Assembly (NCBI GenBank): GCA_903893485.1
Contig: CAITMK010000012.1
Coordinates: forward strand, 18,708-82,707
Reading direction: 5' to 3'
Length of the DNA stretch: 64,000 nucleotides
Source: Candidatus Magasanikiibacteriota bacterium
Lineage (GTDB): Bacteria > Patescibacteriota > Patescibacteriia > Magasanikbacterales > 2-02-FULL-50-9b
Notes under the pieces: generated by a model
Databases searched by the model: none
What the model was told of the DNA's origin: nothing
The model's input: the letters and a program-made list of their open reading frames with translations, nothing else
Made by a program: the position numbers and the translations under genes
Shown here: one piece after another, positions 1 to 64,000 of the stretch
How positions within the stretch are numbered: the first letter of the stretch is position 1
Layout: every line of letters begins with the position of its first letter

Positions 1-2036
1 TCGGTCGCATCTTCTTCAACGAAATTTTGCACGAACAGCTTCCTTGGTACAACGAAATTATTACCGTGAAGAAATTGGGTGAAATTATCCGTTTTGTTCT
101 CGAAAAAGTTGGTGAAATCGGCGCTGCTCAACAGCTCGATCGCGTGAAAGATCTTGGTTTCCGTTACGTTACCAAATCTGGTTATTCACTTGGTATGGAC
201 GATTTTCCAAAGCTCATTCACAAGGCAGAAATGCTTTCTGGTGGTGATCGCCGCATCGCAGAAATTGAAGTTCAATACGCTGAAGGTTTGCTTACCCAGA
301 ATGAACGTCACAGCAAAATTATTGAAGTTTGGACAGATATTAAAGATCGTATCGTAGCAGGTAACCGCGATGTGCTCGACAAATTCGGTCCAGTGTACGC
401 GATGATTGAATCGGGTGCTCGTGGTTCATGGGGCCAGCTCGCGCAGGTTATCGGTATGAAAGGTTTGGTGCAGTCTCCATCGGGTGACATTATCGAACTT
501 CCAGTTAAGGGCTCATTTAAAGAAGGTTTCGATGTGCTTGAATTCTTTATCTCATCTCACGGTGTGCGTAAAGGTTTGTCTGATACTGCACTTCGTACCG
601 CGAATGCAGGTTACTTGACTCGTCGTTTGGTTGATGTTGCACAAGACGTGGTTGTTTTGGAAGATGATTGTGGAGAAACAGCCGGCGTACTTCTTACTCG
701 TGCAGATTCTGAACAGATCGGTGAAAAACTTACCGAACGTGTACTTGGTCGTTTCTCAATTGCGGATATCAAAGTTCCAGGAGAAAAAACAATTATTACT
801 AAAAAGGGTACCATTATCAACGAAGAAGCATGTCGCCAAATCGATGCACATAAGGTTGATAACATTCAGGTTCGCACCGTGCTCAAGTGTCGCATGCCAA
901 AGGGTATTTGTGTGAAATGTTACGGTTGGGATCTTGGCCACAACAAAGAAGTTCGTCTTGGTCAGGCAGTTGGTATTATCGCTGCACAATCAATCGGTGA
1001 ACCAGGTACACAGCTTACCATGCGTACTTTTCATACTGGTGGTGTGGCAGGTACTGATATCACCAAAGGTTTGCCACGTGTTGAAGAATTGTTTGAAGCT
1101 CGCGCTCCAAAGAAAAAAGCAATCGTTGCTGATGTTGCAGGTCAGGTTGAAGTGTTGTCAGCTGATGGCCGCGTAATCGAATCACCAACCGGACGCCGCA
1201 TTTTCGAAGGCCGTCGTGGTCAGAAGATTGTGAAATTGCGTTTTGAAGGTGTTGATGAAGAACGTTACCGTTTGGAAGAAGGTGACACCGCATACATCAA
1301 GGACGGCAAAAAAGTTAAAAAGGGTGCCAAGCTCATGAACCGCGCAAGTGGTGAAACAATCGAAGCGCAGCATGCGGGTATTGCCAAAGTTGATGACGCA
1401 GCAGTGCGCGTTGTGTTCGAAGGTGGCAACGAAAAAGAATATATCATTCCAATTGGTTACAAATTAACTGTTCGCGATGGCGACATGGTTAATGCCGGTG
1501 ATGCACTTACCGAAGGTCACATTGAACTTCACGAGTTGCACGAACTTAAGGGTAAAGAAGCTGTACAAACTTATATCCTTAAAGAAATTCAGGATATTTA
1601 TTCTTCACAAGGTCAGAAGCTTAACGATAAACACGTCGAAATTATCTTGCGCCAAATGTTTAGCCGTGTGTATGTCACGGAAGCTGGCGAAACAGACATG
1701 ATTCCAGGTGAAATCGTTGAAAAGGCTCAGATCTTTGATGCGAATGTGAAAGTTAAAAAAGGCGAAAAGAGTGCGTTGGGTCGCGAATTGTTCCTTGGTG
1801 TTTCTAAGGTTTCACTTTCAACTCAGTCATTCCTTTCAGCTGCGTCTTTCCAAGACACCGCACGTGTTTTGATCGGCGCTGCAATTACCGGTAAAACTGA
1901 TTTCCTTGAAGGTCTTAAGGAAAACGTAATTATCGGCCGCTTAATTCCAGCAGGTACTGGCTACGAAGAACGCGCCGCAGCAGCATTAGCGCTGGGTGAT
2001 GAAGAAGTCGTAGAAGCAGAAGTCGCTGCGGAATAA
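1..2036 (+). CDS. rpoC: DNA-directed RNA polymerase subunit beta' (RpoC), C-terminal portion; 5' end lies upstream of the window
   Basis: The ORF runs off the 5' edge. Conserved beta' segments are present (MRTFHTGGVAG, trigger-loop/jaw regions, GRLIPAGTG near the C-terminus). Stop at 2036. Confidence 0.9.
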   Translation, partial: GRIFFNEILHEQLPWYNEIITVKKLGEIIRFVLEKVGEIGAAQQLDRVKDLGFRYVTKSGYSLGMDDFPKLIHKAEMLSGGDRRIAEIEVQYAEGLLTQNERHSKIIEVWTDIKDRIVAGNRDVLDKFGPVYAMIESGARGSWGQLAQVIGMKGLVQSPSGDIIELPVKGSFKEGFDVLEFFISSHGVRKGLSDTALRTANAGYLTRRLVDVAQDVVVLEDDCGETAGVLLTRADSEQIGEKLTERVLGRFSIADIKVPGEKTIITKKGTIINEEACRQIDAHKVDNIQVRTVLKCRMPKGICVKCYGWDLGHNKEVRLGQAVGIIAAQSIGEPGTQLTMRTFHTGGVAGTDITKGLPRVEELFEARAPKKKAIVADVAGQVEVLSADGRVIESPTGRRIFEGRRGQKIVKLRFEGVDEERYRLEEGDTAYIKDGKKVKKGAKLMNRASGETIEAQHAGIAKVDDAAVRVVFEGGNEKEYIIPIGYKLTVRDGDMVNAGDALTEGHIELHELHELKGKEAVQTYILKEIQDIYSSQGQKLNDKHVEIILRQMFSRVYVTEAGETDMIPGEIVEKAQIFDANVKVKKGEKSALGRELFLGVSKVSLSTQSFLSAASFQDTARVLIGAAITGKTDFLEGLKENVIIGRLIPAGTGYEERAAAALALGDEEVVEAEVAAE

Positions 2037-2053
2037 TTTTCGCTCGAAATTAG

Positions 2054-2080
2054 AAAAAGCCCCGGAAACGGGGCTTTTTT
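2054..2080 (+). terminator. Rho-independent terminator after rpoC (aaaaagccccg-gaaa-cggggctttttt)
   Basis: GC-rich 6-bp stem with GAAA loop followed by a T6 run. An identical 27-mer recurs at 3653-3679. Confidence 0.8.
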
Positions 2081-2104
2081 GTATTATGATATACTGTAAA
2101 TAAT

Positions 2105-3640
2105 ATGAAAAAAGTTCTTTCAAAAATAATACTTCTAAGTATTTTAATAATGCCTGCGGCTGCGTATGCAGATACAACAGCTGCTAATCCTGGAATTGGG
2201 TATAATGATTTTACCCCAGCGGATAAGCAGGCGCTTACCACAGCATTACCAATGGCTGGTTTTGCTCAAAAAATGATAAGCCCTGCACAAGATGCAGCGC
2301 AGTTACGTGCATGGCATAATCCACAGATTTCAAATGGCCGCGTTGCAGTAGAGGAAACGGTTGTAAATGTTGTTGAAAGATCAAAACTGATTGATTCGAT
2401 TAAAGAAATGGTGCAGAAAGTTGCCGATCAATATCCAGATATGGCAGCCGCGACATCATCAAGTGAGATAGTTGCGGCACACCCAGAATTTGAATCTAAG
2501 TTTGCAGAAGTGTTGGCACACACATTTACGTTAGATGAATTGCAGCTTGAACAGGGAAGCGAAAAGATTCAAATTCATGTTTACAACTTACATAATCCAA
2601 AGGAAGAGTTTGTAATTCCAGCTCAAGATCATGAGTTACACTTGGGTATGATTAGGGCTCCGACGTGGTCACTCGGCCCAGCTGGATTAGCATGGATAGA
2701 TAATACCGTAAGTACCGATTCAAAAACGGTAACACAGAAAATTAATTATTTTGATTTTAAAACTAATAAGAATCGCATTCTTTTAACGCAACAGAATAAG
2801 AGTGATTCACGGATTAGTAATATCCAGGCTCAATATCAAACAATTGATCTGGCTTTTAACGGCGCAAAAGCTACAAGCGGAACCATTTTTGATCTTGTTC
2901 ACAATAAATCGATATTGGTAAATTTACCATTAAAACCAATTCAAGGCTTGTCTACAGAATCAGAATGGAATATCAAGTTATTGCGTGGTGTTATGAGTTT
3001 TGTCTCAGGCTCACATTATATTGCAAATATTGAAAAAATCGATAAAAATAGTTCGACCGTTCGACTGTTAAATATAACGACGGGTAAAACGAAAAAAATT
3101 ACAATTCCAGGCGCAATAAGTGCAGCACGTATTTATGGTGAAAATTTAGTTGCGACCGTATCCGATGGCCCAACCAATTTACTGACAAGTGTGTGGGAAT
3201 ATTCAATGCAAAAAAATAAAGCAAGAAAAATTTCTGTAACAGATCAGGGCGCAAAAATCACAGCACTTGAAGGTGATGAAATTATATTATTGCCAGCTAC
3301 TCGCACGGATAATTTTATTTTGCAGCTCATTGTAATGAATCGTTTGACAGGCAAAAACAAGGTGATGGCATATCCAAGTTCCACATATTCAATGTATAGT
3401 TATCGCGTTGAAACCGGTATTCAAAAAGCAACGGATGATTTGGCGAAACAATATGGCGTGGAAAATGTTTCGTTGAACGGTTATACAACAGGCGACTTTA
3501 TTGGTGTGCAAAAACCATCTTCAATTAAGACAAGTGATATTCAAGGTACATACTGGGCGCAACAGCTTGCAAGTCTTGAAAAAATGAAAATAGATTTGAT
3601 GAGTAGTATTTCAGCACTAACAATTTATTCAGCAAAATAA
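2105..3640 (+). CDS. hypothetical secreted protein (511 aa) with N-terminal signal peptide
   Basis: N-terminus MKKVLSKIILLSILIMPAAAYA looks like a Sec signal. No recognisable catalytic motifs. Preceded by TGaTATACTG at 2086-2095, 9 nt before the ATG. Confidence 0.6.
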   Translation: MKKVLSKIILLSILIMPAAAYADTTAANPGIGYNDFTPADKQALTTALPMAGFAQKMISPAQDAAQLRAWHNPQISNGRVAVEETVVNVVERSKLIDSIKEMVQKVADQYPDMAAATSSSEIVAAHPEFESKFAEVLAHTFTLDELQLEQGSEKIQIHVYNLHNPKEEFVIPAQDHELHLGMIRAPTWSLGPAGLAWIDNTVSTDSKTVTQKINYFDFKTNKNRILLTQQNKSDSRISNIQAQYQTIDLAFNGAKATSGTIFDLVHNKSILVNLPLKPIQGLSTESEWNIKLLRGVMSFVSGSHYIANIEKIDKNSSTVRLLNITTGKTKKITIPGAISAARIYGENLVATVSDGPTNLLTSVWEYSMQKNKARKISVTDQGAKITALEGDEIILLPATRTDNFILQLIVMNRLTGKNKVMAYPSSTYSMYSYRVETGIQKATDDLAKQYGVENVSLNGYTTGDFIGVQKPSSIKTSDIQGTYWAQQLASLEKMKIDLMSSISALTIYSAK

Positions 3641-3652
3641 TTTTTTGAAGGT

Positions 3653-3679
3653 AAAAAGCCCCGGAAACGGGGCTTTTTT
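3653..3679 (+). terminator. Rho-independent terminator, exact copy of the 2054-2080 terminator
   Basis: Same 27-nt sequence aaaaagccccggaaacggggctttttt. Confidence 0.8.
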
Positions 3680-3717
3680 GCATTGAACATTTTTTGTGTT
3701 CCTGGTATTATTATGCC

Positions 3718-4434
3718 ATGTCAGGGCATTCAAAATGGTCAACAATTCAAGCATCGAAAGGCGTTGCAGATAAGCGTCGTGCGGTTATTTTTGCAAAATA
3801 CGCGCGGCTAATTGCAATTGCTGCCAAAGAAGGTGGCGGGCCCGATCCTGTGAAAAATTTTAAATTACGCGTTGCGGTCGAAAAGGCGCGCGGCGTGAAC
3901 ATGCCAAAAGAAAACATTGATCGCGCAATCGCCAAAGGCGCGGGCACTGGCGGCGCCGATGATGTCGAGTCAGTTATGTACGATGGTTTAGGGCTTGGAG
4001 GCCGTCTTGCGATTTTAATCGAATGCGCAACAAACAACACAAATCGTTCTGTAGGAAATGTTAAAAATGCGCTGGTAAAGCAAGGCGCCGCAATGGGTGC
4101 ATCGGGCAGCGCAGCATGGATGTTTGATCGCCGCGGCGTGATTCGCGTTGACCAAAAAATTTCAGAAGATCAAGAACTGCAATTAATCGACGATGGCGCG
4201 GTTGATTTTATTGAAGAAGATGGCGGTACAACCATTTATACGCTCACTGAAAAATTTTGGATTGTGATGCAGCGGTTGGCAGAGTGGGGAATCGCAACGC
4301 AATATTCAGAACTTGATTGGGTTCCAAAAAATCCAGAACATTTTACCGAAGAAGAAAACGAAAAAATTCAAAAAATTATTGAAGCATTGGAAAGCACCGA
4401 AGACGTCGAAAGCGTTTACACAAATGCGGGATAA
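3718..4434 (+). CDS. yebC: YebC/PmpR family DNA-binding transcriptional regulator
   Basis: MSGHSKWSTIQ...KRRAVIFAKYARLI...GGGPDPVKNFKLRVAVEKARGVNMPKENIDRAI is the characteristic YebC N-terminus. Start chosen at the MSGHSKW Met. TGgTATTAT lies 6 nt upstream. Confidence 0.85.
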   Translation: MSGHSKWSTIQASKGVADKRRAVIFAKYARLIAIAAKEGGGPDPVKNFKLRVAVEKARGVNMPKENIDRAIAKGAGTGGADDVESVMYDGLGLGGRLAILIECATNNTNRSVGNVKNALVKQGAAMGASGSAAWMFDRRGVIRVDQKISEDQELQLIDDGAVDFIEEDGGTTIYTLTEKFWIVMQRLAEWGIATQYSELDWVPKNPEHFTEEENEKIQKIIEALESTEDVESVYTNAG

Positions 4435-4440
4435 AAAAAT

Positions 4441-4479
4441 ACCGGATGGCGCACGAGTTATGTGCGAACATCCGGGTTG
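4441..4479 (-). terminator. Rho-independent terminator for the minus-strand GC-rich cassette A gene
   Basis: accggatg...catccggt stem, followed by a T7 run when read on the minus strand. Confidence 0.6.
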
Positions 4480-4496
4480 TGGCCAAGGCCGATGGC

Positions 4497-4850
4497 TCAG
4501 GTGATGATCCGTTCGTTGGTGACCCAGTAGAGCACGCGCGCCCATTTGGACGACGCGTACATGAGGAAGAAACACAGCAACGCGATCGGCAGTTGCCAGA
4601 TCAAAGCGCAGCAGCCAACGGCCACGAGGAGCCAAATCGCCAACATGGCAAAGCCGTTGTTTTGCAGTTCGTGCATGATATTCCAGCCGCACATGATGCC
4701 GCCGAACAGCCCGACCGCTTTGCGCAGTTCCGGAATGTCGTCGACCGTCATGTGTTTGGTGGTCATCATGATCATGTACACAATCACGATGCCCGTAAGG
4801 CCAATAAATCCGTCCCGCAAAAAGCGGTCCACCTTCCGATACAATTGCAT
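4497..4850 (-). CDS. small integral membrane protein (118 aa, ~3 TM helices), GC-rich cassette A
   Basis: Start MQLYRK sits 5 nt behind a GGAGGAAGG Shine-Dalgarno. Hydrophobic stretches IGLTGIVIVYMIMM, AVGLFGGIMCGW and FAMLAIWLLVAVGCCALIWQLPIALLCFFL. Local GC is ~60% against a ~42% background. Confidence 0.55.
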   Translation of the reverse strand: MQLYRKVDRFLRDGFIGLTGIVIVYMIMMTTKHMTVDDIPELRKAVGLFGGIMCGWNIMHELQNNGFAMLAIWLLVAVGCCALIWQLPIALLCFFLMYASSKWARVLYWVTNERIIT

Positions 4851-4960
4851 GCCTTCCTCCCGAGGTTCCCGCCCAAAATGATTTAAGGGGGAAAGCCATT
4901 GTCTCACATCTGTGGGCGTTGTCAAGAGTGGTACTTTTTTGCTACTGTGTAAGTACAAAT

Positions 4961-5434
4961 ATGATTATTTTTGGAATTGACCCGGGCTATCATCGCGTTG
5001 GTTGGGGTGTGGTAGATCGCACAGGCCGAACGGTTACGGCGCAGGAATGGGGTTGTATTGAAACTAACCCAAAAGACGATTTGCCCGAGCGTCTTTTGCA
5101 AATTTATCAGGAAATTAAAGCGATTTTAAAAAAACATAAACCAGCGGCCGTGATTTTGGAAAAATTATATTTTGCGCAGAATACCACTACGGCACTTAAG
5201 GTTTCTGAGGCTCGCGGCGTGCTTTTGCTTGCAACTGCCGAGTTAAAAATCCCTGTTTTGGAGCTGACGAATTCTCAAATTAAGTCCGGTTTTACTGGGT
5301 TTGGCGGCGCTAAAAAATTTCAAATGCAAGAAATGGTTCGACTAGTTTTTGGTATGAAAGAAAAGATAACACCTGACGATGCGGCTGACGCGCTTGCCAT
5401 GGCATATGTGGGGGCTTGGCGTATTGGAAAATAG
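4961..5434 (+). CDS. ruvC: crossover junction endodeoxyribonuclease RuvC
   Basis: MIIFGIDPGYHRVGWGVVDR is the RuvC N-terminal motif; later acidic catalytic residues are present; ~157 aa. Confidence 0.85.
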   Translation: MIIFGIDPGYHRVGWGVVDRTGRTVTAQEWGCIETNPKDDLPERLLQIYQEIKAILKKHKPAAVILEKLYFAQNTTTALKVSEARGVLLLATAELKIPVLELTNSQIKSGFTGFGGAKKFQMQEMVRLVFGMKEKITPDDAADALAMAYVGAWRIGK

Positions 5435-5473
5435 ATTGACGGACGAGGTTTTCACCAGTAAGATACCCACAAT

Positions 5474-6883
5474 ATGAATAAGCCCGTAGTCATTATCGGT
5501 GCCGGCCCGGCTGGCCTTACTGCCGCCTCCGAGCTGGTGGATCGCGGCGTCCCTGTGATTATCCTGGAAAAAACTGGGCGTGTTGGCGGCATCGCCCGCA
5601 CTGACGAATACAAGGGATACCGCTTTGACATTGGCGGCCACCGTTTTTTTACGCGCGTGCCGTGGGTCATGGAATTTTGGAAAAAAATAATGGGCGACGA
5701 TTTTTTACGCCGTCCGCGCCAAAGCCACATTTATTATCGTCGCGAATTTTATACGTACCCAATTAAACCATTCGAAGCGCTCCGCAAATTTGGGTTCAAA
5801 GAATCGGTTATCGTAATGTGGAGTTTTGGTAAGGCACAATTGTTTAAGCGCCCAACCGAAGAAACATTTGAAGATTATATCGTTAATCATTTTGGCGAAC
5901 GATTATTTCATCATTTTTTTAAATCGTACACCGAAAAAGTGTGGGGAATTCCAACGAGCGAAATCCGCGCCGAGTGGGCAGCGCAGCGTATCAAAGGCAT
6001 GAGTATTTGGGGCATGTTAAAGTCCGCGCTTTTGCCAACAAGCAATAAATTTACATCGCTCATAGAAGAATTTTATTATCCACGGCTTGGTCCGGGCCAA
6101 ATGTGGGAAAAATTAGCGGCCAAACTTTTGGTCAGCGGTTTGGTTACATTGCATTACAATGCAGAGCCAACAATTTTGCATCACGAAAATGGTGAAGTCA
6201 CCAGTGTGACATATAAAATCGGAAAAATTTTACATACCACAGAATGTCGCGCGGTAATTTCAACCATGCCGCTGCGCGAATTGTTTCATATTTTTTCGCC
6301 AGCGTTGCCGCCAGATGCAATTACTGCCGCAGACCGATTGCATTACCGCGATTTTTTAACGGTTGCACTTATCATTAATAAGGCCGACATGTTTCCAGAC
6401 AATTGGATTTATATTCACGATCCAAATGTGCGCATGGGCCGCATTCAAAATTTTAAAAATTGGTCGCCAGAATTGGTGCCAGATCAAACTAAAACTTGTT
6501 TGGGTTTGGAATATTTTTTGTTCGATACCGAAAAAATGTGGCGTATGCCTGATCATGAATTGGTAAATATGGCCGCGCAGGAATTGGTGCGAATTGGTTT
6601 GGCAAAGCGGGCCGAAATTACGGATGGCTGCGTGGTGCGTATGCCAAAAGCATATCCAACCTACGATCCAGATTACGAAGCAGCAATGCCGCAAATTCGT
6701 GCGACGCTTGCAGAATTTAAAAACTTGTTTCCGGTAGGCCGCAACGGCATGCACAAATATAACAACCAGGATCATGCTATGGTTACGGCAAAATATGCCG
6801 TTGAAAATCTGTGCGATAATGCGGGCCACAACATTTGGGAAGTAAATGTTGAACGCGTATACCACGAACAGACAACGAAGTGA
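5474..6883 (+). CDS. FAD/NAD(P)-binding oxidoreductase (amine-oxidase/PPOX-like fold), 469 aa
   Basis: N-terminal dinucleotide-binding motif VVIIGAGPAGLTAA...ILEKTGRVGGIARTDEYKGYRFDIGGHRFF. Confidence 0.6.
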   Translation: MNKPVVIIGAGPAGLTAASELVDRGVPVIILEKTGRVGGIARTDEYKGYRFDIGGHRFFTRVPWVMEFWKKIMGDDFLRRPRQSHIYYRREFYTYPIKPFEALRKFGFKESVIVMWSFGKAQLFKRPTEETFEDYIVNHFGERLFHHFFKSYTEKVWGIPTSEIRAEWAAQRIKGMSIWGMLKSALLPTSNKFTSLIEEFYYPRLGPGQMWEKLAAKLLVSGLVTLHYNAEPTILHHENGEVTSVTYKIGKILHTTECRAVISTMPLRELFHIFSPALPPDAITAADRLHYRDFLTVALIINKADMFPDNWIYIHDPNVRMGRIQNFKNWSPELVPDQTKTCLGLEYFLFDTEKMWRMPDHELVNMAAQELVRIGLAKRAEITDGCVVRMPKAYPTYDPDYEAAMPQIRATLAEFKNLFPVGRNGMHKYNNQDHAMVTAKYAVENLCDNAGHNIWEVNVERVYHEQTTK

Positions 6884-6887
6884 TATA

Positions 6888-6916
6888 TTGACGCGCATTC
6901 ATAAAAATGCTAACGT
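6888..6916 (+). promoter_or_regulatory. sigma70-like promoter TTGACG-17-TAACGT for cassette B
   Basis: Hexamers sit 17 nt apart immediately after the stop of the upstream gene. GGAGG Shine-Dalgarno at ~6943-6947. Confidence 0.4.
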
Positions 6917-6952
6917 ATTCATCATGTGGCGCGACCACGATGGAGGTTTCTA

Positions 6953-7708
6953 ATGGATTTTGAACGGTCTCATCAAATTCGCCTTGCGCTCGAAGCTGCA
7001 TTTGTGGCAGCGCAAGGCAAACCTGTGGCAATGATCGTGGGTATCGGTGACGTCGGCAAGGGTGTTGCGGCAATGATTCGGCGCATGTCGCCCTTGCATC
7101 ATCTAGTCCTGGTGAACCGGGGCGCTCAGCGGCTTGCCGCGGTTCGTCTCGATCTGGATCTCAGCGACACGCCAGGCGGGCCAATCAGCACCATCGAGCT
7201 CGATCCGGGCAACCCGGCCGAACTTGATGTGCTCAAAGGCTGGCTGCAGCAGACGGTGAATCAAATTGATTTACTTGTATTGGCTGCGGGCTGCGCGGTG
7301 CCGGATGAGGGTAGCGAGCCAGCGTACGCGGCGAATCGCCCAAACTGGCAGCTCAAGACCAGCGTCATCGACGCGGTCGCGCAGTACGTCCACCACCTCG
7401 TTGTTGTGGGGTCCATGGTCACGCATTTGCCGGAGGCGGATGTACAGAGCCAGATCGGCTATCGCACGAGCATGCGGGAGCTTGAGACTCGCGTGAGTCA
7501 GCTGCAGGTTTGGATGCGTGGCGAGAATGTCAATCCATTCCTGGCTGAGCACGTGTTCGTCTGGCCGTGCCAGCTCGTCCAGGGCGCGACCGCCGAGAAG
7601 TACAAGGGTCTCGGTTTCGTGCATGAGAGTCAGGAAATTTGGACGCCTCAGGCGCATGCCGAGGCGACGCTCTGGCCTTTCATCCGTGGGTGGTGGCCGC
7701 TGCAGTAA
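6953..7708 (+). CDS. hypothetical NAD(P)-binding Rossmann-fold protein (SDR-like), GC-rich cassette B (251 aa)
   Basis: GGAGG Shine-Dalgarno 6 nt upstream of the ATG at 6953 (the ORF track starts at an in-frame GTG at 6926). Glycine-rich AMIVGIGDVGKGVA motif and an IDLLVLAAG (NNAG-like) segment. ~63% GC. Confidence 0.5.
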   Translation: MDFERSHQIRLALEAAFVAAQGKPVAMIVGIGDVGKGVAAMIRRMSPLHHLVLVNRGAQRLAAVRLDLDLSDTPGGPISTIELDPGNPAELDVLKGWLQQTVNQIDLLVLAAGCAVPDEGSEPAYAANRPNWQLKTSVIDAVAQYVHHLVVVGSMVTHLPEADVQSQIGYRTSMRELETRVSQLQVWMRGENVNPFLAEHVFVWPCQLVQGATAEKYKGLGFVHESQEIWTPQAHAEATLWPFIRGWWPLQ

Positions 7709-7736
7709 CGGACACCCTTTGTGTCCAACGTCCGTA

Positions 7737-7770
7737 TGTTGCCAGTTTGGCAGCGTGCGGCGTTTTTTTA
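7737..7770 (+). terminator. putative terminator closing cassette B
   Basis: Short gcca/tggc stem followed by gcgtgcggcgttttttt (T7). Confidence 0.35.
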
Positions 7771-7788
7771 TGCTACAATAAATCCACT

Positions 7789-8451
7789 ATGACAGAACAA
7801 AAATATGCAGTTGTAACGGGCGGCTCTGAAGGTGTTGGATTTGCCGTGGCGCAAATGCTCGCAGGCCATGGAATGCATGTAATCCTTTTAGCGCGCGACA
7901 AAGAAAAATTAGCTGCAGCTCATACGGCGCTCGGTGGCGGCGAAAATATTTCTGTTTTTAGCGTTGATGTTTCAAACGAGGGTGCGATTGCTGAGGTAAA
8001 AAATTATATCTCCGTTGTGACTGGCCAAATCGATGTATTAGTTAACGCAGCCGGTACGTTTCGTTGGGATCCGTCCGATATTAATTTAATGACACTGAAT
8101 GCTGATAGTAAAGAATTCATACTTCACGCGTTTCACGATTTGATTATTCCAGGAAGTTTTGTAATAAATATTAGTTCGCAAGCAGCGCTATTTGCGCCGG
8201 AAGATCCACGTCGCACGGGTGAAGAAGAATATGTTGCGTCAATGCAGCGCGTCGATGCTTTGTCAGCAGAATTTGCAGCGAAACATCCCGGAGTTCATGT
8301 GCATATTTCTCATCCACCACTGATGCGCGGTAAAATTGCGGAATCACAATTTCGCGGGCGTCCTGGCTTTGAAGATATAAATTTTGATACGCTTCCGGGT
8401 CCAGAAATTGTTGCCGATGAAATTGAAAAAGTCATTTTTGGAACGGTGTGA
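7789..8451 (+). CDS. SDR family short-chain dehydrogenase/reductase
   Basis: MTEQKYAVVTGGSEGVGFAVA is the TGxxxGxG cofactor motif; NAAG region; ~220 aa. Confidence 0.7.
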   Translation: MTEQKYAVVTGGSEGVGFAVAQMLAGHGMHVILLARDKEKLAAAHTALGGGENISVFSVDVSNEGAIAEVKNYISVVTGQIDVLVNAAGTFRWDPSDINLMTLNADSKEFILHAFHDLIIPGSFVINISSQAALFAPEDPRRTGEEEYVASMQRVDALSAEFAAKHPGVHVHISHPPLMRGKIAESQFRGRPGFEDINFDTLPGPEIVADEIEKVIFGTV

Positions 8452-9188
8452 TCGGTGTTTTCGATTCTGGCTCGGGCGGACTTTCTGTTTTAGTTGCAAT
8501 TAAAAAAGTCGCGCCAGAGCTAGATATTGTTTACTTTGGCGATCTTACAAACATGCCATATGGCGCAAAATCACCGCAAGAATTATTTGATTTAACGTTA
8601 CGGGGATTTAAAATATTACGCGCCGCCGGAGCTACACAATTGGTGAGCGCGTGTAATAGTATTTCCGCGTCAGTCATTCGGCCCCTCATGCCAGATGAAG
8701 GAATTATCGAAATGGTTGGCCCGGCGGTAAGGGAATTGCTTGCGCGCCAAGTTAAACGCGTTGCAATTGTCGCGACGCCCGCGACTGTTGAATCTGGCAT
8801 CTATGATAGTGCTTGCGCCGCCGTTGGAATTCAAGCGACAATGATTGCGTGTCCGAAATTAGCTTTCGCAATCGAATACGATAATGCTGAAATAATTAGG
8901 GAAGAAGTTTTTGCGGCGTGTGAAAAAATCAAGGCAGCACGAGCAGATGCAATTTTATTAGGGTGTACACACTATCCATTTGCGCGTGGCATATTTACAG
9001 AATTTTTGCCTACAAATTTTGAAATTATTGACCCAGCATTTGCAGTTGCAGCAGAAGTTATAGCTAAATGCGGTAGTGAGGGAAGTGGCAAATTAAAAAT
9101 TATCACTTCCAAAGAAAGTGATAATTTTGGTTCGCGTATTGAAAATTTATTTGGTACCAAGCCTATGCTGCTTGGCCAAAATCCCTAG
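8448..9188 (+). CDS. murI: glutamate racemase MurI
   Basis: IGVFDSGSGGLSVL, VYFGDLTNMPYG and GCTHYP motifs. GTG start overlaps the SDR stop by 4 nt. Confidence 0.85.
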   Translation: MIGVFDSGSGGLSVLVAIKKVAPELDIVYFGDLTNMPYGAKSPQELFDLTLRGFKILRAAGATQLVSACNSISASVIRPLMPDEGIIEMVGPAVRELLARQVKRVAIVATPATVESGIYDSACAAVGIQATMIACPKLAFAIEYDNAEIIREEVFAACEKIKAARADAILLGCTHYPFARGIFTEFLPTNFEIIDPAFAVAAEVIAKCGSEGSGKLKIITSKESDNFGSRIENLFGTKPMLLGQNP

Positions 9189-9603
9189 TCGGTTCAAAGG
9201 CATTTGTGATGCGCGCCATTCGCTGGCTATAAGTCTCAGGATCATATTTGGTCGGGGTTCGTATGAGCTCAGCATTGTGTGTTTCTACAAGCGCTTTTGT
9301 AGCAGCCTCTGCTGTTACGTCTGCAGCAACTTTTTCTGCAGCAACTTCAGCGGCAGGCTTTGTTGACTGCTCCGCCTTGGTTATATATGAAGCCAGCCGA
9401 CTCAACTCTTCGGCATCATGAGGATCTTTTGCATCAAGTTTTAATTCTCCCAAAAGTTTTTGGGCTCGTGCAATTGCTTCTGGAGCGCGTGATTTTAAAT
9501 TTGGATTATTCGAGACATCATCAAGTGTTTGACGCATGCGGTCAACACGCATAAAAATGGCGGAAGGTTTGTTTGATAAAGTTTTCGGCGAATCCATAGA
9601 CAT
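9163..9603 (-). CDS. hypothetical protein with Ala/Glu-rich low-complexity C-terminal half
   Basis: ORF on the minus strand convergent with murI; the 3' ends overlap by 26 nt. Start chosen at MSMDSPK. Confidence 0.45.
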   Translation of the reverse strand: MSMDSPKTLSNKPSAIFMRVDRMRQTLDDVSNNPNLKSRAPEAIARAQKLLGELKLDAKDPHDAEELSRLASYITKAEQSTKPAAEVAAEKVAADVTAEAATKALVETHNAELIRTPTKYDPETYSQRMARITNAFEPTRDFGQAA

Positions 9604-9637
9604 ATAGATAAGTATACCATGCACCGATTATCCACAT

Positions 9638-9666
9638 TTGACATTCGGTTTCTGTTCGGTCATACT
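9638..9666 (+). promoter_or_regulatory. lexA promoter TTGACA-17-CATACT with a TTCGGT direct repeat in the spacer
   Basis: Spacer reads TTCGGTttctgTTCGGT, a possible operator. ATG of lexA is 10 nt downstream of the -10. Confidence 0.45.
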
Positions 9667-9675
9667 AAAATCACT

Positions 9676-10296
9676 ATGAAATCTACCATGCTTACCAAAA
9701 AGCAGTCAGAGCTGCTTGCCAAAATGGTCAATTTTTATAAAATGAACGATCGCGTGCCAACATATCGCGAATTGGCCGAGGAATTAGGTATTTCCTCGCC
9801 GGCAACCATTGCAGAGCACGTGTCTGGTTTGGTTAGTAAGGGTTTTTTAAAAAAAGTTGGCCAACAGATTGAGCTGACCATTAAAGCCTTTCAGCGGGGT
9901 AGTGCGGTGCGGATCCCACTTATGGGCCTCATTACCGCTGGTGAGCCAATTGAGGCCCTAGAAAACAGAGAGACAATCGTGGTACCATCTAACCTCGTCA
10001 TGGACGGAATGAATTCCTACGCGCTTAAGGTGCGCGGCGACTCCATGATCGAAGAAGGCATTTTTGACGGTGACTTTGTAGTGGTAGAACGCACGAATCG
10101 CCCACACGATGGTGATGTGGTTGTTGCGCTTTTAGACAATACCTATGCCACGCTCAAAAAGTTTTACCGCGAGAAAAATCGTATTCGTTTGCAACCGGCA
10201 AATAAACGCCTTAAGCCTATTTTTGTTAAAGATTGTATTATCCAAGGGGTTGTTCGTGGCGTAATTCGCACATTCAGAACTGCCGGAACGTTTTAA
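9676..10296 (+). CDS. lexA: LexA repressor (S24 peptidase)
   Basis: N-terminal winged-HTH (LTKKQSELLAKMVNFY...PTYRELAEELGISSPATIAEHVSGLVSKGFL). C-terminal S24 domain with GDSMIEEGIFDGDFVVVE (Ser nucleophile) and a downstream Lys. Confidence 0.85.
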   Translation: MKSTMLTKKQSELLAKMVNFYKMNDRVPTYRELAEELGISSPATIAEHVSGLVSKGFLKKVGQQIELTIKAFQRGSAVRIPLMGLITAGEPIEALENRETIVVPSNLVMDGMNSYALKVRGDSMIEEGIFDGDFVVVERTNRPHDGDVVVALLDNTYATLKKFYREKNRIRLQPANKRLKPIFVKDCIIQGVVRGVIRTFRTAGTF

Positions 10297-10301
10297 TTGT
10301 A

Positions 10302-11489
10302 ATGGCTCAAATTCAATTATCAGAAGATCAGCAGCGTGCTTTTGACCAATTATTTGATTGGTCTATTAAGCCTGTCGGTGAATCGATTACGCTTGGAGGT
10401 TTTGCTGGCACGGGCAAAACAACACTCATCAGTATTTTACGCAAAGAAATTCGTCGTAAAAATGCGGGAACACGGGTTGCATTTGTTGCATTTACGGGCA
10501 AAGCGAGTCAAGTTTTGCGCGGCACTTTGGAGGCATCAAAATCGTTATACCCAGAAGATTCATGCGGCACAATTCATTCGCTGTTATACAAAGCGCATAC
10601 CGATAAAGACGGAAAATTAATGTATTGGAAGCGCGCCAAAACCGTGGAAGCCGAATTAATTATTGTGGACGAAGCCAGCATGGTCACCAGCGAAATCTGG
10701 GATGATTTATTGGCATGTGATATTCCAATTATTGCACTCGGGGACCACGGACAGCTGCCGCCGATCTCAGGAAAATTTAATTTAATGGAAAAGCCGCATA
10801 TCGTTTTAGAAAAAATCCATCGTCAGGCAGAAAATAATCCGATTATTCAGATTGCGCATGAAGCGCGACTTACTGGCACGGTGCGCGCCGGCACATATTC
10901 CAAAAGTGTGCGTAAATTTTCGCACGAAGTAAATGACCCAAGCGAAATTAATAATGTCATCGATCATTTATTCGAAAATTATCACGACGACATGATGATT
11001 TTGTGCGGCCGCAATAAAACGCGCACTCAAATTAACGCGGCAATCCGTACCAAAATGGGCCGCGAAGATGCAACTCCAGAAGTTGGCGACAAAGTTGTAT
11101 GTTTAAAAAATAATTACGATTTAGTGCATGCGCCAATTTACAACGGCATGACCGGTTACATTACGGAACTGACGCCACACAAAGAACATTGGTACGAAGC
11201 GAGCATTGATTTCCCAGAAGAGCGACGAACGTTTAATGGACTGATTATTAAGGATCAATTCGGTGCGCCAACACTGATCGATGAGATCAAAGGCGTTAAA
11301 TTCAAGGACTTGGGTGACAAATTTGATTTTGGTTATGCACTCACCGTTCACAAAGCGCAGGGCAGTCAGGCTAAAACCGTTGTGCTGTTTGAAGAACGTT
11401 TTCAAAAATCCGATGACGAACAATGGCGACGCTGGTTGTACACGGCCATCACGCGCGCACGCGAGAATCTTTACATTATTGGAGCTTAA
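10302..11489 (+). CDS. RecD/Dda-like SF1B ATP-dependent DNA helicase
   Basis: Walker A GFAGTGKTT, motif II IIVDEASMV, and C-terminal VHKAQGSQ...VVL motif. Starts 5 nt after the lexA stop. Confidence 0.75.
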   Translation: MAQIQLSEDQQRAFDQLFDWSIKPVGESITLGGFAGTGKTTLISILRKEIRRKNAGTRVAFVAFTGKASQVLRGTLEASKSLYPEDSCGTIHSLLYKAHTDKDGKLMYWKRAKTVEAELIIVDEASMVTSEIWDDLLACDIPIIALGDHGQLPPISGKFNLMEKPHIVLEKIHRQAENNPIIQIAHEARLTGTVRAGTYSKSVRKFSHEVNDPSEINNVIDHLFENYHDDMMILCGRNKTRTQINAAIRTKMGREDATPEVGDKVVCLKNNYDLVHAPIYNGMTGYITELTPHKEHWYEASIDFPEERRTFNGLIIKDQFGAPTLIDEIKGVKFKDLGDKFDFGYALTVHKAQGSQAKTVVLFEERFQKSDDEQWRRWLYTAITRARENLYIIGA

Positions 11490-11522
11490 TTGATTTGACA
11501 GTCCATTTCAGGGGGGGGTAAA
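11484..11522 (+). promoter_or_regulatory. promoter TTGACA-18-TAAAAT containing a G8 homopolymer in the spacer
   Basis: aTTGACAgtccatttcaGGGGGGGGTAAAATg lies upstream of the 11564 gene. Confidence 0.4.
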
Positions 11523-11563
11523 ATGCTCATATTAGTAATGTTGGAACATTTAATCATAATAAT

Positions 11564-11875
11564 ATGGCATTTGACGGAAAAAGAGCAGAGGATATTGCTG
11601 CGGTTGCAGAAGAGGCAAAAGTTGAAGGAGAAGGTATTTGGACAAATTCAGATGGTTCTGAAACTCCAAAGCAAAAGATTCTCAATTTGAAGCAGCATAT
11701 CATTTCATATGAAAAACAATATGCAGTGAATATGGATGCAGCAATTGCGGACCCAACAGATTCGGAAGCTCTAGAATTGGCGGAGTTGGCGACAAAGAAA
11801 CTTGCGAAACTTCATGAAGAATTAACGGCGTTAGAGGCAGCGCATGCAAATCGTGTTGAAGAGGCTTTAAAGTAG
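11564..11875 (+). CDS. hypothetical small acidic coiled-coil protein (103 aa)
   Basis: ORF with a downstream terminator; no recognisable motifs. Confidence 0.5.
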   Translation: MAFDGKRAEDIAAVAEEAKVEGEGIWTNSDGSETPKQKILNLKQHIISYEKQYAVNMDAAIADPTDSEALELAELATKKLAKLHEELTALEAAHANRVEEALK

Positions 11876-11890
11876 GTTTTAAAGCTTTAA

Positions 11891-11926
11891 AAAAGATACT
11901 CGTCACCGCGGCGAGTATCTTTTTGT
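11891..11926 (+). terminator. Rho-independent terminator
   Basis: aaaagatactcg-tcaccgcggc-gagtatcttttt. Confidence 0.75.
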
Positions 11927-11965
11927 TATATTGACCAAACCGTAAAAATAGCATAAGCTATTCCC

Positions 11966-13393
11966 ATGGAACACATCTCCCCATCAATTTTTTATCAGTA
12001 TTTTACGTGCCCGCACTGGCCGTGGTTTGAGCGTTTTGGCGACGAAACAAAACGGGGTGAATTTGGCGAGCTTCAAAAAAAGTTACTCGAACAGGGCGTG
12101 GCGAATGAAGAAAAATTCATGGCGGAGTTTACCAATGAAAAACAGGTGGTCACGATTGTGGCGGCAAATTGGCAGCAGGGATTGGAACAGACCAAAAAGG
12201 CTATGGCCGCTGGTGCAGACTTTATTTATCATGCGTATCTCCAGGATCGCACGTATCAGGGCATACCGGATTTGCTCATGCGTGTGGAAGGCAAAAGCAA
12301 ATTTGGCGCGTGGCAGTACGAACCTGTTGATATTAAATCTGGCTATGAATTGAAAGATGAATATAAATATCAGCTCGTGTTGTACGCGCTTTTGCTGGAA
12401 ATTGCGCTGGGTGTTCGCCCAAAGCAAGGGCATATCATCACCGCTTCACACGAATTTATTTCGTTCCCCGTTGATAATTTCATGGAGAAATTTTTTGATG
12501 TTTTAGAAAAAATCGAAGCAATTATTGGTGGCGAAAAGCCACCGCTGCAGCTCACCAAATCCTGCATGAACAGCCCATGGTATGCGTGTTGTGTTGAACA
12601 GGCTGAAGCGACCGACGACATCGCACTTTTGTATAAAGTCGATAAACGCGCCCTTGGAGCGCTGCACGAAGCGGGAATTAATACCGTCGAAGACGCCCGC
12701 CACATTGATCCAGAAATATTAGGCGACTCAATTCCATTTTTAAAAAAGGGTGGATTAGAGCGCATGAAAATGCAAGCAGAATCATTGAAAACAAAAAAAA
12801 TAATTTTGCGTAAACCTGTAAAAATGCCAACGGCCGCAAATATTGTGCATTTCGATATCGAAGGCGATCCACTTTTAGGACTTGAATATTTATTTGGATT
12901 TTTAATAGAAGGCAAAAATGGCGCGCCTGATGAATATAAGGCATTTGTTGCAGAAAAACCCGAAGACGAACGCAAAATGTGGCGTGAATTTTTAGATTGG
13001 CTCGCGGGCTTGCCAACAGATATGGTGATTTTTCATTATGCAACCTACGAAAAGTCGCGCCTGACCATGCTTGCACGCCGCTACGGTCGCGACATGTCGG
13101 AAATAGATCATGTAATCTTGGCCGCGTTCGCCGGCAAACTTTTTGATCTCAATGACATCGTAAAAGATAATTTTGTTTTCCCCTTATATTTTTACGGCCT
13201 CAAACAAATCGGAAAATTTCTTGGATTTCATTGGGATAGCGCCAAAGCTGGTGGCGCACAAAGTATTTTTTGGTATGAAGAATGGCTCAAAACAAATGAT
13301 CGTGAAATTCTAAATACGATTATTCAATACAACAAAGACGATGTGCGTGCGACAAAGTTTTTAAAGGATTGGATTGTGAATTATAAAGAATAA
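11966..13393 (+). CDS. RecB-family (Cas4-like PD-(D/E)XK) nuclease with a C-terminal RNase H-like 3'-5' exonuclease domain (TM0106-type)
   Basis: N-terminus YQYFTCPHWPW plus CMNSPWYACC give a Cas4-like 4-Cys cluster. PD-(D/E)XK elements GIPDLL / EPVDIKSG / YQLVLY. Later IVHFDIEGDPL...YLFG resembles a DnaQ-like exonuclease I motif. Confidence 0.55.
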   Translation: MEHISPSIFYQYFTCPHWPWFERFGDETKRGEFGELQKKLLEQGVANEEKFMAEFTNEKQVVTIVAANWQQGLEQTKKAMAAGADFIYHAYLQDRTYQGIPDLLMRVEGKSKFGAWQYEPVDIKSGYELKDEYKYQLVLYALLLEIALGVRPKQGHIITASHEFISFPVDNFMEKFFDVLEKIEAIIGGEKPPLQLTKSCMNSPWYACCVEQAEATDDIALLYKVDKRALGALHEAGINTVEDARHIDPEILGDSIPFLKKGGLERMKMQAESLKTKKIILRKPVKMPTAANIVHFDIEGDPLLGLEYLFGFLIEGKNGAPDEYKAFVAEKPEDERKMWREFLDWLAGLPTDMVIFHYATYEKSRLTMLARRYGRDMSEIDHVILAAFAGKLFDLNDIVKDNFVFPLYFYGLKQIGKFLGFHWDSAKAGGAQSIFWYEEWLKTNDREILNTIIQYNKDDVRATKFLKDWIVNYKE

Positions 13394-13394
13394 T

Positions 13395-14552
13395 TTATTT
13401 GGGACGGGCTTCCGTTTGAGTACCAATGGGTAGAGATGGGGAGGTGATTATTTTTGGTACGTGATTTTGTGTATTTAAAAGAGCGGCATGCACAATTTGA
13501 TCAGAGGCAACATAAAAATTATAAATATTTTTGGGATAATCCGGATTAATTTTTTTCCATCTACTTCCATTGTAAAATGTTGAAAAATTTTCTAGGCTTT
13601 TTTCAGTAAAAGGAAAATCTAGGGCTGGATCATGCGATGATTCCATCGTCTTTTCATATAAATATGCCACAAATAGTTTTACCGCATTTTGTGGGTGATA
13701 CGTTTGTCCCTCGGTAAGTCCTAAATTGCGGCGAGCGCTGATTCCGGGACCTGTCATGAGCACATGAAATATTGAAAATGAGTATTCATGATGGCCGTCA
13801 TGACCCTCCCAGCGAAAGACTTCGCTCGAACCAAGTGGCGCACCACCAGCTTCTTGTTTCGCGATTGCTAAAAGTGAGCGAATAAATAACTCTGGTGACA
13901 TGCCAGGTTGTTCCAATATGTGAGCGATCATCGTTCCATACAATGGATCCGTTTGAAGTTCTGCAAGTGCCGCACTTGCGTAGATGCAAAAATCTTCATC
14001 AGTTATATAACGATCTTTGTTTTCGTGGGGGAGTGGTATCCAAGCGTCTTTTTCAGTTTTAATTAATTCACGCAACTCGGTATCCGGGATATTTATGGAA
14101 ATTGTTTTTGCAAGCTGCTTATTAAAATAGGCAAACTCAGGATATTTCGAAAATTTTTCAATAATTTTTGCTCGTGTATCGCCATGCACTGCATGATAAA
14201 ACAATAACCCCGTATCCTCAAAAATAATTTCACCATTAGGTAATTTCTTAGTTTGGTCAGCGCGCTCTGCCTCGGTGAAATCGCCATTTTTATGAAACAC
14301 AAAAAATGGTGATTCGTCTGGTGAAATTTTACGTAAATTAAATTTTATTTCGTCATTTTCATCTTTGGTTTCACTGACCATGTGTTTTGCACGCACATCT
14401 TCCTTACAGGAGCTTGCGCCCATGAGTATGACAGCTGCACCAAGTGCCGTTCCAATCTTTCCCAAAAGTGCGTTTTGCACGCGATCATATGGTGTATTTG
14501 TGTGCGTCGGTGCTTCTGGCAAACCAGTATGCAGAAATTTATTTTGCTCCAT
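13395..14552 (-). CDS. hypothetical lipoprotein/secreted protein (~385 aa)
   Basis: Hydrophobic N-terminal segment ending in ...ILMGASSCKED. Divergent from the pfkB gene. Confidence 0.5.
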   Translation of the reverse strand: MEQNKFLHTGLPEAPTHTNTPYDRVQNALLGKIGTALGAAVILMGASSCKEDVRAKHMVSETKDENDEIKFNLRKISPDESPFFVFHKNGDFTEAERADQTKKLPNGEIIFEDTGLLFYHAVHGDTRAKIIEKFSKYPEFAYFNKQLAKTISINIPDTELRELIKTEKDAWIPLPHENKDRYITDEDFCIYASAALAELQTDPLYGTMIAHILEQPGMSPELFIRSLLAIAKQEAGGAPLGSSEVFRWEGHDGHHEYSFSIFHVLMTGPGISARRNLGLTEGQTYHPQNAVKLFVAYLYEKTMESSHDPALDFPFTEKSLENFSTFYNGSRWKKINPDYPKNIYNFYVASDQIVHAALLNTQNHVPKIITSPSLPIGTQTEARPK

Positions 14553-14593
14553 ATGCATTAGTATACCCGATTTTCTGATATAATGTCTTCACT

Positions 14594-15568
14594 ATGAAGT
14601 TCGACATTATTTCTATTGGCGATGCCACGATTGATACGTTTTTGTTTCTTCACGAAGCGCAGGTTAAATGTACCATTAAATCAGAAGAATGCGAACTGTG
14701 TTTTCCATACGGCGAAAAGTTGCCCGTTCAAAGTTTGCATCGCACAGTCGCCGGAAATGCATGCAACAATGCAATTGCAAATGCACGTTTTGGGTTTAAA
14801 AATGCATTTGTAGTTTCTGTGGGCGAGGACCCAAGTGGTAATTGGATCATTGATGCCTTAAAAAAAGAGGGAATTAATACCGCATTTGTAAAAAAAGATA
14901 AAAAAACACAGACAAACGCATCGACGGTATTGAGTTTTAAGGGTGAACGCACAATTTTTGTATATCATTCGCCACGTGTTTATGCATTGCCACCAAAAAT
15001 GCCAAAAGCAAAAGCGGTATATTACACCAGCGTAGGTTTAAATCATGAAAAATTAAATAATCAAGTAGCGGCATACGTTAAAAAAACGGGCGCGCGACTT
15101 GGATTTAATCCGGGCACGTACCAAATGAACGCTGGCCTTGAAAAAATGCGTTCAGTTTTGGCAGTTACGGAAATGCTTTTTATAAATAAACAGGAAGCTG
15201 CGCGCATCTTGGCAGTTCATGGGAGTATTGCAGAGCACGCACGCCTATTTCATAATCTTGGTGTTCGTACCGTAATTATTACGGATGGCGCTAATGGTGC
15301 ATTTGTCTCCGATAGTCAGCAAATGTATTTTTTGGGAGTACCAAAAACTAAGGTTGTAGAACGGACCGGTGCAGGTGATTCATTTGCAGCTGGTTTTATG
15401 GCAGCGCGGCTGCAAGGAAAATCTATTCCTGAGGCAATGCGCATTGGCTCCGCAAATGCTTCTTCGGTAATCATGCATATTGGTCCACAAACAGGGTTGC
15501 TGAGCATGGCGCAAATAAAAAATTTCATAAAAAAATATAAAATTGGTACCCCACATTTAGTAAAATAA
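14594..15568 (+). CDS. PfkB-family carbohydrate kinase (ribokinase-like)
   Basis: N-terminal DIISIGDATIDTF and C-terminal GAGDSFAAGFMAA PfkB signature. Confidence 0.75.
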   Translation: MKFDIISIGDATIDTFLFLHEAQVKCTIKSEECELCFPYGEKLPVQSLHRTVAGNACNNAIANARFGFKNAFVVSVGEDPSGNWIIDALKKEGINTAFVKKDKKTQTNASTVLSFKGERTIFVYHSPRVYALPPKMPKAKAVYYTSVGLNHEKLNNQVAAYVKKTGARLGFNPGTYQMNAGLEKMRSVLAVTEMLFINKQEAARILAVHGSIAEHARLFHNLGVRTVIITDGANGAFVSDSQQMYFLGVPKTKVVERTGAGDSFAAGFMAARLQGKSIPEAMRIGSANASSVIMHIGPQTGLLSMAQIKNFIKKYKIGTPHLVK

Positions 15569-15569
15569 T

Positions 15570-16505
15570 ATGTTAGTAAATTTAAATAAGGTATTACCCG
15601 CGGCGCGAAAAAATAAATATGCAGTTGGTGCATTTAATTTTTCCAATTTGGAATTAGCGCAGGCAATTGTGCAAGCTGCTGATGCGCTTGGTGCCCCAGT
15701 CGTAATTCAAACATCTGAAGGTGCAATTGAATACGGTGGCATGGAATATCTGGCAGCTATTGGGCATGTTGCCGCGCAAATACATGAAAAAATTCCCGTG
15801 GTTTTGCATTTAGATCATGGTCGTGATCCAGCGCTGGTTGAAAAAGCTATTAAGTCGGGTTGGTACACAAGTGTCATGATTGATGTTTCAAATTTGGCGT
15901 ATGCAGAAAATGTTCGCATCACATCACGCATTGTTGAAATGGCACATGAACGTGGCATGAGTGTGGAGTCAGAACTCGGCCCAATTTTGGGAGTTGAAGA
16001 TAAACTGCGCAGCACCGAAGCTGCATTTACCGATCCAAAACAAGTAAAACAATTTATTGCCGACACCAAATGCGACGCACTTGCTATTTCAGTTGGCACG
16101 GCGCATGGACTGATTAAATATCCTCGCGGTGTAACACCAAAAATTGATATTGCGCGCTTGGAAGAAATCGCCGCGATTTCTTCGATTCCGCTTGTGTTGC
16201 ATGGTGCAAGTTGTGTGCCACATGTGTTGCTCGAGCGCATCCACGAAAAATGTGAAACGCTTAATGATTGCAGTCGCGCACACGATGCGGTTGGCGTCCC
16301 CGAAGATCAAATTCAGCGCGCAATTGCAGCTGGTATTTCAAAAATAAATGTTGACTCAGATATTCGTTTGGCATTTACTGGCGCCGTACGCCAAGAGTTA
16401 ATGACCGATACCGATATTACGGACCCGCGCAAATTAATTGGTCCCGGCCGTGATGCAGTACAGCAAATGGTTTCCGACAGAATCAAACTTTTTGGCTGGA
16501 AATAA
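15570..16505 (+). CDS. fba: class II fructose/tagatose-bisphosphate aldolase
   Basis: AVGAFNFSNLE...VVIQTSEGAIEYGG...VLHLDHG; the Zn-binding His cluster is typical of class II aldolases. Confidence 0.8.
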   Translation: MLVNLNKVLPAARKNKYAVGAFNFSNLELAQAIVQAADALGAPVVIQTSEGAIEYGGMEYLAAIGHVAAQIHEKIPVVLHLDHGRDPALVEKAIKSGWYTSVMIDVSNLAYAENVRITSRIVEMAHERGMSVESELGPILGVEDKLRSTEAAFTDPKQVKQFIADTKCDALAISVGTAHGLIKYPRGVTPKIDIARLEEIAAISSIPLVLHGASCVPHVLLERIHEKCETLNDCSRAHDAVGVPEDQIQRAIAAGISKINVDSDIRLAFTGAVRQELMTDTDITDPRKLIGPGRDAVQQMVSDRIKLFGWK

Positions 16506-16510
16506 TTTAA

Positions 16511-16562
16511 ATAAAAAATGCCTCCAGTAACCTTCCGAAATTAAACGGCTGGTTTCTGGAGG
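16511..16562 (-). terminator. intrinsic terminator read on the minus strand, possibly bidirectional for fba
   Basis: cctccag...ctggagg stem followed by T6 on the minus strand. Confidence 0.6.
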
Positions 16563-16992
16563 TCTTGTGACTTGTTAGTCTTTGGTATCGTCAACCTATC
16601 GGCTGAAAATCCCATTAACACCCATTTCCGCTTTGTCAAAGGCGGATTTTCCCCATCTGTTATTATCACCACGGACGCAGCGATCTTTCTGTGGGAGGTG
16701 TGAGGACGCACACCATGCATCTCTGCTTCATTTTTTATTCCGCAGTAAGCGCGGAAAAGGAGTCGTCGGGTATTGTACCCGCTGACTATACCTGGTAACC
16801 CTCCGCTCCCTACTCTCCCTTGGTTGATACGCCAAGGTTTTCAGGTTAAGAAGTTGGGCTTTGGCATCAGCGTAGCGCTGACAAACTGTTGGCCAAGAGC
16901 TGCGGATATGGCGCTCAATCCGGCATTACGCCAGGTAACCCCACTATCGCACGCATGCGCGTGCAGTTAACGGCCCTAAGGCAGGTCAACTT
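16563..16992 (-). ncRNA. candidate ~480-nt structured non-coding RNA of unknown class
   Basis: No ORF >70 aa on either strand. A minus-strand TTGACAAAA-17-TATTTT promoter lies at plus 16999-17027 and the terminator at 16511-16562. Multiple perfect local hairpins (gcacgcgcatgcgtgc, cgggtattgtacccg). GC is elevated relative to flanks. Confidence 0.4.
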
Positions 16993-16998
16993 GTGTAT

Positions 16999-17027
16999 AA
17001 AATATCAAAAGACGGTGATTTTGTCAA
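16999..17027 (-). promoter_or_regulatory. sigma70-like promoter gggggTTGACAAAA-17-TATTTT driving the candidate ncRNA
   Basis: Reverse complement of 16999-17027. Same 'TTGACAAAA' -35 context as the cassette C, E and H promoters. Confidence 0.45.
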
Positions 17028-17044
17028 CCCCCGTCCATAGAAAT

Positions 17045-18028
17045 CTACTTTAAAGCCTTTTTTGTCGCTCTTACAATATCAGCCGCGGTCATCCCGTATT
17101 TTTCTAAAAGTTCTGTTGGAGTTCCGGATTCGCCAAAACAATTTGGCATACCAACCGGCTGAATTGGCACAGGAAATGTGCTGCGTGCACTGCATTCAGC
17201 AATGGCACCAAATAATCCACCACTAATTTGGTGCTCTTCAACGGTTACGGCCGCGCCAGTTTTTTTGAGCGATCCTAAAATAGTTTTTTCATCGAGTGGC
17301 GAGATGGTTGGACAGTTAATTACTTCGGCATCGATATTTTCTTTTTTCAAAAGTTCAGCGGCCTTTAGTGCTTCGTGTAAAAGTGGCCCGCATGCAATGA
17401 TTGAAATATTTTTCCCTGGGCGTACCACATATGCGCGGCCAATTTCAAATTCGGTTTCTGGCGTGGTGATGATTGGTGTTTTTTCGCGCGTTAAACGCAA
17501 ATATACGGGCCCATCATAGGTTGCCGCAGCGCGTGTTGCACGCTCGGCCTCAAGCGCATCGCAGGGAACAAGCACCACCATTCCTGGTAATACGCGCATA
17601 ATCGCAATGTCCTCGAGCGCTTGATGAGTTGCGCCATCAGGGCCAACAGAGATCCCTGCATGGGCGCCAACAATTTTTACATTCAAATTTGAATACGCAA
17701 CTGAAACACGAATTTGATCCCAATTGCGTCCTGGTGAAAATACCGCGTAACTCACGGCAAATGGAATTTTTCCCGTTGTAGCTAAACCAGCTGCAACGCC
17801 TGCCATATTTTGTTCGGACACGCCCATTTCAAAAAAACGATTTGGATATTTTTTTGCAAATGCTTCAACGCGGGTACTTTCAATTAAATCAGCGCAAAGG
17901 GCAACGATATGTTCATTTGCATCGCCAGCTGCAATAAGTCCGGTACCAAAACCGTCGCGCGTTGGTTTTGACGCGACATCGATATCAAAAATTTTTGGAT
18001 TTAGTGCAAACATATTATTGGTGTTCAC
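17045..18028 (-). CDS. transketolase, C-terminal (pyrimidine-binding) subunit
   Basis: Split-transketolase C-terminal half; overlaps the N-terminal subunit gene by 14 nt. Confidence 0.8.
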   Translation of the reverse strand: MNTNNMFALNPKIFDIDVASKPTRDGFGTGLIAAGDANEHIVALCADLIESTRVEAFAKKYPNRFFEMGVSEQNMAGVAAGLATTGKIPFAVSYAVFSPGRNWDQIRVSVAYSNLNVKIVGAHAGISVGPDGATHQALEDIAIMRVLPGMVVLVPCDALEAERATRAAATYDGPVYLRLTREKTPIITTPETEFEIGRAYVVRPGKNISIIACGPLLHEALKAAELLKKENIDAEVINCPTISPLDEKTILGSLKKTGAAVTVEEHQISGGLFGAIAECSARSTFPVPIQPVGMPNCFGESGTPTELLEKYGMTAADIVRATKKALK

Positions 18029-18872
18029 CAGTTATAACGCCGCCGAGCGTGCGTAGTTCATTCAATGCTTTTTTGGCCTCATCGCTTGTAGGTGGTTTGC
18101 CGTGCCACAAAAAATTATTTTCCATGAAGTCCACGCCTTTGCCTGGAATGGTATGCATCATGATTAATGTTGGGCGTTCATGAATTGCCGCAGCTTCTTC
18201 GCAGGCATCAATAATCGCACGCATATTGTGGCCATCGGCTTCAATCACATGCCAGTTAAAAGCCTCATATTTTTGGCGCAGTGGCTCGAGCGGCATGATG
18301 GATTCAGTGGTTCCGTCGATCTGAATATTATTACGATCCATGATCACGGTTAGATTTGATAAACGATATTTTGCTGCACACAAAATTGCTTCCCAGGTTT
18401 GGCCTTCTTCTTGTTCACCATCGGAAACCAAACAATATACGCGTGCCGTGGAATTATCCATGCGTAGGCCAAGCGCCGCACCAACTGCTTGCGAAATTCC
18501 TTGGGCTAGGGGACCACCGGTGTTTTCAATGCCAGGAAGTGAACCCAAATGAGGATGACCTTGTAATCGAGAATTTAATTTTCGTAATGTTTTAAGTTCA
18601 TCCGGTGGAAAAAATCCACGTCGTGCAAGTGTGGCATACCACACGGGGCAAATATGTCCGTTTGATAAAAAAATTCGGTCGCGCAGCGGATCTTGTGGCT
18701 TGCTTGGATTTACATTTGCAACCGCAAAATATAAAGCCGTAAAAACATCAGCCATGCCGAGTGGCCCAGCGCTGTGGCCAGAGCCAGCTTCAACCAACAT
18801 CGCAATAATATTTTGGCGAATTTGGTTTGCGTGCGATTCAAGTTCTGCAATTGCAGCATCGGTAAGGAGCAT
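18015..18872 (-). CDS. transketolase, N-terminal (TPP-binding) subunit
   Basis: SGHSAGPLGMADV TPP-binding motif. Start chosen at MLLTDAA; TGcTATACTG is 10 nt upstream. Confidence 0.8.
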   Translation of the reverse strand: MLLTDAAIAELESHANQIRQNIIAMLVEAGSGHSAGPLGMADVFTALYFAVANVNPSKPQDPLRDRIFLSNGHICPVWYATLARRGFFPPDELKTLRKLNSRLQGHPHLGSLPGIENTGGPLAQGISQAVGAALGLRMDNSTARVYCLVSDGEQEEGQTWEAILCAAKYRLSNLTVIMDRNNIQIDGTTESIMPLEPLRQKYEAFNWHVIEADGHNMRAIIDACEEAAAIHERPTLIMMHTIPGKGVDFMENNFLWHGKPPTSDEAKKALNELRTLGGVITGEHQ

Positions 18873-18911
18873 AGTCCTTACAGTATAGCAGTTTGTTGCG
18901 CGCTGCTCCAC

Positions 18912-19823
18912 TTACAAGCGGTTTAAGTATTCAATCGCGGCAAGTGCAGCGGTACAACCCATTCCGGCGGCAACAACAATTTGTTTGTATGGCGTATTGG
19001 TAACGTCGCCGGCTGCAAAAAGCCCTGGCATATTGGTGCGACAAAGCGCGTCCACCATAATTTGACCAAGCGGATCTTTTTCTGCGGGCACGAACGCTGA
19101 ATTTGCTTTGTTGCCAATATGAATCATAACACCTTGTGATTCCACGGTGCGCGGAACGCCATTTTGTGTAAAGGTGACGCCACTAACCGCGCCTTCGCCT
19201 TCAATTTTTTGCGTGAGAGCGTTATAAATAATTTCTACATTTGGCGTTGCAGCTAATTTATCAATTAAAATTTGATCGCCTTTGAATTTATCATTTTTAT
19301 TAATTACGTACACTTTTTTTGCAAGCATTGCCATCATGAGCGCCGATTCAAGCGCGCTATTACCGCCGCCAATAGTGGTAGTAATTTTATTTTTGAAAAG
19401 CGGTCCATCGCACGTGGTGCAATAGGTAACGCCATGATGATAATTTGCTTCTTCGCCGGGCGCGCCCAATTTTTTTGGTTTTACGCCGGTTGCAATAATT
19501 ACTGCGCGCGCTTCAAAAGTTTTAGTAACGCCAGAAAGGGAAGTTGCGGTTGCGCTCCAGCCGCCTGGAACCTGCTCTAATTTTTCAACGGTAAATCCTT
19601 CTTCGATGGTGACATTATTGTAAATGAGTTGCGCTTTGAGTTGATCCGCCATTTCAAAACCGGTTGTGCTATTCACGGTTGGCCAATTCTCAACCACGCC
19701 AGACAGTGCAACTTCGCCGCCTAAATCGCTGGCAAGTAACACAAAATCCAATTTACGGCGTGAAGCGTACACAGCTGCGGTTGTTCCGGCGATCGATCCG
19801 CCAATAATAATCAAATCCATCAT
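18912..19823 (-). CDS. trxB: thioredoxin-disulfide reductase
   Basis: N-terminal IIIGGSIAGTTAAVY FAD motif, redox-active CTTCDG motif, and a second GxGxxA NADPH motif. Confidence 0.85.
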   Translation of the reverse strand: MMDLIIIGGSIAGTTAAVYASRRKLDFVLLASDLGGEVALSGVVENWPTVNSTTGFEMADQLKAQLIYNNVTIEEGFTVEKLEQVPGGWSATATSLSGVTKTFEARAVIIATGVKPKKLGAPGEEANYHHGVTYCTTCDGPLFKNKITTTIGGGNSALESALMMAMLAKKVYVINKNDKFKGDQILIDKLAATPNVEIIYNALTQKIEGEGAVSGVTFTQNGVPRTVESQGVMIHIGNKANSAFVPAEKDPLGQIMVDALCRTNMPGLFAAGDVTNTPYKQIVVAAGMGCTAALAAIEYLNRL

Positions 19824-19835
19824 AGTGTATTGAGT

Positions 19836-20471
19836 TTAACTGAGCTGGGCGAGTGTTGCAAGGGCAGCGACTGGGTTTGGCGTGTTAAAGATCGCGCCAT
19901 TTACGATAAACCGAGTGGCGCCAGCTGTTTTTGCAGCTGGAATCGTTGCAGCGCTGAGCGCGCCATCAACCGTAATCGCTAATGTTGGGGTTGCAGTGCG
20001 GCATTCAGCAATTTTTTCGAGCACCGATTGCTCAAATGGACGTCCACTGGCGCCTGGATGCACGGTTAAAAACAAAATGTCATCAACATAGGGTAATAGA
20101 TGCGCGACGTCTGCTAGCGGCGTTTCTGGAGCCACCGCAATGCCAGCTTGCCACCCGTGAAATTTTATTGCCTCGATAACTTTTTTTGGGTCTTCAACAG
20201 GTTCAACATGAAAATAAACCATTTTGACCGCGGTTGTTTCGGTCCAGGCGTCTAAATGCTGCAATGGATTCGCGACCATTAAGTGCAGCTCAAAATGCGC
20301 AGGGGAAAGCATTTGGCCAATGAGTCCTGGATCCGCCCATGATTTTTCTGGCTGCCAGGTTCCATCTAAAACATCGATTTGAATGCGGGGCGCCTCGGCC
20401 TCAATGGTGCGCAATCGCGACTCAAATTCTGCCGCAGAATGTACAAGGATCGCAGGAATAATTTGTGTCAT
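19836..20471 (-). CDS. rpe: ribulose-phosphate 3-epimerase
   Basis: PAIL...DVLDG...HLMV motifs of Rpe; 211 aa. Confidence 0.8.
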   Translation of the reverse strand: MTQIIPAILVHSAAEFESRLRTIEAEAPRIQIDVLDGTWQPEKSWADPGLIGQMLSPAHFELHLMVANPLQHLDAWTETTAVKMVYFHVEPVEDPKKVIEAIKFHGWQAGIAVAPETPLADVAHLLPYVDDILFLTVHPGASGRPFEQSVLEKIAECRTATPTLAITVDGALSAATIPAAKTAGATRFIVNGAIFNTPNPVAALATLAQLS

Positions 20472-20908
20472 ACTTCGAGCTTTGCAACCATTTCTAGGCG
20501 GCGAATATGGCGTTCGTCATTGGAAAATTCAGTGTCTAAAAATTTGCGCACAATTGCACGCGCAAAATCAGGTTGCAAAACGCTGCCCGCAAGGCAAAGC
20601 ACGTTTGCGTTGTCATCGGTGCGCATGGTTTCGGCAGCAAGCAGGTTGTAGCCAATGCCCGCGCGGATCCCCGGATGTTTATTTGCAGCCATGCAAACAC
20701 CAACGCCGTTGGCACACAGCAAAACGCCACGGTTTGCAGGATCTGCAAGCACTTTGCGGCTTAGTTTTTCTGTTACCACTGGGTAATCGTCCCCGGGAAC
20801 CATTGGTCCAGCGCTTAAATCCTCAAAAGGAATTTCCTGAAGTTTTAAAAATTCTTTGATGGCTTCTTTGAGTTCAAAACCCGCGTGATCCGCGCCAAGA
20901 TAAAGCAT
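20468..20908 (-). CDS. rpiB: ribose-5-phosphate isomerase B
   Basis: LGADHAGFELK...CANGVGVCMAANK is the RpiB/LacAB signature. First gene of the minus-strand pentose-phosphate operon; TGcTATAAT extended -10 upstream. Confidence 0.85.
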   Translation of the reverse strand: MLYLGADHAGFELKEAIKEFLKLQEIPFEDLSAGPMVPGDDYPVVTEKLSRKVLADPANRGVLLCANGVGVCMAANKHPGIRAGIGYNLLAAETMRTDDNANVLCLAGSVLQPDFARAIVRKFLDTEFSNDERHIRRLEMVAKLEV

Positions 20909-20952
20909 ATTTTATAATTTATTGAGAAATTATAGCACAGGTGGGGCGGGTC

Positions 20953-20982
20953 TTGACAAAAAAGCCCAGATATGATTAAATA
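20953..20982 (+). promoter_or_regulatory. sigma70-like promoter gggtcTTGACAAAAaagccc ... TTAAAT for GC-rich cassette C
   Basis: Consensus -35 flanked by the gggc/gccc inverted repeat; the -10 match is weaker. Confidence 0.4.
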
Positions 20983-21093
20983 TTGAGGCTAGAGTGTTAT
21001 TTTAGGAGTAAGGCACACGGGCCCCAATCCAATTGTCCAGCAACCAGCGGTATTCCCCTCGATGGGTAACCCGCTTCAGCAAGGAGGTCAGTC

Positions 21094-21204
21094 ATGATCC
21101 AGTCCACCGCCAGCCCCGCGCGCAACCATGCGGGTGAGTTATCCTTCAAGCCATCGCTGCTGCAGTCCATCAACGGCCGCGCCGGGCGCCGCGCCAAGAA
21201 GTAG
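21094..21204 (+). CDS. hypothetical 36-aa peptide in GC-rich cassette C (MIQSTASPARNHAGELSFKPSLLQSINGRAGRRAKK)
   Basis: Perfect AAGGAGG Shine-Dalgarno 6 nt upstream of the ATG. ~68% GC island ending in a terminator at 21337-21373. The region could instead be a structured RNA. Confidence 0.35.
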   Translation: MIQSTASPARNHAGELSFKPSLLQSINGRAGRRAKK

Positions 21205-21336
21205 CCACGGCGACGCCGGCGGCTACTGACGCGCGGCGCCGACGAAGGAGATTCGCTTCTCCAACGCCGGCGCCTCGCAACCGCTGAAATCACCGTTTTC
21301 TTGCCGGCCAACGCCGACACGAGCACGAGTTTCGGC

Positions 21337-21373
21337 GCCACCAACCCACAGGGGCTCTGGTGGTCTTTTTTTA
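21337..21373 (+). terminator. terminator closing cassette C
   Basis: ccacc...ggtgg hairpin followed by T7. Confidence 0.45.
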
Positions 21374-21411
21374 TTTGCACGCAAATGCGATTTCCGCTAG
21401 GATACATAGAT

Positions 21412-22836
21412 ATGAAGAATCCACCAAAAAATCTACCATCAGCCGTTGTAATTACGCCTGTTTTTAAAAATCAAAAAAATTCGCCAAGCTTGCCGCACGC
21501 AACCGAAGCCGGCGAAACTATTTTTGCGGTTATCGAAGGGCAGCCAACGATTTTTGTGGGCCTTGGTGAGGAAAAAGAAATTACATTGCTTGGTGTTGCT
21601 ACGACATTTGCCACGGCAATTCGTTTGGCCGAAGACAAAAAATATATAAATGTTGTTGCAAATATTCCAGCGCAGCTTTTTAAAATTGCTGATGGAAAAA
21701 AAGTTGGTGAAACAATGTCGCGCCTTGCGGATATTGCAATTTATCGGTTCCACGATTACCACACCAACAAAGATCGTCATACAAACCCAATTGTTGATTT
21801 ACTTTGGCAGGGAATTCCAGTGCCGCAGCAAAAAGATTTTGCCATTGGCATGAGTACGGGCTCGGCGATCGCGCGTGCAACAAATTTTGCGCGCGATTTG
21901 GGAAATCATCCGCCTTCCTACATGAACCCAGAACAGCTTGCGAGGGAAGTTGAAGAGTTAGGCAAGCATATTCCAAAACTCGCCGTTACGGTTTTGCGTA
22001 AAAAAGAAATTGAAAAAGAAAAAATGGGTGGGTTACTTGGCGTTTCGTCCGGTAGCGCGCAGCCACCAACATTTATCATTATGGAATATGCTGGCGGCAA
22101 AAAGGGGGCGGCGCCAATTGCCTTGATGGGCAAGGGTGTTACGTTCGATGCTGGCGGTATTTCAATTAAACCATCCAGCAAAATGGATGAAATGAAATTC
22201 GATATGATGGGCGGCGCAACTGTTGTGGGCGCGGTTTTGGCCGCAGCTAAATTACAGCTGCCGATAAATGTAGTGGGGCTTATTCCTGCAACCGAAAATT
22301 TGCCATCTGGCACGGCAATGCGCCCGGGTGATATTTTGCACATGCATTCTGGTAAAACGGTTGAGGTTTTGGACACCGACGCGGAAGGCCGTTTGATTTT
22401 AGCAGACGCGTTGTCTTATGCGCGTCGATTTAAACCAGCCGCTGCAATTGACTTGGCAACGTTAACGGGTGCTTGTGTGGTGGCGCTCGGTGAATCTTAT
22501 GCGGGTCTCTGGTCAACCGACGAAAAATTAACGCGCCGCATCTCGGCCGCATCAGAACAAGTTGGTGAAAAAGTATGGCCAATGCCTTTGGGCGAAGATT
22601 TTTCATGCCAAATCAAATCAGAAGTTGCAGATATCAAAAATTTAACAGATCGCTGGGGCAGCGCAAATACCGCCGCGGCATTTTTGCAAGAATTTGCACC
22701 AACTAAAAATTGGGCACATTTGGATATCGCGGGTGTTGCCTATTCCGATCGCCTAAAGCCAGTGCGCACCAAGGGCGCAACAGGTTGGGGCGTTGCGCTG
22801 CTCGTGGACATGCTGCGCGGATTCAAGGTACAATAA
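21412..22836 (+). CDS. pepA: leucyl aminopeptidase (M17 family)
   Basis: VLDTDAEGRLILADAL matches the M17 NTDAEGRL motif, and the catalytic region KGVTFDAGGISIKP is present. Confidence 0.85.
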   Translation: MKNPPKNLPSAVVITPVFKNQKNSPSLPHATEAGETIFAVIEGQPTIFVGLGEEKEITLLGVATTFATAIRLAEDKKYINVVANIPAQLFKIADGKKVGETMSRLADIAIYRFHDYHTNKDRHTNPIVDLLWQGIPVPQQKDFAIGMSTGSAIARATNFARDLGNHPPSYMNPEQLAREVEELGKHIPKLAVTVLRKKEIEKEKMGGLLGVSSGSAQPPTFIIMEYAGGKKGAAPIALMGKGVTFDAGGISIKPSSKMDEMKFDMMGGATVVGAVLAAAKLQLPINVVGLIPATENLPSGTAMRPGDILHMHSGKTVEVLDTDAEGRLILADALSYARRFKPAAAIDLATLTGACVVALGESYAGLWSTDEKLTRRISAASEQVGEKVWPMPLGEDFSCQIKSEVADIKNLTDRWGSANTAAAFLQEFAPTKNWAHLDIAGVAYSDRLKPVRTKGATGWGVALLVDMLRGFKVQ

Positions 22837-22842
22837 AGACCT

Positions 22843-23235
22843 ATGGACGTCTCTGCAATCGAACCTCAAACTCCAGCGCCTCAGGCGCCAGCGGTATCTA
22901 ACGATGACATTGCTGATGTATTATTGGATCAAGTTGATGATACCATCACAAAAATCGAAGTTGAAAAATCAAACTTATTGCCTTTGGAGCACGCGCTTGA
23001 TTTGGCAATGGCAGATCTGGCAAATGTTCAAGCTGCAAAAAAAGCAAGCACCAAACCAGAATTGCTTGATGTGTATGGTCGTGCGGAAGCCGTGGCGCAA
23101 GAAATTGTGAATACTACGCGAAGTGCTGCAATCGAACGATCTAAAAAAATCGAAGAATTGCAAAATGCGCTGCGCACCATTTTACAGGAACTTAAAAAAA
23201 TGGATCCAGAAAATCCATTAGTACAAAAAATTTGA
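22843..23235 (+). CDS. hypothetical coiled-coil protein (130 aa)
   Basis: ORF only. Confidence 0.45.
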   Translation: MDVSAIEPQTPAPQAPAVSNDDIADVLLDQVDDTITKIEVEKSNLLPLEHALDLAMADLANVQAAKKASTKPELLDVYGRAEAVAQEIVNTTRSAAIERSKKIEELQNALRTILQELKKMDPENPLVQKI

Positions 23236-23236
23236 T

Positions 23237-23479
23237 ATGAGTTTTTTGGGAAACCTTTTTGGTAAAAAAAGTGTCGTTGCAAAATTATCTGAATCAGAAA
23301 TGATTTCCAGAACAATTGAAGTTACCGAAGGAGAATTGCATGATGCTGAGGACCGTTTGCTTGCCGCAACAGATAACAAAATCAAGGAATCACTAGAATT
23401 TTTGGTATCACGAAAGACGCAGGCAATTGCGGATTTAAAAGATAAATTGCGCGCCGCACAAGTACGCGAAAACACATGA
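23237..23479 (+). CDS. hypothetical small protein (80 aa)
   Basis: ORF only; directly follows the previous gene. Confidence 0.4.
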   Translation: MSFLGNLFGKKSVVAKLSESEMISRTIEVTEGELHDAEDRLLAATDNKIKESLEFLVSRKTQAIADLKDKLRAAQVRENT

Positions 23480-24042
23480 TCGGATTTTTGTCAGGAATTA
23501 TTCGGCAGGTTAAAGGCACACGCGTTTTAGTAGATGTGCATGGTGTTGGGTATGAAGTTGACATGTCAGTAGCCGACGCAGCGCGTGCGCGAACCGGCGA
23601 CGCAGTAGAGATTTATTGCCACACGCATGTTCGCGAAGATGCGCTGCTGTTGTTTGGTTTTTTTACACCAAGCGCCAAAGATTTTTTTGAAATATTAATT
23701 GGCGTGAGTGGCGTTGGTCCAAAATCTGCATTGCAAATTTTATCGATTGGCACCGTTGATGAAATCCGTTCCGCGGTTTTGCGTGCTGACATTGATTTTT
23801 TAACGCGCGTCCCAGGAGTTGGAAAAAAAATTGCTGAACGCATGGTACTTGATTTGCGTGGTAAAATTTCTGATGTGCTGCTTGCCGATGTAGGTGACGT
23901 AAATACGCGCGATGCGGTTGAAGCATTGGTCCAACTCGGATTTAAAAAAGATGATGCTGCGAAAGTTCTGCAGGGTGAAACAGGTACTGCAGAAGAACTC
24001 ATTCGCAAGGGACTCAAACAATTACATGGCAAAAAAATTTAG
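23476..24042 (+). CDS. ruvA: Holliday junction DNA helicase subunit RuvA
   Basis: MIGFLSGII...VDVHGVGYEV...GVGPKSALQILS gives the RuvA OB domain and HhH motifs. Confidence 0.85.
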   Translation: MIGFLSGIIRQVKGTRVLVDVHGVGYEVDMSVADAARARTGDAVEIYCHTHVREDALLLFGFFTPSAKDFFEILIGVSGVGPKSALQILSIGTVDEIRSAVLRADIDFLTRVPGVGKKIAERMVLDLRGKISDVLLADVGDVNTRDAVEALVQLGFKKDDAAKVLQGETGTAEELIRKGLKQLHGKKI

Positions 24043-24997
24043 CGGCACAAACGAAGAATGGGATGCGTTAGTTCTGAACGCTGGCGCGCAAAATAATGCG
24101 TGGGGTTTTGTGTTACAAAGCAGTAAATGGGCTGATGTATTGGTCGCGCGTGGCGCGCGTGTGGTGCGAATCGTCGATGAATCAAATCAGCCGTCGCTGT
24201 GGACATTGTTAAAAATTACGCACGGTATTTGGGTGTGGTATTGTCCAAAAGGGCCGATTGTATTGCCCGAACATGCAAATGAATGGCGCGCTCTTATTTC
24301 AGTTTTGCAGCACGAACGTCATGCCACGGTGCTTCGCATTGAGCCAACAATTGCTGCGCCAGAAAATTTTAAAAAAAGAAAATCAATTTCACCAACGCAT
24401 TCATTGATTACATTACTCGGAAATAATTTTGAATCTTTATTCAAAAGTTTTCACGAAAAAACACGATACAATATTCGTGTTGCAGAAAAACACGGCGTGC
24501 GCGCAGTACGATTGACCGGCGAGATGCTTCATCAGCAGCTCCATCGCATTTTGAGTTTGTATACGGCAACGGGCGAGCGCCATGGAATTTCTTCTATGCC
24601 TGCAGCGGAGCTTCGTGCGCTCGTTGCAACAGCGGACGTTTGGGTTGCCTGGTACGAAAATCGTATTATCGCGACTTCGTTTCATGTTGGATTTGGTGAC
24701 ACATATACGTATTTGCACGGAGCTTCATCGTACGATGACCGCGCACTCATGGGGCCGTACGCGTTACATGCGGCGGCAATGCAGTACGCAATTGAACAGA
24801 GTTTTGCACGGTATGATTGGTGGGGCGTTGCACCAGAAAACGATGAAACGCACCCACTCGCGGGCGTTACACGGTTTAAATTGGGTTTTGGTGGCAGCAT
24901 GGTAAGTGCGCCAGGAACATTCGATTTGGGCATTGACCGACTACGCTATTCTTTGTACACTTGGGGAGTTCGAGCGGCTAAACGCATGCGCTCGTAG
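24026..24997 (+). CDS. FemAB-family peptidoglycan interpeptide-bridge aminoacyltransferase-like protein (GNAT fold)
   Basis: C-terminal YLHGASSYDDRALMGPYALHAAAMQYAIEQSFARYDWWGV resembles the FemABX signature. Overlaps the ruvA 3' end in another frame. Confidence 0.5.
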   Translation: MAKKFSGTNEEWDALVLNAGAQNNAWGFVLQSSKWADVLVARGARVVRIVDESNQPSLWTLLKITHGIWVWYCPKGPIVLPEHANEWRALISVLQHERHATVLRIEPTIAAPENFKKRKSISPTHSLITLLGNNFESLFKSFHEKTRYNIRVAEKHGVRAVRLTGEMLHQQLHRILSLYTATGERHGISSMPAAELRALVATADVWVAWYENRIIATSFHVGFGDTYTYLHGASSYDDRALMGPYALHAAAMQYAIEQSFARYDWWGVAPENDETHPLAGVTRFKLGFGGSMVSAPGTFDLGIDRLRYSLYTWGVRAAKRMRS

Positions 24998-25059
24998 TAC
25001 AGTGGATAGTACGCTGGCCTCCGAAGCTGGAAACACAGGTTCGACTCCTGTCGGGCGCA
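24988..25059 (+). tRNA. tRNA-Arg (anticodon CCG)
   Basis: Cloverleaf by eye: acceptor GCGCTCG/CGGGCGC (one T·G pair), D-arm GTAC..GTAC, anticodon loop CTCCGAA, T-arm ACAGGTTCGACTCCTGT. The 5' end overlaps the last codons of the upstream CDS. Confidence 0.75.
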
Positions 25060-25062
25060 AAT

Positions 25063-25092
25063 AAAAAATCCTACGTTGGTAGGATTTTTTAT
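25063..25092. terminator. bidirectional intrinsic terminator aaaaaatcctac-gttg-gtaggatttttt
   Basis: Perfect stem with A-run 5' and T-run 3'. Confidence 0.8.
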
Positions 25093-25105
25093 TTGAAGTA
25101 AATTT

Positions 25106-26527
25106 TTACTGCGCGCCAAAAGTCATTTGTACCGGAGTTCCTGACTGACTAAATCCATCACCCGTAATTGCTGCAACAAATGAAGCATTAAGACCTGCTG
25201 GAAATGGGGAATAGCTGCCAGCGTCTTTTACACCTACTGTGAACAAAACAGATACGCTTGCGCCCGGCGCAATTTCTGCCAAATCAGGTACATCTTTTGC
25301 AAGCCAGGTAATTGTTGCGGCGCGACGATCCGGAGTGAGTTGATTTCCCATCACGAGTGGATCACCCGTTGATTGTAGATTTAAGAAGTCAAAAATACTT
25401 TTATTTTTGCTAGATGGCGCTTCAACAGAAACGGCAAATTTTGCATTTTTAATAGGCGCGCTCGTACCATTGGTAAAGTGAATGGTAAATGGAATTGCAT
25501 CACCAGCTTTAAGCGCCATGGGATGATCGATCGACGAGGTTAAAGAAAACCCAGCGGTTTTTGAAGCCGTTGCAGGTGTTGATGTTGTGGTTGAAGTCGC
25601 AGAACCAAAATCTGTTTGCGCGAAAATAATTGGAGTATCGCCATTTGCACGTTGAAGCGAAACTGATTTTGGCGCCGCAAAAGGAGCAGCCGCACTACCT
25701 GTTTTTGGCGTGGTAATAATAATTAACGTGCTTGTTGATTGTCCTTTAATTTCAGCAAAAGGAAGTGTGATTTCGCCTCCCGAAATCTGAGCAGCTGGAG
25801 TTGTCTTTGAAATTGTTACATCGCTGCCTAATTCAGCCACTAGCTGTGTGTTTAGAATTGAAGTACTCGCCGTATTCGCAAGCAAAATCGTGTGAGTTGT
25901 GTTTTTATCTGTCGTAACACTGGTAACGCCAAGCACGATCGCCGTTGATTCAACTGAAATTTTTTGATCCGCAACTTTTTCGAAATCAGCATTAAAATTT
26001 GATGGACGATAGGAAACTAATGCACGCAGTACATCCTCAGCACCAGGTTTACCCAAATACAATGCCTTAATATGCACCACCTTTTCACCACCACTTGAAA
26101 TGCCGCCAAGCGTCCAGCGTTCATTTTTGGTTGTCACGGCAACAGGGTCAGCGCTTACAATGATAAAGCCTTGCGGTGCATGCAAATTCATTTCAGCGGC
26201 AGCAATTTCACGTGCGCTTGTGTTTTGAACCGTAACGGAATAATCATCTTCAATGCCGGCAATAATATGTTCAGGAGCGCTCACGGTAACCACGACTTGT
26301 TCCTCAGAAAAGTTACCACGTGATGGATTAAACATAAAGTAGCCAAGCCATGCCGCGCCCGTTGCTGCTGCCAAGAACAAACACACGACAAAAGTTACAA
26401 AAAATCCACCGCGAGAATTTCGTTGTTCAATATGACGCATGTCCGGCATAGCACCGTCTTCATCTTTGTAGATCGCGGTTACACGGTCCTCGAGTTCATT
26501 TTTAGTTTTGCGAATTTGTTTTGGCAT
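25106..26527 (-). CDS. hypothetical membrane-anchored protein (473 aa), last gene of the polysaccharide-locus operon
   Basis: Cytoplasmic N-terminus, then TM segment FFVTFVVCLFLAAATGAAWLGYFMF, then a long Thr/Ser-rich extracellular part. Confidence 0.5.
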   Translation of the reverse strand: MPKQIRKTKNELEDRVTAIYKDEDGAMPDMRHIEQRNSRGGFFVTFVVCLFLAAATGAAWLGYFMFNPSRGNFSEEQVVVTVSAPEHIIAGIEDDYSVTVQNTSAREIAAAEMNLHAPQGFIIVSADPVAVTTKNERWTLGGISSGGEKVVHIKALYLGKPGAEDVLRALVSYRPSNFNADFEKVADQKISVESTAIVLGVTSVTTDKNTTHTILLANTASTSILNTQLVAELGSDVTISKTTPAAQISGGEITLPFAEIKGQSTSTLIIITTPKTGSAAAPFAAPKSVSLQRANGDTPIIFAQTDFGSATSTTTSTPATASKTAGFSLTSSIDHPMALKAGDAIPFTIHFTNGTSAPIKNAKFAVSVEAPSSKNKSIFDFLNLQSTGDPLVMGNQLTPDRRAATITWLAKDVPDLAEIAPGASVSVLFTVGVKDAGSYSPFPAGLNASFVAAITGDGFSQSGTPVQMTFGAQ

Positions 26528-28817
26528 AGGATGTTATTGCGTAAGAAATATCATGATCAAAGGGAACTGAAATAAGCGCACCATTTTCTGCAAGTGTAGC
26601 ACGGGTGTCTGTAATGGCACCAACCTGCCAGTTGTCTGGCAAAATTACGCGCGAAGAAAATCGCGTGTTCTGCGTACCACTTTGGCGTTGTACGTAAAGT
26701 GAATAACTCGCAACCTGCGTTGAATCACCAAATGCGCCGGCGATTTTACTCATGAGATTTGGTGCCTGCGGTGTCATTTTGAATGGCAATTTATAAGTAA
26801 GCATTGCCTCTGCGCTTCCGCCAGGCTGTGTGATCATCCAATTACCAAATACCATGTGCCCAAACTCACGCGTGATGCGTGTGCCTGATTTTTCATCGGT
26901 GCCTACAAGTTGCTCAATGGTTTCCAAATCCGTATCTGGTTTTTCCCAGGTTGCAGCGCCTTGAAAAAGTGAATCATCGGGAAAGGTAAAACCGTCGGCA
27001 GAAACCAGCGTGCTATTGTCTGGCACGTAAAAGCGCAAATATGAAATATTAGGCGCATCTTCGAGTACGCGATCACTTTTAAGTTGGGTGCGTGACACAC
27101 GAACAGAAACTTCGATACTTCCATCGTCTGCAATTTTTGCTTGGTGATCGATGGTTTGAGAAATTACGGCATCAGTTTTTTGGCCGCCAATATTTGTGGT
27201 GATCATTTGCAAATAATCGCCATTTGGATTATCGCGTACCGCACCGTCCCATCCAAAAGAAGCGATTTGAACCTCAGTATCTGTATCCGAGGTATACAAT
27301 TGAATCTCACGGGTTTCTAGCGCCTTAAGTAACGTCGTAATGACTGGTAAAAAATGTTCAGCCTTGCCCGCTTTCAACGTGTTAATCAATGCCGGCGCCG
27401 CATCGGTGATAATTGATTTCGGTTTTGTATTATGATCGAGCGCCTTTTCAGTGATTGAATCTCGCAAGGTGCTGAGCGCGCTATTTGCATCAAGCGTTTG
27501 ATCGGATCCATCCACGTGAATCGGGCCAACCACTGCAAGTAATTCCGGCAACACCGTTGCGTTAATTGCAATCACACCATCAACACTTGGGCCTTGGGAT
27601 TTTTCCAAAAACCACATGAGTTTTTTAGCTGATGTTGGAAAATCAGGGAACCAATTACCATCTTGAAATTCCCAACGTGGATTTACTATATGAAGCGGCA
27701 GTGGCGCATAAATTTGATTTTTGAGCGAACCTTGCAAATCATATGAGCCACCTGGTGGAACTTCCATTTTGGTGATCTCGCCATTTTTGATATCGATAAG
27801 TGCAAATGAACCAATAAAACCGCCGGTTGGGCGCATTTCCGTTGGATTTTGGAACACGATTAAATAGCGACGTGGCTGCGTGGTGCCAAGCGTGGATAAA
27901 ATTACCGGGCCGGCAGATGCTAAATAAGTTGCATCGTTATCGAGTGCTAAAATTGCATCGCGTGCGGTTGAAACTAATTTTTGCTGTGAGTCGGGCAGCC
28001 CAGAAACATCGATTGGACGAACTAAATCAGCTGCTTGATCCAAATCAGAAACAACGGCGCGATTGCCATCAAAAAATAAATTTAAACGCTCAATGAGTGG
28101 CGCATCTGAACGTTCTTTGAGTGTGCGGAAAAGCTGCATGTATGACGCGGCTGCCAAAGAAACATGTTCGCCAGCGTTCACGAGGCGCGTGGCCACACCA
28201 AATTTTTCTCCGAGAACAGGAATGTGTTGCAGAACAAAATCTTCGGTGGAGTCGATGCCTGAAAGGGAAGTTTGGGCAGCGTGAAATTGACGGAGCGCAT
28301 CATCAATGACACTTGAAGCCTGGCTAAAATTTGATAAATCATGGGCGCTGGCAGCGGTCGAAGCTTTTAAATCCTCGACAGATGTTTCTGCCGCGCGCAG
28401 TTGTTCAAAGGTGGTGAGTGCTTTGAGCGGCGTAACTAAAACAAATGCAATGAGCACAAACATGGCGCTTGCACGATGCAATGATTTTACCGCATGCGTT
28501 TTTTTTGCTTTTGTTTTTTGCTTTTGTTTCTGTTTTGGCTCAGGAATTGGTGTTGGCGCGGCTGGTGCAAATGATGGATTTAATGCGGCGCGAACAATTG
28601 GCGCTGGTTTCGCATTTTCTTTGTGCAAACCTTTTAATAAATCCACCTCGACATGCGCGGCAGTATTTTTCTGTTGCGCGGGCACATGCTTTGGAGTATT
28701 TTGTGAAAAATCAAAAATATCATCGACTTCGGTTGGCCGAAGTGATGCAAAGTGCGGAGAAAATTCGTGCTCTCCGCGTGAAATGGGAATAAACTTTGGA
28801 GGCTTACTCGAGGCCAT
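26502..28817 (-). CDS. hypothetical large membrane-anchored protein (771 aa) with Pro/Ala/Lys-rich N-terminal low-complexity region
   Basis: TM segment AMFVLIAFVLVTPL after a basic low-complexity N-terminus. No catalytic motifs recognised. Confidence 0.5.
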   Translation of the reverse strand: MASSKPPKFIPISRGEHEFSPHFASLRPTEVDDIFDFSQNTPKHVPAQQKNTAAHVEVDLLKGLHKENAKPAPIVRAALNPSFAPAAPTPIPEPKQKQKQKTKAKKTHAVKSLHRASAMFVLIAFVLVTPLKALTTFEQLRAAETSVEDLKASTAASAHDLSNFSQASSVIDDALRQFHAAQTSLSGIDSTEDFVLQHIPVLGEKFGVATRLVNAGEHVSLAAASYMQLFRTLKERSDAPLIERLNLFFDGNRAVVSDLDQAADLVRPIDVSGLPDSQQKLVSTARDAILALDNDATYLASAGPVILSTLGTTQPRRYLIVFQNPTEMRPTGGFIGSFALIDIKNGEITKMEVPPGGSYDLQGSLKNQIYAPLPLHIVNPRWEFQDGNWFPDFPTSAKKLMWFLEKSQGPSVDGVIAINATVLPELLAVVGPIHVDGSDQTLDANSALSTLRDSITEKALDHNTKPKSIITDAAPALINTLKAGKAEHFLPVITTLLKALETREIQLYTSDTDTEVQIASFGWDGAVRDNPNGDYLQMITTNIGGQKTDAVISQTIDHQAKIADDGSIEVSVRVSRTQLKSDRVLEDAPNISYLRFYVPDNSTLVSADGFTFPDDSLFQGAATWEKPDTDLETIEQLVGTDEKSGTRITREFGHMVFGNWMITQPGGSAEAMLTYKLPFKMTPQAPNLMSKIAGAFGDSTQVASYSLYVQRQSGTQNTRFSSRVILPDNWQVGAITDTRATLAENGALISVPFDHDISYAITSYAKTNSQN

Positions 28818-28839
28818 GTAAATGAAAGCTTAACCTTCA

Positions 28840-29904
28840 TTAGTATAGCACCTTTTGCAGAAAATTTCGTGTGGATAGTGCGGCATTTTTCCATTGAAAT
28901 GTTGCAGCAAACTTTTTTCCAGCATCGCCAGGTTTTGGAAGCGTCAAAATACGTTTCATGGCAGCAAATAATTCTTCAGAATCGTCGGGTGAAACCCAGG
29001 TAACATTGTCTTTTAAAATTTCTGGCATGACCGAGGTGTGCGCAACAATTGCAGGTGTGCCATATGAAAGTGCTTCGAGCGGCGGAAAGCCAAAACCTTC
29101 GGCGCGCGATGGAAAAATAAGCGCTGCAGCCGCTGCATAATGTGCGCAAATAATTTCATCGGGTGCATCGAATACAATTTTGATTCGGCTGTCGGTGTTG
29201 CGTGCCGCAAGCTGCTCTGAAAATCGATCTTGATGTGTAAAAATGATAGTCTCCGTAGTAAATTCTGGGTGCGCGGCGTATGCGGCAAAAAGCAGCGTCT
29301 GATTTTTATGCGGATAGCTGTTGCCAACCATCATAAAAAAAGGCGCAGCTGGAGTTGACGCGTTTGATGGCAGCGGCGCCGAAACGCCAGGATAAATCGC
29401 AACCGTTTTTGATGCGGCCCAGGGAAAACGTTCGATCACACCCTTTTTTACAAATTCAGAAACCGTAATAATGCCTTTGGTACGCTGCACATTCCAGCCC
29501 AAAAGCATGCGCCAAATTCCCCATTTGATAAAAAAATTAATTTTATTCCAGCGGCCTGGTGAATATGTTGGAAATTCTTCAAAAATAAAATCGTGAATCG
29601 TAAAAACAAACGGCTGAAACAAAAAAAGCGGCACATTCCAATGAGGAATAAACCAAGTTTCAACACGCGTCATGCGATTCATGATGAGGCCAAGTTTGAT
29701 TTGCTCGGCAATGCCATACCAGGGAATGGCAACCTCGATATATTCAACGTTGCGCATGGTCGGTAGATTTGGCGTTTCAGGAAGCACTAAAACCGTAAAA
29801 TGATCCTGCGGACTTTGCCCCGCAAGATGTGTGATGAGTTCGCGCGTGTAGCGGCCAAGCCCGCCAGGCACACGCATAAAGCGTCCGTCGATTCCTAAAA
29901 ACAT
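28840..29904 (-). CDS. glycosyltransferase family 1 (GT4-like)
   Basis: EGFGFPPLEALSYGTPAI matches the GT1 E-x7-E motif region. Confidence 0.75.
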   Translation of the reverse strand: MFLGIDGRFMRVPGGLGRYTRELITHLAGQSPQDHFTVLVLPETPNLPTMRNVEYIEVAIPWYGIAEQIKLGLIMNRMTRVETWFIPHWNVPLFLFQPFVFTIHDFIFEEFPTYSPGRWNKINFFIKWGIWRMLLGWNVQRTKGIITVSEFVKKGVIERFPWAASKTVAIYPGVSAPLPSNASTPAAPFFMMVGNSYPHKNQTLLFAAYAAHPEFTTETIIFTHQDRFSEQLAARNTDSRIKIVFDAPDEIICAHYAAAAALIFPSRAEGFGFPPLEALSYGTPAIVAHTSVMPEILKDNVTWVSPDDSEELFAAMKRILTLPKPGDAGKKFAATFQWKNAALSTRNFLQKVLY

Positions 29905-29908
29905 ACTC

Positions 29909-30949
29909 TTATCCTACGGCTTCCAAGACTTTTTGTAAACTTGCTCGAGTTTTAGCTGCGGAAAATTCTGCCGCTCGGGCAAACGCGCGGGCGGAAAGTT
30001 CTGCATGAAGTTTGTCGTTTGTCGCGAGTGTTTCAATTCCCAGCGCAATTTCACGCGCATCATACGGATTCACCAAAAGCGCAGCCGCGCCCATGGTTTC
30101 TTTTGGCGCTGTGACATCGGCAATTAAACTTGGCGTGCCAACGGCGCCGGCTTCGAGCGGTGGCAAACCAAATCCTTCATAAAAAGATGGATACAAAAGC
30201 GCGCGCGCATTTTTTAACAGCCACCATTTTTCTTCGGGCGTGCAATAGGTAATTGATTGCGCATTTTTTGGCGCGCCATATCCACTGCGACCAACAAATA
30301 ATAATTCTTCACCGCAGTATGACGCAGACTTTTTAAAAATTTCAAACGCGCGCAAAATTCCTGCTGAATTTTTTCGCCACTCGCGCGTGCCAAGCGCTAA
30401 AAAATATGTAGTGTTTGGTGAAAAAGGCAACTGCGGCATTTTTTGTTCAATCGGCGCGGGTGTAAATGGCGGCGTAATAAAAATTTTGTGAGCCGGAATT
30501 TGCAATTCTTCTTGCAAGCGTTGCGCGGTAAAATCAGAAACCGCGCACAAAATATCTGCGCGTAATAAATTTTGTTTTGCACGTGCTGCCACATGCCACG
30601 CACGCACGCGCGGGGAATACCACCACGGCGAATCCAAAAAAGAAATGTCGTGCACAAGCTGAACAACTTTTGTATTCGACCTTGTATTTACAAAATGAAT
30701 GTTTGGCAAAAAAACGGTGTGAGCCTCATTTTTCGGCGCGCTTACTAGCGATTCGATGGTTGTGGCACGCGTGGTAAGCGCAAGATTCGTGAGCGAATTT
30801 GAGCGGCCAGCGCGCGGTTCCAAAAAAATAGTTTCAGGGCGGAGCTCTTTTATAATTTCCAAAAACTGACGTGCAACTTCCGTGACGCCGGTTGGTTGCG
30901 GCTCAAATAAACTGCGTGCGTCAGCGATCAGCATGTTCATGTGCGGCAA
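29909..30949 (-). CDS. glycosyltransferase family 1
   Basis: YEGFGLPPLEAGAVGTPSL motif. Start ambiguous (30949, 30940 or 30934). Confidence 0.7.
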   Translation of the reverse strand: MPHMNMLIADARSLFEPQPTGVTEVARQFLEIIKELRPETIFLEPRAGRSNSLTNLALTTRATTIESLVSAPKNEAHTVFLPNIHFVNTRSNTKVVQLVHDISFLDSPWWYSPRVRAWHVAARAKQNLLRADILCAVSDFTAQRLQEELQIPAHKIFITPPFTPAPIEQKMPQLPFSPNTTYFLALGTREWRKNSAGILRAFEIFKKSASYCGEELLFVGRSGYGAPKNAQSITYCTPEEKWWLLKNARALLYPSFYEGFGLPPLEAGAVGTPSLIADVTAPKETMGAAALLVNPYDAREIALGIETLATNDKLHAELSARAFARAAEFSAAKTRASLQKVLEAVG

Positions 30950-32012
30950 TTATTTCTGCAATTTTTTTAGCAAAAACTTCGTGACTAAATTGTGCTGCGT
31001 GGTTTTGAATTACGCTACTATTAAAATTGAATGTATCAAAGCGAAGCAGTGCATCGAGCACGCCTTCAACGCCTGGATAGCGCATAAAAATACCAGTTAC
31101 GCCATCGACAATCGTTTCAGTGGATCCGCCTTCTGGCAGCGCAATTACTGGGCGTCCCGCGGCCATGGCTTCAACTGCGGTCATACCAAAATCTTCAACT
31201 TGCGGTTGCATATATGCGCGGCAATTTGCATATAATTTTTTTTGTTCGTCTGCGGAAACGCGCCCTAAAAATTCAATAGTTGGCCCGGCAATTTTGCGTA
31301 AATTTTTTTCTGCAATTCCTTCACCAAAAATTTTGAGTGGTAATTGCAAACGGTTGCAAGCTTTAATAATCCAATCAAATTTTTTGTAAGCAACTAAGCG
31401 GCCACCCGCTAAAAAATAGTTTTCTGGTGTGCCCGCGCTAAATGCAGCAACATTAACGGGCGGATAAATAATCACACTGTCGCGGCGATAATATTTTTTA
31501 ATGCGCGCTTCAACTGTTTTTGAATTTGCGATAAAAAAATCCACGCGGTCTGCGGCCAACCGATCCCACAAACGCATGCGACCTAAAAATTTTTGCACCA
31601 ATAATTCCACGGCGCGGCCAAGTTTTAAATGGCCAACATATGAATGCGTGTCACTCCACAAATAACGCGTTGGCGTGTGGCAATAACAAATGTGCACCGT
31701 GTTTGGGCTCGTGATAATTCCTTTTGCAAATGCCGAAACCGAAGAAATTACTACATCAAATTCCGACAAATCATACTGCTCGGTTGCAAACGGCATGAGC
31801 GGCAAAAACCATTGGTAGTGTGATTTGATAAAAGGGAATCCAGCCAAAACGGATCCACGAATATCAGCGCCCGCAAACATATCACCAAATTTTTTTGGAT
31901 CGTAAAAAAGCGTATAGATTGGTGCGTCAGGATATAAATCATGTAGCACCTTGAGCACCTGTTCGGCGCCGCCATTTTGAGAGAGGTAGTCGTGGACGAG
32001 GGCGATTTTCAT
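30921..32012 (-). CDS. glycosyltransferase family 1
   Basis: MKIALVHDYL N-terminus and EDFGMTAVEAMAAGRPVIA motif. Confidence 0.75.
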   Translation of the reverse strand: MKIALVHDYLSQNGGAEQVLKVLHDLYPDAPIYTLFYDPKKFGDMFAGADIRGSVLAGFPFIKSHYQWFLPLMPFATEQYDLSEFDVVISSVSAFAKGIITSPNTVHICYCHTPTRYLWSDTHSYVGHLKLGRAVELLVQKFLGRMRLWDRLAADRVDFFIANSKTVEARIKKYYRRDSVIIYPPVNVAAFSAGTPENYFLAGGRLVAYKKFDWIIKACNRLQLPLKIFGEGIAEKNLRKIAGPTIEFLGRVSADEQKKLYANCRAYMQPQVEDFGMTAVEAMAAGRPVIALPEGGSTETIVDGVTGIFMRYPGVEGVLDALLRFDTFNFNSSVIQNHAAQFSHEVFAKKIAEIIAAHEHADR

Positions 32013-33436
32013 ACAACAGTTCGGCGACGAATAACCGCAAACGGCGTTTTAACTAAAATAAAAATATCCATCACCAGCGACCAATTTTCCAAGTAAAACA
32101 TGTCCAAGCGAATTTCATCTTCAAAAGTTAAATCGCTGCGACCGGAAATTTGTGCCAGACCTGTCATGCCTGGTTTTACGGCATGCACGCGGCGATCTTC
32201 GGGTGAATATTTTGCAACCTCGCGTGGCTGATGTGGGCGAGGCCCAACTAAACTCATGGTGCCGGTAAGTACGTTAAATAATTGTGGCAACTCATCGATG
32301 GACCAACGGCGGATCACCGCGCCAACTGGCGTCACGCGCGGGTCTGCCATGATTTTGTAAATCGGCCCTTCTTTGCTGTTTTGTTCCACGATTAATTTTT
32401 CTTCAACTTCAAGTGCAGCAGGGTTCGTTGCAGCGCCCCATTCGGTGCAATATTTTTGATACATCGAACGAAACTTTAATGTGCGAAATAGTTTTCCACG
32501 AAAACCAACGCGCGTGTTCTTGAAAAAAATTGGGCGGCCAGTTTCGCTGGCAACTGCAATAGCGCCGCCGATCAAAAACGGCGACGTGAGAATAATTAAA
32601 ATCAAACTTCCTAAAATATCAAACAAACGTTTTGAAACTTTCCCCCAACCATCCAGGCGCGCGCGGCGAAATTCAATGAGTGGAATTTCTTGGATGGCGG
32701 ATACACGCATGTTTGGCGCAAGTGTCGAAAATAAATCCGCCGAATATTTTAATGTAAAATGATTTTCTTCTGCGAACGCTAAAATCGTGAGTGTTTCTTC
32801 GCGACTTGCTTTTGGATTTGATAATAAAATTTCATCAACTTCATTGGCGCCATCGAGCGCTAAAATTTCTTCGCGCACCTTTTCGTTGAAAATAGGGTAG
32901 CGAGCAACAATGGTATAGCCCAAAGATTTTTGATGGTTCATGATTTCTGCCAAGCGATCCGTGATTGGGCCGGATCCCAAAATAACAATGCGGCGTGCGC
33001 CAACACCACGCGTGTAGCAATATAATTTAATTAAGCGCATGAACAAATGCACGGCAGTAACGTAAACCATGCCGACGATCCACGCAGCTAAAACAATAAA
33101 GCGCGAGTTAAAAAATTCACCGCGGAAAAAAATATAAACCGTAATTGCGGCAAGTCCAACGGTACATGCAAAAAAAATGCGAGAAATTTCGTTGGCAAAT
33201 TTGCGATTGGAATCCATGGTGTACAGGCCGTTGGTCGCAAGCACCAAAATCCACACCGGCACAACGGTAATGAGCACGCGCACAAAATCGTGGCTCGTCA
33301 TGGTGAACAAAACCGGGCGAATGCCCGTTGCCAAATGTGTAAAACGCAGCGCGTACGCCGTGATACCCGCCGCAAATAAAACCACAGCATCGAGAGGAAC
33401 TTGAATGGCGTTCAGCATGAGCTCAAATTTCTTCAT
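32009..33436 (-). CDS. undecaprenyl-phosphate sugar phosphotransferase (WbaP/bacterial sugar transferase family)
   Basis: N-terminal TM helices. C-terminal PGMTGLAQISGRSDLTFEDEIRLDMFYLENWS sugar-transferase signature. Promoter TTGACG-17-TACAAT at 33441-33470. Confidence 0.8.
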   Translation of the reverse strand: MKKFELMLNAIQVPLDAVVLFAAGITAYALRFTHLATGIRPVLFTMTSHDFVRVLITVVPVWILVLATNGLYTMDSNRKFANEISRIFFACTVGLAAITVYIFFRGEFFNSRFIVLAAWIVGMVYVTAVHLFMRLIKLYCYTRGVGARRIVILGSGPITDRLAEIMNHQKSLGYTIVARYPIFNEKVREEILALDGANEVDEILLSNPKASREETLTILAFAEENHFTLKYSADLFSTLAPNMRVSAIQEIPLIEFRRARLDGWGKVSKRLFDILGSLILIILTSPFLIGGAIAVASETGRPIFFKNTRVGFRGKLFRTLKFRSMYQKYCTEWGAATNPAALEVEEKLIVEQNSKEGPIYKIMADPRVTPVGAVIRRWSIDELPQLFNVLTGTMSLVGPRPHQPREVAKYSPEDRRVHAVKPGMTGLAQISGRSDLTFEDEIRLDMFYLENWSLVMDIFILVKTPFAVIRRRTVV

Positions 33437-33472
33437 AGGTTGAAGGAATTGTAGCTAAAATGCGGGGTTTCG

Positions 33473-33754
33473 TCAATTTTTTTGCGCCAATCTTACGATT
33501 TCTGGGATATCCTGTTCGGTAACGCCGCCAAGCCACAAATTTTCCGGCATGATGACCACGGTTGGACCAGTTGAACAGTGGTCAAGGCAGCCAGTTTTGG
33601 ACACGCGCACAGTTGGCGCAACGGCTTTTACCGCGGCTTTAATTTGCGCGTGCAGGTCCACGCCACCACGGGCGCCGCAACATTCGCGGCCGCCATCTTT
33701 AATATTCGTGCAGACTAAAATTAATTTGGTGAAATTTGCGGGAACGGTTTGCAT
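33473..33754 (-). CDS. thioredoxin-like [2Fe-2S] ferredoxin domain protein (93 aa)
   Basis: Cys pattern C-x9-CC ... C-x3-C in a ~90-aa protein. Confidence 0.45.
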   Translation of the reverse strand: MQTVPANFTKLILVCTNIKDGGRECCGARGGVDLHAQIKAAVKAVAPTVRVSKTGCLDHCSTGPTVVIMPENLWLGGVTEQDIPEIVRLAQKN

Positions 33755-33813
33755 ATCAAAATCAGGATTGATGAATTGTATTACAGTGTATTACAAAATG
33801 TTAGGACTGTATA

Positions 33814-34254
33814 CCACATTGACAAAACCCATTTTTTCTGGTGTAATGCGCGGGCTACGAAACCAGGACGAGTGCCCTACGGGGAGGAAAGTCCGGACAC
33901 CCTTTGCGGGGCAACCCGCATCGTCGTGGTGCTGGCTAACGGCCAGGCATTCTGCGGGGTATAAACGACGCGTCGCAAGACGCCCGCGAAAACCTTCTGA
34001 CGGAAAGTGCCACAGAGACAATTAAAGTTTTGACCTCGGTCAATTCCAAAGGTGAAAAGTGAGGTGGTGTACGGGCGCAAGCTCATGCTACACCTCTTTG
34101 CCCGGGCGCGAGTCCGTGGCAGTGGCAAACCCCACCTGGTGCAAGTGCGTATGCACGCATCGAGCGACGTAGTAATACGGCGCCAAGACAGATACTCGTC
34201 ACCGCGCGCCTCAAAACGCACGGGACAAAATCCGGCTTATATGGTTTTGTAGTG
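33814..34254 (+). ncRNA. rnpB: RNase P RNA (bacterial type A-like)
   Basis: Universally conserved P4 segments GGGAGGAAAGTCCGGAC (33883-33899) and ACAAAATCCGGCTTAT near the 3' end. 5'/3' termini can pair as P1 (ccacattgacaaaacccat / atggttttgtagtg). TGtATACC box upstream. Confidence 0.8.
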
Positions 34255-34282
34255 AAATCCGCCTTCGGGCGGATTTTGATTT
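34255..34282 (+). terminator. terminator after rnpB (aaatccgcc-ttcg-ggcggatttt)
   Basis: Perfect 8-bp stem with tetraloop and T-run. Confidence 0.75.
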
Positions 34283-34379
34283 TCCATAAAATAAAAAAAT
34301 CGCCGAGACGATTCCCGCGTGAGTCAAGCTCTCGCGAAAACCGTCCCGGACGATGGCGTGGTTGCACGCCTTGTGCGCG

Positions 34380-34832
34380 TCAGCGGTCGATGACTTGCTT
34401 CCAGCCCGGGTGCGAATTCGCCGCCGCGTCTTGGATGCTGTTGTCAGAGGCACTGTCGTGTGCCGGACCGTTGGTCTTGTTCACGATGATTTGCGGCGTA
34501 TCCGGCGGCGGGCCCTGGTTGGCCGTCAGCGCATGGTTGTTGCTCACGGGGTTGTTGACGGCGATGTGCACGCCGAGGTCGTCGCGCAGCAGCCGCGCCT
34601 TGTGGATGAACTGCGCTTCCGTCGCGCCGTCCGTGGTGATGCACGCCAGGCTTTCCGCCAGCTTCCCGCCGTGGTCCAGGTTGACCAACGCAATCGGGAT
34701 GTCGGCGACGACGCCAAGCTCCTTGTCCGAAGACGGCGGCGACTGGGCGAGCGGCGCGGCAATGGCCGTCATGGCGAGCAGGGCGCTCGTCGCGATGGTC
34801 ATCTGCAAGAAACGAATGAGCTTGTGGCCCAT
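34380..34832 (-). CDS. hypothetical secreted protein (150 aa), GC-rich cassette D
   Basis: GGAGGT Shine-Dalgarno 5 nt before the ATG. Signal peptide MGHKLIRFLQMTIATSALLAMTAIAAPLAQ. ~62% GC. Overlapping plus-strand ORFs look like GC-driven artefacts. Confidence 0.5.
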   Translation of the reverse strand: MGHKLIRFLQMTIATSALLAMTAIAAPLAQSPPSSDKELGVVADIPIALVNLDHGGKLAESLACITTDGATEAQFIHKARLLRDDLGVHIAVNNPVSNNHALTANQGPPPDTPQIIVNKTNGPAHDSASDNSIQDAAANSHPGWKQVIDR

Positions 34833-34970
34833 GGGTACCTCCAGGAAAGTTGTCACTGAGTACTCCTTAAACCGCAAAGGGCCGGGTTAAGGTTGCGGCA
34901 ACGCACCGCATGAAAGACAATATATCAGTCTGCGGGGTAGTCGTCAAGTATGTTATACTGTGGAATATTT

Positions 34971-35477
34971 ATGAAGGAGCTCTTTGACAAAAATAATCCA
35001 AGCACACTTGTGAGCGAAAATTTTTCGTGGGATGAATTCGAAGCCCGGCATGTTGATTCTGTTCGGCCGCCTGTAAAACTTTCAAAACACGAGCTTGCCG
35101 ATCTTGAAGCGCAATCCGAGAGCTTAGAAACTGAAGAAGCAAAATTAGTTGCTCAAATTAAGGATCCACATTTTGTGCAAAACATGGTGGAACGTGAAAT
35201 TGAATCAGCCACCAAAGAAATTGCAGTCGTGGTCGCTGAAATGGAAAAAATAAAAAAGCAGCAATCAATTTTAGGACGTTTATTAAAACGTGATTTGCCA
35301 CCAGAATATGAACGCCTCGAGGAACATTTTTTTCATTTGCAAAGTAAACTTATTTTGCTAGATGGCAAACGATTACACCCCGATGTGGTGCATGTGGGAA
35401 CCATGCGCGCACTTAAATCGGTACGCGAAAAAATCGCACGTATTGCGCTGCTCAAAAAAGAAATCGAACACTTTTAG
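34971..35477 (+). CDS. hypothetical coiled-coil protein (168 aa)
   Basis: TGtTATACTG box 10 nt upstream of the ATG, so likely leaderless. Confidence 0.5.
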   Translation: MKELFDKNNPSTLVSENFSWDEFEARHVDSVRPPVKLSKHELADLEAQSESLETEEAKLVAQIKDPHFVQNMVEREIESATKEIAVVVAEMEKIKKQQSILGRLLKRDLPPEYERLEEHFFHLQSKLILLDGKRLHPDVVHVGTMRALKSVREKIARIALLKKEIEHF

Positions 35478-36430
35478 ATAAGTCCCAATGCGCCGCGAAC
35501 CTCGGACATTGTTTTTTGTGCGCGAGCACTTGCAGCGGCGCGGCCCATTTCCAAAACTTCGGTAATGCGCGCGTCGGTAATTTCTTCGCGGCGAGCGCGA
35601 AAATCTGCAAAATAATTTGCAATCAAATCAGCGAGCGTATCTTTCAGATCTACATTTTTTAACGTGCCGGCTGCAAATTCTGCAGACAATTTTTGGTGCG
35701 TACCATTGGCATCAAAAAGTTGTGCGAGTCCTAACAAATTTTGTACGCCAACTTCGTCGGTCACGGCTTTGCGCATTTTATCGTGAATCGAATCTGAGTC
35801 GTCGGTCAAATAAATACATGATTTGTCGCCATGTGATTTTGACATTTTTTTTGTTGGTTCAGCGAGCGACATAACGCGTGGCGTTTGGGTGAGCAGCGCT
35901 TGTGGTTCGGGGAAGAGTACACTAAATTTATTGTTAAACTTTTTTGCAATCACGCGTGCAAGTTCCACATGCTGCACCTGATCTTCGCCAACAGGAATTT
36001 GATGTGGTTTGTATAATAAAATATCCGCGGCCATGAGCACTGGATATGTGTACAAGCCGGCGTTAATATTTTCTGCGTGGCGCGCTGCCTTATCTTTAAA
36101 TTGCGTCATTTTATCGAGCTCGGCCAGGGGAGTCAGCGTTAAGAAAATCCAACAAAGTTCGGAATGTTCTGGCACATGCGACTGCACAAATAAATTTGAT
36201 TTTGTAGGATCAATGCCAAGCGCCAAAAGATCGCGTACCAAATTGCGAACCATTTTTTGTTTTTGTGCCGGGTCAAAATCAACCGTAAGCGAATGCAAAT
36301 CTGGAATAAAATAAAAACGTTCAAGGCCTGGATCGGCTTGCATGTCCACCCAATTTTTAACCGCGCCCAAATAATTACCAATATGCATGCTGCCGGTTGG
36401 CTGGATTCCAGAAATGATGACGTTTTTCAT
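35474..36430 (-). CDS. trpS: tryptophan--tRNA ligase
   Basis: GIQPTGSMHIGNY HIGH motif and KMSKS motif. The ORF-track 620-aa reading is an upstream extension antisense to cassette E. Confidence 0.85.
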   Translation of the reverse strand: MKNVIISGIQPTGSMHIGNYLGAVKNWVDMQADPGLERFYFIPDLHSLTVDFDPAQKQKMVRNLVRDLLALGIDPTKSNLFVQSHVPEHSELCWIFLTLTPLAELDKMTQFKDKAARHAENINAGLYTYPVLMAADILLYKPHQIPVGEDQVQHVELARVIAKKFNNKFSVLFPEPQALLTQTPRVMSLAEPTKKMSKSHGDKSCIYLTDDSDSIHDKMRKAVTDEVGVQNLLGLAQLFDANGTHQKLSAEFAAGTLKNVDLKDTLADLIANYFADFRARREEITDARITEVLEMGRAAASARAQKTMSEVRGALGLI

Positions 36431-36461
36431 AGTAGGAGGATTATAGCGGATGCGGCGGATC

Positions 36462-36490
36462 TTGACAAAACCGCTAAAACATGGTATGCT
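36462..36490 (+). promoter_or_regulatory. strong sigma70-like promoter gatcTTGACAAAA-17-TGgTATGCT for cassette E
   Basis: Consensus -35, 17-nt spacer, extended -10, followed by a ~95-nt leader with a hairpin. Confidence 0.55.
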
Positions 36491-36583
36491 GCTCGGTCTA
36501 GTTGAAAAGGGCTTTCCTAGCGGAAAGATTAGGCTTGTGGCAGATAAGTATTTGCTGCAAAACCCTCGTGATCGGAGGACAAG

Positions 36584-37291
36584 ATGAATGAGAAAAACTC
36601 GGAAAAGCGGTACGTTGTCGCGGCTTTGTTGCGGCAGGTTTTGGGCCTCGGGCCGAATGACCTGACGGCAAAAATGCTGCTGGCGACGGCCATGACGCAG
36701 ACGCAAGCCGCAGTGTTCGCCGAGGCGGTGCATCCGAATTTCCCGCGTTGGGCTGGCCGCTCGACCCGCGATTTCGCGGACTCGTGTGGTCCGGACGCGC
36801 ATTTCAAGGGCGAGACGGACCTGATGAAGGTCCTGGTCTCGGAGGACCTGAATAAGGCCATGCTGATCGACATCGGCTGGCGGCTGGGCACGGTGATCGT
36901 TCCGATGCCGGGCAAGCGCGAGCGGGAGAGCCTGCACGACCTGTTCAAGCACTTCATGGTCACGGACGAAGAGCTCGATCGGCCGAACATCGCTGCGATG
37001 GCGGCGGCTGGTGCTCAGGTTCCCCGCGATCGTGCGACTCCGCCGGCGCCGACCAAGGCGAGCCAAGTGGCACGCGCCAATCAGGCGGTCGTGCGCAAGG
37101 ACATTCTCGCGGGCAAGCACATGCCGTCGGGCGATGCTGGCTTTGGCGGTGCGTCCAACGAGCCGCGCGGCGATCATCGCGGTCGGCGTGCGCGTCTCGA
37201 AGAAGAGCAGCGCATGCGTCAGCGCGGCAAGCCGGCTGAAGGCACGGGCAAGCACTCGGCGAAGCGCAAGCAGGGCGGCGGTCGCGGTTAG
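36584..37291 (+). CDS. hypothetical protein (235 aa) with basic disordered C-terminal tail, GC-rich cassette E
   Basis: GGAGGA Shine-Dalgarno 5 nt upstream. ~66% GC. C-terminal ~70 aa are Arg/Lys/Gly-rich. Confidence 0.5.
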   Translation: MNEKNSEKRYVVAALLRQVLGLGPNDLTAKMLLATAMTQTQAAVFAEAVHPNFPRWAGRSTRDFADSCGPDAHFKGETDLMKVLVSEDLNKAMLIDIGWRLGTVIVPMPGKRERESLHDLFKHFMVTDEELDRPNIAAMAAAGAQVPRDRATPPAPTKASQVARANQAVVRKDILAGKHMPSGDAGFGGASNEPRGDHRGRRARLEEEQRMRQRGKPAEGTGKHSAKRKQGGGRG

Positions 37292-37312
37292 CGCAAACGT
37301 GCGCGGCCAATC

Positions 37313-37378
37313 GGCGTACAACATAGAGACTCGCACAGAAATTTCGTGCTTGAGACTCTGGTTGTACGCTGTTTTTTA
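37313..37378 (+). terminator. long-hairpin intrinsic terminator after cassette E
   Basis: gtacaacatagagactc...gagactctggttgtac stem followed by gctgtttttt. Confidence 0.6.
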
Positions 37379-37439
37379 TTTGACTGAAAAATGTAATTAC
37401 ACTAGGATTGATGAGGTTTCGCAACTTTTGGAGGATGTG

Positions 37440-38249
37440 ATGAAACAAGCTCAGATTAGGGATGATTTGCAACAAGCGTATTTGGAAACAATTGTGCTGG
37501 CACAACTGCTCGATGAAGGGTTTATTGGGCCGGCGAACTTGCTTCTTCGAGTTTTTGGTGCGTGCAAGGTGCCGCACAAAAACGCGTGGAGTGGTACGTT
37601 CGGAAATTCGCAGCTCTTTCAATTTGGTACAAATGGCCGTGCCCTGCGTTTGACCTTTACCACTACAATAACTGAAGCCAGTCTGATTCTGGACTGGACT
37701 TCAGATTATCAGGCGACAGAGCAGGACGTGGACCTGTGGTCACAGCGCGTGGAGCTCGGTTACGTCAGGTCTCGTGGTAAGTGGTTTTTTGAGACGAACC
37801 TCTCTGCCGACGGCTTTGGGGAATGGTTCGGTCGTCATGGTTCGCGCCTTCCAATTCCGGATTGGCATCACGACGATCCCATGCCCTGGCTTGCAATCAA
37901 CGCGGTCACACGTGGTTTCTTGCCCAAGAGGCCGGAAAGATTTGCACGCGCAATGGTCATGATTTTTTTGGAGGGAAATCAGACTGCGGATCGGTATCAA
38001 GCTGATCCGCTTACGGTGAGCGAGGCTACTGTTCTGAAGTCCATCGCGCATGCAGTCATGAATGGTAATCGGTGGATGGTTGTTCGGACGCGCGCCGGCA
38101 GACGTCTGGATTCGCAAGACGCACGGGATGCCCTTGATGTAATTATGGGGATCAAACCGCCTTTGGAGTGCTCCAGAGATTTGCTCGAATTCGTCAAGAT
38201 GATCTGTGGCGCTGCTGGCGACGCAAGCTTCGGCGGCCGCATTGTTTGA
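37440..38249 (+). CDS. hypothetical protein (270 aa), cassette F, tandem with E
   Basis: TTGACT-17-TAGGAT promoter at ~37380-37410. GGAGGA Shine-Dalgarno 5 nt before the ATG at 37440. ~53% GC. No recognisable motifs. Confidence 0.5.
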   Translation: MKQAQIRDDLQQAYLETIVLAQLLDEGFIGPANLLLRVFGACKVPHKNAWSGTFGNSQLFQFGTNGRALRLTFTTTITEASLILDWTSDYQATEQDVDLWSQRVELGYVRSRGKWFFETNLSADGFGEWFGRHGSRLPIPDWHHDDPMPWLAINAVTRGFLPKRPERFARAMVMIFLEGNQTADRYQADPLTVSEATVLKSIAHAVMNGNRWMVVRTRAGRRLDSQDARDALDVIMGIKPPLECSRDLLEFVKMICGAAGDASFGGRIV

Positions 38250-38336
38250 GGAAAACCAAAAACGCACCCCCGTTTGAGTCGGCCAAAATTTCTGGCGATT
38301 CGCGGGCGGTGCGTCTTTTATTTTGCAATTATTTTT

Positions 38337-40439
38337 TTAGACCTCAATGATTACGGGCAACACCATTGGGCGTCGCTTGGTTTGATTGAACAAGAATTGT
38401 CCAACATCATTGCGGATGCGTGTTTTGATGTATTCATCAAACGCAGGGGATTTGTGATCCGATTCGTCCATGATTTTTTGAACGAGCGCGCGTGTTTTGT
38501 CCAAAATTTCCTGGTTATCTTTGATAAGAATAAACCCACGAGAAATAATGTCCGGTGCGCCGATGAGCGCGCCCGATGATTCTTCGATGGTTGCAATAAC
38601 CACGAGCATACCGTCTTGCGACATTTCCATGCGATCGCGCAGAATTACTTCTGACACATCGCCAACGCCAAGGCCATCAACCATAACATATTCTGCAGGA
38701 TGACGTTCTTCGGTAAGGCGGCCGCCGCTTACATCGAATTGCACGACTTGGCCGTTATCGGCAATGAAAATATTTTCTTTTTCAACACCAACCGCTGCAG
38801 CAAGACGGCCGTGAGCCGCAAGCATAAAGCGGTTGCCATGAATTGGCATGAAATGTTTTGGCTTGGTAAGGCGCAACATTAATTTGAGATCTTCTTGTTT
38901 TGCGTGACCGCCGGCGTGCACATCCATGTGCACCGAATGCACCACGTTTGCACCATGGCGAACCAACGTGTCTTTGAGGCGTTGAACACTGCGTTCATTA
39001 CCTGGAACAACTGATGAAGAGAAAATCACGGTGTCATTGTCTTCCAATTTAAGGAAACGATGTTCGCCGGTTGCAATGCGCATGAGCGCCGCTTTTTCTT
39101 CGCCTTGTGCGCCAGTACACAAAATAAGTAAGTTTTCTGGGCGATATTTGTTGTAATCGTTTTCATCGATGATGGTGCCTGGTTTGAACTGCAAGTAGCC
39201 AAGTTCATGAGCAAGATCAACGTTTTTTTGCATTGAACGACCCTGAATTAAAACCTTGCGGCCATACTTTTCGGCAAGCGCCAAAATGATTTGCACGCGA
39301 GTTAAAAGGGAAGAGAAAGTACCAACAATAATGCGGCTTTCTGCGTTGCCGATTACGCGATCAAGTTCGTTATACACAACTTGTTCTGAAATTTGGTGAC
39401 CTGGAATGTCTGCGGCGGTTGAATCTGACAAAAGTGCCAAAACACCTTTTGAGCCATACATTGCAATGCGGCCAAGATCTGCTGGCTCTTCGTTCACTGG
39501 GGTGAAATCGAATTTGAAGTCACCGGTAATAAGAACTGGGCCAAATGGTGTGTGAATTGCAACACCAAACGCATCGGAAATGGTGTGGTTAATGTGGAAC
39601 GGTTCAAAGATAAAGTTTTTACCCAAATGAAAACGTTCGTCGGCGTGCTGCACAATTACCATGTTTAATTTTGGCAAATGTGGATATTCTTCGTGGCGTG
39701 CGCGAACGATACCGGCGGTTAATGGCGCGGTATAAATTGGCGGATTGCCAATTTTTGGGAGCACGTGTGAAATTGCACCAACGTGGTCCAAATGGCCGTG
39801 AGTGATAATGACACCGCGAATATTTTTTTCGCGACCCTTAAAGGTTGCAACATTTGGAATAATGTAGTCGATGCCTGGCATGCCTTCTTCGGGGAACATA
39901 AGGCCGACGTCAACGATAATAATATCGTCGCCGCATTCCAAAACGGTACAGTTGCGGCCAATTTCTTCCAAGCCGCCAAGTGCGTAAATTTTAAGTTTCA
40001 AATCTGAGTCTGCGGTTGGGGCAACGAGTGGTTCAAAATAAACCGCTTCACGGTCGCCACGTTGAACATCATAACCCGCTGGAATTGGGGTGTTGAAATC
40101 TGGAGCGTTGCGTGGGCGCATAACGCCAGCTGCTGCATGAAATGCTGAACGTTTTTGGATAATTGGTAAGCCTCCAACGCGTGCGGTTGGACCGCTTTGC
40201 TGCTGATTGCCATAAGCTGGGCGTGAAGCAGCACCGCCACGCATAGGTGGGCGGTTTGAACGCTGAAACGGTGGGCGTCCACCAATCATTGGAGGGCGAC
40301 CATCGGGGCGCGCTGGTGTGGCAGGCATGCCTGAATTATTGAAGCGGCGAGGGCCACCCATAGGTGGACGTCCCTGGTTTGGGCCACGACGAAGTGGCGG
40401 CGGTGCCATGTTTGGCGACGCTGATACTGGATCTGTCAT
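38337..40439 (-). CDS. rnj: ribonuclease J (beta-CASP metallo-beta-lactamase RNase) with ~180-aa Arg/Gly/Pro-rich N-terminal extension
   Basis: HGHLDHVGA zinc motif, beta-CASP and C-terminal domains. N-terminus is rich in RPPMGGPRR / GGRPPF repeats. Confidence 0.8.
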   Translation of the reverse strand: MTDPVSASPNMAPPPLRRGPNQGRPPMGGPRRFNNSGMPATPARPDGRPPMIGGRPPFQRSNRPPMRGGAASRPAYGNQQQSGPTARVGGLPIIQKRSAFHAAAGVMRPRNAPDFNTPIPAGYDVQRGDREAVYFEPLVAPTADSDLKLKIYALGGLEEIGRNCTVLECGDDIIIVDVGLMFPEEGMPGIDYIIPNVATFKGREKNIRGVIITHGHLDHVGAISHVLPKIGNPPIYTAPLTAGIVRARHEEYPHLPKLNMVIVQHADERFHLGKNFIFEPFHINHTISDAFGVAIHTPFGPVLITGDFKFDFTPVNEEPADLGRIAMYGSKGVLALLSDSTAADIPGHQISEQVVYNELDRVIGNAESRIIVGTFSSLLTRVQIILALAEKYGRKVLIQGRSMQKNVDLAHELGYLQFKPGTIIDENDYNKYRPENLLILCTGAQGEEKAALMRIATGEHRFLKLEDNDTVIFSSSVVPGNERSVQRLKDTLVRHGANVVHSVHMDVHAGGHAKQEDLKLMLRLTKPKHFMPIHGNRFMLAAHGRLAAAVGVEKENIFIADNGQVVQFDVSGGRLTEERHPAEYVMVDGLGVGDVSEVILRDRMEMSQDGMLVVIATIEESSGALIGAPDIISRGFILIKDNQEILDKTRALVQKIMDESDHKSPAFDEYIKTRIRNDVGQFLFNQTKRRPMVLPVIIEV

Positions 40440-40816
40440 AGGAGTGTTAAATTGATTTCTTTCTCTTTTCGTGGACACGCGTCGCATTCTCCTGCGAGAA
40501 TGCGCGCTCGGCCCCGGTTCGCCAGTTTTGCTTCGCAAAACACCATGCTGGCTCACCTGCGGATGGTCCACTAAAACAGAAAGAAATCGATTTTAGTGAG
40601 TATGAGTGATTAAATTTTTGAAATAGTGCTGAACTGGTCAAGTAAAAAAGGTGTGTCGCAAGGTTTATAAAAATCTATTGTGAGGGACCATCCGCAGCCT
40701 GAGCGGGCCGGAGTTTTGGCACGTAGGGCCAAAACGAGCGAGGGCGAGGCTGAGTGCAAATTCCCGCCGGGGAATTTGCCACGTGTCCTGAACATTAGAT
40801 TTTTATAAACCGGCTT
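40440..40816 (-). promoter_or_regulatory. long structured leader/spacer between tRNA-Leu and rnj, with interleaved inverted repeats
   Basis: IR1 ggtttataaaaatct / agatttttataaacc and IR2 ctgcggatggtcc / ggaccatccgcag are arranged 1a-2a-1b-2b. Several perfect local hairpins are also present. Confidence 0.4.
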
Positions 40817-40903
40817 TGGTGCCGCGGGCGGGACTTGAACCCGCACACTCTTGCGAGCGCTAGCACCTGAAGCTAGTGTGTCTGCCAATTTCACCACCGC
40901 GGC
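40817..40903 (-). tRNA. tRNA-Leu (anticodon CAG), long variable arm
   Basis: Acceptor GCCGCGG/CCGCGGC, anticodon stem CTAGC/GCTAG with loop TTCAGGT, T-arm GCGGGTTCAAGTCCCGC, encoded CCA. Confidence 0.8.
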
Positions 40904-40967
40904 AGGGAGTGGATAGGAAACAAAAGTAGACCAAACTATAGCATACCAAGGTCGGATTTGTCAATTA

Positions 40968-42683
40968 TCACTTCTTAACCTGTTTGGTCGAAATAAACCA
41001 ACTGGTGATATTTTGAAAACGTTCGTCAGCGTTAACACCTGGGGGAACCGTAACGCCTTGGACTTTTTGGGCCACAAAATATTCGTATACTGGTTGGTAC
41101 AAAAATATAGCTGGGGTATCGGCAACAATGCGGTTCGAAATTTTCTTTAATAAAGTGGCGCGTGTGGCGGGGGCGGGCTCAGAAAGTAATGATTGGAGCC
41201 ATGCGTCAACTTCGCTCATTTGGTAACGCGCATAGTTTACGCCATCATCGGCGCTGCCCGTGGAATTCCAGTAAGGATAGGCGCTATTTGGCGTTTCGTA
41301 GGATTGGCCAGCAAGTAGCATATCCTGAGTGGCTGCGTCTTGTGGCGCATTTTCTAAATCAACGGTGCGTGTGGCAACGGGCAATCCAATTGCTTTTAAA
41401 TTTTCAACAATTTGATTCGCTGCATTTACAAGCGCAGCTGAACTTGGAACGCCCAAAGACAGCGGCGTTGTGGGTAGTTTAACATTAGCTTTTTTTAGCA
41501 GCGCCAACGCATTGGCGGTGTTCATATCCGGAAGTGCTGCTAAGTCGCCACCAATAATTGAAGCCGGAAAAGGTTCACGCGCTGGCACACCATTACTTTT
41601 TAAAGCATTTTTAACAATTGCGGTGCGATCGATGGCAAGTGCAATTGCATCGCGCAAATCCGGGTTTTTAAATAATGGATTTTTTGATGGATTGAAAAAT
41701 AAACTTACAACGGTTGGTGGCGTAATTTCGTAGCGTTTTACGTCGTGCTTAAAAATGGTGTCATCAGCGCTTGGATCGAAAGCGGTAAATGCGTCCACGG
41801 TGCGACTGCGAAATAAATCCGCGGCAGTATCAGCGTCGGGCGCAAAACGAAACGTAAGCTCTTCAATGTACGCCGGTTTTGGTTTGAAATCCGAAAACAC
41901 ATCAAACGTCATGCTTTGTAAAAAGCCACCCGCATCCGCAGTTGCGCTTTCGAATTGAAACGGTCCAGATCCAACGGGTTTAAGATTTAATGAATCGGTT
42001 CGCATGTGCGTTGGGTCAACATTTTTCCAAATATGTTCTGGGATGATGCCTACATGCAAAAGCGCAGGTAAATCTGGCATGCTATGCGCGACTGAAATTT
42101 GTACGGTACCATCGGCAGCGGCAACCGCGGTAATTTTTTGCGCCGCGGGCTGCCATGGGCTGCCAACCGCGGTGTTTTGCATTGCTTGAATGGTAAATAA
42201 AACATCTTGCGCCGTAATTGCAGCACCATCGTGCCATTCATGATCGCCAAGCGTAATAGTTGCGCGCGTTAAGGTGCTATTAAATTTGCACGTTGCAAGC
42301 GCAGGGCCAGCATCGGCGCACAAAGGCAAAAATAAAACGTTGGTGAGCGACAGGTCAATGTCTGTTGCGGCAAAAAGAGGATTAATATTTTGCGGCTCGC
42401 CAACGAGCGCTTCTTTAAAAGTGCCGCCAGTGGTTGGCACCGTAACCATATTAAATCGTTGAAATGACCAAAAAAGGCCAATCACTGAAATAATGGCAAG
42501 TGCTGATGCGCCGGAAAAAACTAGTCGCTCCCATTTGCTGAGAAACATGTCCAAATGGGCAAGCTGTTGGCGCGAAGGGAAAAATTTTTCATGGCGCGCA
42601 TGAAAAACAGAGCGGTCAAGACGCGTCATACGCTGCCGCACAAAGGTATCGTAAATTCGTCGTCCTTCTGAAAGAAGGCTCAT
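40968..42683 (-). CDS. ABC transporter substrate-binding protein, family 5 (Opp/Dpp-like), membrane-anchored
   Basis: N-terminal TM anchor LVFSGASALAIISVIGLFW followed by an SBP_bac_5-like domain. Start uncertain (42716, 42683 or 42629). Confidence 0.55.
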   Translation of the reverse strand: MSLLSEGRRIYDTFVRQRMTRLDRSVFHARHEKFFPSRQQLAHLDMFLSKWERLVFSGASALAIISVIGLFWSFQRFNMVTVPTTGGTFKEALVGEPQNINPLFAATDIDLSLTNVLFLPLCADAGPALATCKFNSTLTRATITLGDHEWHDGAAITAQDVLFTIQAMQNTAVGSPWQPAAQKITAVAAADGTVQISVAHSMPDLPALLHVGIIPEHIWKNVDPTHMRTDSLNLKPVGSGPFQFESATADAGGFLQSMTFDVFSDFKPKPAYIEELTFRFAPDADTAADLFRSRTVDAFTAFDPSADDTIFKHDVKRYEITPPTVVSLFFNPSKNPLFKNPDLRDAIALAIDRTAIVKNALKSNGVPAREPFPASIIGGDLAALPDMNTANALALLKKANVKLPTTPLSLGVPSSAALVNAANQIVENLKAIGLPVATRTVDLENAPQDAATQDMLLAGQSYETPNSAYPYWNSTGSADDGVNYARYQMSEVDAWLQSLLSEPAPATRATLLKKISNRIVADTPAIFLYQPVYEYFVAQKVQGVTVPPGVNADERFQNITSWFISTKQVKK

Positions 42684-42693
42684 ACGAAAAAAA

Positions 42694-42912
42694 TTACTTG
42701 ATAATGAAGTTTGCAACCGCGGTTACAAAGTACAAAACAGCGATTACAATAGTTGCGCGGAACAAAATTTTGTCCACACCACGCTTGGTTGAGTACACAT
42801 TACTTGAGCCACCAAAAGCAGCCCCAAGACCAGTGCCTTTCTGCTGAAGCAAAATTACTGCAATCAGCGCAATCGAAATAAGAATTTGGATGATGTTTAA
42901 TGCGAGTTTCAT
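42694..42912 (-). CDS. secG: preprotein translocase subunit SecG
   Basis: 72 aa with two TM helices and the LLQQKGTGLGAAFGG signature. Promoter TTGACA-18-TACAGT upstream. Confidence 0.8.
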   Translation of the reverse strand: MKLALNIIQILISIALIAVILLQQKGTGLGAAFGGSSNVYSTKRGVDKILFRATIVIAVLYFVTAVANFIIK

Positions 42913-42984
42913 AGCCCATACTGTATCAAAAGGGTCCCGCGTATGTCAAGCATGTGATATACTGAGCGCAACATTCTTTGACCT

Positions 42985-43725
42985 ATGCAAGAAACTGTTT
43001 TAGTACAAATTCCCGGGCAGCCATGGTGGAAACGCTGGTGGGGAATTCTTATCATTTTGATTTTAGGCACCGGCACGATCTTTACTTTGTGGTTCGGGGC
43101 ACTTGTTTATTCAAACGTAAAGATGATTCGCTCCGGCGCACTCAAACCGCTGAGTAGTTATAATTCAGATTTTACCGGCAGCGGCGCGGCAGCTGGTACG
43201 GCAAGCAAAGGCGCACAATTAATTCGCCCAGAAAATGCAACCATGGGCAAGGGCGATCATACCATTGTTGAATTTGGTGATTTTGAATGTCCATTTACTG
43301 CCAAAGAATTTCCAGTTATCCGTCCGCTCATGGAAAAGGTGTTGGGAGTGAAATTTGTATTTCGAAATTTTCCGCTCACCACGATTCATACACACGCATA
43401 TAATGTAGCGCTTGCAGGCACCTGTGCCAAAGCGCAAGGGAAATTTTGGGAATATCATGATCAGGTTTTTTTGAATCAAACTGATTTGACTGATACGGCG
43501 CTCGCACATTATGCGCAAACCGCGGGTTTGGATACTGATAAATTTGCAACGTGTTTTAGTGACAAAACTTATAAAGACGAAGTTGCACGTGACGCGCAAG
43601 ATGGCTATGCGCTTGGGGTTCGTGGCACGCCAACATTTTTCATTGATGGTTTCAAAGTTGAAGGCGCAATTCCAACCGATGCGTGGACCGTAATTTTGGG
43701 CAAACTTGGAATCTCGGTTAATTAA
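42985..43725 (+). CDS. DsbA-like thioredoxin-fold protein with N-terminal membrane anchor; active-site motif reads CPFT
   Basis: TM segment ILIILILGTGTIFTLWFGALV. FGDFECPFTAKEF sits at the position of the DsbA CxxC motif. TGaTATACTG box upstream. Confidence 0.5.
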   Translation: MQETVLVQIPGQPWWKRWWGILIILILGTGTIFTLWFGALVYSNVKMIRSGALKPLSSYNSDFTGSGAAAGTASKGAQLIRPENATMGKGDHTIVEFGDFECPFTAKEFPVIRPLMEKVLGVKFVFRNFPLTTIHTHAYNVALAGTCAKAQGKFWEYHDQVFLNQTDLTDTALAHYAQTAGLDTDKFATCFSDKTYKDEVARDAQDGYALGVRGTPTFFIDGFKVEGAIPTDAWTVILGKLGISVN

Positions 43726-43726
43726 T

Positions 43727-46318
43727 ATGAAACAGCTGCTGCAAAAACTTGGGATCATGGTAAGTTTTGCAGCGGCAGTTTTTTTTCCGGTTGCACGGCC
43801 GGTGTTTGCTGCAACATCTAATTGTTGTTTATATCAACCAAATACTGCGGCACCACAATGGTTAAATGATTTGGGTGCAAGTGCAAATGTGGTGACGAAA
43901 CTTCCAGCATCAGGAAAGTGTGACGCACCATCCGAGGTCGTATCAATTTCAGCGTTGAAAGAATTTTATACGGGGGACGTTTTAACCAATGACGCGGCAA
44001 CTTGCTCAAGTGCCAGCGGTAACGAAGTCAAATTGTCTCAGGCAAGTAATGCGCCAATCCAATGTTGCATGCTGCAGAGTAGTGATTCAAAAACAGTGGC
44101 ATGCGTTCCAAAAAAAGCAGGGGATGGTGCGACAAGTTGTCTTACTGCCACGGTTTCGCAAATTAAATCTGGCATGTCAATTGTTCAGACCACAAATACT
44201 TGTGACTCTCAAGTGCCATGTCAAAATTTAACACTTGCGCAAACGGCGCAAACCTTGAATAGTGGTGCACAAAATCCTGCGCCTGCTGCGGGTGCTGCAG
44301 CAGATGGGGCAAATGCGCCAACACCTCCCTGGACCAAAACGGATTGTTTGTTAGAAAAAGATGCGGGCGGCGCAACACATAACATGTGGTTGCCACCAGC
44401 AAATGATGCAACTGCGACAACAGGAAATTATTGTTACGTAAAACCAATCCCGGTTAATTTGGAAATTCCATTTGGCGGGCAGATTTCAACAGCAACGGGG
44501 CTTCCACAATATATTAACGCGGCATACAAATATGCAATCGGTATTGCGGTCATGGCAGCGGTGCTCATGTTTATGTACGGGGGGTTTTTGTGGATGTTTT
44601 CTGGTGTTTCAAGTCAGATAAGTCAGGCTAAGACGGTGATGCTAACTTCTATTACTGGATTAACATTGGTTTTTGGTGCATATATTATTTTAAATACCAT
44701 TGATCCGTCGCTCATTAATTTGCAAGCGCCGCCGATTCATGCAATTAGGCCAGATGTTTTAGTGACCGCAGATAAATTAGCGACCTGTGATCCAAGTGCA
44801 GAAAATAGCTGCGGGCCTTCTAAGTATTGCGAGCCAACCATGACGGGTGTGGAAAATGCTTGTAACCGACAGATGATGGCTTTTGGTGGCGCGGTGTTCG
44901 GAAGTGCGGCGATTGCTGCTGCAGCTCCATTTGCGCTCGCTGCAGGCGCAACAGCACTTGCAAATGCTGGTGAAAAAATAGCTGCAGATGGGATGGGTTT
45001 GATAATAAAAAATGCCGCCAAAAGCGCCGCGGTTAATTATTTTAAGGGGCAAGCCGTTGAAACAGTGGGAAGTAAAATTACCGATGCCATTGGGCCGGCT
45101 GTTTTTGTAACACTTGGGTTGGCGTACGTAAATTATGAAATGGCACCAAAAGATGTGGAAGGATATTGCGTTGATTTAAATCACGATAAAATCGTGGGAC
45201 AAATTTGCGCGGGCGATGCTGATTGTCAATCAAATAAATGTCTGCAAACCTCAAAAAGTTCATGCTCAACCGTAAAAAGAGGTATTTGTGTGAACGGCGA
45301 TTTACGTGATCCGTGTCCGATTGAAGTGACTGAACAAACTAAAAAGTATGCTTGCCTAAATGGCGTCACTTGCGTCGATAACGAACATGGATCAAGTAGA
45401 TTCGGAATTGGATTTTGTTCCGACGGATCTCATTTAGGAATGCCATGCAACGATAAAGTTGCGTGTAAATCATTTGCTGATGGATTGAATTTGATGTGTG
45501 CTGGCGGATATTGTCGACAAAAAGAGTATTATGAGAAAGACGGAACTCTTACTGATGTAGCCGGAGGTAATCCGCGTTGTATTATTCCGTCAGATTGTAC
45601 CGGTGATGATTATACTAAGCTTAATGCGTCTCAGCATTTGGGGCAGGCACTGGCCAGCGGTAGAACAACTTACGCCGGTTGTTTAAAAAAAGGTGATCCT
45701 GAATCTGGGCTGCCAGCACGTTTTTTGGTGCCAGTTATGAATTATGAAGTACGTGCTGCATATCTTGCAGAACTCAGTTCTTCAGGGATCTGCACAACCG
45801 CGGCACCCTTTTTTGTTAATGCGGCTGGGAAAAAAACAGCAAACGTGTGCTACGTTAATATTTATCAAAGCAAAAAAACAGCAAGTCCTCCAGCCAAGGC
45901 TGAAGCGGAAAATAAAACAGTTTTAGACGCAATAAGTGCAAAATATGGAGCAAATAGTATGGGCTCTGATTTTGCAGCGGGTATTGTTTTTAATAAAGTT
46001 GGTTGTGGAATTGATAAAGATCAAATTAACCACGCGGTTATTAATGGTACACCTATTTTTGATACATCAGGTGATTGTGTCATTGATGCTGGTTCGGTTC
46101 TCTCGCAAAATTTGGCATTAGTAAATGGCGTGGGAGTCGTCAGGGGATATTGTTCGGATCAAGTCGGCGGAAAAAATGGTGAAAGTTATGTTTGGACGCA
46201 GACAGAACTTGGACAATACCTTATGTATGTACACGCTGATGATGCAAATTCTGGATGGGTAAAGACGCCAGATCTGACCAATTTAAGCAACACATACGCA
46301 GGCACCGTGACGCAGTAA
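43727..46318 (+). CDS. large secreted cysteine-rich protein (~865 aa) with a central pair of TM helices (VirB2/TrbC-pilin-like hairpin?)
   Basis: Signal peptide, then >50 Cys in both extracytoplasmic halves. The central hydrophobic hairpin is YAIGIAVMAAVLMFMYGGFLWMFSG...TGLTLVFGAYIILN. Confidence 0.5.
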   Translation: MKQLLQKLGIMVSFAAAVFFPVARPVFAATSNCCLYQPNTAAPQWLNDLGASANVVTKLPASGKCDAPSEVVSISALKEFYTGDVLTNDAATCSSASGNEVKLSQASNAPIQCCMLQSSDSKTVACVPKKAGDGATSCLTATVSQIKSGMSIVQTTNTCDSQVPCQNLTLAQTAQTLNSGAQNPAPAAGAAADGANAPTPPWTKTDCLLEKDAGGATHNMWLPPANDATATTGNYCYVKPIPVNLEIPFGGQISTATGLPQYINAAYKYAIGIAVMAAVLMFMYGGFLWMFSGVSSQISQAKTVMLTSITGLTLVFGAYIILNTIDPSLINLQAPPIHAIRPDVLVTADKLATCDPSAENSCGPSKYCEPTMTGVENACNRQMMAFGGAVFGSAAIAAAAPFALAAGATALANAGEKIAADGMGLIIKNAAKSAAVNYFKGQAVETVGSKITDAIGPAVFVTLGLAYVNYEMAPKDVEGYCVDLNHDKIVGQICAGDADCQSNKCLQTSKSSCSTVKRGICVNGDLRDPCPIEVTEQTKKYACLNGVTCVDNEHGSSRFGIGFCSDGSHLGMPCNDKVACKSFADGLNLMCAGGYCRQKEYYEKDGTLTDVAGGNPRCIIPSDCTGDDYTKLNASQHLGQALASGRTTYAGCLKKGDPESGLPARFLVPVMNYEVRAAYLAELSSSGICTTAAPFFVNAAGKKTANVCYVNIYQSKKTASPPAKAEAENKTVLDAISAKYGANSMGSDFAAGIVFNKVGCGIDKDQINHAVINGTPIFDTSGDCVIDAGSVLSQNLALVNGVGVVRGYCSDQVGGKNGESYVWTQTELGQYLMYVHADDANSGWVKTPDLTNLSNTYAGTVTQ

Positions 46319-46339
46319 TTAACTAGCTGCAGCGCGCTC

Positions 46340-46368
46340 TTGAACAATATTGACATCCGTGGTATCCT
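46340..46368 (+). promoter_or_regulatory. uvrA promoter TTGAAC-17-TGgTATCCT flanked by TTGAACAA / TTGTTCAA inverted repeats
   Basis: CTTGAACAATATT at 46339-46351 and CTTGTTCAAAATATT at 46384-46398 bracket the promoter and start codon. Confidence 0.4.
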
Positions 46369-46399
46369 CTGAGGCATTGTATTTCTTGTTCAAAATATT

Positions 46400-49237
46400 A
46401 TGCCACGACCTAAAGAAACCGGGGGAGAAAAGCTCATCGTTCGCGGATGCCGCGTGCACAATTTAAAAAATGTTTCCGTTGAAATTCCAAAAAATTCTTT
46501 AACCGTAATTACGGGTTTATCTGGTTCGGGCAAGTCATCGCTCGCGTTCGATACAATTTATGCCGAAGGCCAACGTCGTTACGCCGAAAGTTTGTCGAGC
46601 TATGCGCGTCAATTCATGGGCATGCAAGACAAGCCAGACGTTGATGAAATGAAAGGCTTGTCTCCAACGATTGCGATTGATCAAAAAACCGCAGCGCTGA
46701 ATCCACGTTCAACCGTTGGTACGGTTGCTGAAATTTATGACCACTTGCGTTTGCTTTTTGCACGCATCGGCAAGCAACATTGCCCGGAATGTGGTGGCGC
46801 CTCACGCGAATTTTCGCGCGGCCAAATCGTCGAAGAAATGCGTCGCATGGCGCGCGATGGGGAATTATATATTTTGGCGCCCGTATATAAGGATGAAGCA
46901 ATCACTGATCATGTTTTGTACTCAGCCATGGAAAAGGCAGAGGTTGAAATGGTGCGCGTTGACGGCATGTTTATTCGCAAAGGTGAAGTGATGCAATTGC
47001 ATTTATCACCAGAAACACCACACACGATTGAATTTATTTGTGGCCGCATTGAAGATGTTAAAAAAGCAGATATTTCTGGCGCAGTTACCAAAGCACTTGA
47101 ATGGGGAAATGGTTTTTTGATTGCCGTGTCACTCGAAACTGGCGCGGAAGAAATTTTTTCAACGGAACGTTTGTGTTCAAATTGTGGAAAACGGTTGCCG
47201 CAACTTGAGCCTGGATTTTTTAGTTTTAATTCGCCACACGGCGCATGTCCACGATGTACTGGTCTTGGTATCACGCTCGATGTTGATCCGGATTTGGTAA
47301 TTCCAAACAATCGTTTGACGCTTGCCGAAGGTGCGATTCAACCATGGACGCGCATTACGGGCAATCAGCAGTACTACCAAAAACTATTGTCAGCTGTTGC
47401 AGCGGTGCACGGATTTTCAACCGAAGAAGCGGTTGCAAACTTGCCAAAAAAAGCACTCGATATTTTGTTATACGGCACAGGCCAACAAATTTATTCAGTT
47501 GAAGACAAGCCGGTTGTGTTTGAGGGTATCGTTGCAAATTTAACGCAACGTCACACCGAAACTACCTCAGATTATATCCGTAAAGAAATCGAAGGCTACA
47601 TGCGTGAACGCATTTGTCCGGTGTGTACGGGCCGTCGTTTGCGCGCAGAAGCGCTTGCGGTTACAATTTTGGACAAAACGATTGCCGAATACACCGCATT
47701 TTCGATCGAAGAAGCGATTGATGTGTTTGGCGCACTTGCCGCAGATAAAAAATCACCATTCACCGAACGCGAACAATTAATTGCAGCGCCCGTGGTGCGC
47801 GAAATTATTAAACGCTTGCAAGATTTGGCACGCGTTGGTTTGGAATATATCACCATCGATCGCTCAATGAATACGTTGTCTGGTGGTGAAGCGCAGCGTG
47901 TACGTTTATCAACGCAGCTTTCATCGGCGCTCACCGGCGTGATTTATATTTTGGATGAACCTTCGATCGGTTTACATCCAACTGACACACAAAAATTAAT
48001 CGACACATTAAAATCACTTCGCGACATTGGTAACACGGTTATCGTTGTTGAACACGACGAAGCAATGATGCAGCAAGCAGATTATGTGATTGATGTTGGC
48101 CCAGGCGCGGGCCGTTACGGCGGCGAAATTATGGCAGCAGGTACATTAAAAGATGTTTTGAAATGCAAAGATTCTTTGACCGCACAATATTTGTCCGGCA
48201 AGCGCAGCATTGAAGTGCCAAAAAAATTGCACAAAGGCACGGGCAAAAATATTACCATCAAAGGTGCAACCGCATTTAATTTGCGCAACATCGATGTCTC
48301 AATTCCACTTGGTAAATTTGTTTGTGTGACCGGTGTTTCAGGTTCGGGTAAATCAACACTTATCATCGACATTTTGGGCAAGGCTTTGGCGAAACATTTT
48401 TTCCGCGCAAAAGATGAACCAGGTGCACACAAATCAATCACTGGTTTGGAACACATCGACAAAGTTATTACGATTGATCAATCACCAATTGGTCGCACAC
48501 CGCGTTCAAATCCTGCAACATACACCAGCGTGTTCACCGCGATCCGCGATTTGTACACCGAGCAGCCAGAAGCAAAAATGCGTGGCTACGATGCGGGTAA
48601 ATTTTCTTTCAACGTGAAAGGCGGCGGCCGTTGTGAAGCATGTAGCGGTGAAGGGTACGTGCGCATCCCAATGCAATTTTTGGCGGACGTATATGTTGAA
48701 TGTGATGAATGTCACGGCAAACGTTATAACGCAGAAGCGCTCGACATTCATTATCGTGGTAAACATATCGCCGACGTTTTGGCGATGACGGTTGATGAAG
48801 CGCGTCAGTTTTTTCACGACGTTCCAGGCATTGCAGATAAGCTCGAAATTTTGTTTGATGTGGGTTTAGGTTATTTGCAACTTGGCCAGCCAGCGACAAC
48901 GCTTTCAGGTGGTGAAGCGCAGCGTGTGAAACTTGCAACAGAACTTTCGCGTCGCGCAACGGGTAAAACGTTATACATTTTGGATGAACCAACAACGGGT
49001 TTGCACTTCGAAGATATCAAACGCCTCCTTCACGTTCTTCAAAAATTAGTTGAAAAAGGAAATTCACTCTTGGTAATTGAGCATAATACTGATATCATTA
49101 AGTCATCAGATTGGGTAATTGATTTGGGCCCTGGTGGCGGCAAACATGGCGGCCAGGTAGTTGCAGAGGGCGCACCAAAAGATGTTGCCAAAATTAAAGG
49201 CAGCCCAACAGGATTACAATTAAAAGCGGTTTTATGA
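46400..49237 (+). CDS. uvrA: excinuclease ABC subunit A
   Basis: Two ABC modules ([10 protein letters not shown] and [10 protein letters not shown]) with zinc-finger Cys pairs; 945 aa. Confidence 0.9.
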
Positions 49238-49953
49238 GCACACTCACCCCACAGGTAATTGCAGAAACTCCGGACTACGTGGTGGTGTTAAAACCAGCAG
49301 GTCTTTTGGTTCACGAAGCAGATAGCGCGCCAGGCGAAAAAACATTGGTTGACTGGCTCATCAAAAAATATCCAGAAGTAAAAAAAGTTGGTGACGATCC
49401 AAAAACTCGCCCGGGCATTGTGCATCGCCTTGATCGCGAAGCGTCGGGTCTTTTGGTGGTGGCTCGAACACAAAAAATGTTCGAGATGTTAAAAATACAA
49501 TTTCAGGAACACACAATCGATAAACGATACATGGTTTTGGTGCACGGCAAAGTGATTAACTCACATGGCGACATCAAATTGCCAATCGGGCGTGCCGGCC
49601 GCGGTGGCCGCATGGCAGCGCACAACACCGGCGTTGAAGACGCGCGCGAAGCACACACGTTTTATGAAGTTAAAGCGCGCTACGGTGGCGTTACGCTCCT
49701 TGAGGTAACCATCACCACGGGTCGCACGCACCAAATCCGCGTGCACATGTTTGCGCTCCAGCATCCAGTTGTTGGCGACACCTTGTATCCGGTTAAAAAA
49801 GTTGGCAAAGCGTTTCCAATTTTGGATCGGTTGTTTTTGCACGCAACACATTTGGCATTCACGGATTTAGCAGGGCAGCGCGTTGAATTCGATGCCCCGC
49901 TTCCAACAGAACTCGATCGATACCTTACGTACTTTAAACCAGTGACCGTATGA
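49234..49953 (+). CDS. RluA-family pseudouridine synthase
   Basis: HRLDREASGLLVVA catalytic-Asp motif; overlaps uvrA by 4 nt. Confidence 0.8.
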   Translation: MSTLTPQVIAETPDYVVVLKPAGLLVHEADSAPGEKTLVDWLIKKYPEVKKVGDDPKTRPGIVHRLDREASGLLVVARTQKMFEMLKIQFQEHTIDKRYMVLVHGKVINSHGDIKLPIGRAGRGGRMAAHNTGVEDAREAHTFYEVKARYGGVTLLEVTITTGRTHQIRVHMFALQHPVVGDTLYPVKKVGKAFPILDRLFLHATHLAFTDLAGQRVEFDAPLPTELDRYLTYFKPVTV

Positions 49954-50528
49954 ACCAGAAGCCACCGATTTTTATTATCACGGGCCCTAGCGGCGTTGGA
50001 AAAACAACCATCGCTCATGCACTCCTGCGACGATTTAAGTGGCTCCAAAAAGTGACCACGCACACCACGCGCACGCCACGCCCCGGTGAGATCGATGGGC
50101 GCGATTATCATTTTGTTACGCCCGTGGAATTTGAAAAAAAGATAAAGGCCAATGAATTTTTGGAACATGCAACCGTGTATGGCGACAGCTATGGCACCGC
50201 ATGGAAAGACGTTGATGCAGTTGCAAACGCTGGCCACGCCGCACTTTTTGTGGTTGACGTGCAAGGCGCGAAAACCTTAAAACGAAAATTAAAAACCGCG
50301 TCACTAATTTTTTTGGCGCCAGATAGTTTGCAATCTTTGCGCACCCGCATCGGCCGCCGCCGCAGCAACGAAACGCCGGAGCAACTCGAGCGCCGCATGA
50401 AAACCGCAACCGACGAAATGGCATCACAGGGAAACGCGGACCACATTATTTTAAATCGACAAGGTGAGCGCCCACTGGCAATTCGGGCAGTGGCACATGT
50501 TTTGAAGAGTAAAATGCAGGGGCGCTAG
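49950..50528 (+). CDS. gmk: guanylate kinase
   Basis: ITGPSGVGKTT P-loop with typical Gmk length and downstream motifs. Confidence 0.8.
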   Translation: MNQKPPIFIITGPSGVGKTTIAHALLRRFKWLQKVTTHTTRTPRPGEIDGRDYHFVTPVEFEKKIKANEFLEHATVYGDSYGTAWKDVDAVANAGHAALFVVDVQGAKTLKRKLKTASLIFLAPDSLQSLRTRIGRRRSNETPEQLERRMKTATDEMASQGNADHIILNRQGERPLAIRAVAHVLKSKMQGR

Positions 50529-50583
50529 GTTCCCATCTATCGCTCTTGACGAAAAACCCCCACTTTGCTAAACTAGTCCCACT

Positions 50584-50943
50584 ATGGAACTTCACCCAGA
50601 AATCCGCCCGGGCGCTTTCATCCGCGTACACCAGGCGATCAAAGAAACAACGCCAAAAGGCGAAGTAAAAGAACGTATTCAGATTTTCGAAGGTTTGGTG
50701 CTTAAGCGCTCACACCGCAAGGAAATTGGTGCGACTATTATTGTGTACAAAAAATCAGGCACTGTTGGTGTGGAAAAAATCTTTCCACTCAACTCTCCAA
50801 CTATCAAAAAGTTTGAGTTTGTACGCCAGTACAAAGTAGCCCGTGCAGATATCTCATTTGCAAAGGACACTCACAAGAAATTGAAAGAATTGCGCGCTCC
50901 AGGAACCGCTAAGCCAAAAGCTAAGGTTGCAAAAGCAAAATAA
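50584..50943 (+). CDS. rplS: 50S ribosomal protein L19
   Basis: IQIFEGLVLKRSHRKEIGATIIVYKKSGTVGVEKIFPLNSP matches the conserved L19 core. Confidence 0.85.
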   Translation: MELHPEIRPGAFIRVHQAIKETTPKGEVKERIQIFEGLVLKRSHRKEIGATIIVYKKSGTVGVEKIFPLNSPTIKKFEFVRQYKVARADISFAKDTHKKLKELRAPGTAKPKAKVAKAK

Positions 50944-50956
50944 TTTTTCTAGAAGA

Positions 50957-50990
50957 AAAAGCCCTGGTGAAAGCCGGGGCTTTTTTGTAT
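50957..50990 (+). terminator. intrinsic terminator agccctgg-tgaaag-ccggggc + T6
   Basis: Stem-loop followed by a T-run. A related copy with compensatory base changes is at 51764-51800. Confidence 0.75.
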
Positions 50991-51002
50991 ACTGATCAAC
51001 AT

Positions 51003-51752
51003 ATGATTTGGGATCCGATCACTCTAAAACAAGAAGATGAGCTGCGCGCTGCGACAAACAGCTGTCTAGCTGCAAATAAAAAAACGCCAACGATTGCATT
51101 GCGCGTTGCAGGAGTAGACATTGTCCTATTTGCGATATTTCTTTTTTGGGCTCACACAAGTACACTCACCTCTGATGTAATTTGGGATATAAGCATTTTT
51201 TTATTATTTATCCCCATCATGTGTTTGGCTGCTTGGGTGCAATCAAATGATAATGTGACTTTTATGACCGTGCGTCTTGCCCACGGTTGGGATGTCATCA
51301 CCAATCCAGATAAACAGCGATTCCGTGATTTAAATGCTAAATATAATTTTTTGATACCACGTGATACTCTAAAAAGAGGTGAGGGGGCTTACGTATGCCG
51401 TAATGAAATTTGGGGTAAGGCATCGCAAACAAGTTTCTTTTCGTGCCAAATTGATTATGCATGCGGTGGTAACAGAATCACAGCTGCTGAATCTCGACAA
51501 TTACTTTTTGTAAAATTACCTGCGCCACAAAAATCAATAAAAACAGATGGTGATTTTGACATTTCAATCCTGAGTTCTGCAGCTCAGGCGGCATGGAATG
51601 ATTTGACTGCACAATGTGGTAAGACCAAATTTATTATTGAAAATGACCTTGCGGCAATTAGCACGTTAACGGGATTCCTAAAGTTAGGGACACCGGAAAA
51701 AATTGAAGAAGTGTGTGTTAAAATTTTGGCATTAGCTGCTGCGCTTGTATAA
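51003..51752 (+). CDS. hypothetical membrane protein (249 aa)
   Basis: TGTATACTG box 9 nt upstream of the ATG. Two TM segments near the N-terminus. Confidence 0.5.
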   Translation: MIWDPITLKQEDELRAATNSCLAANKKTPTIALRVAGVDIVLFAIFLFWAHTSTLTSDVIWDISIFLLFIPIMCLAAWVQSNDNVTFMTVRLAHGWDVITNPDKQRFRDLNAKYNFLIPRDTLKRGEGAYVCRNEIWGKASQTSFFSCQIDYACGGNRITAAESRQLLFVKLPAPQKSIKTDGDFDISILSSAAQAAWNDLTAQCGKTKFIIENDLAAISTLTGFLKLGTPEKIEEVCVKILALAAALV

Positions 51753-51763
51753 AGATCTGATTC

Positions 51764-51800
51764 AAAAAAGCCTTGGTGAAAACCAAGGCTTTTGCTTTTG
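51764..51800. terminator. bidirectional terminator agccttgg-tgaaaa-ccaaggc
   Basis: Perfect stem between convergent genes with flanking A/T runs. Confidence 0.7.
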
Positions 51801-51820
51801 AAATGTTCTCTTATTGCGGA

Positions 51821-54193
51821 CTAAAATTTATACATTGAAATCTTAGCCACATTAATAAGTCCTTTCATAAAGTCTGACTTATACTGCTGAAGCGTTTTAA
51901 TTGCGCGCGCAATTTCAAGTGGATCATTTTTTTGAACAGGCGCTTCGGTCATAGTTACTTTGTCATCTTTCACTTTGGTAACAATTTGATTTCCCGCAAC
52001 GCCGATGTAAGTCGAAGACTTGAAATCAATTGCGTATTGCAATGGATCGCCGCCAGCAAGCGGAAGAATTACTAAAGAATCTGGTTGACTAATCTTAAAG
52101 ACTAAACGGGCACCATCAAATGAAAGCAGCTCTCGCTCAGAATGCTTTTGAAGAATTGGCGGTAATGGAATTTCAGTGGTTACGAAATTTTTTAGGTCAA
52201 CTTGTGCATAGGTATTGCCATCACTCATGACTGCGGTATCCCCATATAGTTTAATTGTTCTGATCTGTCCGTAAAAAGGGTACCCCAGTTCTTTGCCCGT
52301 ATTCATGTCGAGCACATGCAGCGCCGGTGCGTTTGTGGTGGTATCAAAAAGTGCCCACGCAATATAATGAGAACCGCCCACCACTGTTGTCAGCATTTGA
52401 TTTTCTCCTACATTATCCGATTGTAGCTGCTTAACGAGCTTACCGGTTTTTGTATTCCAAGCGCTATATGCCGTAATGCCACTTTTTGAATGAGTTTCTA
52501 ATATTAATGATTGATATTCGGCATGCACGGTAAAGCTTAAAAGATCTGCCATGTTGGCTGCGGTGATTTTTTGTACGACCGTATCTTTTTTTGTGGCAAA
52601 ATCGTACCAATGTACCTCGCCGGTTGTTATTTTTTTAGCGGTTACCACACGAAACCATGCGAGGCCGGTTGGACCAACACTCCAAGGTTTCGTGGAATTA
52701 AGTTGCGGCATCCCGATTGTTGGAATTGTAAAATTCTTACCGGTACTTATTTTATGTACAATGATTGATTGAGTGGAAGTTACTCCGCCAAAGGCATTCG
52801 CTATGAGCGCGCCACCTGCACTAGCGACTGTCCCCATTAGTTTATTAAAAACATCGGGATGGGTTTTCAAGTAATCATTTGCGGCCGCTTGAGTTTTAAT
52901 ACTTTTTGGAACCGTTGCACTAAGTTTTTGTAAGCCGCTGGTAAGCGTATTAAAAAACTTTGTAGTATCTTTTGCCGAGACCAGTGGTACGTTTGCAGCG
53001 ATCACATCATTGGCTACATCAAAATCCCCGTACTCTGCGATTGTCCCTTTGGGACCTGGTGGAACAGTCCACAATGAAACAGGTAAACTTGAAGCCCCGG
53101 GAATATCGCTGGTCTGCTGAAGTTTTTGTAGCGTCGCATCATCAATGCTGTTGTCACATTGAATCGTTTTGTATCGAAGGCCATTTGAGTCTGCCCAATA
53201 GATATATGGACCGGTTAGAACCGCATGACTTGCATTTTCAATGCCATCAGCCTTAGTAAAATTTGTAGGACAAGACATCTGCGTTGACTCGTTGAAGAAA
53301 TTATATACAGAACCTTGTTTCCATAGCAGGCCAGAATCACCTGAAAGAAAATATGAAGCTTTCGCGTCATTAATTACAACAGGAGCAATGGTTTTGGTAT
53401 CCATGGCGACTCGGTAATAACCATTATTCAAGTACAATGGATTTTCGACGTAGAATGATGACTTATCTGCCATGGATAAGAATTTTAAAACACCCTCTGT
53501 CTGTATGAATGCCGTATAATCAATTGTGGTCGCTGCGGTATCGACAAATCGGCGAAATACGATTGTGTGATTATTTATATCGCTCGCTGCGATATAATCA
53601 GGCCCGATAACAAAATTTGTATTGCCCGCTTGATCTACCACGTCAACATCAGGATCTTGTAGAAAATCAGCAACACTTTGCGTCTTATTTTGCGCAACAT
53701 CAAGGACTTCATACGTTTGGGTGTCCGTACTATAGACTGCAAACTTTCCATCTACGGATGCAGCAACCTCACCCAAAAGAGTATCTGATGATTTTGCGAT
53801 AAGTTGCGAGACTTTTTTACTTGTAAAATCGTATTGATATATGCCGGATGTTGCATCTTTGCTTCCCCAAATGACGGTGTTGTTTGTAATCGCTGCGTTT
53901 GAGAGCTCGTATAGCGGATCTGAAATTGGCGCAAAACTACCGGTGCCTACATCGGTCATCATGAGTTGGCCATCTGGATGAGTTGAAACAAATGGGGATT
54001 GGCCGCTAGGACTTGTGAACCAAACAACATGTGAACCAAATGCAGCCCAATCGTTTGCAGGGTCCTGTTGAAATCCACTTTGCGTTCCGTAGCCAGCAAC
54101 CGGAGTTGCAGTAGTTGCGGCAATTGCGGATGCCGTTGGCAATAATAATGAAATAACGGTGAAGAGCGAAACGAAAGAGCTTTTTTTAAACAT
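51821..54193 (-). CDS. hypothetical large secreted protein (790 aa)
   Basis: Signal peptide MFKKSSFVSLFTVISLLLPTASAIAA. Repetitive beta-rich composition. Confidence 0.5.
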   Translation of the reverse strand: MFKKSSFVSLFTVISLLLPTASAIAATTATPVAGYGTQSGFQQDPANDWAAFGSHVVWFTSPSGQSPFVSTHPDGQLMMTDVGTGSFAPISDPLYELSNAAITNNTVIWGSKDATSGIYQYDFTSKKVSQLIAKSSDTLLGEVAASVDGKFAVYSTDTQTYEVLDVAQNKTQSVADFLQDPDVDVVDQAGNTNFVIGPDYIAASDINNHTIVFRRFVDTAATTIDYTAFIQTEGVLKFLSMADKSSFYVENPLYLNNGYYRVAMDTKTIAPVVINDAKASYFLSGDSGLLWKQGSVYNFFNESTQMSCPTNFTKADGIENASHAVLTGPYIYWADSNGLRYKTIQCDNSIDDATLQKLQQTSDIPGASSLPVSLWTVPPGPKGTIAEYGDFDVANDVIAANVPLVSAKDTTKFFNTLTSGLQKLSATVPKSIKTQAAANDYLKTHPDVFNKLMGTVASAGGALIANAFGGVTSTQSIIVHKISTGKNFTIPTIGMPQLNSTKPWSVGPTGLAWFRVVTAKKITTGEVHWYDFATKKDTVVQKITAANMADLLSFTVHAEYQSLILETHSKSGITAYSAWNTKTGKLVKQLQSDNVGENQMLTTVVGGSHYIAWALFDTTTNAPALHVLDMNTGKELGYPFYGQIRTIKLYGDTAVMSDGNTYAQVDLKNFVTTEIPLPPILQKHSERELLSFDGARLVFKISQPDSLVILPLAGGDPLQYAIDFKSSTYIGVAGNQIVTKVKDDKVTMTEAPVQKNDPLEIARAIKTLQQYKSDFMKGLINVAKISMYKF

Positions 54194-54273
54194 AATACCG
54201 CCAGTATACTAGAGCTAAATAAAAATAAATAGCCATTGTTGGTTTATGATATTATTTGTATACTGATCGACAT

Positions 54274-55038
54274 ATGAAAAAACTCATCGCCTTATTGAGC
54301 ATTATTTCAGCATTTACATTTTGTTCAACCGCGCTTGCCTCTAATGGATATCCTGCACATACCTATACGTATGTGAATGATTTTGCCAAAGTGCTCACAC
54401 CAGATGACATTAATACATTGCAATCGCAGCTTTCAAAATTTGATACTGATAATGATGTTTCAATTATTGTGGCGACCGTGAATTCAATTCAAGATTATCC
54501 AACGGGCGACCAAACAATTGAATCATTTGGAATGAATTTGTTTAATAACTGGGGCGTCGGCAGCGCAAAAAAAAATAATGGCGTACTTATGTTGGTTGCG
54601 GTTAAAGATCGTAAAATTCGCATTCAACTTGGTTCGGGATACGGATCATCGTATGATGCTACGATGACGAAAATTATTGCGAGTGACATGTCGCCATCTT
54701 TTAAAGCGGGGCAGTTTGGTGCAGGCTTCAGACTCGGCGCTGCATCGGTTATGAATGTGGTGGGGGTTGCAAATCGTGTGCTAACACCAGAAGAGAAAAA
54801 AGCGGCAATGGTAAAAACTTATGTAGTCATGGGCGGTATCGCAATCTTATTGATTGTGCTTATTGCCGCGGCGATCTCCGCCTTTCGTTCGGGCAAAACA
54901 GGTTGGGGTTGGATATTTTTGGCAGCTATTGGCGCGATAATTTGGTTTTTATTTCGATTAATGCCAAACGGACGTGGTGGCGGTGGCGGATATGGCGGTG
55001 GCTCGTCATCGGGTGGTGGTGGATCAGGTAGTTTTTAA
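54274..55038 (+). CDS. TPM-domain (YgcG-like) protein with C-terminal TM helix and Gly-rich tail
   Basis: TPM-like core YVNDFAKVLTP...VSIIVATVNSI...GVLMLVAVKDRKIRIQLGSGYG, then a TM helix and GGGGGYGGGSSSGGGGSGSF tail. TGTATACTG box upstream. Confidence 0.55.
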   Translation: MKKLIALLSIISAFTFCSTALASNGYPAHTYTYVNDFAKVLTPDDINTLQSQLSKFDTDNDVSIIVATVNSIQDYPTGDQTIESFGMNLFNNWGVGSAKKNNGVLMLVAVKDRKIRIQLGSGYGSSYDATMTKIIASDMSPSFKAGQFGAGFRLGAASVMNVVGVANRVLTPEEKKAAMVKTYVVMGGIAILLIVLIAAAISAFRSGKTGWGWIFLAAIGAIIWFLFRLMPNGRGGGGGYGGGSSSGGGGSGSF

Positions 55039-55076
55039 AAAAACAGCCGACCTTGCGTTTCCACAAAATCGGCGGG

Positions 55077-55700
55077 TTAGGGGTTTGGCACTTCCGGCCG
55101 GCCCAAAATAATGTCTGAGTGTGCCCAATCGATGCGCCAGCCGCGTAGATAAACAGCTCCGAGAATTCGTTGCAGAATTTCCTTTGCTCGTTGATCTTTT
55201 GGATGTCTGAGCGAAGTAATCCGAATCACGAAATGTTCGCGCCGCGATGGTTTGCTTAGGGTCTCTACGGTAATTTGGGCGCAACCGATCTTTGCCCACT
55301 GAGGTTGGAGTTCTGGGGCGGCGTAACGGACGCTCACCGGTATGCGGTTAGCCACAGCCTCGACATCGGCAAGACTTGGCATAGGGAAACGCGTCGTATC
55401 GGCCTGTGCAAAATGGTACACGTCGGTGTTTACTTTTTTGAGGATGGCAATTTCTACCGGGACTGATCCTGGAAGAAGGATGATTTCGTCAGAGAAGTCT
55501 TGTGACTCAACATCGCTTGGCAGGCCAACCTCGACACACTTTGCAAAGCCGGCCCTAATAAATGGAGCCTGCAGGTGCGGCGGAATTGCCGAGAGCAACT
55601 TTGAGTTGTCGCCTGGTGCGCATGGTTCGCGCGTTGCAAAAAATTGCTTTAAAGGCACCTCGCTTGAAGCGGGCACCACGAAATAGGTACGCCAGTTCAT
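55077..55700 (-). CDS. hypothetical protein (207 aa), GC-elevated cassette G
   Basis: AGGAGGTG Shine-Dalgarno 5 nt before the ATG, with TAACGT immediately after the cca stop. ~54% GC. No recognisable motifs. Confidence 0.45.
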   Translation of the reverse strand: MNWRTYFVVPASSEVPLKQFFATREPCAPGDNSKLLSAIPPHLQAPFIRAGFAKCVEVGLPSDVESQDFSDEIILLPGSVPVEIAILKKVNTDVYHFAQADTTRFPMPSLADVEAVANRIPVSVRYAAPELQPQWAKIGCAQITVETLSKPSRREHFVIRITSLRHPKDQRAKEILQRILGAVYLRGWRIDWAHSDIILGRPEVPNP

Positions 55701-55725
55701 GAGACACCTCCTGAACGCAACGTTA

Positions 55726-57204
55726 CTACTGTTTTTTCAAAAAGTCAATCGCCTGGAGTTTAGTTGAAAGTTTGCCACTGAGCTGCGCTTCGCGAAGTAA
55801 TTCCAAAAGTTCACCAACGCGTGGGCCCGGTGCGATTTTAAGAGCCGACATAATTTCAGTGCCGTCTAAAAGTGGCTCAATTACTTTTTGCATGGGACCG
55901 CGGCCACGCAGTAATTTTTTGACGCGCGCCAAAACAGCATGCACATGTTTTTTCTTTGGAAAACCAGCAGATGGAATGGTTGCGGAGCCATCGCTAAAAA
56001 GCATGGTCAATAATTCGCGGCCCGCATTTAGGTCACGCACAAAATATTTTTCAATCGTAGTTTCTTTTAAATCTGCAACATCAGCTTGCACCGCGAGTAG
56101 GTGATGATCGATGAGCCACACGGCCAAATCAACATCAACATTACAACCTTCCACGGATGATAGTTTTAAGCGTTCCATGATTTGCCGACCAACGCGCCCG
56201 CCAACAACATCGTGGCCGGTGAATCGAATGCGATCGACACCGTCTTTTTTTGGTGTTTGAATGGTTAATGGTTTTGCGACGTCGTGCAAAAGTGTTGCAA
56301 TGTACTGTGTTGGCGTTGCTTTGAGCGGCGCTTTATAAATGCGCGGCAGCAATTTAATAAAGCGGCGATATGGCGTGCCATGCAAATTTGAAACTGCAAC
56401 AACGGTATGTTTCCACACGTCGCCTTCGCTATGATAATTTTTTGGCTGTGGGCATTTGTGCATTGTCAAAAGTTCTGGTGCTACTGTGGCGAATGCACCA
56501 AACTTATCCCAGAGTTCCATGAATCGCGCCGGATTTGCAATCAACGATTTCATAAATTCACGACCAACTAATTCGTATGGCACCAAGCGTTCACCGTTTT
56601 TGGTAACGTCATTTACGCGTGGCATTAATTTTTTCATGGCAGCGGCAGTTTTTGGTTCAATTGCAAAATTCAGCTGGCACGCAAAGCGCAACCCACGTAA
56701 AATGCGCGTGTAATCTTCTTGAAAACGTTCGGCCGGCTTGCCGACCGCGCGCAATTTTTTGGCGCGCAAATCAGCGCGGCCGCCAAAGGGGTCGATGAGT
56801 TTATCGGTTGCCAAATCAAGTGCAATTGCATTAATGGTAAAATCTCGACGTGCTAAATCTTTTTCGATTGGTAGGGTGTGTGCGGCATAAACTTCAACAT
56901 CGCGATAGGCGCCCGTGCCACCTGGAACTTCGGTGCGGGGAAGCGCGATATCGATTTGCGCGCCGCCTTTTTGCGGCGCAAATTTAATTACACCAAACGT
57001 TTTGCCAACCACATCAACGGATCCATAAGTTTCCAAAAAAGAAATCAAATCTTCGAGTGGTACGCCGCGCACCACTAAATCAACATCCTTACTTGGGCGA
57101 CGCAGCAAAATATCGCGCACCATGCCGCCAACCAAAAAAATCTGCGCATCAGGATATGCGCGCAGCAGCGGTTTTGCCCATGAAAATTTAAGTCCATGTT
57201 TCAT
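55726..57204 (-). CDS. cca: CCA tRNA nucleotidyltransferase / poly(A) polymerase family with HD domain
   Basis: Pol-beta-like motif IFLVGGMVRDILLRRPSKDVDLVV, followed by a head domain and an HD-like C-terminal region. Confidence 0.75.
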   Translation of the reverse strand: MKHGLKFSWAKPLLRAYPDAQIFLVGGMVRDILLRRPSKDVDLVVRGVPLEDLISFLETYGSVDVVGKTFGVIKFAPQKGGAQIDIALPRTEVPGGTGAYRDVEVYAAHTLPIEKDLARRDFTINAIALDLATDKLIDPFGGRADLRAKKLRAVGKPAERFQEDYTRILRGLRFACQLNFAIEPKTAAAMKKLMPRVNDVTKNGERLVPYELVGREFMKSLIANPARFMELWDKFGAFATVAPELLTMHKCPQPKNYHSEGDVWKHTVVAVSNLHGTPYRRFIKLLPRIYKAPLKATPTQYIATLLHDVAKPLTIQTPKKDGVDRIRFTGHDVVGGRVGRQIMERLKLSSVEGCNVDVDLAVWLIDHHLLAVQADVADLKETTIEKYFVRDLNAGRELLTMLFSDGSATIPSAGFPKKKHVHAVLARVKKLLRGRGPMQKVIEPLLDGTEIMSALKIAPGPRVGELLELLREAQLSGKLSTKLQAIDFLKKQ

Positions 57205-57273
57205 GGCTCTATCGTAGCGCAAAAGTACTTGATTGTCCACCCCACGGACGTGGTATACTACGCGCAACTTTTT

Positions 57274-58179
57274 ATGCAGAATTTGTCTTTTAAAAAACAA
57301 GGACGCCAATATCATATTTTTTTGAATGATACCGAAATTGCGGTTGCACCAGAATTTGTATTTCCAGATTCAGAAGCAGCTGACCCCACAATTGAATTGC
57401 AATCAAATCAAGAAGGTTTTGTTGTGGGCAATGAGGCGATTTACCTAATTGAGCCAAAAGCAACGGTGACGTTTTTGTACAATGGCGTTCCCGCAGCGCA
57501 CATGCCGCTTTCGCAGTTTATGATGCCGGGAAATTATACGTTTTCAGATGCGGGGCATCATTCTGCCGCGATTGAAAAAGGTTTTGATAAATTATTGGAT
57601 CGAATGTATGCGCTCGCGGAGCGCGCCGGCGCAGATCCTTCGGTGGTTGAACTTTTTGATGCAGAGACGGGGCCGGTTGATTTACAAAACGCTGCCGAAG
57701 AGATCGGGCAGCGAATGTTGGTTGCTGAAAAAGATGAAGCGCTGAAAAATAAAATTACGCAGGCTTTTGCAAAATTAGGTAAAATTAAATTTTTGCCAAA
57801 ATCGTTAGGCATGGATCAAACGCAGGACAATCGTGAAATTATAAATCGCTATGCTGAGACGTTTAAAATATTTCGAGAAATAAAAGAAGATTCTGCTGCA
57901 GAAGCGGTAAAAGCATATCCACATAAAAATGAACTGTACGTTATTTTTGAACGCGCGCCAGAACTGCTGGAAACGCATGTGCGTGTAGCTGTCGCCGAAA
58001 ATTACAAAGAGTATCGACACCAAGAAGAATTGCTTACAGGAATTGATTTGGCAGCACTTAAAGAAATTAGAGCGGATCAAAAGGGAATGGCCACCGCAGA
58101 AAAAACGGAATTACTTAGGGGTGCAACGGAGCCTCAGAAGGTGAATGAAATTGAGGCGTCCCTTGGTTCAAGAAAGTGA
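57274..58179 (+). CDS. hypothetical protein (301 aa)
   Basis: TGgTATACT box 14 nt upstream; divergent from cca. Confidence 0.45.
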   Translation: MQNLSFKKQGRQYHIFLNDTEIAVAPEFVFPDSEAADPTIELQSNQEGFVVGNEAIYLIEPKATVTFLYNGVPAAHMPLSQFMMPGNYTFSDAGHHSAAIEKGFDKLLDRMYALAERAGADPSVVELFDAETGPVDLQNAAEEIGQRMLVAEKDEALKNKITQAFAKLGKIKFLPKSLGMDQTQDNREIINRYAETFKIFREIKEDSAAEAVKAYPHKNELYVIFERAPELLETHVRVAVAENYKEYRHQEELLTGIDLAALKEIRADQKGMATAEKTELLRGATEPQKVNEIEASLGSRK

Positions 58180-58336
58180 TCTTGAAGGTTTGAGGGGTAA
58201 CGTGGTAAAGTGCAGGCGTTCAAAAACGTATTCTCTTCGGGCCGTAGATACTTCGCGCACGTTGTGCGCTCGTCGCTACTGGCCCTCCAGTCGAAGACAA
58301 CTTCAAATGCACGCATTTGAATTGTCGTCTCCTTAC

Positions 58337-58410
58337 GGGCCAGTAGCTCAGTTGGTGAGAGCACGGTGCTTATAACGCCGGGGTCCTGGGTTCGAGTCCC
58401 AGCTGGCCTA
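58337..58410 (+). tRNA. tRNA-Ile (anticodon UAU)
   Basis: Acceptor GGGCCAG/CTGGCCT (G1·U72), D-arm GCTCAGTTGGTGAGAGC, anticodon stem CGGTG/CGCCG with loop CTTATAA, T-arm CTGGGTTCGAGTCCCAG. CCA not encoded. Confidence 0.7.
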
Positions 58411-58412
58411 TA

Positions 58413-58446
58413 TAAAAATACCACCCATTTGGGTGGTATTTTTATA
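58413..58446. terminator. bidirectional terminator aaaataccaccc-attt-gggtggtatttt
   Basis: Perfect 8-bp stem flanked by A- and T-runs. Confidence 0.8.
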
Positions 58447-58514
58447 TTTGTTTAAGGCTGGGATTCGAAGGGTTGTCGCGCCTCCGCGCGAAGCGAATCC
58501 CAGCAACCACAAAA

Positions 58515-59186
58515 TTATTTAACCCCTCTAACTACAAACGATTGCAACAGCTGCTCAAACATCATTTGGGTTGCCGTATCATCGGATCCAGAATAATTTT
58601 CTGTAATCAGAATCGCGTGATCTTTATTTGGAGTGATATAAACGCTCACACGTGCGCCATAGATATCATCTGTATTGTATCGAATACCAGGGGCCGCTAC
58701 ATCGAGATTGGATTTTATCGTTGGCGCCACTTCAGATTTACCCGTCATTAAATTGTACGATGAAATATCTGAATTTTTTTGGGCCCATGTAAGTGCATCG
58801 TACGCATCCGGATTGCCATATACGGTAAACGTTATAAATGGCGGAGGAGTTTCACCTTCAAAAACGCCAAGCAGTGTTTCGTATGTTTTTTCTGGATATA
58901 CAGTCATGCCGGTTTCGTAATGATTCTTTTTGTAGTTTTCGTCAAAGGATTGCGCAGCTGCAACAAGTCCTTGCGGCATTAAAAAATATCCGGAAAGCCC
59001 CAAACCAATTTTAGTAGGCTGCGGCGCTGGCACCGGTGCAATATTTGAAGGCCCTGGCTGTACAATAGTTGAAGGTGGTACCGCAACAGGCTCGGCAACT
59101 GGTCGAACGGGTTGAGCTAAATCTGGCGCACACCCAGCACCCGCAAGTATTAATACCAGAGGAATCGCAAAATAGGAAAGTTTCAT
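58515..59186 (-). CDS. hypothetical lipoprotein (223 aa)
   Basis: Signal plus lipobox LILAGAGC, then a Pro-rich linker. Confidence 0.5.
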   Translation of the reverse strand: MKLSYFAIPLVLILAGAGCAPDLAQPVRPVAEPVAVPPSTIVQPGPSNIAPVPAPQPTKIGLGLSGYFLMPQGLVAAAQSFDENYKKNHYETGMTVYPEKTYETLLGVFEGETPPPFITFTVYGNPDAYDALTWAQKNSDISSYNLMTGKSEVAPTIKSNLDVAAPGIRYNTDDIYGARVSVYITPNKDHAILITENYSGSDDTATQMMFEQLLQSFVVRGVK

Positions 59187-59266
59187 AGATTTTTTTAAGG
59201 AATTTATAGTATAGCATCGCGGGTTGCATCATCCAACAAAAAAAGCTAGAATACATTCATATTTGT

Positions 59267-60283
59267 ATGAAAGAAATCCTTGAAGACCTTCTTACCCGCG
59301 CTACCGCAGCAGTCGCTGCGACCACAACATTAGACGAACTTGAAGCGGTTGATACCGCATTTTTAGGTCGCAAACAAGGCGAGCTCACGAATATTTTGCG
59401 TGGGGTGAAGGATTTGTCCGTCGAGGAAAAACGCATAGCTGGTAGCCGCGCAAATGAAATTAAAATCGAGTTGGAAACTGCGCTCGCGGCACGTCGCGAA
59501 TTATTGCAGGAGCAATCCGAGGACACAACATTTGATATTTCAGAACCAGTTTTACCACGTGCATCGCATGGCACGCTTCATCCGATTACACAGATTTCAG
59601 AAATTTTGGAAAAGTTTTTTGCCGGCCTTGGATTCACGACATTGTCAGGTCCAGAACTTGAACATGATTATTTTAATTTTGAAGCGCTGCACATTGCGCC
59701 AGATCATCCAGCGCGCGACATGCAAGATACATTTTATATTAAGGATCATCCAGAGTGGCTCATGCGTACACACACGTCATCCATGCAGGTGCGTGCGCTT
59801 CGCGAATATGGTGCGCCGCTCGCTGCAATAATGCCAGGCCGCTGCTATCGCAACGAAGCAACGGATGTTCGCCACGAACACACCTTTCATCAGATGGATG
59901 GTTTTATGGTGGGTCCAAAAATTTCTTTTGCCGAACTTAAAGGCGTATTACTTGCTCTTGCGCAACATCTGTACGGTCCTGATACCGAAGTTCGTCTTCG
60001 CCCAAAGTTTTATCCATTCGTTGAGCCTGGTGTGAACGGCGAGGTGACGTGCGTATTTTGTAAAGGCAAGGGCTGCAAACTCTGCAAGCACACTGGTTTT
60101 TTGGAAGTCTTTGGTGCAGGCATGATCCATCCAGAAGTTTTGCGCGCTGCAAATTTAAATCCCGAAGAATTTTCTGGTTTTGCATTTGGGCTTGGTCTTA
60201 CACGGCTCGCGATGCTTAAATACGGGGTGAGCGATGTGCGCCTTCTGCAAAATTCCAGCGTAAATTTCCTTGAACAATTTTGA
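59267..60283 (+). CDS. pheS: phenylalanine--tRNA ligase alpha subunit
   Basis: FNFEALHIAPDHPARDMQDTFY and class II motifs 2/3. Confidence 0.9.
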   Translation: MKEILEDLLTRATAAVAATTTLDELEAVDTAFLGRKQGELTNILRGVKDLSVEEKRIAGSRANEIKIELETALAARRELLQEQSEDTTFDISEPVLPRASHGTLHPITQISEILEKFFAGLGFTTLSGPELEHDYFNFEALHIAPDHPARDMQDTFYIKDHPEWLMRTHTSSMQVRALREYGAPLAAIMPGRCYRNEATDVRHEHTFHQMDGFMVGPKISFAELKGVLLALAQHLYGPDTEVRLRPKFYPFVEPGVNGEVTCVFCKGKGCKLCKHTGFLEVFGAGMIHPEVLRAANLNPEEFSGFAFGLGLTRLAMLKYGVSDVRLLQNSSVNFLEQF

Positions 60284-60284
60284 T

Positions 60285-62735
60285 ATGTTAATTTCCAAAG
60301 AATGGCTTTCTGAATACGTCGCATTGCCCGCCGAAATTTCCGCGGCAGAATTAGCATTTCGATTTTCTTTGGCCACTGCCGAAATCGAAGGTGTGGTTGA
60401 TGCGGGTGCTGCATTTGAAAATATTGTTGTCGGCGTTATCGAATCCGTTGGCCCGCATCCAGGCGCTGATAAATTACGCATTTGCAAAGTTGATGTTGGC
60501 ATGGATACGCCGGTACAAATTGTATGCGGCGGATCAAATTTGGTGCCGGAACAAAAAGTTGTTGTCGCGCTTCCGGGCGCACGCGTGCGCTGGCACGGGG
60601 AAGGTAATTTAGTCACACTCGAAAAAACAAAAATTCGCGGCGAGGAAAGTATCGGTATGATTTGTGGCGCAGATGAAGTCGGTCTCTCGTCAGAATTTCC
60701 ATCCAGCGGCGAAAAAGAAATTGTCGATTGTTCATCATGGAACGTGCCAGCGGGTACGCCACTTGCCGAAGCGCTTGGCCGCACCGGTGTGGTTTTTGAA
60801 ATCGATAATAAATCACTTTCAAACCGCCCAGATTTATGGGGCCATATTGGTGTTGCGCGCGAATTTGCTGCACTGCTTAAAACCTTTACCATGTTACCGC
60901 AGCCTCCAGTACTTGCGGCGGGCGATTCAATTTATTTAGACGTGACTGTTGCAGATTCGGTGCGCGTACCACGATATACCGCAGCGGTAGTAACCGGTGT
61001 TGCCGCGCTTCCGGCAGCAGATTTTATTCAAAAACGTTTGACCGCTTGTGGCGTCGCCTGCGTGAATGCTATTGTTGATACACTGAATTACGTCATGCTC
61101 GAAACCGGTCAACCTATGCACGCATTTGATTACGACAACGTAAAAAATGCGGATGGATCAGTAACGCTCGAGGTTCGCCCGCATGGCAGCGACGGAAAAT
61201 TCACGACATTTGCAGGCACACAAATTGCGCCGGCAGCAGATGCGCTCATGATTACAAATCCTGCGGGGCCGCTTGTGGTTGCGGGTATTATTGGTGGCGC
61301 CGCATCGGGCGTGAATGCACAAACGCACACCGTTGTTTTGGAATCCGCTGTTTTTAATGCGCAGCAAATTCGTCGCACTTCAAATGCGCTTGGTATTCGT
61401 ACCGAAAGTTCAACGCGTTTTGAAAAGGGATTAGATCCAGCAGGCGCATCATTTGCATTGGCACGCGCCATTGAATTACTCCAAAAACAATTTCCAAATT
61501 TGCAGGTCGCAAGTAATTTAGTTGATTTGCAAACAACGGCTGCTCACGAACGTGTACTCAGTGTTTCAGAAGAGTATATTCACAACATGCTTGGTATTTC
61601 ATTACCAACAGAAGTCGTGCTGCACATTTTAAATAGTTTAGGTTTTGGTGTGGCACACGAAGGCACGGCATATATTATTACCGTGCCAAGTTTCCGTGCG
61701 AAAGATATTGTGGGGCCTGAAGATATTGTAGAGGAATTGGTGCGCCTCTATGGTTATGAGCATATTCCGGCTCGCTTGCCGCATATCACGGGTCGCGTAA
61801 TCGAACCAAATGGCGCGGATATTTTGGGCAAAAAAATAAAATTGCATACCGCACTTGCATCGCGTTTTCACGAAATAAATTGTTACGCATTTATTCGCGG
61901 TGAGTCTGCAGCGGCGCTTGGTTTGCAGTCAGAAAATTTATTGCAGCTTGCAAATCCACTTTCAACCGAACGTCCATTTATTACGCCAATGTTGAAAATT
62001 AATTTAATGGAATCAGCGAGCGCCGCGGAGCACACGCGCGATACCGTTGCACTGTTTGAAATCGCACGCGTATTTGCGCCACACACGGCCGCGCCATTTA
62101 TTGGCGGCGAAGTTGCAAAATCGATTCCGATGCAGCCACTGCACGCGGGATTTATTTTTGCTGATCGCGCGCAGAAAAATTCTTTCGGCGTTTTGCGCGA
62201 TGTAATTTTTGCAGCCGCGCACAGTGCTGGCTATACACTTACGCTGCGCACACCGGACGCACCATATAACTGGCACAAAAAACAGGTAAGCGCGAATATT
62301 TTTTGTGGTACCCAGCATGTTGGATCCATTGGTGCTGCAAATAGCCGCACGGCGCGCGCTTTTGGATTCGTCTACGAAACAATTGTTGCTGAAATTGATT
62401 TGGAATTATTAGCGGCATGTCCTGCTACGCCACGCGTTTTGGCCGAAGTAAATAATTTCCCCATGTCAGTTCGTGATATTGCATGTGTCGTAGATGAAAA
62501 AATAAAATATGAACAACTTGCCGCAGCTGCACGCACTGCCGCGCCAGAAGTTGTATTAGTTGAAGCAGTAGATTTATATCGCAGCGCTACAACGGTTGGT
62601 GAAAATAAAAAAAGTATCGCCATTCGCGTGGGATACCAAAGTGAAACGCACACACTTACGAGTGAAGAAATCGAAACCGCTCATGCAAAAGTTTTGGGAG
62701 CGCTGCAAACAAATGTTCAGGCGCAGATTCGATAA
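60285..62735 (+). CDS. pheT: phenylalanine--tRNA ligase beta subunit
   Basis: MLISKEWLSEY N-terminus, tRNA-binding, B3/4 and B5 domains. An alternative ATG at 60270 overlaps pheS. Confidence 0.9.
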   Translation: MLISKEWLSEYVALPAEISAAELAFRFSLATAEIEGVVDAGAAFENIVVGVIESVGPHPGADKLRICKVDVGMDTPVQIVCGGSNLVPEQKVVVALPGARVRWHGEGNLVTLEKTKIRGEESIGMICGADEVGLSSEFPSSGEKEIVDCSSWNVPAGTPLAEALGRTGVVFEIDNKSLSNRPDLWGHIGVAREFAALLKTFTMLPQPPVLAAGDSIYLDVTVADSVRVPRYTAAVVTGVAALPAADFIQKRLTACGVACVNAIVDTLNYVMLETGQPMHAFDYDNVKNADGSVTLEVRPHGSDGKFTTFAGTQIAPAADALMITNPAGPLVVAGIIGGAASGVNAQTHTVVLESAVFNAQQIRRTSNALGIRTESSTRFEKGLDPAGASFALARAIELLQKQFPNLQVASNLVDLQTTAAHERVLSVSEEYIHNMLGISLPTEVVLHILNSLGFGVAHEGTAYIITVPSFRAKDIVGPEDIVEELVRLYGYEHIPARLPHITGRVIEPNGADILGKKIKLHTALASRFHEINCYAFIRGESAAALGLQSENLLQLANPLSTERPFITPMLKINLMESASAAEHTRDTVALFEIARVFAPHTAAPFIGGEVAKSIPMQPLHAGFIFADRAQKNSFGVLRDVIFAAAHSAGYTLTLRTPDAPYNWHKKQVSANIFCGTQHVGSIGAANSRTARAFGFVYETIVAEIDLELLAACPATPRVLAEVNNFPMSVRDIACVVDEKIKYEQLAAAARTAAPEVVLVEAVDLYRSATTVGENKKSIAIRVGYQSETHTLTSEEIETAHAKVLGALQTNVQAQIR

Positions 62736-63878
62736 TTATCCGCGCATTCTTGCACGCAAAACATTTGTAACTTTTTGTACCGCGTCGCCAAGTGAATAGC
62801 CGGGCATTGGAGAAACCATGCGGCTCGCGCTGCCACTGCCACCTGAAAAACCAGATGAAAGCCCTGCTGCATTGTAGGGCTTTTGAGTATCAATCAAAAC
62901 ACGCACCTCATGTGGCGCAACAGGCGATTCATAAACCAACGCAAAAACTTTGGCATGAGGCGCAGTAGAAATTAATTCTTCAACCAGCGCATCCATCGCG
63001 TGCTCACCGGCGCCGGCGCGCGCAAAATCTTCACGTGTCAAAGTACTCCACAGTAAAGGCTGTTGTGGGTCGGATTGTAAATTCGTGAGCGCGGCACCCC
63101 ATAATTTTAATGTTGCAACGCTGCGCTGACGATATAGTGCATGTACAATTTTTTCACGATCAGCGCCGGAGCCAATAAGCGCGCTTGCAGTTTGTAAAGT
63201 CCGCGCATTTACATTTGCTGTTTTAAAACTTTGTGTTGCCGCGATCATGCCGGTTAAAAGTAAATTTGCAATTGGGCCGGTCATAGTTGCGCCCGCTTCG
63301 GTCAAAAAATCATTAACCACTTCACATACACTGGTGGCGGTGATGCGCACATAATTTACATGCCCAAAAAATTCATGGGCCGGATCAGAGTTGATTGCTA
63401 AAATTGGCGCAGTATTAAAAAGTGCCGTGTTGCCCATGTACACACTACCAAGCGATGCCAAATCCGGTGCGCCAACTGCAATAATTGCATCATAGCGGAA
63501 TGCCGACGAAATGGTAGTAAGACCAGCCGGATCAATCACCCCATGCTGCGGCGTTACATATACGGTGAGCTGGCCGTTGTGATATTCGTGGCGCACGTGG
63601 CCTAAATTTTCCTCGCCAAGGGGCAGGGAAATCATGAATTCGTGCAAATTGCCGATTGCGCCTTTGACACTGGCGATTTCAGGCAAAAAGCTAAGATTCT
63701 CTGGGGCACTAAAGCTGGTGCTGACCACATCTACCGTTTTGCCCAGTTGCTTAATGTAGGCACCAACCGCCAAAGCAGCAGAAATCTGGTCAACCGTGGG
63801 ATTTTTTCGGGTCACCACAAGCACCGCATGGGCGGCGTCGATTTGCTGCTTTAATTGCTCGTGGGGCAGAAGGGCCAT
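62736..63878 (-). CDS. DHH/DHHA1-like (NrnA-like) protein with degenerate catalytic motifs
   Basis: Overall NrnA-like length and a C-terminal Gly-rich GFSGGSGS segment, but no clear DHH or DxD motifs. Confidence 0.3.
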   Translation of the reverse strand: MALLPHEQLKQQIDAAHAVLVVTRKNPTVDQISAALAVGAYIKQLGKTVDVVSTSFSAPENLSFLPEIASVKGAIGNLHEFMISLPLGEENLGHVRHEYHNGQLTVYVTPQHGVIDPAGLTTISSAFRYDAIIAVGAPDLASLGSVYMGNTALFNTAPILAINSDPAHEFFGHVNYVRITATSVCEVVNDFLTEAGATMTGPIANLLLTGMIAATQSFKTANVNARTLQTASALIGSGADREKIVHALYRQRSVATLKLWGAALTNLQSDPQQPLLWSTLTREDFARAGAGEHAMDALVEELISTAPHAKVFALVYESPVAPHEVRVLIDTQKPYNAAGLSSGFSGGSGSASRMVSPMPGYSLGDAVQKVTNVLRARMRG

Positions 63879-63926
63879 AATTTGGGTGATAGAGCATCTT
63901 ACCGAAATCGCTTAGATTGGTCAAGG

Positions 63927-63958
63927 GATTGACAAAATGAGCAAAAATCGATACAGTT
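63927..63958 (+). promoter_or_regulatory. promoter gggaTTGACAAAA-17-TACAGT followed by GGGAGG Shine-Dalgarno at 63984-63989; gene body lies beyond the window
   Basis: Same TTGACAAAA -35 context as cassettes C and E. GC rises toward the window edge. Confidence 0.4.
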
Positions 63959-64000
63959 CCGGCCGTCAGAGCAGTTAACTCGGGAGGCGAGCTGCAAAAA

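Follow-up and report, generated by a model that had tools for sequence, protein, structure and literature searches.

Promoters and gene starts in the window

The window, that is, the whole 64-kb stretch of DNA analysed, belongs to a genome of the CPR/Patescibacteria, the closest MAGs to which bear the label Magasanikbacteria. It includes genes whose -10 box nearly abuts the ATG, genes with longer leaders and several stable or non-coding RNAs. Gene starts were curated on the basis of open reading frames, Pfam domain boundaries and ortholog alignments. The distances given below separate the end of the -10 hexamer from the ATG. Near-leaderless genes for which no -35 is listed encode a 511-aa signal-peptide protein (2087..2107, +; TGaTATACT, 9 nt), where the -35 is lacking and its position is filled by a terminator hairpin (2056-2081); a short-chain dehydrogenase (7771..7791, +; TGcTACAAT, 9 nt, aaatccACT), with a terminator upstream (7732-7760); hypothetical proteins of 146 aa (9601..9619, -; TGgTATACT, 7 nt), 385 aa (14550..14565, -; TATACT, 7 nt) and 168 aa (34951..34973, +; TGtTATACT, 11 nt); PfkB (14576..14596, +; TGaTATAAT, 9 nt, gtcttcACT); the transketolase N-terminal subunit, TktN (18870..18890, -; TGcTATACT, 9 nt, gtaaggACT); a 249-aa hypothetical protein (50988..51005, +; a terminator, then TATACT, 9 nt); a 790-aa secreted hypothetical protein (54191..54208, -; TATACT, 9 nt); and a TPM-domain protein (54259..54276, +; TATACT, 9 nt).

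The exact sequence TGnTATACTG occurs four times in the window (2087+, 18881-, 34951+ and 42955+), whereas 0.16 matches are expected from shuffles, none of which gave four. A first-pass annotation had cited seven such sites. Four are exact, one of them misplaced by about 19 nt (at 42936 instead of 42955), and the other three are variants: those at 50988 and 54259 read TTGTATACTG, which puts the TG out of the extended -10 register, and that at 57251 reads TGGTATACTA. The shorter TATACTG is found nine times against 2.6 expected, including a match at 54202(-) missing from that list; the 790-aa gene has its ATG 9 nt beyond this match. At the seven cited sites the hexamer ends 9, 9, 11, 21, 9, 9 and 14 nt before the ATG; the proposed range of 7-14 nt hence fits six of them and fails for the dsbA-like gene (42985), with 21 nt. 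Neither a -35 nor a Shine-Dalgarno (SD) sequence is present at any of the seven, as had been noted. The observation is thus confirmed in part, the genuine signal being the placement of the -10 box relative to the ATG.

Other near-leaderless genes do have a -35. These are yebC (3683..3720, +; TTGAAC-17-TGgTATTAT, 6 nt), preceded at 3655-3680 by the same terminator as the 511-aa gene; ruvC (4919..4963, +; TTGTCA-18-TGcTACTGT, 12 nt); an amine oxidase gene (5436..5476, +; TTGACG-17-TAAGAT, 9 nt); lexA (9638..9678, +; TTGACA-17-CATACT, 9 nt, aaaatcACT), in whose promoter spacer a direct repeat TTCGGT-N5-TTCGGT (9644-9660) is a candidate LexA operator; the gene for a 475-aa RNase H-like protein (11931..11968, +; TTGACC-17-TAAGCT, 6 nt); trxB (19821..19861, -; TTGCAA-17-TAAACT, 9 nt, caatacACT); pepA (21374..21414, +; TTTGCA-18-TAGGAT, 8 nt); a wbaP-type sugar transferase gene (33434..33476, -; TTGACG-17-TACAAT, 11 nt); a class Ib aminoacyl-tRNA synthetase gene, trpS/tyrS (36428..36468, -; TTGTCA-17-TATAAT, 9 nt, cctcctACT), whose -35 overlaps that of the opposite-strand promoter at 36462; secG (42910..42949, -; TTGACA-18-TGaTACAGT, 7 nt); and rplS (50546..50586, +; TTGACG-17-TGcTAAACT, 9 nt, agtcccACT). 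Long leaders with SD sites had been attributed to secG, wbaP and lexA; the distances from -10 box to ATG are in fact 7, 11 and 9 nt, and no SD is found.

Longer leaders are seen at a 103-aa hypothetical gene (11495..11566, +; TTGACA-18-TAAAAT, 39 nt to the ATG, no SD), rpiB (20906..20937, -; TGcTATAAT, 20 nt, no SD; back-to-back with the promoter at 20953), the dsbA-like gene (42955..42987, +; TGaTATACT, 21 nt, no SD), a 301-aa hypothetical gene (57251..57276, +; TGgTATACT, 14 nt), a 380-aa gene (63876-63924, -; TTGACC-17-TAAGAT, 17 nt) and a 207-aa hypothetical gene (55698..55748, -; TTGACT-17-TAACGT), which has an AGGAGG SD in its leader, 6 nt before the ATG. The gene for tRNA-Leu(CAG) (40817..40964, -) has the promoter TTGACA-18-TGcTATAGT at 40935-40964.

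Five intergenic promoters contain the 9-mer TTGACAAAA and match the full consensus. Their products are RNase P RNA, two GC-rich transcripts and two long-leader mRNAs; all five thus serve untranslated RNAs or long leaders, and to this extent the earlier reading is supported. The promoter at 16999-17027 (-; TTGACA-17-TGaTATTTT) transcribes nc1 (16510..17027 including the promoter), which is non-coding, roughly 480 nt long and ends at a terminator near 16515. That at 20953-20981 (+; TTGACA-17-TGaTTAAAT) transcribes nc2 (20953..21385 including the promoter), of about 390 nt and 61% GC, with a terminator near 21375 and a 36-aa ORF (21094-21204) preceded by a perfect AAGGAGG. The promoter at 33819-33847 (+; TTGACA-17-TGgTGTAAT) precedes what had been a candidate ncRNA, identified here as RNase P RNA (rnpB, 33856-34255, +; Rfam, 125.5 bits). 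At 36462..36586 (+; TTGACA-17-TGgTATGCT) some 90 nt of leader precede a GGAGGA SD, after which a GC-rich hypothetical gene begins with its ATG at 36584. The promoter at 63929-63957 (+; TTGACA-17-TACAGT), arranged back-to-back with that of the 380-aa gene (63876..63957), has its gene start about 70 nt downstream, past the window end. The TTGACA-type promoters at 17027(-), 20953, 33819, 36462, 63929, 9638, 11495, 42949(-) and 40964(-) are real, with spacers of 17 or 18 bp. Unambiguous strong SD sites precede only three of the 48 curated starts (background 4.5% per 15-mer); as had been proposed, a strong SD together with a long leader is confined to GC-rich or variable segments (the small ORF at 21094, 36584 and 55700(-)).

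Spacing between the -10 box and the start codon

Of the 32 first-in-operon genes in the curated table, 21 have at most 12 nt between the end of the -10 hexamer and the ATG, and 12 have exactly 9 nt. Motif-ATG pairs 9 nt apart number 10 in the window, where the background is 2.0 (Poisson p=4.6e-5), and 12 in close relatives, where it is 1.7 (p=2.9e-7), the sample being the 64-kb window plus about 97 kb of relatives, several of whose promoters are mutually orthologous. The 9-nt mode is probably particular to the host lineage; other CPR loci have a like architecture at the canonical leaderless distance of 6-7 nt, with the maximum at 6 nt (71 vs 18, p=5e-21), 45 pairs at 7 nt and the order 6 > 7 > 8. 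Non-CPR controls (893 kb) showed no comparable peak, their highest count, at 1 nt, being marginal (36 vs 23 in the background).

The spacing is also kept between orthologs. In rplS from five genomes the -35, the TGn, the -10 and the spacings of 17 and 9 are all retained, while the spacer letters vary (L001-L004 compared). The 9-nt spacing of tktN is kept in L081, L082 and L083, and trxB retains TAAACT with 9 nt in L082 and L083. The ruvC ortholog in L082 has TGtTACAAT at 9 nt, the ortholog of the 475-aa RNase H-like gene in the same genome has TTGACG-17-TATTGT at 7 nt, and secG orthologs have 8 nt in L001 and 7 nt in L008. Longer distances recur as well: 20 nt for rpiB in L082, as in the window, and, with TATACT kept, 14 nt (L001) and 21 nt (L008) for the dsbA-like orthologs.

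It could be argued that TATA-like words precede ATGs by chance, or that starts were mis-called and the real ones, lying elsewhere, have ordinary leaders. The gene starts are indeed predicted from sequence, and a low-stringency scan for consensus promoters was no richer than shuffles (35 vs 39). We regard such an artefact as very improbable: the spacing peaks far exceed the background both in the window and in the independent set of relatives, and are absent from the non-CPR controls; orthologous promoters keep boxes and spacing though their spacers diverge; and the chosen ATGs agree with N-terminal signal peptides and Pfam domain boundaries. The near-leaderless reading that had been put forward for many extended -10 genes is statistically strong and conserved in relatives. 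It is the natural one, since the extended -10 abuts the ATG and leaves no space for an SD.

Predicted transcription start and leader length

The -10 box ends 6-12 nt before the ATG in about two thirds of the transcription units, with a mode of exactly 9 nt, too close to accommodate an SD. With promoters adjoining the start codons in this way, the majority of mRNAs would be expected to be nearly without a leader and to lack a ribosome-binding site. Transcription probably starts at the usual 7th-8th nucleotide past the -10 box; across 49 species the start site is centred 7 bp past it (PMC12641261). In 9-nt spacers this position coincides with a conserved A (nnnnnnACT|ATG), so that the modal mRNA would begin 5'-ACU-AUG, with a 3-nt leader. 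Of 29 nine-nt spacers, 17 carry A and 5 carry G at position 7, and 18 carry C at position 8; a C at -2 seldom precedes operon-internal starts. Leaders would then measure 0-3 nt overall, and translation would be of the leaderless type, from a 5'-proximal AUG and with no SD pairing. Pairing in helix P1 of RNase P RNA is possible from 33854, the 7th nucleotide past its -10 box.

Alternatively, polymerase may start at the 10th nucleotide after a 9-nt discriminator, in which case the 9-nt genes would begin at the A of the AUG and be truly leaderless, as in Actinobacteria and Deinococcus. The sharp 9-nt peak with its tail on the long side, similar in shape to the 6 > 7 > 8 series of the other CPR loci, is consistent with such a shift. 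The pyrimidine-purine step is more uniform at positions 9-10 than at 6-7: the triplet at positions 9-11 is T-A-T (pyrimidine-purine-pyrimidine) for 25-27 of the 29 spacers, T precedes the ATG in 25, and the nc2, rnpB and 36462 promoters have their best step at positions 9-10, within a CTA at 8-10. However, most operon-internal starts also have T at -1, which is therefore no transcription signal, and in most leadered promoters the pyrimidine-purine step falls at positions 6-8. Furthermore, five well-formed promoters of the window (yebC, 11966, secG, 9603- and 14552-) lie 6-7 nt from the ATG; a start at position 10 would fall inside their coding sequences and render these genes untranslatable. 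The secG promoter combines TGn with a 6/6 -35, and its spacing is kept at 7-8 nt in L001 and L008. The conservation of A7 and C8 would also go unexplained. The shifted start thus appears distinctly less likely, perhaps a one-in-four reading, than a start at the 7th-8th nucleotide.

The architecture is a variant of a known leaderless type. In the 'group C' genomes of GeneMarkS-2, with frequent leaderless transcription (Actinobacteria and Deinococcus-Thermus, M. tuberculosis and D. deserti among them), a Pribnow box likewise lies at a fixed short distance from first-gene ATGs with no SD (PMC6028130). CPR/Patescibacteria are missing from the leaderless clades reported there, and in our literature search no paper connected leaderless mRNAs with CPR or described the present architecture for them. 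The distance from box to start is 6-8 nt in M. tuberculosis; the mode of 9 nt in the window implies that there is either a leader of some 3 nt or a shift of the start site. In the window, moreover, operon-internal genes mostly lack an SD too, in contrast to 'group C'. The scarcity of SD sites recalls the SD-independent translation of Bacteroidota, and of Parcubacteria without the anti-SD motif, in which such sites are rare across the genome; the motif was detected in only 48% of Parcubacteria (Tsurumaki et al., 2022, PMC9297842). Nevertheless, Bacteroidota mRNAs are leadered and A-rich upstream, whereas in the window genes the leader itself would be absent; the window also differs from these SD-independent groups in having three strong SD sites. 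In two other CPR loci, L086 and L141, the anti-SD is intact.

A single promoter code or two

The first-pass annotation had interpreted the two sets of promoters as distinct grammars; its near-leaderless genes are supported, the two grammars are not. Whether a promoter has a -35 bears no relation to the length of the leader: the box matches at 5/6 positions or more in 8/21 near-leaderless and 4/11 longer-leader genes (Fisher p=1.0). We consider it probable, as a whole, that there is one code, with near-leaderless placement, the usual start at the 7th-8th nucleotide and a 9-nt mode of the lineage. A single housekeeping holoenzyme of the sigma-70/sigma-A type would read a modular set of four elements: TTGACA at -35, in many cases with an A-tract after it, a spacer of 17-18 bp, TGn, and a -10 TA(T/A/C)A(A/C)T. 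Promoters without a -35, several of which have in its place the hairpin that terminates the upstream gene, would compensate by a near-perfect TATA(A/C)T, mostly together with TGn; a good -35 would allow a degenerate -10. Stable-RNA and long-leader promoters combine every element, most with a G+C-rich discriminator.

The balance between boxes is apparent in the counts: 14/20 promoters that lack a good -35 have a consensus -10, compared with 1/17 of those that possess a good -35 (p=1.2e-4), a difference inflated by ascertainment, since a -35-less promoter is recognisable only if its -10 is strong. The TGn extension is present in both groups (8/17 vs 13/20), and so are core genes conserved in relatives. 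As in extended -10 promoters of sigma-70/sigma-A, TG one base 5' of TAnnnT replaces a weak or absent -35; the -35 is known to be less conserved where the extension is present (PMC12641261). The window promoters do not differ in kind from these, except that TATACT is preferred over TATAAT and that in several a terminator T-run forms the upstream flank.

That native, -35-less TGnTATACTG promoters (leaderless) and TTGACAAAA promoters of common or foreign origin (long leader, SD) are instead read by different sigmas or regulators seems to us improbable. The near mutual exclusion of a good -35 and a consensus -10, the restriction of the five intergenic TTGACAAAA promoters to RNAs and long leaders, the GC-richness of nc1 and nc2, both absent from the syntenic relative L082, and the sequence GGCGGnTCTTGACAAAA common to the 20953 and 36462 promoters would agree with two classes. 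Against this, TTGACA/G/C at 17-18 bp is also found in the near-leaderless lexA, secG, rplS, trpS/tyrS, wbaP, amine oxidase and 11966 promoters, and the -35 boxes of these core genes are conserved in relatives; the TGn plus TAnnnT geometry is common to both sets. Nor is the 9-mer TTGACAAAA significantly enriched (6 copies vs 2.8 expected; 8 of 100 shuffles reach 6), and one of the six copies (34984) falls within a coding sequence. An A/T-tract adjoining the -35 is a known general feature of spacers (PMC12641261).

The promoters of rnpB, tRNA-Leu, nc2 and 36462 resemble stable-RNA promoters in having a full -35, TGn and G-rich discriminators (GCGCGGG, ATTGAGG and GCTCGGT among them); in three of the four a start 9-10 nt downstream is possible. 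In E. coli rrnB P1, a stable-RNA promoter with a G+C-rich discriminator, transcription starts 9 bp past the -10 box. The window set differs in that it also holds GC-rich, non-conserved transcripts, and the 64-kb window contains no rRNA operon. A common origin had been suggested for the G-rich contexts of TTGACAAAA; similarity ends at the promoter boxes, outside which the sequences are dissimilar, and a dedicated sigma factor or regulator is not needed to account for them. At 36462 the G-rich flank corresponds to the spacer of the trpS/tyrS promoter, which runs divergently on the opposite strand; at 63929 it contains the -35 box that belongs to the divergent promoter 63878(-); and at 20953 it overlies the rpiB promoter region.

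Distance from −10 box to start codon

The first-pass annotation had distinguished two promoter grammars: TGnTATACTG boxes without a −35 element, lying almost directly before the start codon, and TTGACAAAA promoters carrying TTGACA, with long leaders and Shine-Dalgarno (SD) sites. The extended −10 motif in its exact form, TGNTATACTG, is indeed strongly over-represented, with four copies in the window, at 2087(+), 18881(-), 34951(+) and 42955(+) (the last had been placed at 42936), versus 0.16 expected; TATACTG occurs nine times versus 2.6 expected. Two further sites that had been listed as copies, at 50991 and 54262, read TTGTATACTG, which leaves the TG outside the extended −10 register. The site at 57251 reads TGGTATACTA and is not an exact copy, and a site with the same arrangement as those listed, at 54202(-), had been omitted.

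Start codons were picked from a gene map based on the Pfam annotation of about 60 ORFs (GC content of the window, about 45%). In the curated promoter table, the distance between the end of the −10 hexamer and the ATG (d) is 12 nt or less in 21 of the 32 protein-coding genes that head transcription units, and all 21 start with ATG. It is exactly 9 nt, the modal class, at genes 2105 (a 511-aa signal-peptide protein), 5474 (amine oxidase), 7789 (short-chain dehydrogenase), lexA (9676), pfkB (14594), tktN (transketolase N-terminal subunit, 18872(-)), trxB (19823(-)), trpS/tyrS (36430(-)), rplS (50584), 51003, 54193(-) and 54274 (TPM-domain protein). Six genes, yebC, 11966 (RNase H-like), secG, 9603(-), 14552(-) and pepA, fall within the strict leaderless range of 6–8 nt, as judged by spacing; at wbaP, 34971 and ruvC d is 11–12 nt. 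A terminator hairpin occupies the −35 position directly before the −35-less promoters of 2105, 7789 and 51003, and of ruvC in the metagenome contig L082. The window contains two identical copies of a 26-nt intrinsic terminator, AAAGCCCCGGAAACGGGGCTTTTTTG (2056–2081 and 3655–3680); both abut the promoter of the next gene, whose upstream flank is the terminator T-run, a very compact packing.

The spacing was then compared among relatives. UvrA (46400–49237) is 81–84% identical to proteins of L001, L003, L004 and L008, MAGs that bear the labels Candidatus Magasanikbacteria or Magasanikiibacteriota and in which the surrounding genes are syntenic with the window; L082 is syntenic with window positions 1–25 kb, with amino-acid identities of 55–85%. 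These matches place the source organism in the candidate phyla radiation (CPR/Patescibacteria). The same proteins are also present in the ENA assemblies ERZ1426703 and ERZ1426586. A search of metagenomes with TktC retrieved mostly other CPR lineages, at 63% identity or less, rather than further members of this one; these loci were reused as the comparison set for spacing. MAGs titled "uncultured Gammaproteobacteria" (L002, L005, L015, L022, L025) carry UvrA proteins 57–81% identical to that of the window, and L002 is also syntenic with it; these five taxonomic labels look wrong.

For the count, d was taken from the last T of the hexamer to an ATG opening at least 80 codons. Seven of the 45 TATA[AC]T sites in the window have d=9. 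Widening the motif to TGnTAnnnT or TA[TAC]A[AC]T gives 10 pairs at d=9 in the window over a background of 2.0 (p=4.6e-5), and 12 over 1.7 in close relatives (p=2.9e-7). These 12 come from about six distinct genes: rplS was counted in four genomes, tktN in three and trxB in two, besides three others. Other loci that carry the nearest TktC relatives, presumably CPR and totalling about 0.9 Mb, peak instead at d=6 (71 versus 18, p=5e-21), with 45 pairs at d=7. MAG loci labelled Saccharibacteria (L021, L023) peak at d=6 too, and the same count in 0.89 Mb of non-CPR loci gave no comparable peak. We also considered, and rejected, a mis-registered −10 box as the cause of the 9-nt spacing: no TAnnnT stands 3 nt closer to the ATG, and the register is set by the TGn extension.

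At orthologous promoters the arrangement is largely retained. In five genomes, rplS keeps TTGACr, the 17-nt spacer, TGnTAnAcT, 9 nt and ATG, with the 14 spacer bases between the boxes completely different across genomes. The TGn motif is kept at tktN, dsbA and rplS orthologs, d=9 at tktN and trxB in the related loci L081–L083, and d=20 at rpiB. The value is 7, 8 and 7 at secG across the three genomes compared; lexA and the dehydrogenase gene have 9 in the window versus 8 in L082, and L082 differs from the window also at ruvC (9 versus 12) and gene 11966 (7 versus 6). Inside the −35/−10 spacer of lexA there is a TTCGGT-N5-TTCGG(T) direct repeat, both in the window (9644–9660) and in L082 (16481–16496). 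The same repeat is found in promoter spacers before a RecA-like gene (N-terminus ...LAIAQIRDRFGEG) in two other loci, twice in L012 (19874–19938(-)) and once in L022 (19013–19028(-)), and may be the LexA operator (SOS box) of this lineage.

Transcription start and translation initiation

Transcription in bacteria generally starts at a position centred on the seventh base after the −10 box (PMC12641261). In the CPR lineages with d=6 this base is the A of the ATG, with a pyrimidine before it in 50 of 63 cases, and the arrangement is canonical leaderless. Among the 9-nt spacers of the present lineage (n=29), the base is A in 17 and G in 5 at position 7, C in 18 at position 8 and T in 25 at position 9, so that the consensus reads ACT|ATG. 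A T directly precedes the start codon in most curated genes, including about 13 of the 17 operon-internal ones without an adjacent promoter. As it is common before operon-internal starts too, T at −1 is not a transcription signal; it is general start-codon context. C at −2 is rare before operon-internal starts.

A start at position 7 would yield mRNAs beginning 5′-ACU-AUG. The A7/C8 pattern supports it indirectly, as do the good promoters with d=6–7 that coexist in the same genome, the pyrimidine-purine step found at positions 6–8 in most leadered promoters, and helix P1 of the RNase P RNA, which begins at position 7–9 after the −10 box and can pair from position 7. On these grounds we favour such a mini-leader, as somewhat more likely than not, over a start-site register of RNA polymerase shifted by 3 bp in this lineage. 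The sharp peak at d=9 would fit a shifted register, and three strong promoters have CTA at positions 8–10, but the good promoters with d=6–7 could not work from position 10, and we consider the shift unlikely. For the broader proposal, that the dominant mRNA of this lineage is neither leadered nor strictly leaderless but carries a fixed 3-nt mini-leader, exactly one codon before the start, evolved from the canonical leaderless 6–7 nt of other CPR, we would put the chances at about even.

GeneMarkS-2 group C, described mainly in Actinobacteria and Deinococcus-Thermus, is defined by leaderless genes whose Pribnow box lies beside the start codon (PMC6028130). The short promoter-to-start distance preferred in that group appears here in the spacing statistic, which has a sharp mode both in the window and among relatives; the spacer is of 6–8 nt in M. 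tuberculosis (PMC6028130), unlike the fixed 9-nt mode of this lineage. Use of SD sites by the other genes, also a trait of group C, is not the rule in the window. Unambiguous SD sites precede only 3 of the 48 curated starts (a small ORF at 21094, 36584 and 55700(-)), close to the 4.5% per 15-mer expected at random; most operon-internal genes overlap or adjoin the preceding stop codon and have no SD. The anti-SD is intact in two other CPR loci, and AAGGAGG stands before recD in L082. Tsurumaki et al. (2022) detected the anti-SD motif in only 48% of Parcubacteria and did not discuss leaderless mRNAs (PMC9297842); our literature search found no paper linking these, in the relevant sense, with CPR, Patescibacteria, Saccharibacteria or Parcubacteria. 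This known architecture shows up in a new phylum-level group, with an unusual fixed 9-nt spacing in this lineage.

Annotation of CPR genomes is almost always automatic and relies on SD-based start models. If most units are (near-)leaderless, with a promoter box in the place of the expected ribosome-binding site, start-codon calls, operon boundaries and any plans for the expression of CPR genes in other hosts need revisiting, and the promoters offer a testable handle on initiation by the reduced CPR ribosome, some CPR lineages having no anti-SD motif (PMC9297842). A mini-leader, if true, would point to a lineage-specific adaptation of initiation, such as the need for a filled E-site codon or a specific initiating sequence. 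The change among related lineages from 6–7 nt to a spacing of exactly 9 nt is a natural experiment, bearing on how many 5′ nucleotides leaderless-type initiation tolerates and on how the start-site register is set; should the leaders prove ordinary, the finding would be a mere compositional curiosity.

Promoter elements at short- and long-leader genes

The assignment of lexA, wbaP and secG to the long-leader promoters with SD sites is contradicted by their sequences, TTGACA-17-CATACT, 9 nt, ATG; TTGACG-17-TACAAT, 11 nt, ATG; and TTGACA-18-TGaTACAGT, 7 nt, ATG, respectively. Nor is the −35 element tied to leader type: among short-spacing genes 8 of 21 have a match of at least 5/6, as against 4 of 11 among longer-leader genes (p=1.0). 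In total, 17 promoters have such a −35 at 17–18 bp, the hexamer and spacing of sigma-70/sigma-A promoters, and the TGn of extended −10 promoters is present in 21 of 37 (8/17 with a good −35, 13/20 without). TATA[AC]T boxes are found in 14 of the 20 promoters without a good −35 versus 1 of the 17 with one (p=1.2e-4), a contrast inflated by ascertainment, since a −35-less promoter is detectable only with a strong −10. Extended −10 promoters and the trade-off between −35 and −10 are textbook material, and the difference in −10 quality is the compensation classically seen between elements that a single sigma recognises. A low-stringency generic promoter scan of the window showed no enrichment (35 matches versus 39 expected); only its top matches served as independent confirmation.

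TTGACAAAA promoters, their transcripts and neighbouring regions

TTGACAAAA occurs six times in the window versus 2.8 expected, which is not significant; the copy at 34984 lies within a gene. The other five are intergenic, full-consensus promoters with −35, A-tract, 17-nt spacer and, in four of the five, TGn, and drive the transcripts that follow. That starting at 33819 precedes the candidate ncRNA of the first-pass annotation (33856–34255), which we identify as class A RNase P RNA (RF00010, 125.5 bits versus a threshold of 100, model positions 1–367 of 367). Three ORFs overlapping or abutting this gene, 33549–34025, 34052–34252 and 34252–34890 (+), have no Pfam matches where tested and are probably not genes. 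The copy at 17027(-) precedes nc1 (16510–16992 (-)), a transcript of about 480 nt without an ORF that ends at an intrinsic terminator and whose fold has z=−5.6 versus shuffles. Behind that at 20953 lies nc2 (20990–21385 (+)), of about 390 nt and 61% GC, with its own terminator and, behind a perfect AAGGAGG, a 36-aa ORF with a basic C-terminus (21094–21204 (+)). The copies at 36462 and 63929 precede, respectively, a leader of about 90 nt with GGAGGA and a GC-rich gene, and a leader of about 70 nt whose gene lies beyond the window end.

Rfam gave nothing for nc1 and nc2, either in a gathering-score search of the whole window or in an E-value search of 16400–21500, and BLASTN of both and of the 36462 leader against all 160 compared loci yielded no homologs. 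Both are absent from the syntenic L082, where there is no room for nc1, and are therefore lineage-specific insertions. nc1 is a candidate unclassified structured RNA, and nc2 could be a dual-function RNA or a small-protein gene that was acquired.

The recurring G-rich context of these promoters had been taken to suggest a common origin or a dedicated sigma factor or regulator. When their contexts were searched for repeats that would mark a common cassette, only the promoter boxes themselves turned up. A/T-tracts beside the −35 are a known general spacer feature (PMC12641261), and the A-tract also follows the −35 at gene 11966, rplS and wbaP. At 36462 the G-rich flank is simply the spacer of the trpS/tyrS promoter, which is divergent and has a −35, TTGTCA, that shares 5 bp with TTGACA; the flank at 63929 contains the −35 of the divergent 63878(-) promoter, and that at 20953 overlies the rpiB promoter region. 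A shared palindromic −35 was considered as the universal cause of the G-rich flank: it holds for 36462/36430(-), with a 17-nt spacer, is doubtful for 20953/20908(-), with 19 nt, and is inapplicable at 17027(-). As −35, spacing, TGn and −10 geometry are those of the near-leaderless core-gene promoters, the 9-mer is unenriched and the −35 is unassociated with leader type, the TTGACAAAA promoters are unlikely to form a separate regulon or to have a sigma of their own. They are a recognisable strong-promoter subclass with mostly G+C-rich discriminators, for which neither a dedicated sigma nor a common origin is needed.

The segment 36584–38267 is the most GC-rich of the window (about 54%), with overlapping long ORFs on both strands, no Pfam matches and no counterpart in L001; with its consensus promoter, long leader and SD site, it is possibly acquired DNA. 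A four-gene block (50950–55720) between rplS and the CCA-adding enzyme, missing in the syntenic L001, L003 and L004, encodes a 249-aa hypothetical protein, a 790-aa secreted protein, the TPM-domain protein and a 207-aa hypothetical protein; three of its genes have TATACT, 9 nt, ATG promoters, and the fourth has a rare strong SD. Finally, ARAGORN predicts a tRNA-Ile with anticodon UAU at 58337–58410 (+); such tRNAs are rare, AUA being decoded in most bacteria by a lysidine-modified CAU tRNA.

Follow-up and report, generated by a model that had tools for sequence, protein, structure and literature searches.

Two identical terminator-like hairpins bracket a lineage-specific gene between rpoC and yebC in a Magasanikiibacteriota bacterium

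The rpoC-yebC locus and its direct repeat

The stretch of DNA that we analysed, hereafter the window, spans 64 kb at a GC content of 46%. Near its left end, rpoC and yebC are separated by an open reading frame of 511 aa that is bracketed by two copies of a 27-mer, AAAAAGCCCCGGAAACGGGGCTTTTTT. The locus comprises, from left to right:

27-2036, forward strand: 3' part of rpoC (RNA polymerase beta'; Pfam RNA_pol_Rpb1_5, E = 6e-62), with its TAA stop codon at 2034-2036
2054-2080, forward strand: T1, putative ancestral intrinsic terminator of rpoC, recognised by its stem-loop, its fold and orthologous hairpins in relatives
2087-2095, forward strand: extended -10-like promoter TGATATACT (TGnTATACT), read from the sequence and ending 9 nt before the ATG of the 511-aa gene
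2105-3640, forward strand: lineage-specific gene of 511 aa, an ORF with a signal-peptide-like N-terminus and a beta-rich body
3653-3679, forward strand: T2, an exact copy of the T1 sequence
3683-3711, forward strand: promoter-like site of yebC found by consensus scan, TTGAAC-17-TATTAT with an upstream TG, its -10 element ending 6 nt before the ATG
3718-4434, forward strand: yebC (YebC/PmpR family; Pfam TACO1_YebC_N and Transcrip_reg), the ancestral right neighbour of the rpoC terminator

An exact search located the 27-mer at precisely two sites of the window, 2054-2080 and 3653-3679, each following a TAA+TTTT stop context (2034-2040 and 3638-3644), as the original prediction had described; the heptamer TAA+TTTT is itself frequent, with 67 copies in the window. 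No third copy of the 27-mer occurs in the window even with up to three mismatches, and none of 100 shuffles of the window sequence contained it. The two copies are exactly identical over 28 nt and agree at 31 of 32 positions over 2054-2085 and 3653-3684 (the mismatch is T at 2082 and C at 3681), in keeping with the 27-28-nt direct repeat that had been reported around a segment with a single gene, the 511-aa ORF at 2105-3640. Past the T-tract, one more base is identical and three of the next four match.

The 28-nt pair is the longest exact repeat of the window, the runner-up being a 20-nt repeat within uvrA, and the longest repeats in shuffled sequence measured 14-18 nt. When direct repeats shared by the two flanks of a gene were compared for 51 genes, the 511-aa gene came first with 28 nt, followed by a gene with a low-complexity match of 11 nt, against a median of 6 nt. 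The bracketing repeat is real and non-random. Assemblies L001 and L130, obtained from other samples, are 100% identical to the window over the two copies, which speaks against a one-off assembly error.

T1 and T2 share a 6-bp all-G-C stem (GCCCCG/CGGGGC) closed by a GAAA loop, with five A residues before it, six T residues after it (2075-2080 in T1, 3674-3679 in T2) and A/T pairs that extend the stem. Folding with the flanks yields -24.2 kcal/mol for T1 (z = -5.0) and -21 kcal/mol for T2 (z = -4.8). Both hairpins display the features of intrinsic terminators, namely a stable GC stem-loop, a U-tract directly 3' of it and an intergenic position just past a stop codon, 17 nt beyond that of rpoC for T1 and 12 nt beyond that of the 511-aa gene for T2; judged by these features, they very likely act as terminators. 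They resemble canonical bidirectional Rho-independent terminators in their GC-rich stem, GNRA loop, A- and T-tracts, location 12-17 nt past the stop codon and compensatory conservation at the orthologous site, and differ from them in no structural respect; the oddity is that the two neighbouring hairpins match in every base. Strong hairpin terminators are few in the window (about eight), and their stems differ from one another.

Hairpins with a GAAA or AAA loop and A/T flanks lie 16-19 nt past rpoC in L121, L122, L124, L127 and L128, and the stems at the T1 site across six lineages exhibit compensatory changes, with two-sided changes in 6 of 14 pairs. This comparison points to T1 as the ancestral rpoC terminator, orthologous to the terminators of five related lineages of Patescibacteria. 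In L121, the closest relative found (YebC 80% identical), the 16-nt stem-loop of T1 is kept with an extra T in the A-tract, and T2 agrees with the version of the hairpin present in the window, not with that of L121. The T1-type core is identical in the window and in L121 whereas the flanks have diverged beyond recognition, so that the identity of the two copies does not date the event that produced them.

The TGATATACT box and the yebC site are candidate promoters on the basis of their motifs, and the mRNA of the 511-aa gene is predicted to be leaderless, or nearly so, which we consider probable. Many gene starts of the window and of relatives, that of lexA included, have a TATACT 5-10 nt ahead of the ATG, which looks like a style of leaderless start shared by these bacteria. 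The longer motif TATACTG-N6-ATATG heads the 511-aa gene, a 249-aa gene and a TPM-domain gene and, with one mismatch, a 790-aa gene; allowing at most one mismatch, it has five sites against 0.06 expected. We considered this motif as a promoter mark of cassettes and rejected it because TATACT-ATG also precedes lexA and other conserved genes in relatives. With its own putative promoter, reading frame and terminator, the 511-aa gene is predicted to form a self-contained unit.

Comparison of the rpoC-yebC spacer among relatives

The window derives from an uncultured member of the Patescibacteria (Candidate Phyla Radiation), and the best named relatives of its YebC and L19 proteins belong to Candidatus Magasanikbacteria MAGs (80% and 76% identity, respectively). 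To the right of yebC, the window encodes a 146-aa ORF, ruvC, an amine oxidase, a short-chain dehydrogenase, a racemase, lexA and a PIF1-type helicase; in L122, rpoB-rpoC stands upstream of yebC. The synteny comparison that had been proposed as a check revealed three related lineages (L122/L123, L124-L126 and L128/L129) in which rpoC, terminator and yebC are directly adjacent and the 511-aa gene does not intervene. The distance from hairpin to yebC ATG in relatives is 39-60 nt. L121 carries at the same spot an unrelated 311-aa gene with its own, different terminator, and L127 carries four unrelated genes; neither insert is surrounded by a duplicated terminator.

In all relatives examined, the 511-aa gene is absent from the rpoC-yebC site, and none of them has a tandem rpoC terminator. 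Since the cargo differs between L121, L127 and the window, the rpoC-yebC spacer is a hot spot of gene gain, and since the gene is missing and the spot is either empty or otherwise filled in relatives, the 511-aa gene is specific to the lineage of the window. Removing the insert together with one repeat in silico leaves rpoC-17 nt-T-38 nt-yebC, where T is the hairpin, in agreement with the layout of relatives, whose ranges are 16-19 and 39-60 nt. On these comparisons, the 511-aa gene is a lineage-specific insertion after the RNA polymerase operon, and the geometry is that of an insertion with duplication of its target. The part of the original prediction that took the bracketed gene for an insertion is therefore upheld by synteny and by the spacing of the empty site; its suggestion of a cassette mechanism operating as a recurrent process is not supported, given that Pfam scans of the neighbouring genes and repeat searches revealed no recombinase, no terminal inverted repeats and no third copy, and given the unflanked state of the L121 and L127 inserts and of a homologue of the gene in L136.

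The 511-aa protein matches no Pfam or NCBIfam family. A word-indexed search of 5.8 billion proteins returned only the protein itself, only four relatives emerged when 1.84 billion representative proteins were scanned exhaustively with HMMER, and no further members were found in JGI metagenomes: the family is very small. One of the four relatives (P0145) is the 790-aa protein encoded in the window itself (51821-54193, reverse strand), whose C-terminal half aligns with the 511-aa protein at 23% identity over 360 columns (BLASTP, E = 1e-16; also recovered by tblastn) and which is its distant paralogue. The N-terminus of the 511-aa protein, MKKVLSKIILLSILIMPAAAYA, resembles a Sec signal peptide. 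AlphaFold2 gave an unusable model from the single sequence (pLDDT 34) and reached a pLDDT of 45 from the four-sequence alignment; the models are beta-rich, and their Foldseek matches are Kelch-type and designed beta-propellers with TM-scores of only 0.2-0.35, so that a propeller-like body is no more than a hint.

The 511-aa gene has the lowest GC content of the window (37.5%, with 28% at third positions). We considered this AT-richness as a sign of recent import and rejected it: the homologue in L136 (P0144), located between nifU and a ferredoxin gene of another genome, has the same values (37.5% and 28%) in a contig of 44.8% GC, so the low GC belongs to the family and provides no evidence of recent import. 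P0144 has no flanking hairpins. Searches of phage and viral collections returned no matches that would indicate a phage or viral origin of the 511-aa gene.

A second hairpin pair downstream of rplS

The original prediction also described a second gene bracketed by related hairpins with compensatory stem differences. The features of this second locus are:

50584-50943, forward strand: rplS (ribosomal protein L19; Pfam Ribosomal_L19, E = 2e-21)
50955-50986, forward strand: T3, putative rplS terminator, GCCCUGGU-GAAA-GCCGGGGC with A/T tracts, identified by its fold and by a hairpin at the same position in relatives
51003-51752, forward strand: lineage-specific gene of 249 aa with hydrophobic stretches, starting 9 nt past a TATACT box
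51766-51793, no strand assigned: T4, bidirectional hairpin related to T3 and common to the convergent 249-aa and 790-aa genes
51821-54193, reverse strand: 790-aa gene with a hydrophobic N-terminal segment, encoding the distant paralogue of the 511-aa protein

The hairpin pair is indeed present, at 50955-50986 and 51766-51793. T4 folds on both strands (-20.0 and -18.6 kcal/mol). T3 and T4 have the same GAAA loop and differ at four stem positions, all of them preserving the pairing, through one double change (C-G to U-A) and two changes from G.U to A-U. With a core similarity of 0.80, they form the top non-orthologous pair among 190 hairpin pairs, the others reaching at most 0.68.

In L133 and in L134/L135, a single bidirectional hairpin separates the convergent genes rplS and cca, and L131/L132 have one unrelated gene in this spacer; the 249-aa gene is absent from L133 and L134. 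In the window, the rplS-cca insert consists of four lineage-specific genes (249-aa, 790-aa, TPM-domain and 207-aa). From this comparison, the rplS-cca spacer is a second hot spot of gene gain among these relatives. The view of the second gene as an older event of the same kind thus receives mixed support: the rank of T3/T4 among the 190 pairs speaks for it, and an older duplication behind the two hairpins is plausible from their stems, but the insert holds four genes and T4 also serves the 790-aa gene.

Short sequences are shared between the loci as well. A 16-mer is common to T1 and T3, and the 511-aa gene and rplS have a 15-mer in common at their 3' ends, ahead of T2 and T3, respectively; the 15-mer is probably a coincidence. 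Another match, of 17 nt, links the terminator at 11894 with position 34190; it was discarded as due to chance, its second copy lying within the RNase P RNA gene.

Proposed origin of the terminator pair

We put at roughly 0.7 the probability that T2 is a copy of T1 that arose in connection with the gain of the 511-aa gene. As to how this came about, we tentatively favour, at somewhat less than even odds, a one-step recombination at the hairpin that inserted the gene and duplicated the terminator at once. The ancestor would have had the order rpoC-T-yebC, and a promoter and gene unit of about 1.57 kb would have entered the spacer beside T, giving rise to the second T at the same time. The most likely route in our view is a Campbell-type integration, in which the hairpin of the chromosome and an identical one carried by incoming, possibly circular, DNA would cross over once within about 28-32 nt of shared sequence; each side would then retain one T. 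Today, T1 would end the rpoB-rpoC transcript, a TGnTATACT box about 9 nt past T1 would drive the 511-aa gene as a monocistronic and probably leaderless transcript, and T2 would end this transcript 12 nt past the stop codon and shield the yebC promoter, which starts 4 nt further on.

We infer both the single step and the recombination route, and prefer one step because the geometry fits and because two steps require an additional, precisely placed event. The 28-nt repeat, which has no equal in the window and exceeds chance expectation by far, argues for this route. So do the stability of the hairpins and their T6 tracts past stop codons, the orthology of T1, the agreement of T2 with the hairpin version of the window, the three lineages in which no gene intervenes, the spacers left by the in silico removal, the lack of other identical terminator pairs in 110 kb of loci from relatives, the single copies at the 119 foreign loci that carry the 27-mer and the recurrence of the layout in three assemblies. 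Against it, (i) the boundaries of the repeat nearly coincide with those of the functional hairpin, as would also result from selection or convergence, (ii) the inserts of L121 and L127 occupy the same site with no duplicated terminator, and (iii) homologous recombination would operate close to its lower limit of length with only about 28-32 nt of identity. Protein and metagenome searches yielded neither a donor nor a circular form. Other assemblies of the species of the window are 100% identical to it, no empty site was found at the strain level and a metagenome scan for a T2/yebC junction gave no match.

An unlikely alternative is that two steps were involved: the gene would have inserted first with no good terminator and would afterwards have received a copy of the rpoC hairpin at its 3' end, or two T hairpins in tandem would have come first, with the gene landing between them, and short-patch gene conversion would have kept the copies identical. 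Such a history is consistent with the confinement of the repeat to the functional hairpin plus 4-5 nt and with the long-lived core shared by the window and L121, and the 16-mer of T1 and T3 and the 15-mer upstream of T2 and T3 hint at exchange of terminator modules. It demands two rare events, one of them precisely placed, and the relatives provide neither the tandem rpoC terminator that the variant would predict nor, in 110 kb of their related loci, any exactly repeated terminator that would attest to terminator copying elsewhere. A literature search on duplicated terminators at insertions found nothing pertinent.

Convergence would account for the pair if the 27-mer were a near-optimal generic terminator that the gene acquired or brought along by chance. 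That the 27-mer might be a terminator present dozens of times genome-wide had been foreseen as an objection to the original prediction. The sequence is indeed widespread, but across unrelated bacteria: among 185,579 genomes, it occurs exactly in at least 119 loci, the hosts listed including Mesorhizobium, Marinobacter, Flavobacteriales, Acidovorax and a Saccharimonadales MAG. The 64-kb window holds only two copies, both at the 511-aa gene, and the 27-mer is not known to be widespread within the genome of the window. The presence in at least 119 unrelated loci means that the 27-mer can arise independently, and hairpins with a GAAA loop and A/T flanks are the usual terminator style among the relatives. 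Yet each of the foreign matches listed stands alone in its stretch of at most 8 kb and, as a rough inference from at least 119 matches across 185,579 genomes, the frequency per terminator is very low. A generic 27-mer gives no reason to expect identical copies side by side in a lineage in which the remaining terminators have quite different stems, with non-orthologous similarities of at most 0.68 save for T3/T4, nor does convergence explain the identity that continues for one base past the T-tract and then for three of four bases. We regard chance convergence as improbable.

We compared the locus with known mobile systems. Transposon target-site duplications likewise place a direct repeat of the target on both sides of an insert; they typically span 2-15 bp, whereas the repeat here measures 28 nt, and apart from the hairpins there are no terminal inverted repeats at 2081 and 3652. 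The insert encodes no transposase, its single ORF having no Pfam or NCBIfam match and looking like a secreted beta-rich protein. Integron cassettes share with the locus a single ORF bounded by palindromic, hairpin-forming repeats, but attC sites span about 57-141 nt with R''/L''-L'/R' boxes and a GTTRRRY core, whereas the present repeat is a plain 27-nt hairpin, the next bases being GTATTAT at T1 and GCATTGA at T2, with no GTTRRRY core. The 511-aa gene also differs from integron cassettes in having its own candidate promoter and lying outside any array, and the scanned neighbours (rpoC, yebC, ruvC, amine oxidase, lexA and others) include neither intI nor a cassette array. No integrase-bearing element with the same attachment site was found in the window, in the loci of relatives or in phage and viral collections. 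Terminal inverted repeats, a recombinase and attC architecture are all missing, which deprives the transposition, integron-type and casposon-like routes of their defining features. Dispersed palindromic repeats of the REP or MITE type recur in many copies across a genome; the 27-mer has 2 copies in the 64 kb, both at the 511-aa gene.

Genomic islets at integration hot spots between core genes offer another parallel. This class includes att-flanked remnants devoid of an integrase, known as cis-mobilizable elements (CIMEs). As in such islets, core genes lie on either side of a lineage-specific gene located where a housekeeping operon has its 3' end, the cargo differs among relatives and short direct repeats flank the insert of the window. 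The locus differs in comprising a single gene of 1.57 kb with no integrase trace, in having the terminator hairpin itself as the repeat and in that the other inserts at the rpoC-yebC spot are repeat-free.

A mobile single-gene cassette, with a recombinase acting in trans on the hairpin as attachment site and T3/T4 as the outcome of an older event, could also be envisaged. Direct repeats around a small unit of promoter and gene, placed just where a core gene ends, would suit it, as would the gene downstream of rplS between the two most similar non-orthologous hairpins and the location of both sites at hot spots of gene gain. We nevertheless think it very improbable: no integrase, transposase or other mobile-element gene is found by Pfam among the scanned genes near either locus, terminal inverted repeats and attC-type architecture are lacking, other inserts at the same sites have no repeats, the L136 homologue has no flanking hairpins, the promoter common to both genes is a motif general among relatives and the second gene is part of a four-gene insertion. 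A broader proposal, that terminator hairpins of these small-genome Patescibacteria serve as recombination sites at which compact units of promoter and surface-protein gene enter beside the terminators of core operons and are possibly excised as circles, with the hairpin duplicated each time, T1/T2 being recent and T3/T4 older, is in our estimation a long shot.

Finally, an assembly artefact, in which a foreign 1.6-kb segment bearing the 27-mer was threaded in through a collapsed repeat, would fit with contigs from other samples that break near the repeats (for L001, the start falls 38 nt ahead of T1; for a 1.6-kb contig, inside T2) but is hardly credible, because the same layout recurs in further assemblies (three in all, from different samples, two of which cross both junctions), a paralogue of the 511-aa gene lies on the same contig and a 28-nt repeat is shorter than the usual final k-mer sizes of metagenome assemblers.

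The repeat is best read as a duplicate of the rpoC terminator that records the gain of a lineage-specific gene at a hot spot and, on present evidence, as a single event built from ordinary parts, not as a new kind of element. It provides a small, well-resolved example of how a streamlined uncultured bacterium may add a gene for a surface or secreted protein and leave its essential neighbours undisturbed, the new gene fitting precisely into the gap that separates the rpoBC terminator from the candidate yebC promoter and being, as predicted, insulated on both sides by the same terminator. Should terminator duplication prove recurrent, this would suggest hairpin-directed recombination as a route of gene gain and, if the broader proposal of hairpins as recombination sites were true, this gene gain would be bounded by terminators and either independent of integrases or dependent on a trans-acting one.

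A small protein family in Patescibacteria

The family comprising the 511-aa protein and its distant 790-aa paralogue is very small: a search of 1.84 billion representatives retrieved only five proteins at E <= 0.001, the weakest of which is a doubtful match. These are Patescibacteria proteins with signal-peptide-like N-termini, and their conserved motifs include WS(L/V)GP(A/T)GLAW and (H/N)(W/Y)(Y/F)DF. Family genes are located as follows:

Window 2105-3640, 511-aa gene
Window 51821-54193 (minus strand), 790-aa gene
L136 (a related contig) 6001-7470, gene for the 511-aa homologue P0144

The AT content is unusually high in the 511-aa gene and the P0144 gene, the two family genes measured. Precomputed Pfam hits also indicate that a NifU-type gene on L136 (4074-5900) is split by an intein carrying a LAGLIDADG endonuclease domain.

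Other insertions and GC-rich ORFs

An additional ORF lies between yebC and ruvC, which overlap directly in three related loci (L122, L124 and L128):

Window 4446-4886, 146-aa ORF without a family match

This ORF, which has no flanking hairpins, is another lineage-specific insertion. The rpoC–yebC spot is also occupied in two other relatives. The gene inserted in L121 (439-1374) has 55% GC versus 46% for its host contig, and three of the four genes inserted in L127 (384-3172) have 56-59% GC versus 50% for the contig, the fourth having 45%. Most of these genes thus have a higher GC content than the surrounding contig, suggesting import from higher-GC donors.

Within the window, two ORFs without a Pfam match (6926-7708 and 34252-34890) reach about 61% GC, compared with 46% for the window. 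In relatives, ruvC is followed by ORFs that likewise lack a Pfam match and are similar in size; these are possible homologues of the 6926-7708 ORF. The 34252-34890 ORF, with a third-position GC of 77%, is directly 3' of an RNA gene:

Window 33856-34255, RNase P RNA, bacterial class A (Rfam, 125.5 bits)

The latter has its own terminator hairpin (34253-34278). At 58337-58447 in the window, a 17-bp A/T-flanked hairpin comes immediately after a tRNA-Ile whose anticodon, UAU, is rare among bacteria.

Terminator words and gene starts

The 15-mer AGCAAAATAATTTTT occurs at the 3' end of both the 511-aa gene (3631-3645) and rplS (50934-50948), and its position with respect to stop codon and hairpin is identical in the two cases. 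Likewise, the 16-mer CGGGGCTTTTTTGTAT is common to the rpoC terminator hairpin region (T1; 2069-2084) and that of rplS (T3; 50975-50990). This sharing may be due to chance, or terminator modules may have exchanged sequence and left these words behind.

Many gene starts in the window and in L121, L124, L127 and L128 carry a TATACT box 5-10 nt 5' of the ATG. Sites in the window include:

2087-2107
50988-51005
54191-54208 (minus strand)
54259-54276
18870-18887 (minus strand)

The extended pattern TATACTG-N6-ATATG, with <=1 mismatch, occurs five times versus 0.06 expected. The TATACT–ATG spacing suggests that leaderless mRNAs would be widespread in this group of relatives.

Follow-up and report, generated by a model that had tools for sequence, protein, structure and literature searches.

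Shine-Dalgarno-led, GC-rich single-gene islets among predicted leaderless core genes of a Candidatus Magasanikbacteria chromosome

Introduction

The phage "morons" of Hendrix and colleagues are reportedly extra genes of deviant base composition, each equipped with a promoter and a terminator, that separate genes which are direct neighbours in related phages. Mixed genomes offer another point of comparison: gene finders such as GeneMarkS-2 describe an Actinobacteria/Deinococcus type, in which leaderless genes stand beside genes led by a Shine-Dalgarno (SD) sequence. Foreign DNA is more usually AT-rich. For horizontally acquired genes in general there is the amelioration framework of Lawrence and Ochman 1997, as cited in PMC12455944.

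Here we describe the window, a 64-kb stretch analysed as a whole together with about 10 related loci. It comes from the chromosome of a Candidatus Magasanikbacteria organism (CPR/Patescibacteria), the taxonomic placement resting on relatives of its RNase J and TrpRS in Magasanikbacteria MAGs, and it contains seven islets (A to G) and the start of an eighth, H (Table 1). On balance we think it probable that the islets are genuine, monocistronic protein-coding genes which form a resident, fast-evolving accessory class with its own mode of expression, and not one functional system.

Composition and anatomy of the islets

A composition scan places islets A to G where the initial annotation had put them, and they are richer in GC than their surroundings as it had claimed, although the background, taken as the whole-window GC, is 46% rather than 42% and the enrichment in F and G is only modest. 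Because these two are weakly GC-rich, a high GC content is a tendency of the islet class and not a rule. Composition and codon usage nevertheless separate the islets sharply from the core: the seven most GC-rich of the 57 ORFs in the window are exactly the seven SD-preceded islet ORFs (Mann-Whitney U = 350 of 350, p = 4e-9, 7 vs 50 ORFs), and the 50 core ORFs have a mean GC of 0.45 and a mean GC3 of 0.39 (sd 0.06, maximum 0.53). The codon positions follow the order GC3 > GC1 > GC2 in islets A, C, D and E, and the islets prefer CTG/CTC, GCG, GGC, AAG and ATC. Adenine occupies 0.05-0.09 of third positions in A to E and 0.15-0.25 in F and G, compared with 0.28 in core genes.

Table 1. Positions of islet and reference features in the window, with composition of the coding sequences
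Feature	Position	Strand	GC	GC3	Details
Islet A	4436..4925	-			TTGACA 4925-4920, -10 GACAAT 4903-4898, 16-nt spacer
A, SD and CDS	4497-4850	-	0.55	0.80	GGAGG 5 nt 5' of ATG; 117 aa, 3-4 hydrophobic helices
A, terminator	about 4436-4478	-			hairpin and T-run
Islet B	6888..7769	+			TTGACG 6888-6893, 17-nt spacer, TAACGT 6911-6916
B, SD and CDS	6953-7708	+	0.60	0.69	GGAGG 6942-6946; 251 aa, degenerate Rossmann/SDR-like
B, terminator	7732-7769	+
Islet C	20953..21373	+			TTGACA 20953-20958, TTAAAT 20976-20981, about 100-nt 5'UTR
C, SD and ORF	21094-21204	+	0.66	0.89	AAGGAGG 21081-21087; 36 aa
C, terminator	21338-21373	+			preceded by GC-rich structured region of ~130 nt
Islet D	34292..34947	-			TTGACG 34947-34942, TATATT 34924-34919
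D, SD and CDS	34380-34832	-	0.65	0.87	GGAGG 34842-34838; 150 aa, predicted N-terminal signal peptide
D, terminator	about 34292-34345	-
Islet E	36462..37377	+			TTGACA 36462-36467, TATGCT 36485-36490; divergent from predicted-leaderless TrpRS gene
E, 5'UTR	36574-36578 (SD GGAGG)	+			conserved 5' stem
E, CDS	36584-37291	+	0.65	0.78	235 aa; globular N-terminal part, then Lys/Arg/Gly-rich tail
E, terminator	about 37323-37377	+
Islet F	37380..38324	+			TTGACT 37380-37385, TAGGAT 37403-37408
F, SD and CDS	37440-38249	+	0.53	0.54	GGAGG 37430-37434; 269 aa
F, terminator	about 38262-38324	+
Islet G	55038..55748	-			-35 TTGACT 55748-55743, -10 TAACGT 55725-55720
G, SD and CDS	55077-55700	-	0.53	0.52	GGAGG 55711-55707; 207 aa
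G, terminator	about 55038-55076	-
Islet H, start	63929..64000	+			TTGACA 63929-63934, TACAGT 63952-63957, GGGAGG 63982-63987
RNase P RNA gene	33856-34255	+			native, not an islet; Rfam 125 bits
RNase P RNA, -35 box	33819-33826	+			TTGACAAAA; unit 33819..34255
tRNA-Leu(CAG) gene	40817..40964	-			not an islet; TTGACAAA promoter 40964-40957

The islets lie among housekeeping genes such as YebC, RuvC, TrpRS, RNase J, UvrA, PheST and the CCA enzyme, and the -35 box of G sits within the final codons (AIDFLKK) of the CCA-adding enzyme gene. Islet H had been said to start at about 63920; its part within the window does comprise a promoter and a GGGAGG, with no start codon in the 13 nt left 3' of it, and beyond the window public gene calls give a 240-aa ORF without a Pfam match. 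In islet C, with a fold z of -1.9 and its structured 3' region, the product may be a small protein, an RNA, or both.

Two modes of expression

All seven islet ORFs carry the GGAGG-type SD that had been described 5-7 nt from the ATG. A blind scan of the window for GGAGG or AGGAG followed by a start codon 4-10 nt later recovers 7/7 islet genes, 6 of them with an ORF of at least 100 aa; apart from one unannotated antisense ORF, its other matches of that length start inside genes, at a GTG in RNase J and at an ATG in the 790-aa gene. The same scan finds no SD at any core gene start in the window, and operon-internal core genes also have no GGAGG or AGGAG at 4-10 nt. This agrees with the earlier description of core genes as having a TGnTATACTG box and no SD, since a TATACT/TATAAT-like box stands 7-11 nt 5' of the ATG at about 17 true core-gene starts. 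A -10 box at this distance suggests that the core-gene mRNAs are probably leaderless. Judged by the position of the -10 box, core genes would still be leaderless in the high-GC relatives L027 and L037, where islet-type architecture is also present.

Each of islets A to G has the promoter and intrinsic terminator of its own that had been proposed, in the form of a consensus TTGAC(A/G/T)/-10 promoter with a 16- or 17-nt spacer (16 in A) and a hairpin with a T-run, although these are consensus matches whose count in a global scan is no higher than in shuffled sequence. The -35 box TTGACAAA also stands 5' of the RNase P RNA and tRNA-Leu genes, and because it is shared with them this promoter type is native.

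These signals point to leaderless initiation in core genes and SD-dependent initiation in islet genes. Core genes would be transcribed from -10-type promoters 7-11 nt 5' of the ATG into leaderless, SD-less mRNAs, whereas islet genes would use the organism's own stable-RNA promoter type, TTGACAAA-17-TAnnnT, to give mRNAs with a 25-110-nt 5'UTR on which translation would start via a strong GGAGG, and which would end at their own intrinsic terminator.

Islet proteins

The products are predicted to be unrelated and lineage-specific, comprising membrane, secreted, basic-tailed and SDR-like proteins and a small peptide. Compared with one another they share no similarity, and none has a match among defence, phage or Pfam families, so that the earlier suggestion of one dispersed functional system finds no support. 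Their description as belonging to no recognised family holds for searches of Pfam, PDB, PHROG and PADLOC, defence and phage families included, but B departs from it, with weak SDR matches and with 81 aa that are 31% identical to the product of the neighbouring SDR gene at 7789-8451. The single PHROG match, also to B (E = 0.049), is at chance level. Three protein searches were run with E, F and G, in collections that range from about 1.8 to 5.8 billion sequences. Those with E and F matched the query alone, although one genuine E orthologue, identified at a later stage, had escaped the word-indexed search; for G, a full HMMER search gave the Magasanikbacteria orthologue as its sole match. The AlphaFold models had a pLDDT of 38.

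Conserved and variable islets in related genomes

Orthologues of E are found in L013, L170, L171 and L172, in every case divergent from TrpRS and with a conserved TTGACAAA...TATGCTGCTCGGTC promoter and 5'UTR stem. Their GC is 0.62-0.70 and their GC3 0.77-0.92, within loci of 49-51% GC. The E protein of the window is 35% identical to that of L171 (E = 2e-30), compared with 74% for TrpRS. In L169 the G orthologue P0014 immediately follows the gene for the CCA enzyme and has conserved the -35 box, -10 box and SD; its GC3 is 0.73, and it is 33% identical, compared with 82% for the CCA enzyme. Overall, E and G orthologues show protein identities of 33-37% vs 74-82% for their neighbours, at a GC3 of 0.73-0.92. 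Because GC-rich codon usage is conserved across genera along with the position, the promoter and the 5'UTR/SD, at least two of the islets, E and G, are on this comparative evidence old residents kept in related genera and not fresh insertions. For these two, the same genes with the same composition in homologous genomes are what the initial annotation had named as refuting its proposal of repeated acquisition.

The core genes on either side of the islet slots are syntenic in relatives. None of the related loci L013, L016 and L170-L174 contains D or F, which are lineage-specific fillers of variable slots. Between RNase J and TrpRS, L016 carries HicAB and DoxX, L172 a DUF2268 gene and L173 a 370-aa AT-rich gene, while the slot is empty in L174 and L020. 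Accessory ORFs with islet-type architecture (-35/-10, SD, terminator and a GC3 above that of the host) also occur in L015 (8114-8626), L016 (12910-13704), L172 (13369-13998) and L173 (11770-12609). Islet genes probably change several times as fast as the genes beside them, and fill variable positions within a syntenic core.

Origin and maintenance of the islets

That the islets are chimeras with a GC-rich organism, or structured RNA genes with chance ORFs in stop-poor sequence, is very improbable and largely refuted. GC-rich DNA does yield long chance ORFs on both strands, of which several are mis-called in the public annotation, islet C combines a tiny ORF with a structured GC-rich 3' part, and the GC-rich stretch beside D (33856-34255) had to be rejected as an islet as it is the RNase P RNA gene. 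However, the arrangement is identical in several independent assemblies (different samples and assemblers) and synteny holds in relatives, so the concern over assembly chimeras falls away. A structured-RNA identity was rejected for A, B, D, E, F and G on their strong codon-position periodicity and correctly spaced SD; no islet, C included, matches Rfam, and orthologue pairs conserve residue motifs.

A less remote but still unlikely account is recent, repeated horizontal insertion from high-GC, SD-using donors, the composition being an import signature not yet ameliorated. Islet codon usage is typical of high-GC organisms, same-clade relatives of 58-67% GC exist, the spread of GC3 from 0.52 to 0.89 could mirror different ages, and the absence of D and F and the differing cargo of the RNase J-TrpRS slot point the same way. 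The initial annotation's view of each islet as an autonomous single-gene expression module is supported, but the native promoter type speaks against foreign insertion. No mobility domain (integrase, transposase) was found among the islet proteins and no flanking direct repeat or shared repeat at the islet ends; the three large protein searches with E, F and G gave no donor-lineage homologue, and phage and viral collections no homologue of the islet proteins. It is from the SD/CDS onwards, and not from the promoter, that GC rises. E and G stand in place in other genera with their high GC3, though their neighbours have accumulated about 1 substitution per four-fold site (a hand estimate from site identities). 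Saturation of four-fold sites between these genomes is heavy yet incomplete, so an import signature that fades slowly may still lie behind the composition of E and G.

We regard as rather improbable a recombination hot-spot, in which hypervariable islet alleles are often swapped among related lineages via conserved flanks, and GC-biased gene conversion (gBGC) or the alleles of GC-rich relatives keep the islets GC-rich and apparently fast-evolving. The E family has two N-terminal types, one in the window and L171 and the other in L013, L170 and L172, both joined to a common promoter and a common C-terminal RRG...GxGK tail; their distribution follows the TrpRS tree untidily, although the NJ tree has poor resolution. 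In 2/3 gene pairs (G vs CCA enzyme; E vs TrpRS between the window and L171) the four-fold sites of conserved residues are nearer saturation than in the neighbour, the L013-L170 pair showing equal raw identity, and GC1 is raised along with GC3. Against this, GC3 is not raised in the flanking TrpRS, RNase J and CCA enzyme genes, and the islet UTRs are far less GC-rich than third codon positions. Reported bacterial gBGC effects are far smaller than a GC3 of 0.8-0.9 vs 0.4.

We therefore prefer to think of the islets as a resident accessory class. We infer that their GC-rich composition is actively maintained rather than a fading import signature, for which selection on mRNA or codons, biased conversion and repeated allele import are candidate forces. 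Their ultimate origin may lie in foreign genes captured from GC-rich, SD-using donors, with turnover inside the slots in the case of D and F.

Comparison with known systems

The islets resemble horizontally transferred islets and orphan genes in their atypical GC and codon usage, lack of a recognisable family, variable slots and patchy distribution. They differ in being without mobility signatures, in being GC-rich where foreign DNA is usually AT-rich, and in that at least two members keep their position, regulatory DNA and atypical composition across genera. Like integron gene cassettes they are single-gene modules of diverse function, yet they have no attC-like repeat, integrase or array, and are dispersed units with a promoter each.

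The likeness to phage morons is that of autonomous single-gene units of deviant composition which separate genes found side by side in some relatives, as RNase J and TrpRS are in L174 and L020; unlike morons, the islets stand on a cellular chromosome amid housekeeping genes, with no prophage context or phage homologue. As in mixed leaderless and SD-led genomes, many genes have a near -10 box and no SD while a minority have a canonical SD, but in the window the SD is confined to monocistronic, GC-rich, lineage-specific genes, with none inside operons. Because the SD is confined to islet genes, initiation mode, composition and evolutionary rate go together in the window.

GC-rich islets and their coding character

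The window has a GC content of 46%, and a 150-nt sliding scan combined with per-ORF statistics places the GC-rich patches where the initial annotation had put its islets A to G, described there as GC-rich single-gene units with Shine-Dalgarno (SD) sites amid SD-less core genes. That description is confirmed by per-ORF GC and by a blind SD scan. When 57 ORFs are ranked by GC, the top seven are exactly the seven islet ORFs (U = 350/350, p = 4e-9), while the 50 core ORFs, the ordinary neighbouring genes, have a mean GC of 0.45, a mean GC3 of 0.39 and a maximum GC3 of 0.53. The ORFs of A, C, D and E follow the order GC3 > GC1 > GC2 and favour CTG/CTC, GCG, GGC, AAG and ATC, a pattern typical of high-GC organisms. 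Third-position A has a frequency of 0.05-0.09 in A to E and 0.15-0.25 in F and G, compared with 0.28 in core genes, and residue motifs are common to the islet orthologue pairs. The window also encodes tRNA-Arg(CCG) and tRNA-Leu(CAG), each dedicated to one G-ending codon, CGG and CUG respectively. Both codons are far commoner in islet than in core genes, with CUG accounting for 49% versus 13% of leucine codons.

A reading of the islets as purely non-coding RNA was rejected. Rfam searches at gathering and permissive thresholds recovered only RNase P and three tRNAs, with no match in the islets; the RNase P RNA gene is a GC-rich stretch just upstream of D and is not an islet. Islet C is uncertain as a coding gene: its 36-aa ORF has a perfect SD within a predicted transcript of ~390 nt, the GC-rich 3' part of which folds barely better than shuffled sequence (z = -1.9). 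The possibility of assembly chimeras, raised in the initial annotation, was dismissed because the same arrangement occurs in several independent assemblies from different samples.

Coordinates and composition of the features discussed (L-numbers denote loci of related genomes)
Feature	Sequence	Positions	Strand	GC	GC3
Islet A ORF	window	4497-4850	-	0.55	0.80
Islet B ORF	window	6953-7708	+	0.60	0.69
Islet C 36-aa ORF	window	21094-21204	+	0.66	0.89
Islet D ORF	window	34380-34832	-	0.65	0.87
Islet E ORF	window	36584-37291	+	0.65	0.78
Islet F ORF	window	37440-38249	+	0.53	0.54
Islet G ORF	window	55077-55700	-	0.53	0.52
Promoter region of C	window	20942-20974
Promoter region of E	window	36451-36483
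Conserved 5' stem of E	window	36491-36540
TrpRS fused with antisense of E (public call)	window	35474-37336	-
Antisense of E orthologue (public call)	L170	544-1359	+
Islet-like gene	L015	8114-8626
Islet-like gene, full-length paralogue	L016	12910-13704	-		0.80
Truncated paralogue	L016	12121-12633	-		0.60
Islet-like gene	L172	13369-13998
Islet-like gene	L173	11770-12609
Terminator hairpins	window	2054-2085; 3653-3684
511-aa secreted protein gene	window	2105-3640
469-aa FAD/NAD-type oxidoreductase	window	5474-6883	+
Candidate structured ncRNA	window	16535-17027	-
tRNA-Arg(CCG)	window	24987-25060
tRNA-Leu(CAG)	window	40817-40903
RNase J N-terminal extension	window	40000-40571	-	0.58

Expression signals

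The blind scan, which required GGAGG/AGGAG followed 4-10 nt on by a start codon opening an ORF, recovered every islet gene, six as ORFs of at least 100 aa and the seventh as the short ORF of C, and found this arrangement at none of the core gene starts in the window. The other ORFs of at least 100 aa that it returned begin at an internal GTG in RNase J and at an internal ATG in a 790-aa gene, or are represented by one unannotated antisense ORF. Every islet carries a TTGAC(A/G/T) -35 box separated by 16 nt (A) or 17 nt from a -10 hexamer, and every islet ends in a hairpin followed by a T-run. At ~17 genuine core-gene starts TATACT/TATAAT lies 7-11 nt, mostly 9, before the ATG, the signature expected of leaderless mRNAs. 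The islet promoters are native: the -35 box TTGACAAA is not foreign, since it also stands in front of the RNase P RNA gene, tRNA-Leu(CAG) and a structured RNA that is unannotated.

Similarity between islets is limited to promoter regions: those of C and E have 76% identity in a 33-nt stretch, in which GCGGRTCTTGACAAAA extends from upstream of the -35 box across it. The common segment may represent a shared regulator site or an UP-like element.

Elsewhere in the window, an unannotated unit of ~450 nt is a candidate for an unknown structured non-coding RNA. It has an RNA-type native promoter (TTGACAAAA at 17027-17020, -10 TATTTT) and an intrinsic terminator, contains no ORF of at least 80 aa, has no Rfam, tRNA or tmRNA match, and folds much better than shuffled sequence (z = -3.9). 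Near-identical terminator hairpins (AAAAAGCCCCGGAAACGGGGCTTTTTTG, 97%) lie on either side of the AT-rich gene (38% GC) for a 511-aa secreted protein.

Conservation in related genomes

The RNase J and TrpRS genes of the window have their relatives in metagenome-assembled genomes of Candidatus Magasanikbacteria/Magasanikiibacteriota (CPR/Patescibacteria), with best identities of 74-77% and 73%, respectively, and the gene order UvrA...RNase J-TrpRS...glycosyltransferases is syntenic in them. RNase J itself has a Pro/Arg-rich N-terminal extension of ~190 aa that is kept in the Magasanikbacteria relatives and missing in ordinary RNase J. Between A and B lies a 469-aa oxidoreductase gene of host-like composition with a leaderless-type start; its product is widespread, with hundreds of non-CPR metagenome relatives at ~50% identity and no close syntenic ones, and the gene may itself have been acquired.

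None of the related loci examined contains islet D or F, and the cargo of the RNase J-TrpRS slot varies by genome: an AT-rich HicAB pair with DoxX (L016), a DUF2268 gene (L172), an AT-rich 370-aa gene (L173) or nothing (L174, L020). A local blastn comparison of the islets with every locus fetched gave no match, as expected for loci that leave out the positions of A, B and C. Islet E, by contrast, has positional orthologues in four further genomes (L013, L170, L171, L172), where they lie divergently to TrpRS and conserve the promoter of E and the first part of its 5'UTR (TTGACAAA-17-TATGCT GCTCGGTCTRGTT...). At the start of all five predicted transcripts is a conserved stem, CGGTCTRGTT ... RACYRGNC, in which a few changes are compensatory; it could act as a hairpin protecting the 5' end or in regulation. 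Across these five genes, GC is 0.62-0.70 and GC3 0.77-0.92, against 46-51% GC for the loci that contain them. Their proteins have in common a basic C-terminal tail, RRG...G(V/T)GK, and fall into two N-terminal types that follow the TrpRS tree poorly, leaving room for allele exchange at this locus. Between the window and L171, E is 35% identical (E-value 2e-30) whereas TrpRS is 74% identical.

The only true homologue of islet G that a full HMMER search among 1.84 billion representatives detected lies in L169, directly after the CCA-adding enzyme gene. Its -35 box lies within conserved AIDFLKK codons and the -10 box and GGAGGTG are conserved as far as the ATG, beyond which similarity collapses; the proteins are 33% identical, against 82% for the CCA enzyme. 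The GC3 of this orthologue is 0.73, that of the adjoining host gene 0.40.

The relatives hold further genes built alike, with a -35/-10 promoter, SD, terminator and raised GC3. Two tandem paralogues in L016 share 47% identity; one is full-length and SD-led, the other N-terminally truncated, and their GC3 values fit a decay of GC in the copy no longer maintained. In L027 and L037, which are high-GC and Paceibacteria-like, the accessory gene after RNase J is SD-led while core genes are still leaderless, judging by sequence. As a class, the islets appear to be accessory genes that evolve fast and have expression signals of their own. Among those comparable with relatives (D, E, F and G), E and G are old residents and D and F lineage-specific. 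The cassette reading of the initial annotation holds for autonomous modules with promoter, SD and terminator, but not for uniformly recent acquisition: the absence expected of imports is seen for D and F, whereas E and G are present in relatives with conserved promoters and GC-rich codons.

GC-rich islets also cause systematic mis-annotation. Long antisense ORFs over them are chance products of GC-rich DNA that have been mis-called in public gene sets, where TrpRS is fused with the open antisense frame of E (616-620 aa) and the antisense strand of the L170 orthologue of E is called as a gene.

Islet proteins

Islet A is predicted to encode a small membrane protein of 3-4 helices and D a protein with a signal peptide; the E product combines a globular N-terminal part with a tail rich in Lys, Arg and Gly, and that of B is degenerate Rossmann/SDR-like, with 31% identity over 81 residues to the adjacent SDR gene. 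The absence of recognised families reported initially is upheld: scanned against Pfam, PHROGs, NCBIfam and PADLOC, the full set of islet proteins yielded no significant match, B alone giving a weak SDR/Rossmann signal. Searches of the PDB by sequence and by profile were negative, the very weakly SepF-like G profile (E 0.2-0.3) being a lead only. Family, structure and phage/viral searches gave no informative match for F or G, and tblastn against phage records with IMG/VR scans found no relatives of B, D or F; the E-family alignment was too divergent for building phage/viral search patterns. AlphaFold2 models of G (two-sequence alignment) and F (single sequence) were unusable (pLDDT 38). The orphan status of F is soft, since a word-indexed search with E came back without a homologue despite the existence of an orthologue at 35% identity. 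The proposal of a single dispersed functional system was abandoned because the islet proteins show no similarity to one another.

Origin of the GC-rich composition

At four-fold sites of conserved residues, core genes are 42-51% identical between genomes, compared with ~25% expected at saturation, corresponding to ~0.7-1.1 substitutions per site (hand calculation, Jukes-Cantor type). Of three comparisons, two (G versus the CCA enzyme; E versus TrpRS, window-L171) place the islet orthologues nearer saturation than the adjacent genes, and in the L013-L170 pair raw four-fold identity is equal for islet and neighbour. With that much change, a passively fading signature of import should have decayed substantially, yet GC3 of the E orthologue in L170 is still 0.92. 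GC is far lower in the UTRs than at third codon positions, and GC3 is not raised in core genes flanking the islets. Together this argues for, without proving, a gene-specific force on islet composition, which could be selection on codons or mRNA, biased conversion or repeated allele import.

A bolder and, in our view, unlikely reading is that Magasanikbacteria, and perhaps Patescibacteria more widely, possess a selectively maintained regulon in which GC3 is actively held at ~0.8-0.9 within genomes of ~45-50% GC, coupled to a separate SD/30S initiation route while the remaining genes use leaderless/70S initiation. Were this so, the mRNAs could be built to survive or be translated where the AU-rich leaderless transcriptome fails, for example under nuclease or toxin activity or in a particular symbiotic state, and the proteins would evolve under diversifying pressure.

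Significance and comparison with known systems

What emerges is an uncultivated CPR lineage whose genome has two cleanly separated tiers, in which initiation mode, base composition and evolutionary rate appear to go together, an architecture directly testable by metatranscriptomics or Ribo-seq. That old orthologues retain a "foreign" composition calls into question whether atypical GC should routinely be taken to mark recent transfer, and such genes provide a natural setting for testing amelioration versus selection or biased conversion. The class also flags the lineage-specific genes (secreted, membrane and basic-tailed) most likely to act in the organism's interactions. In practice, GC-rich islets lead to mis-annotated public records, and word-indexed homology searches miss true orthologues.

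The islets share features with compositionally atypical genomic islets and with phage morons: they are autonomous modules, deviate in composition and occupy variable slots. No mobility signatures, donors or phage context were found for them, however, and two (E and G) are not absent from relatives as recent genomic islets would be. Prophage morons were rejected for want of phage context, and integron cassettes because the islets have neither shared cassette ends nor flanking direct repeats. We found no paper in the open-access literature describing such a pattern in Patescibacteria. The mixture of initiation signals is shared with known mixed leaderless/SD genomes; unlike in those, SD sites here are confined to monocistronic, GC-rich, lineage-specific genes.
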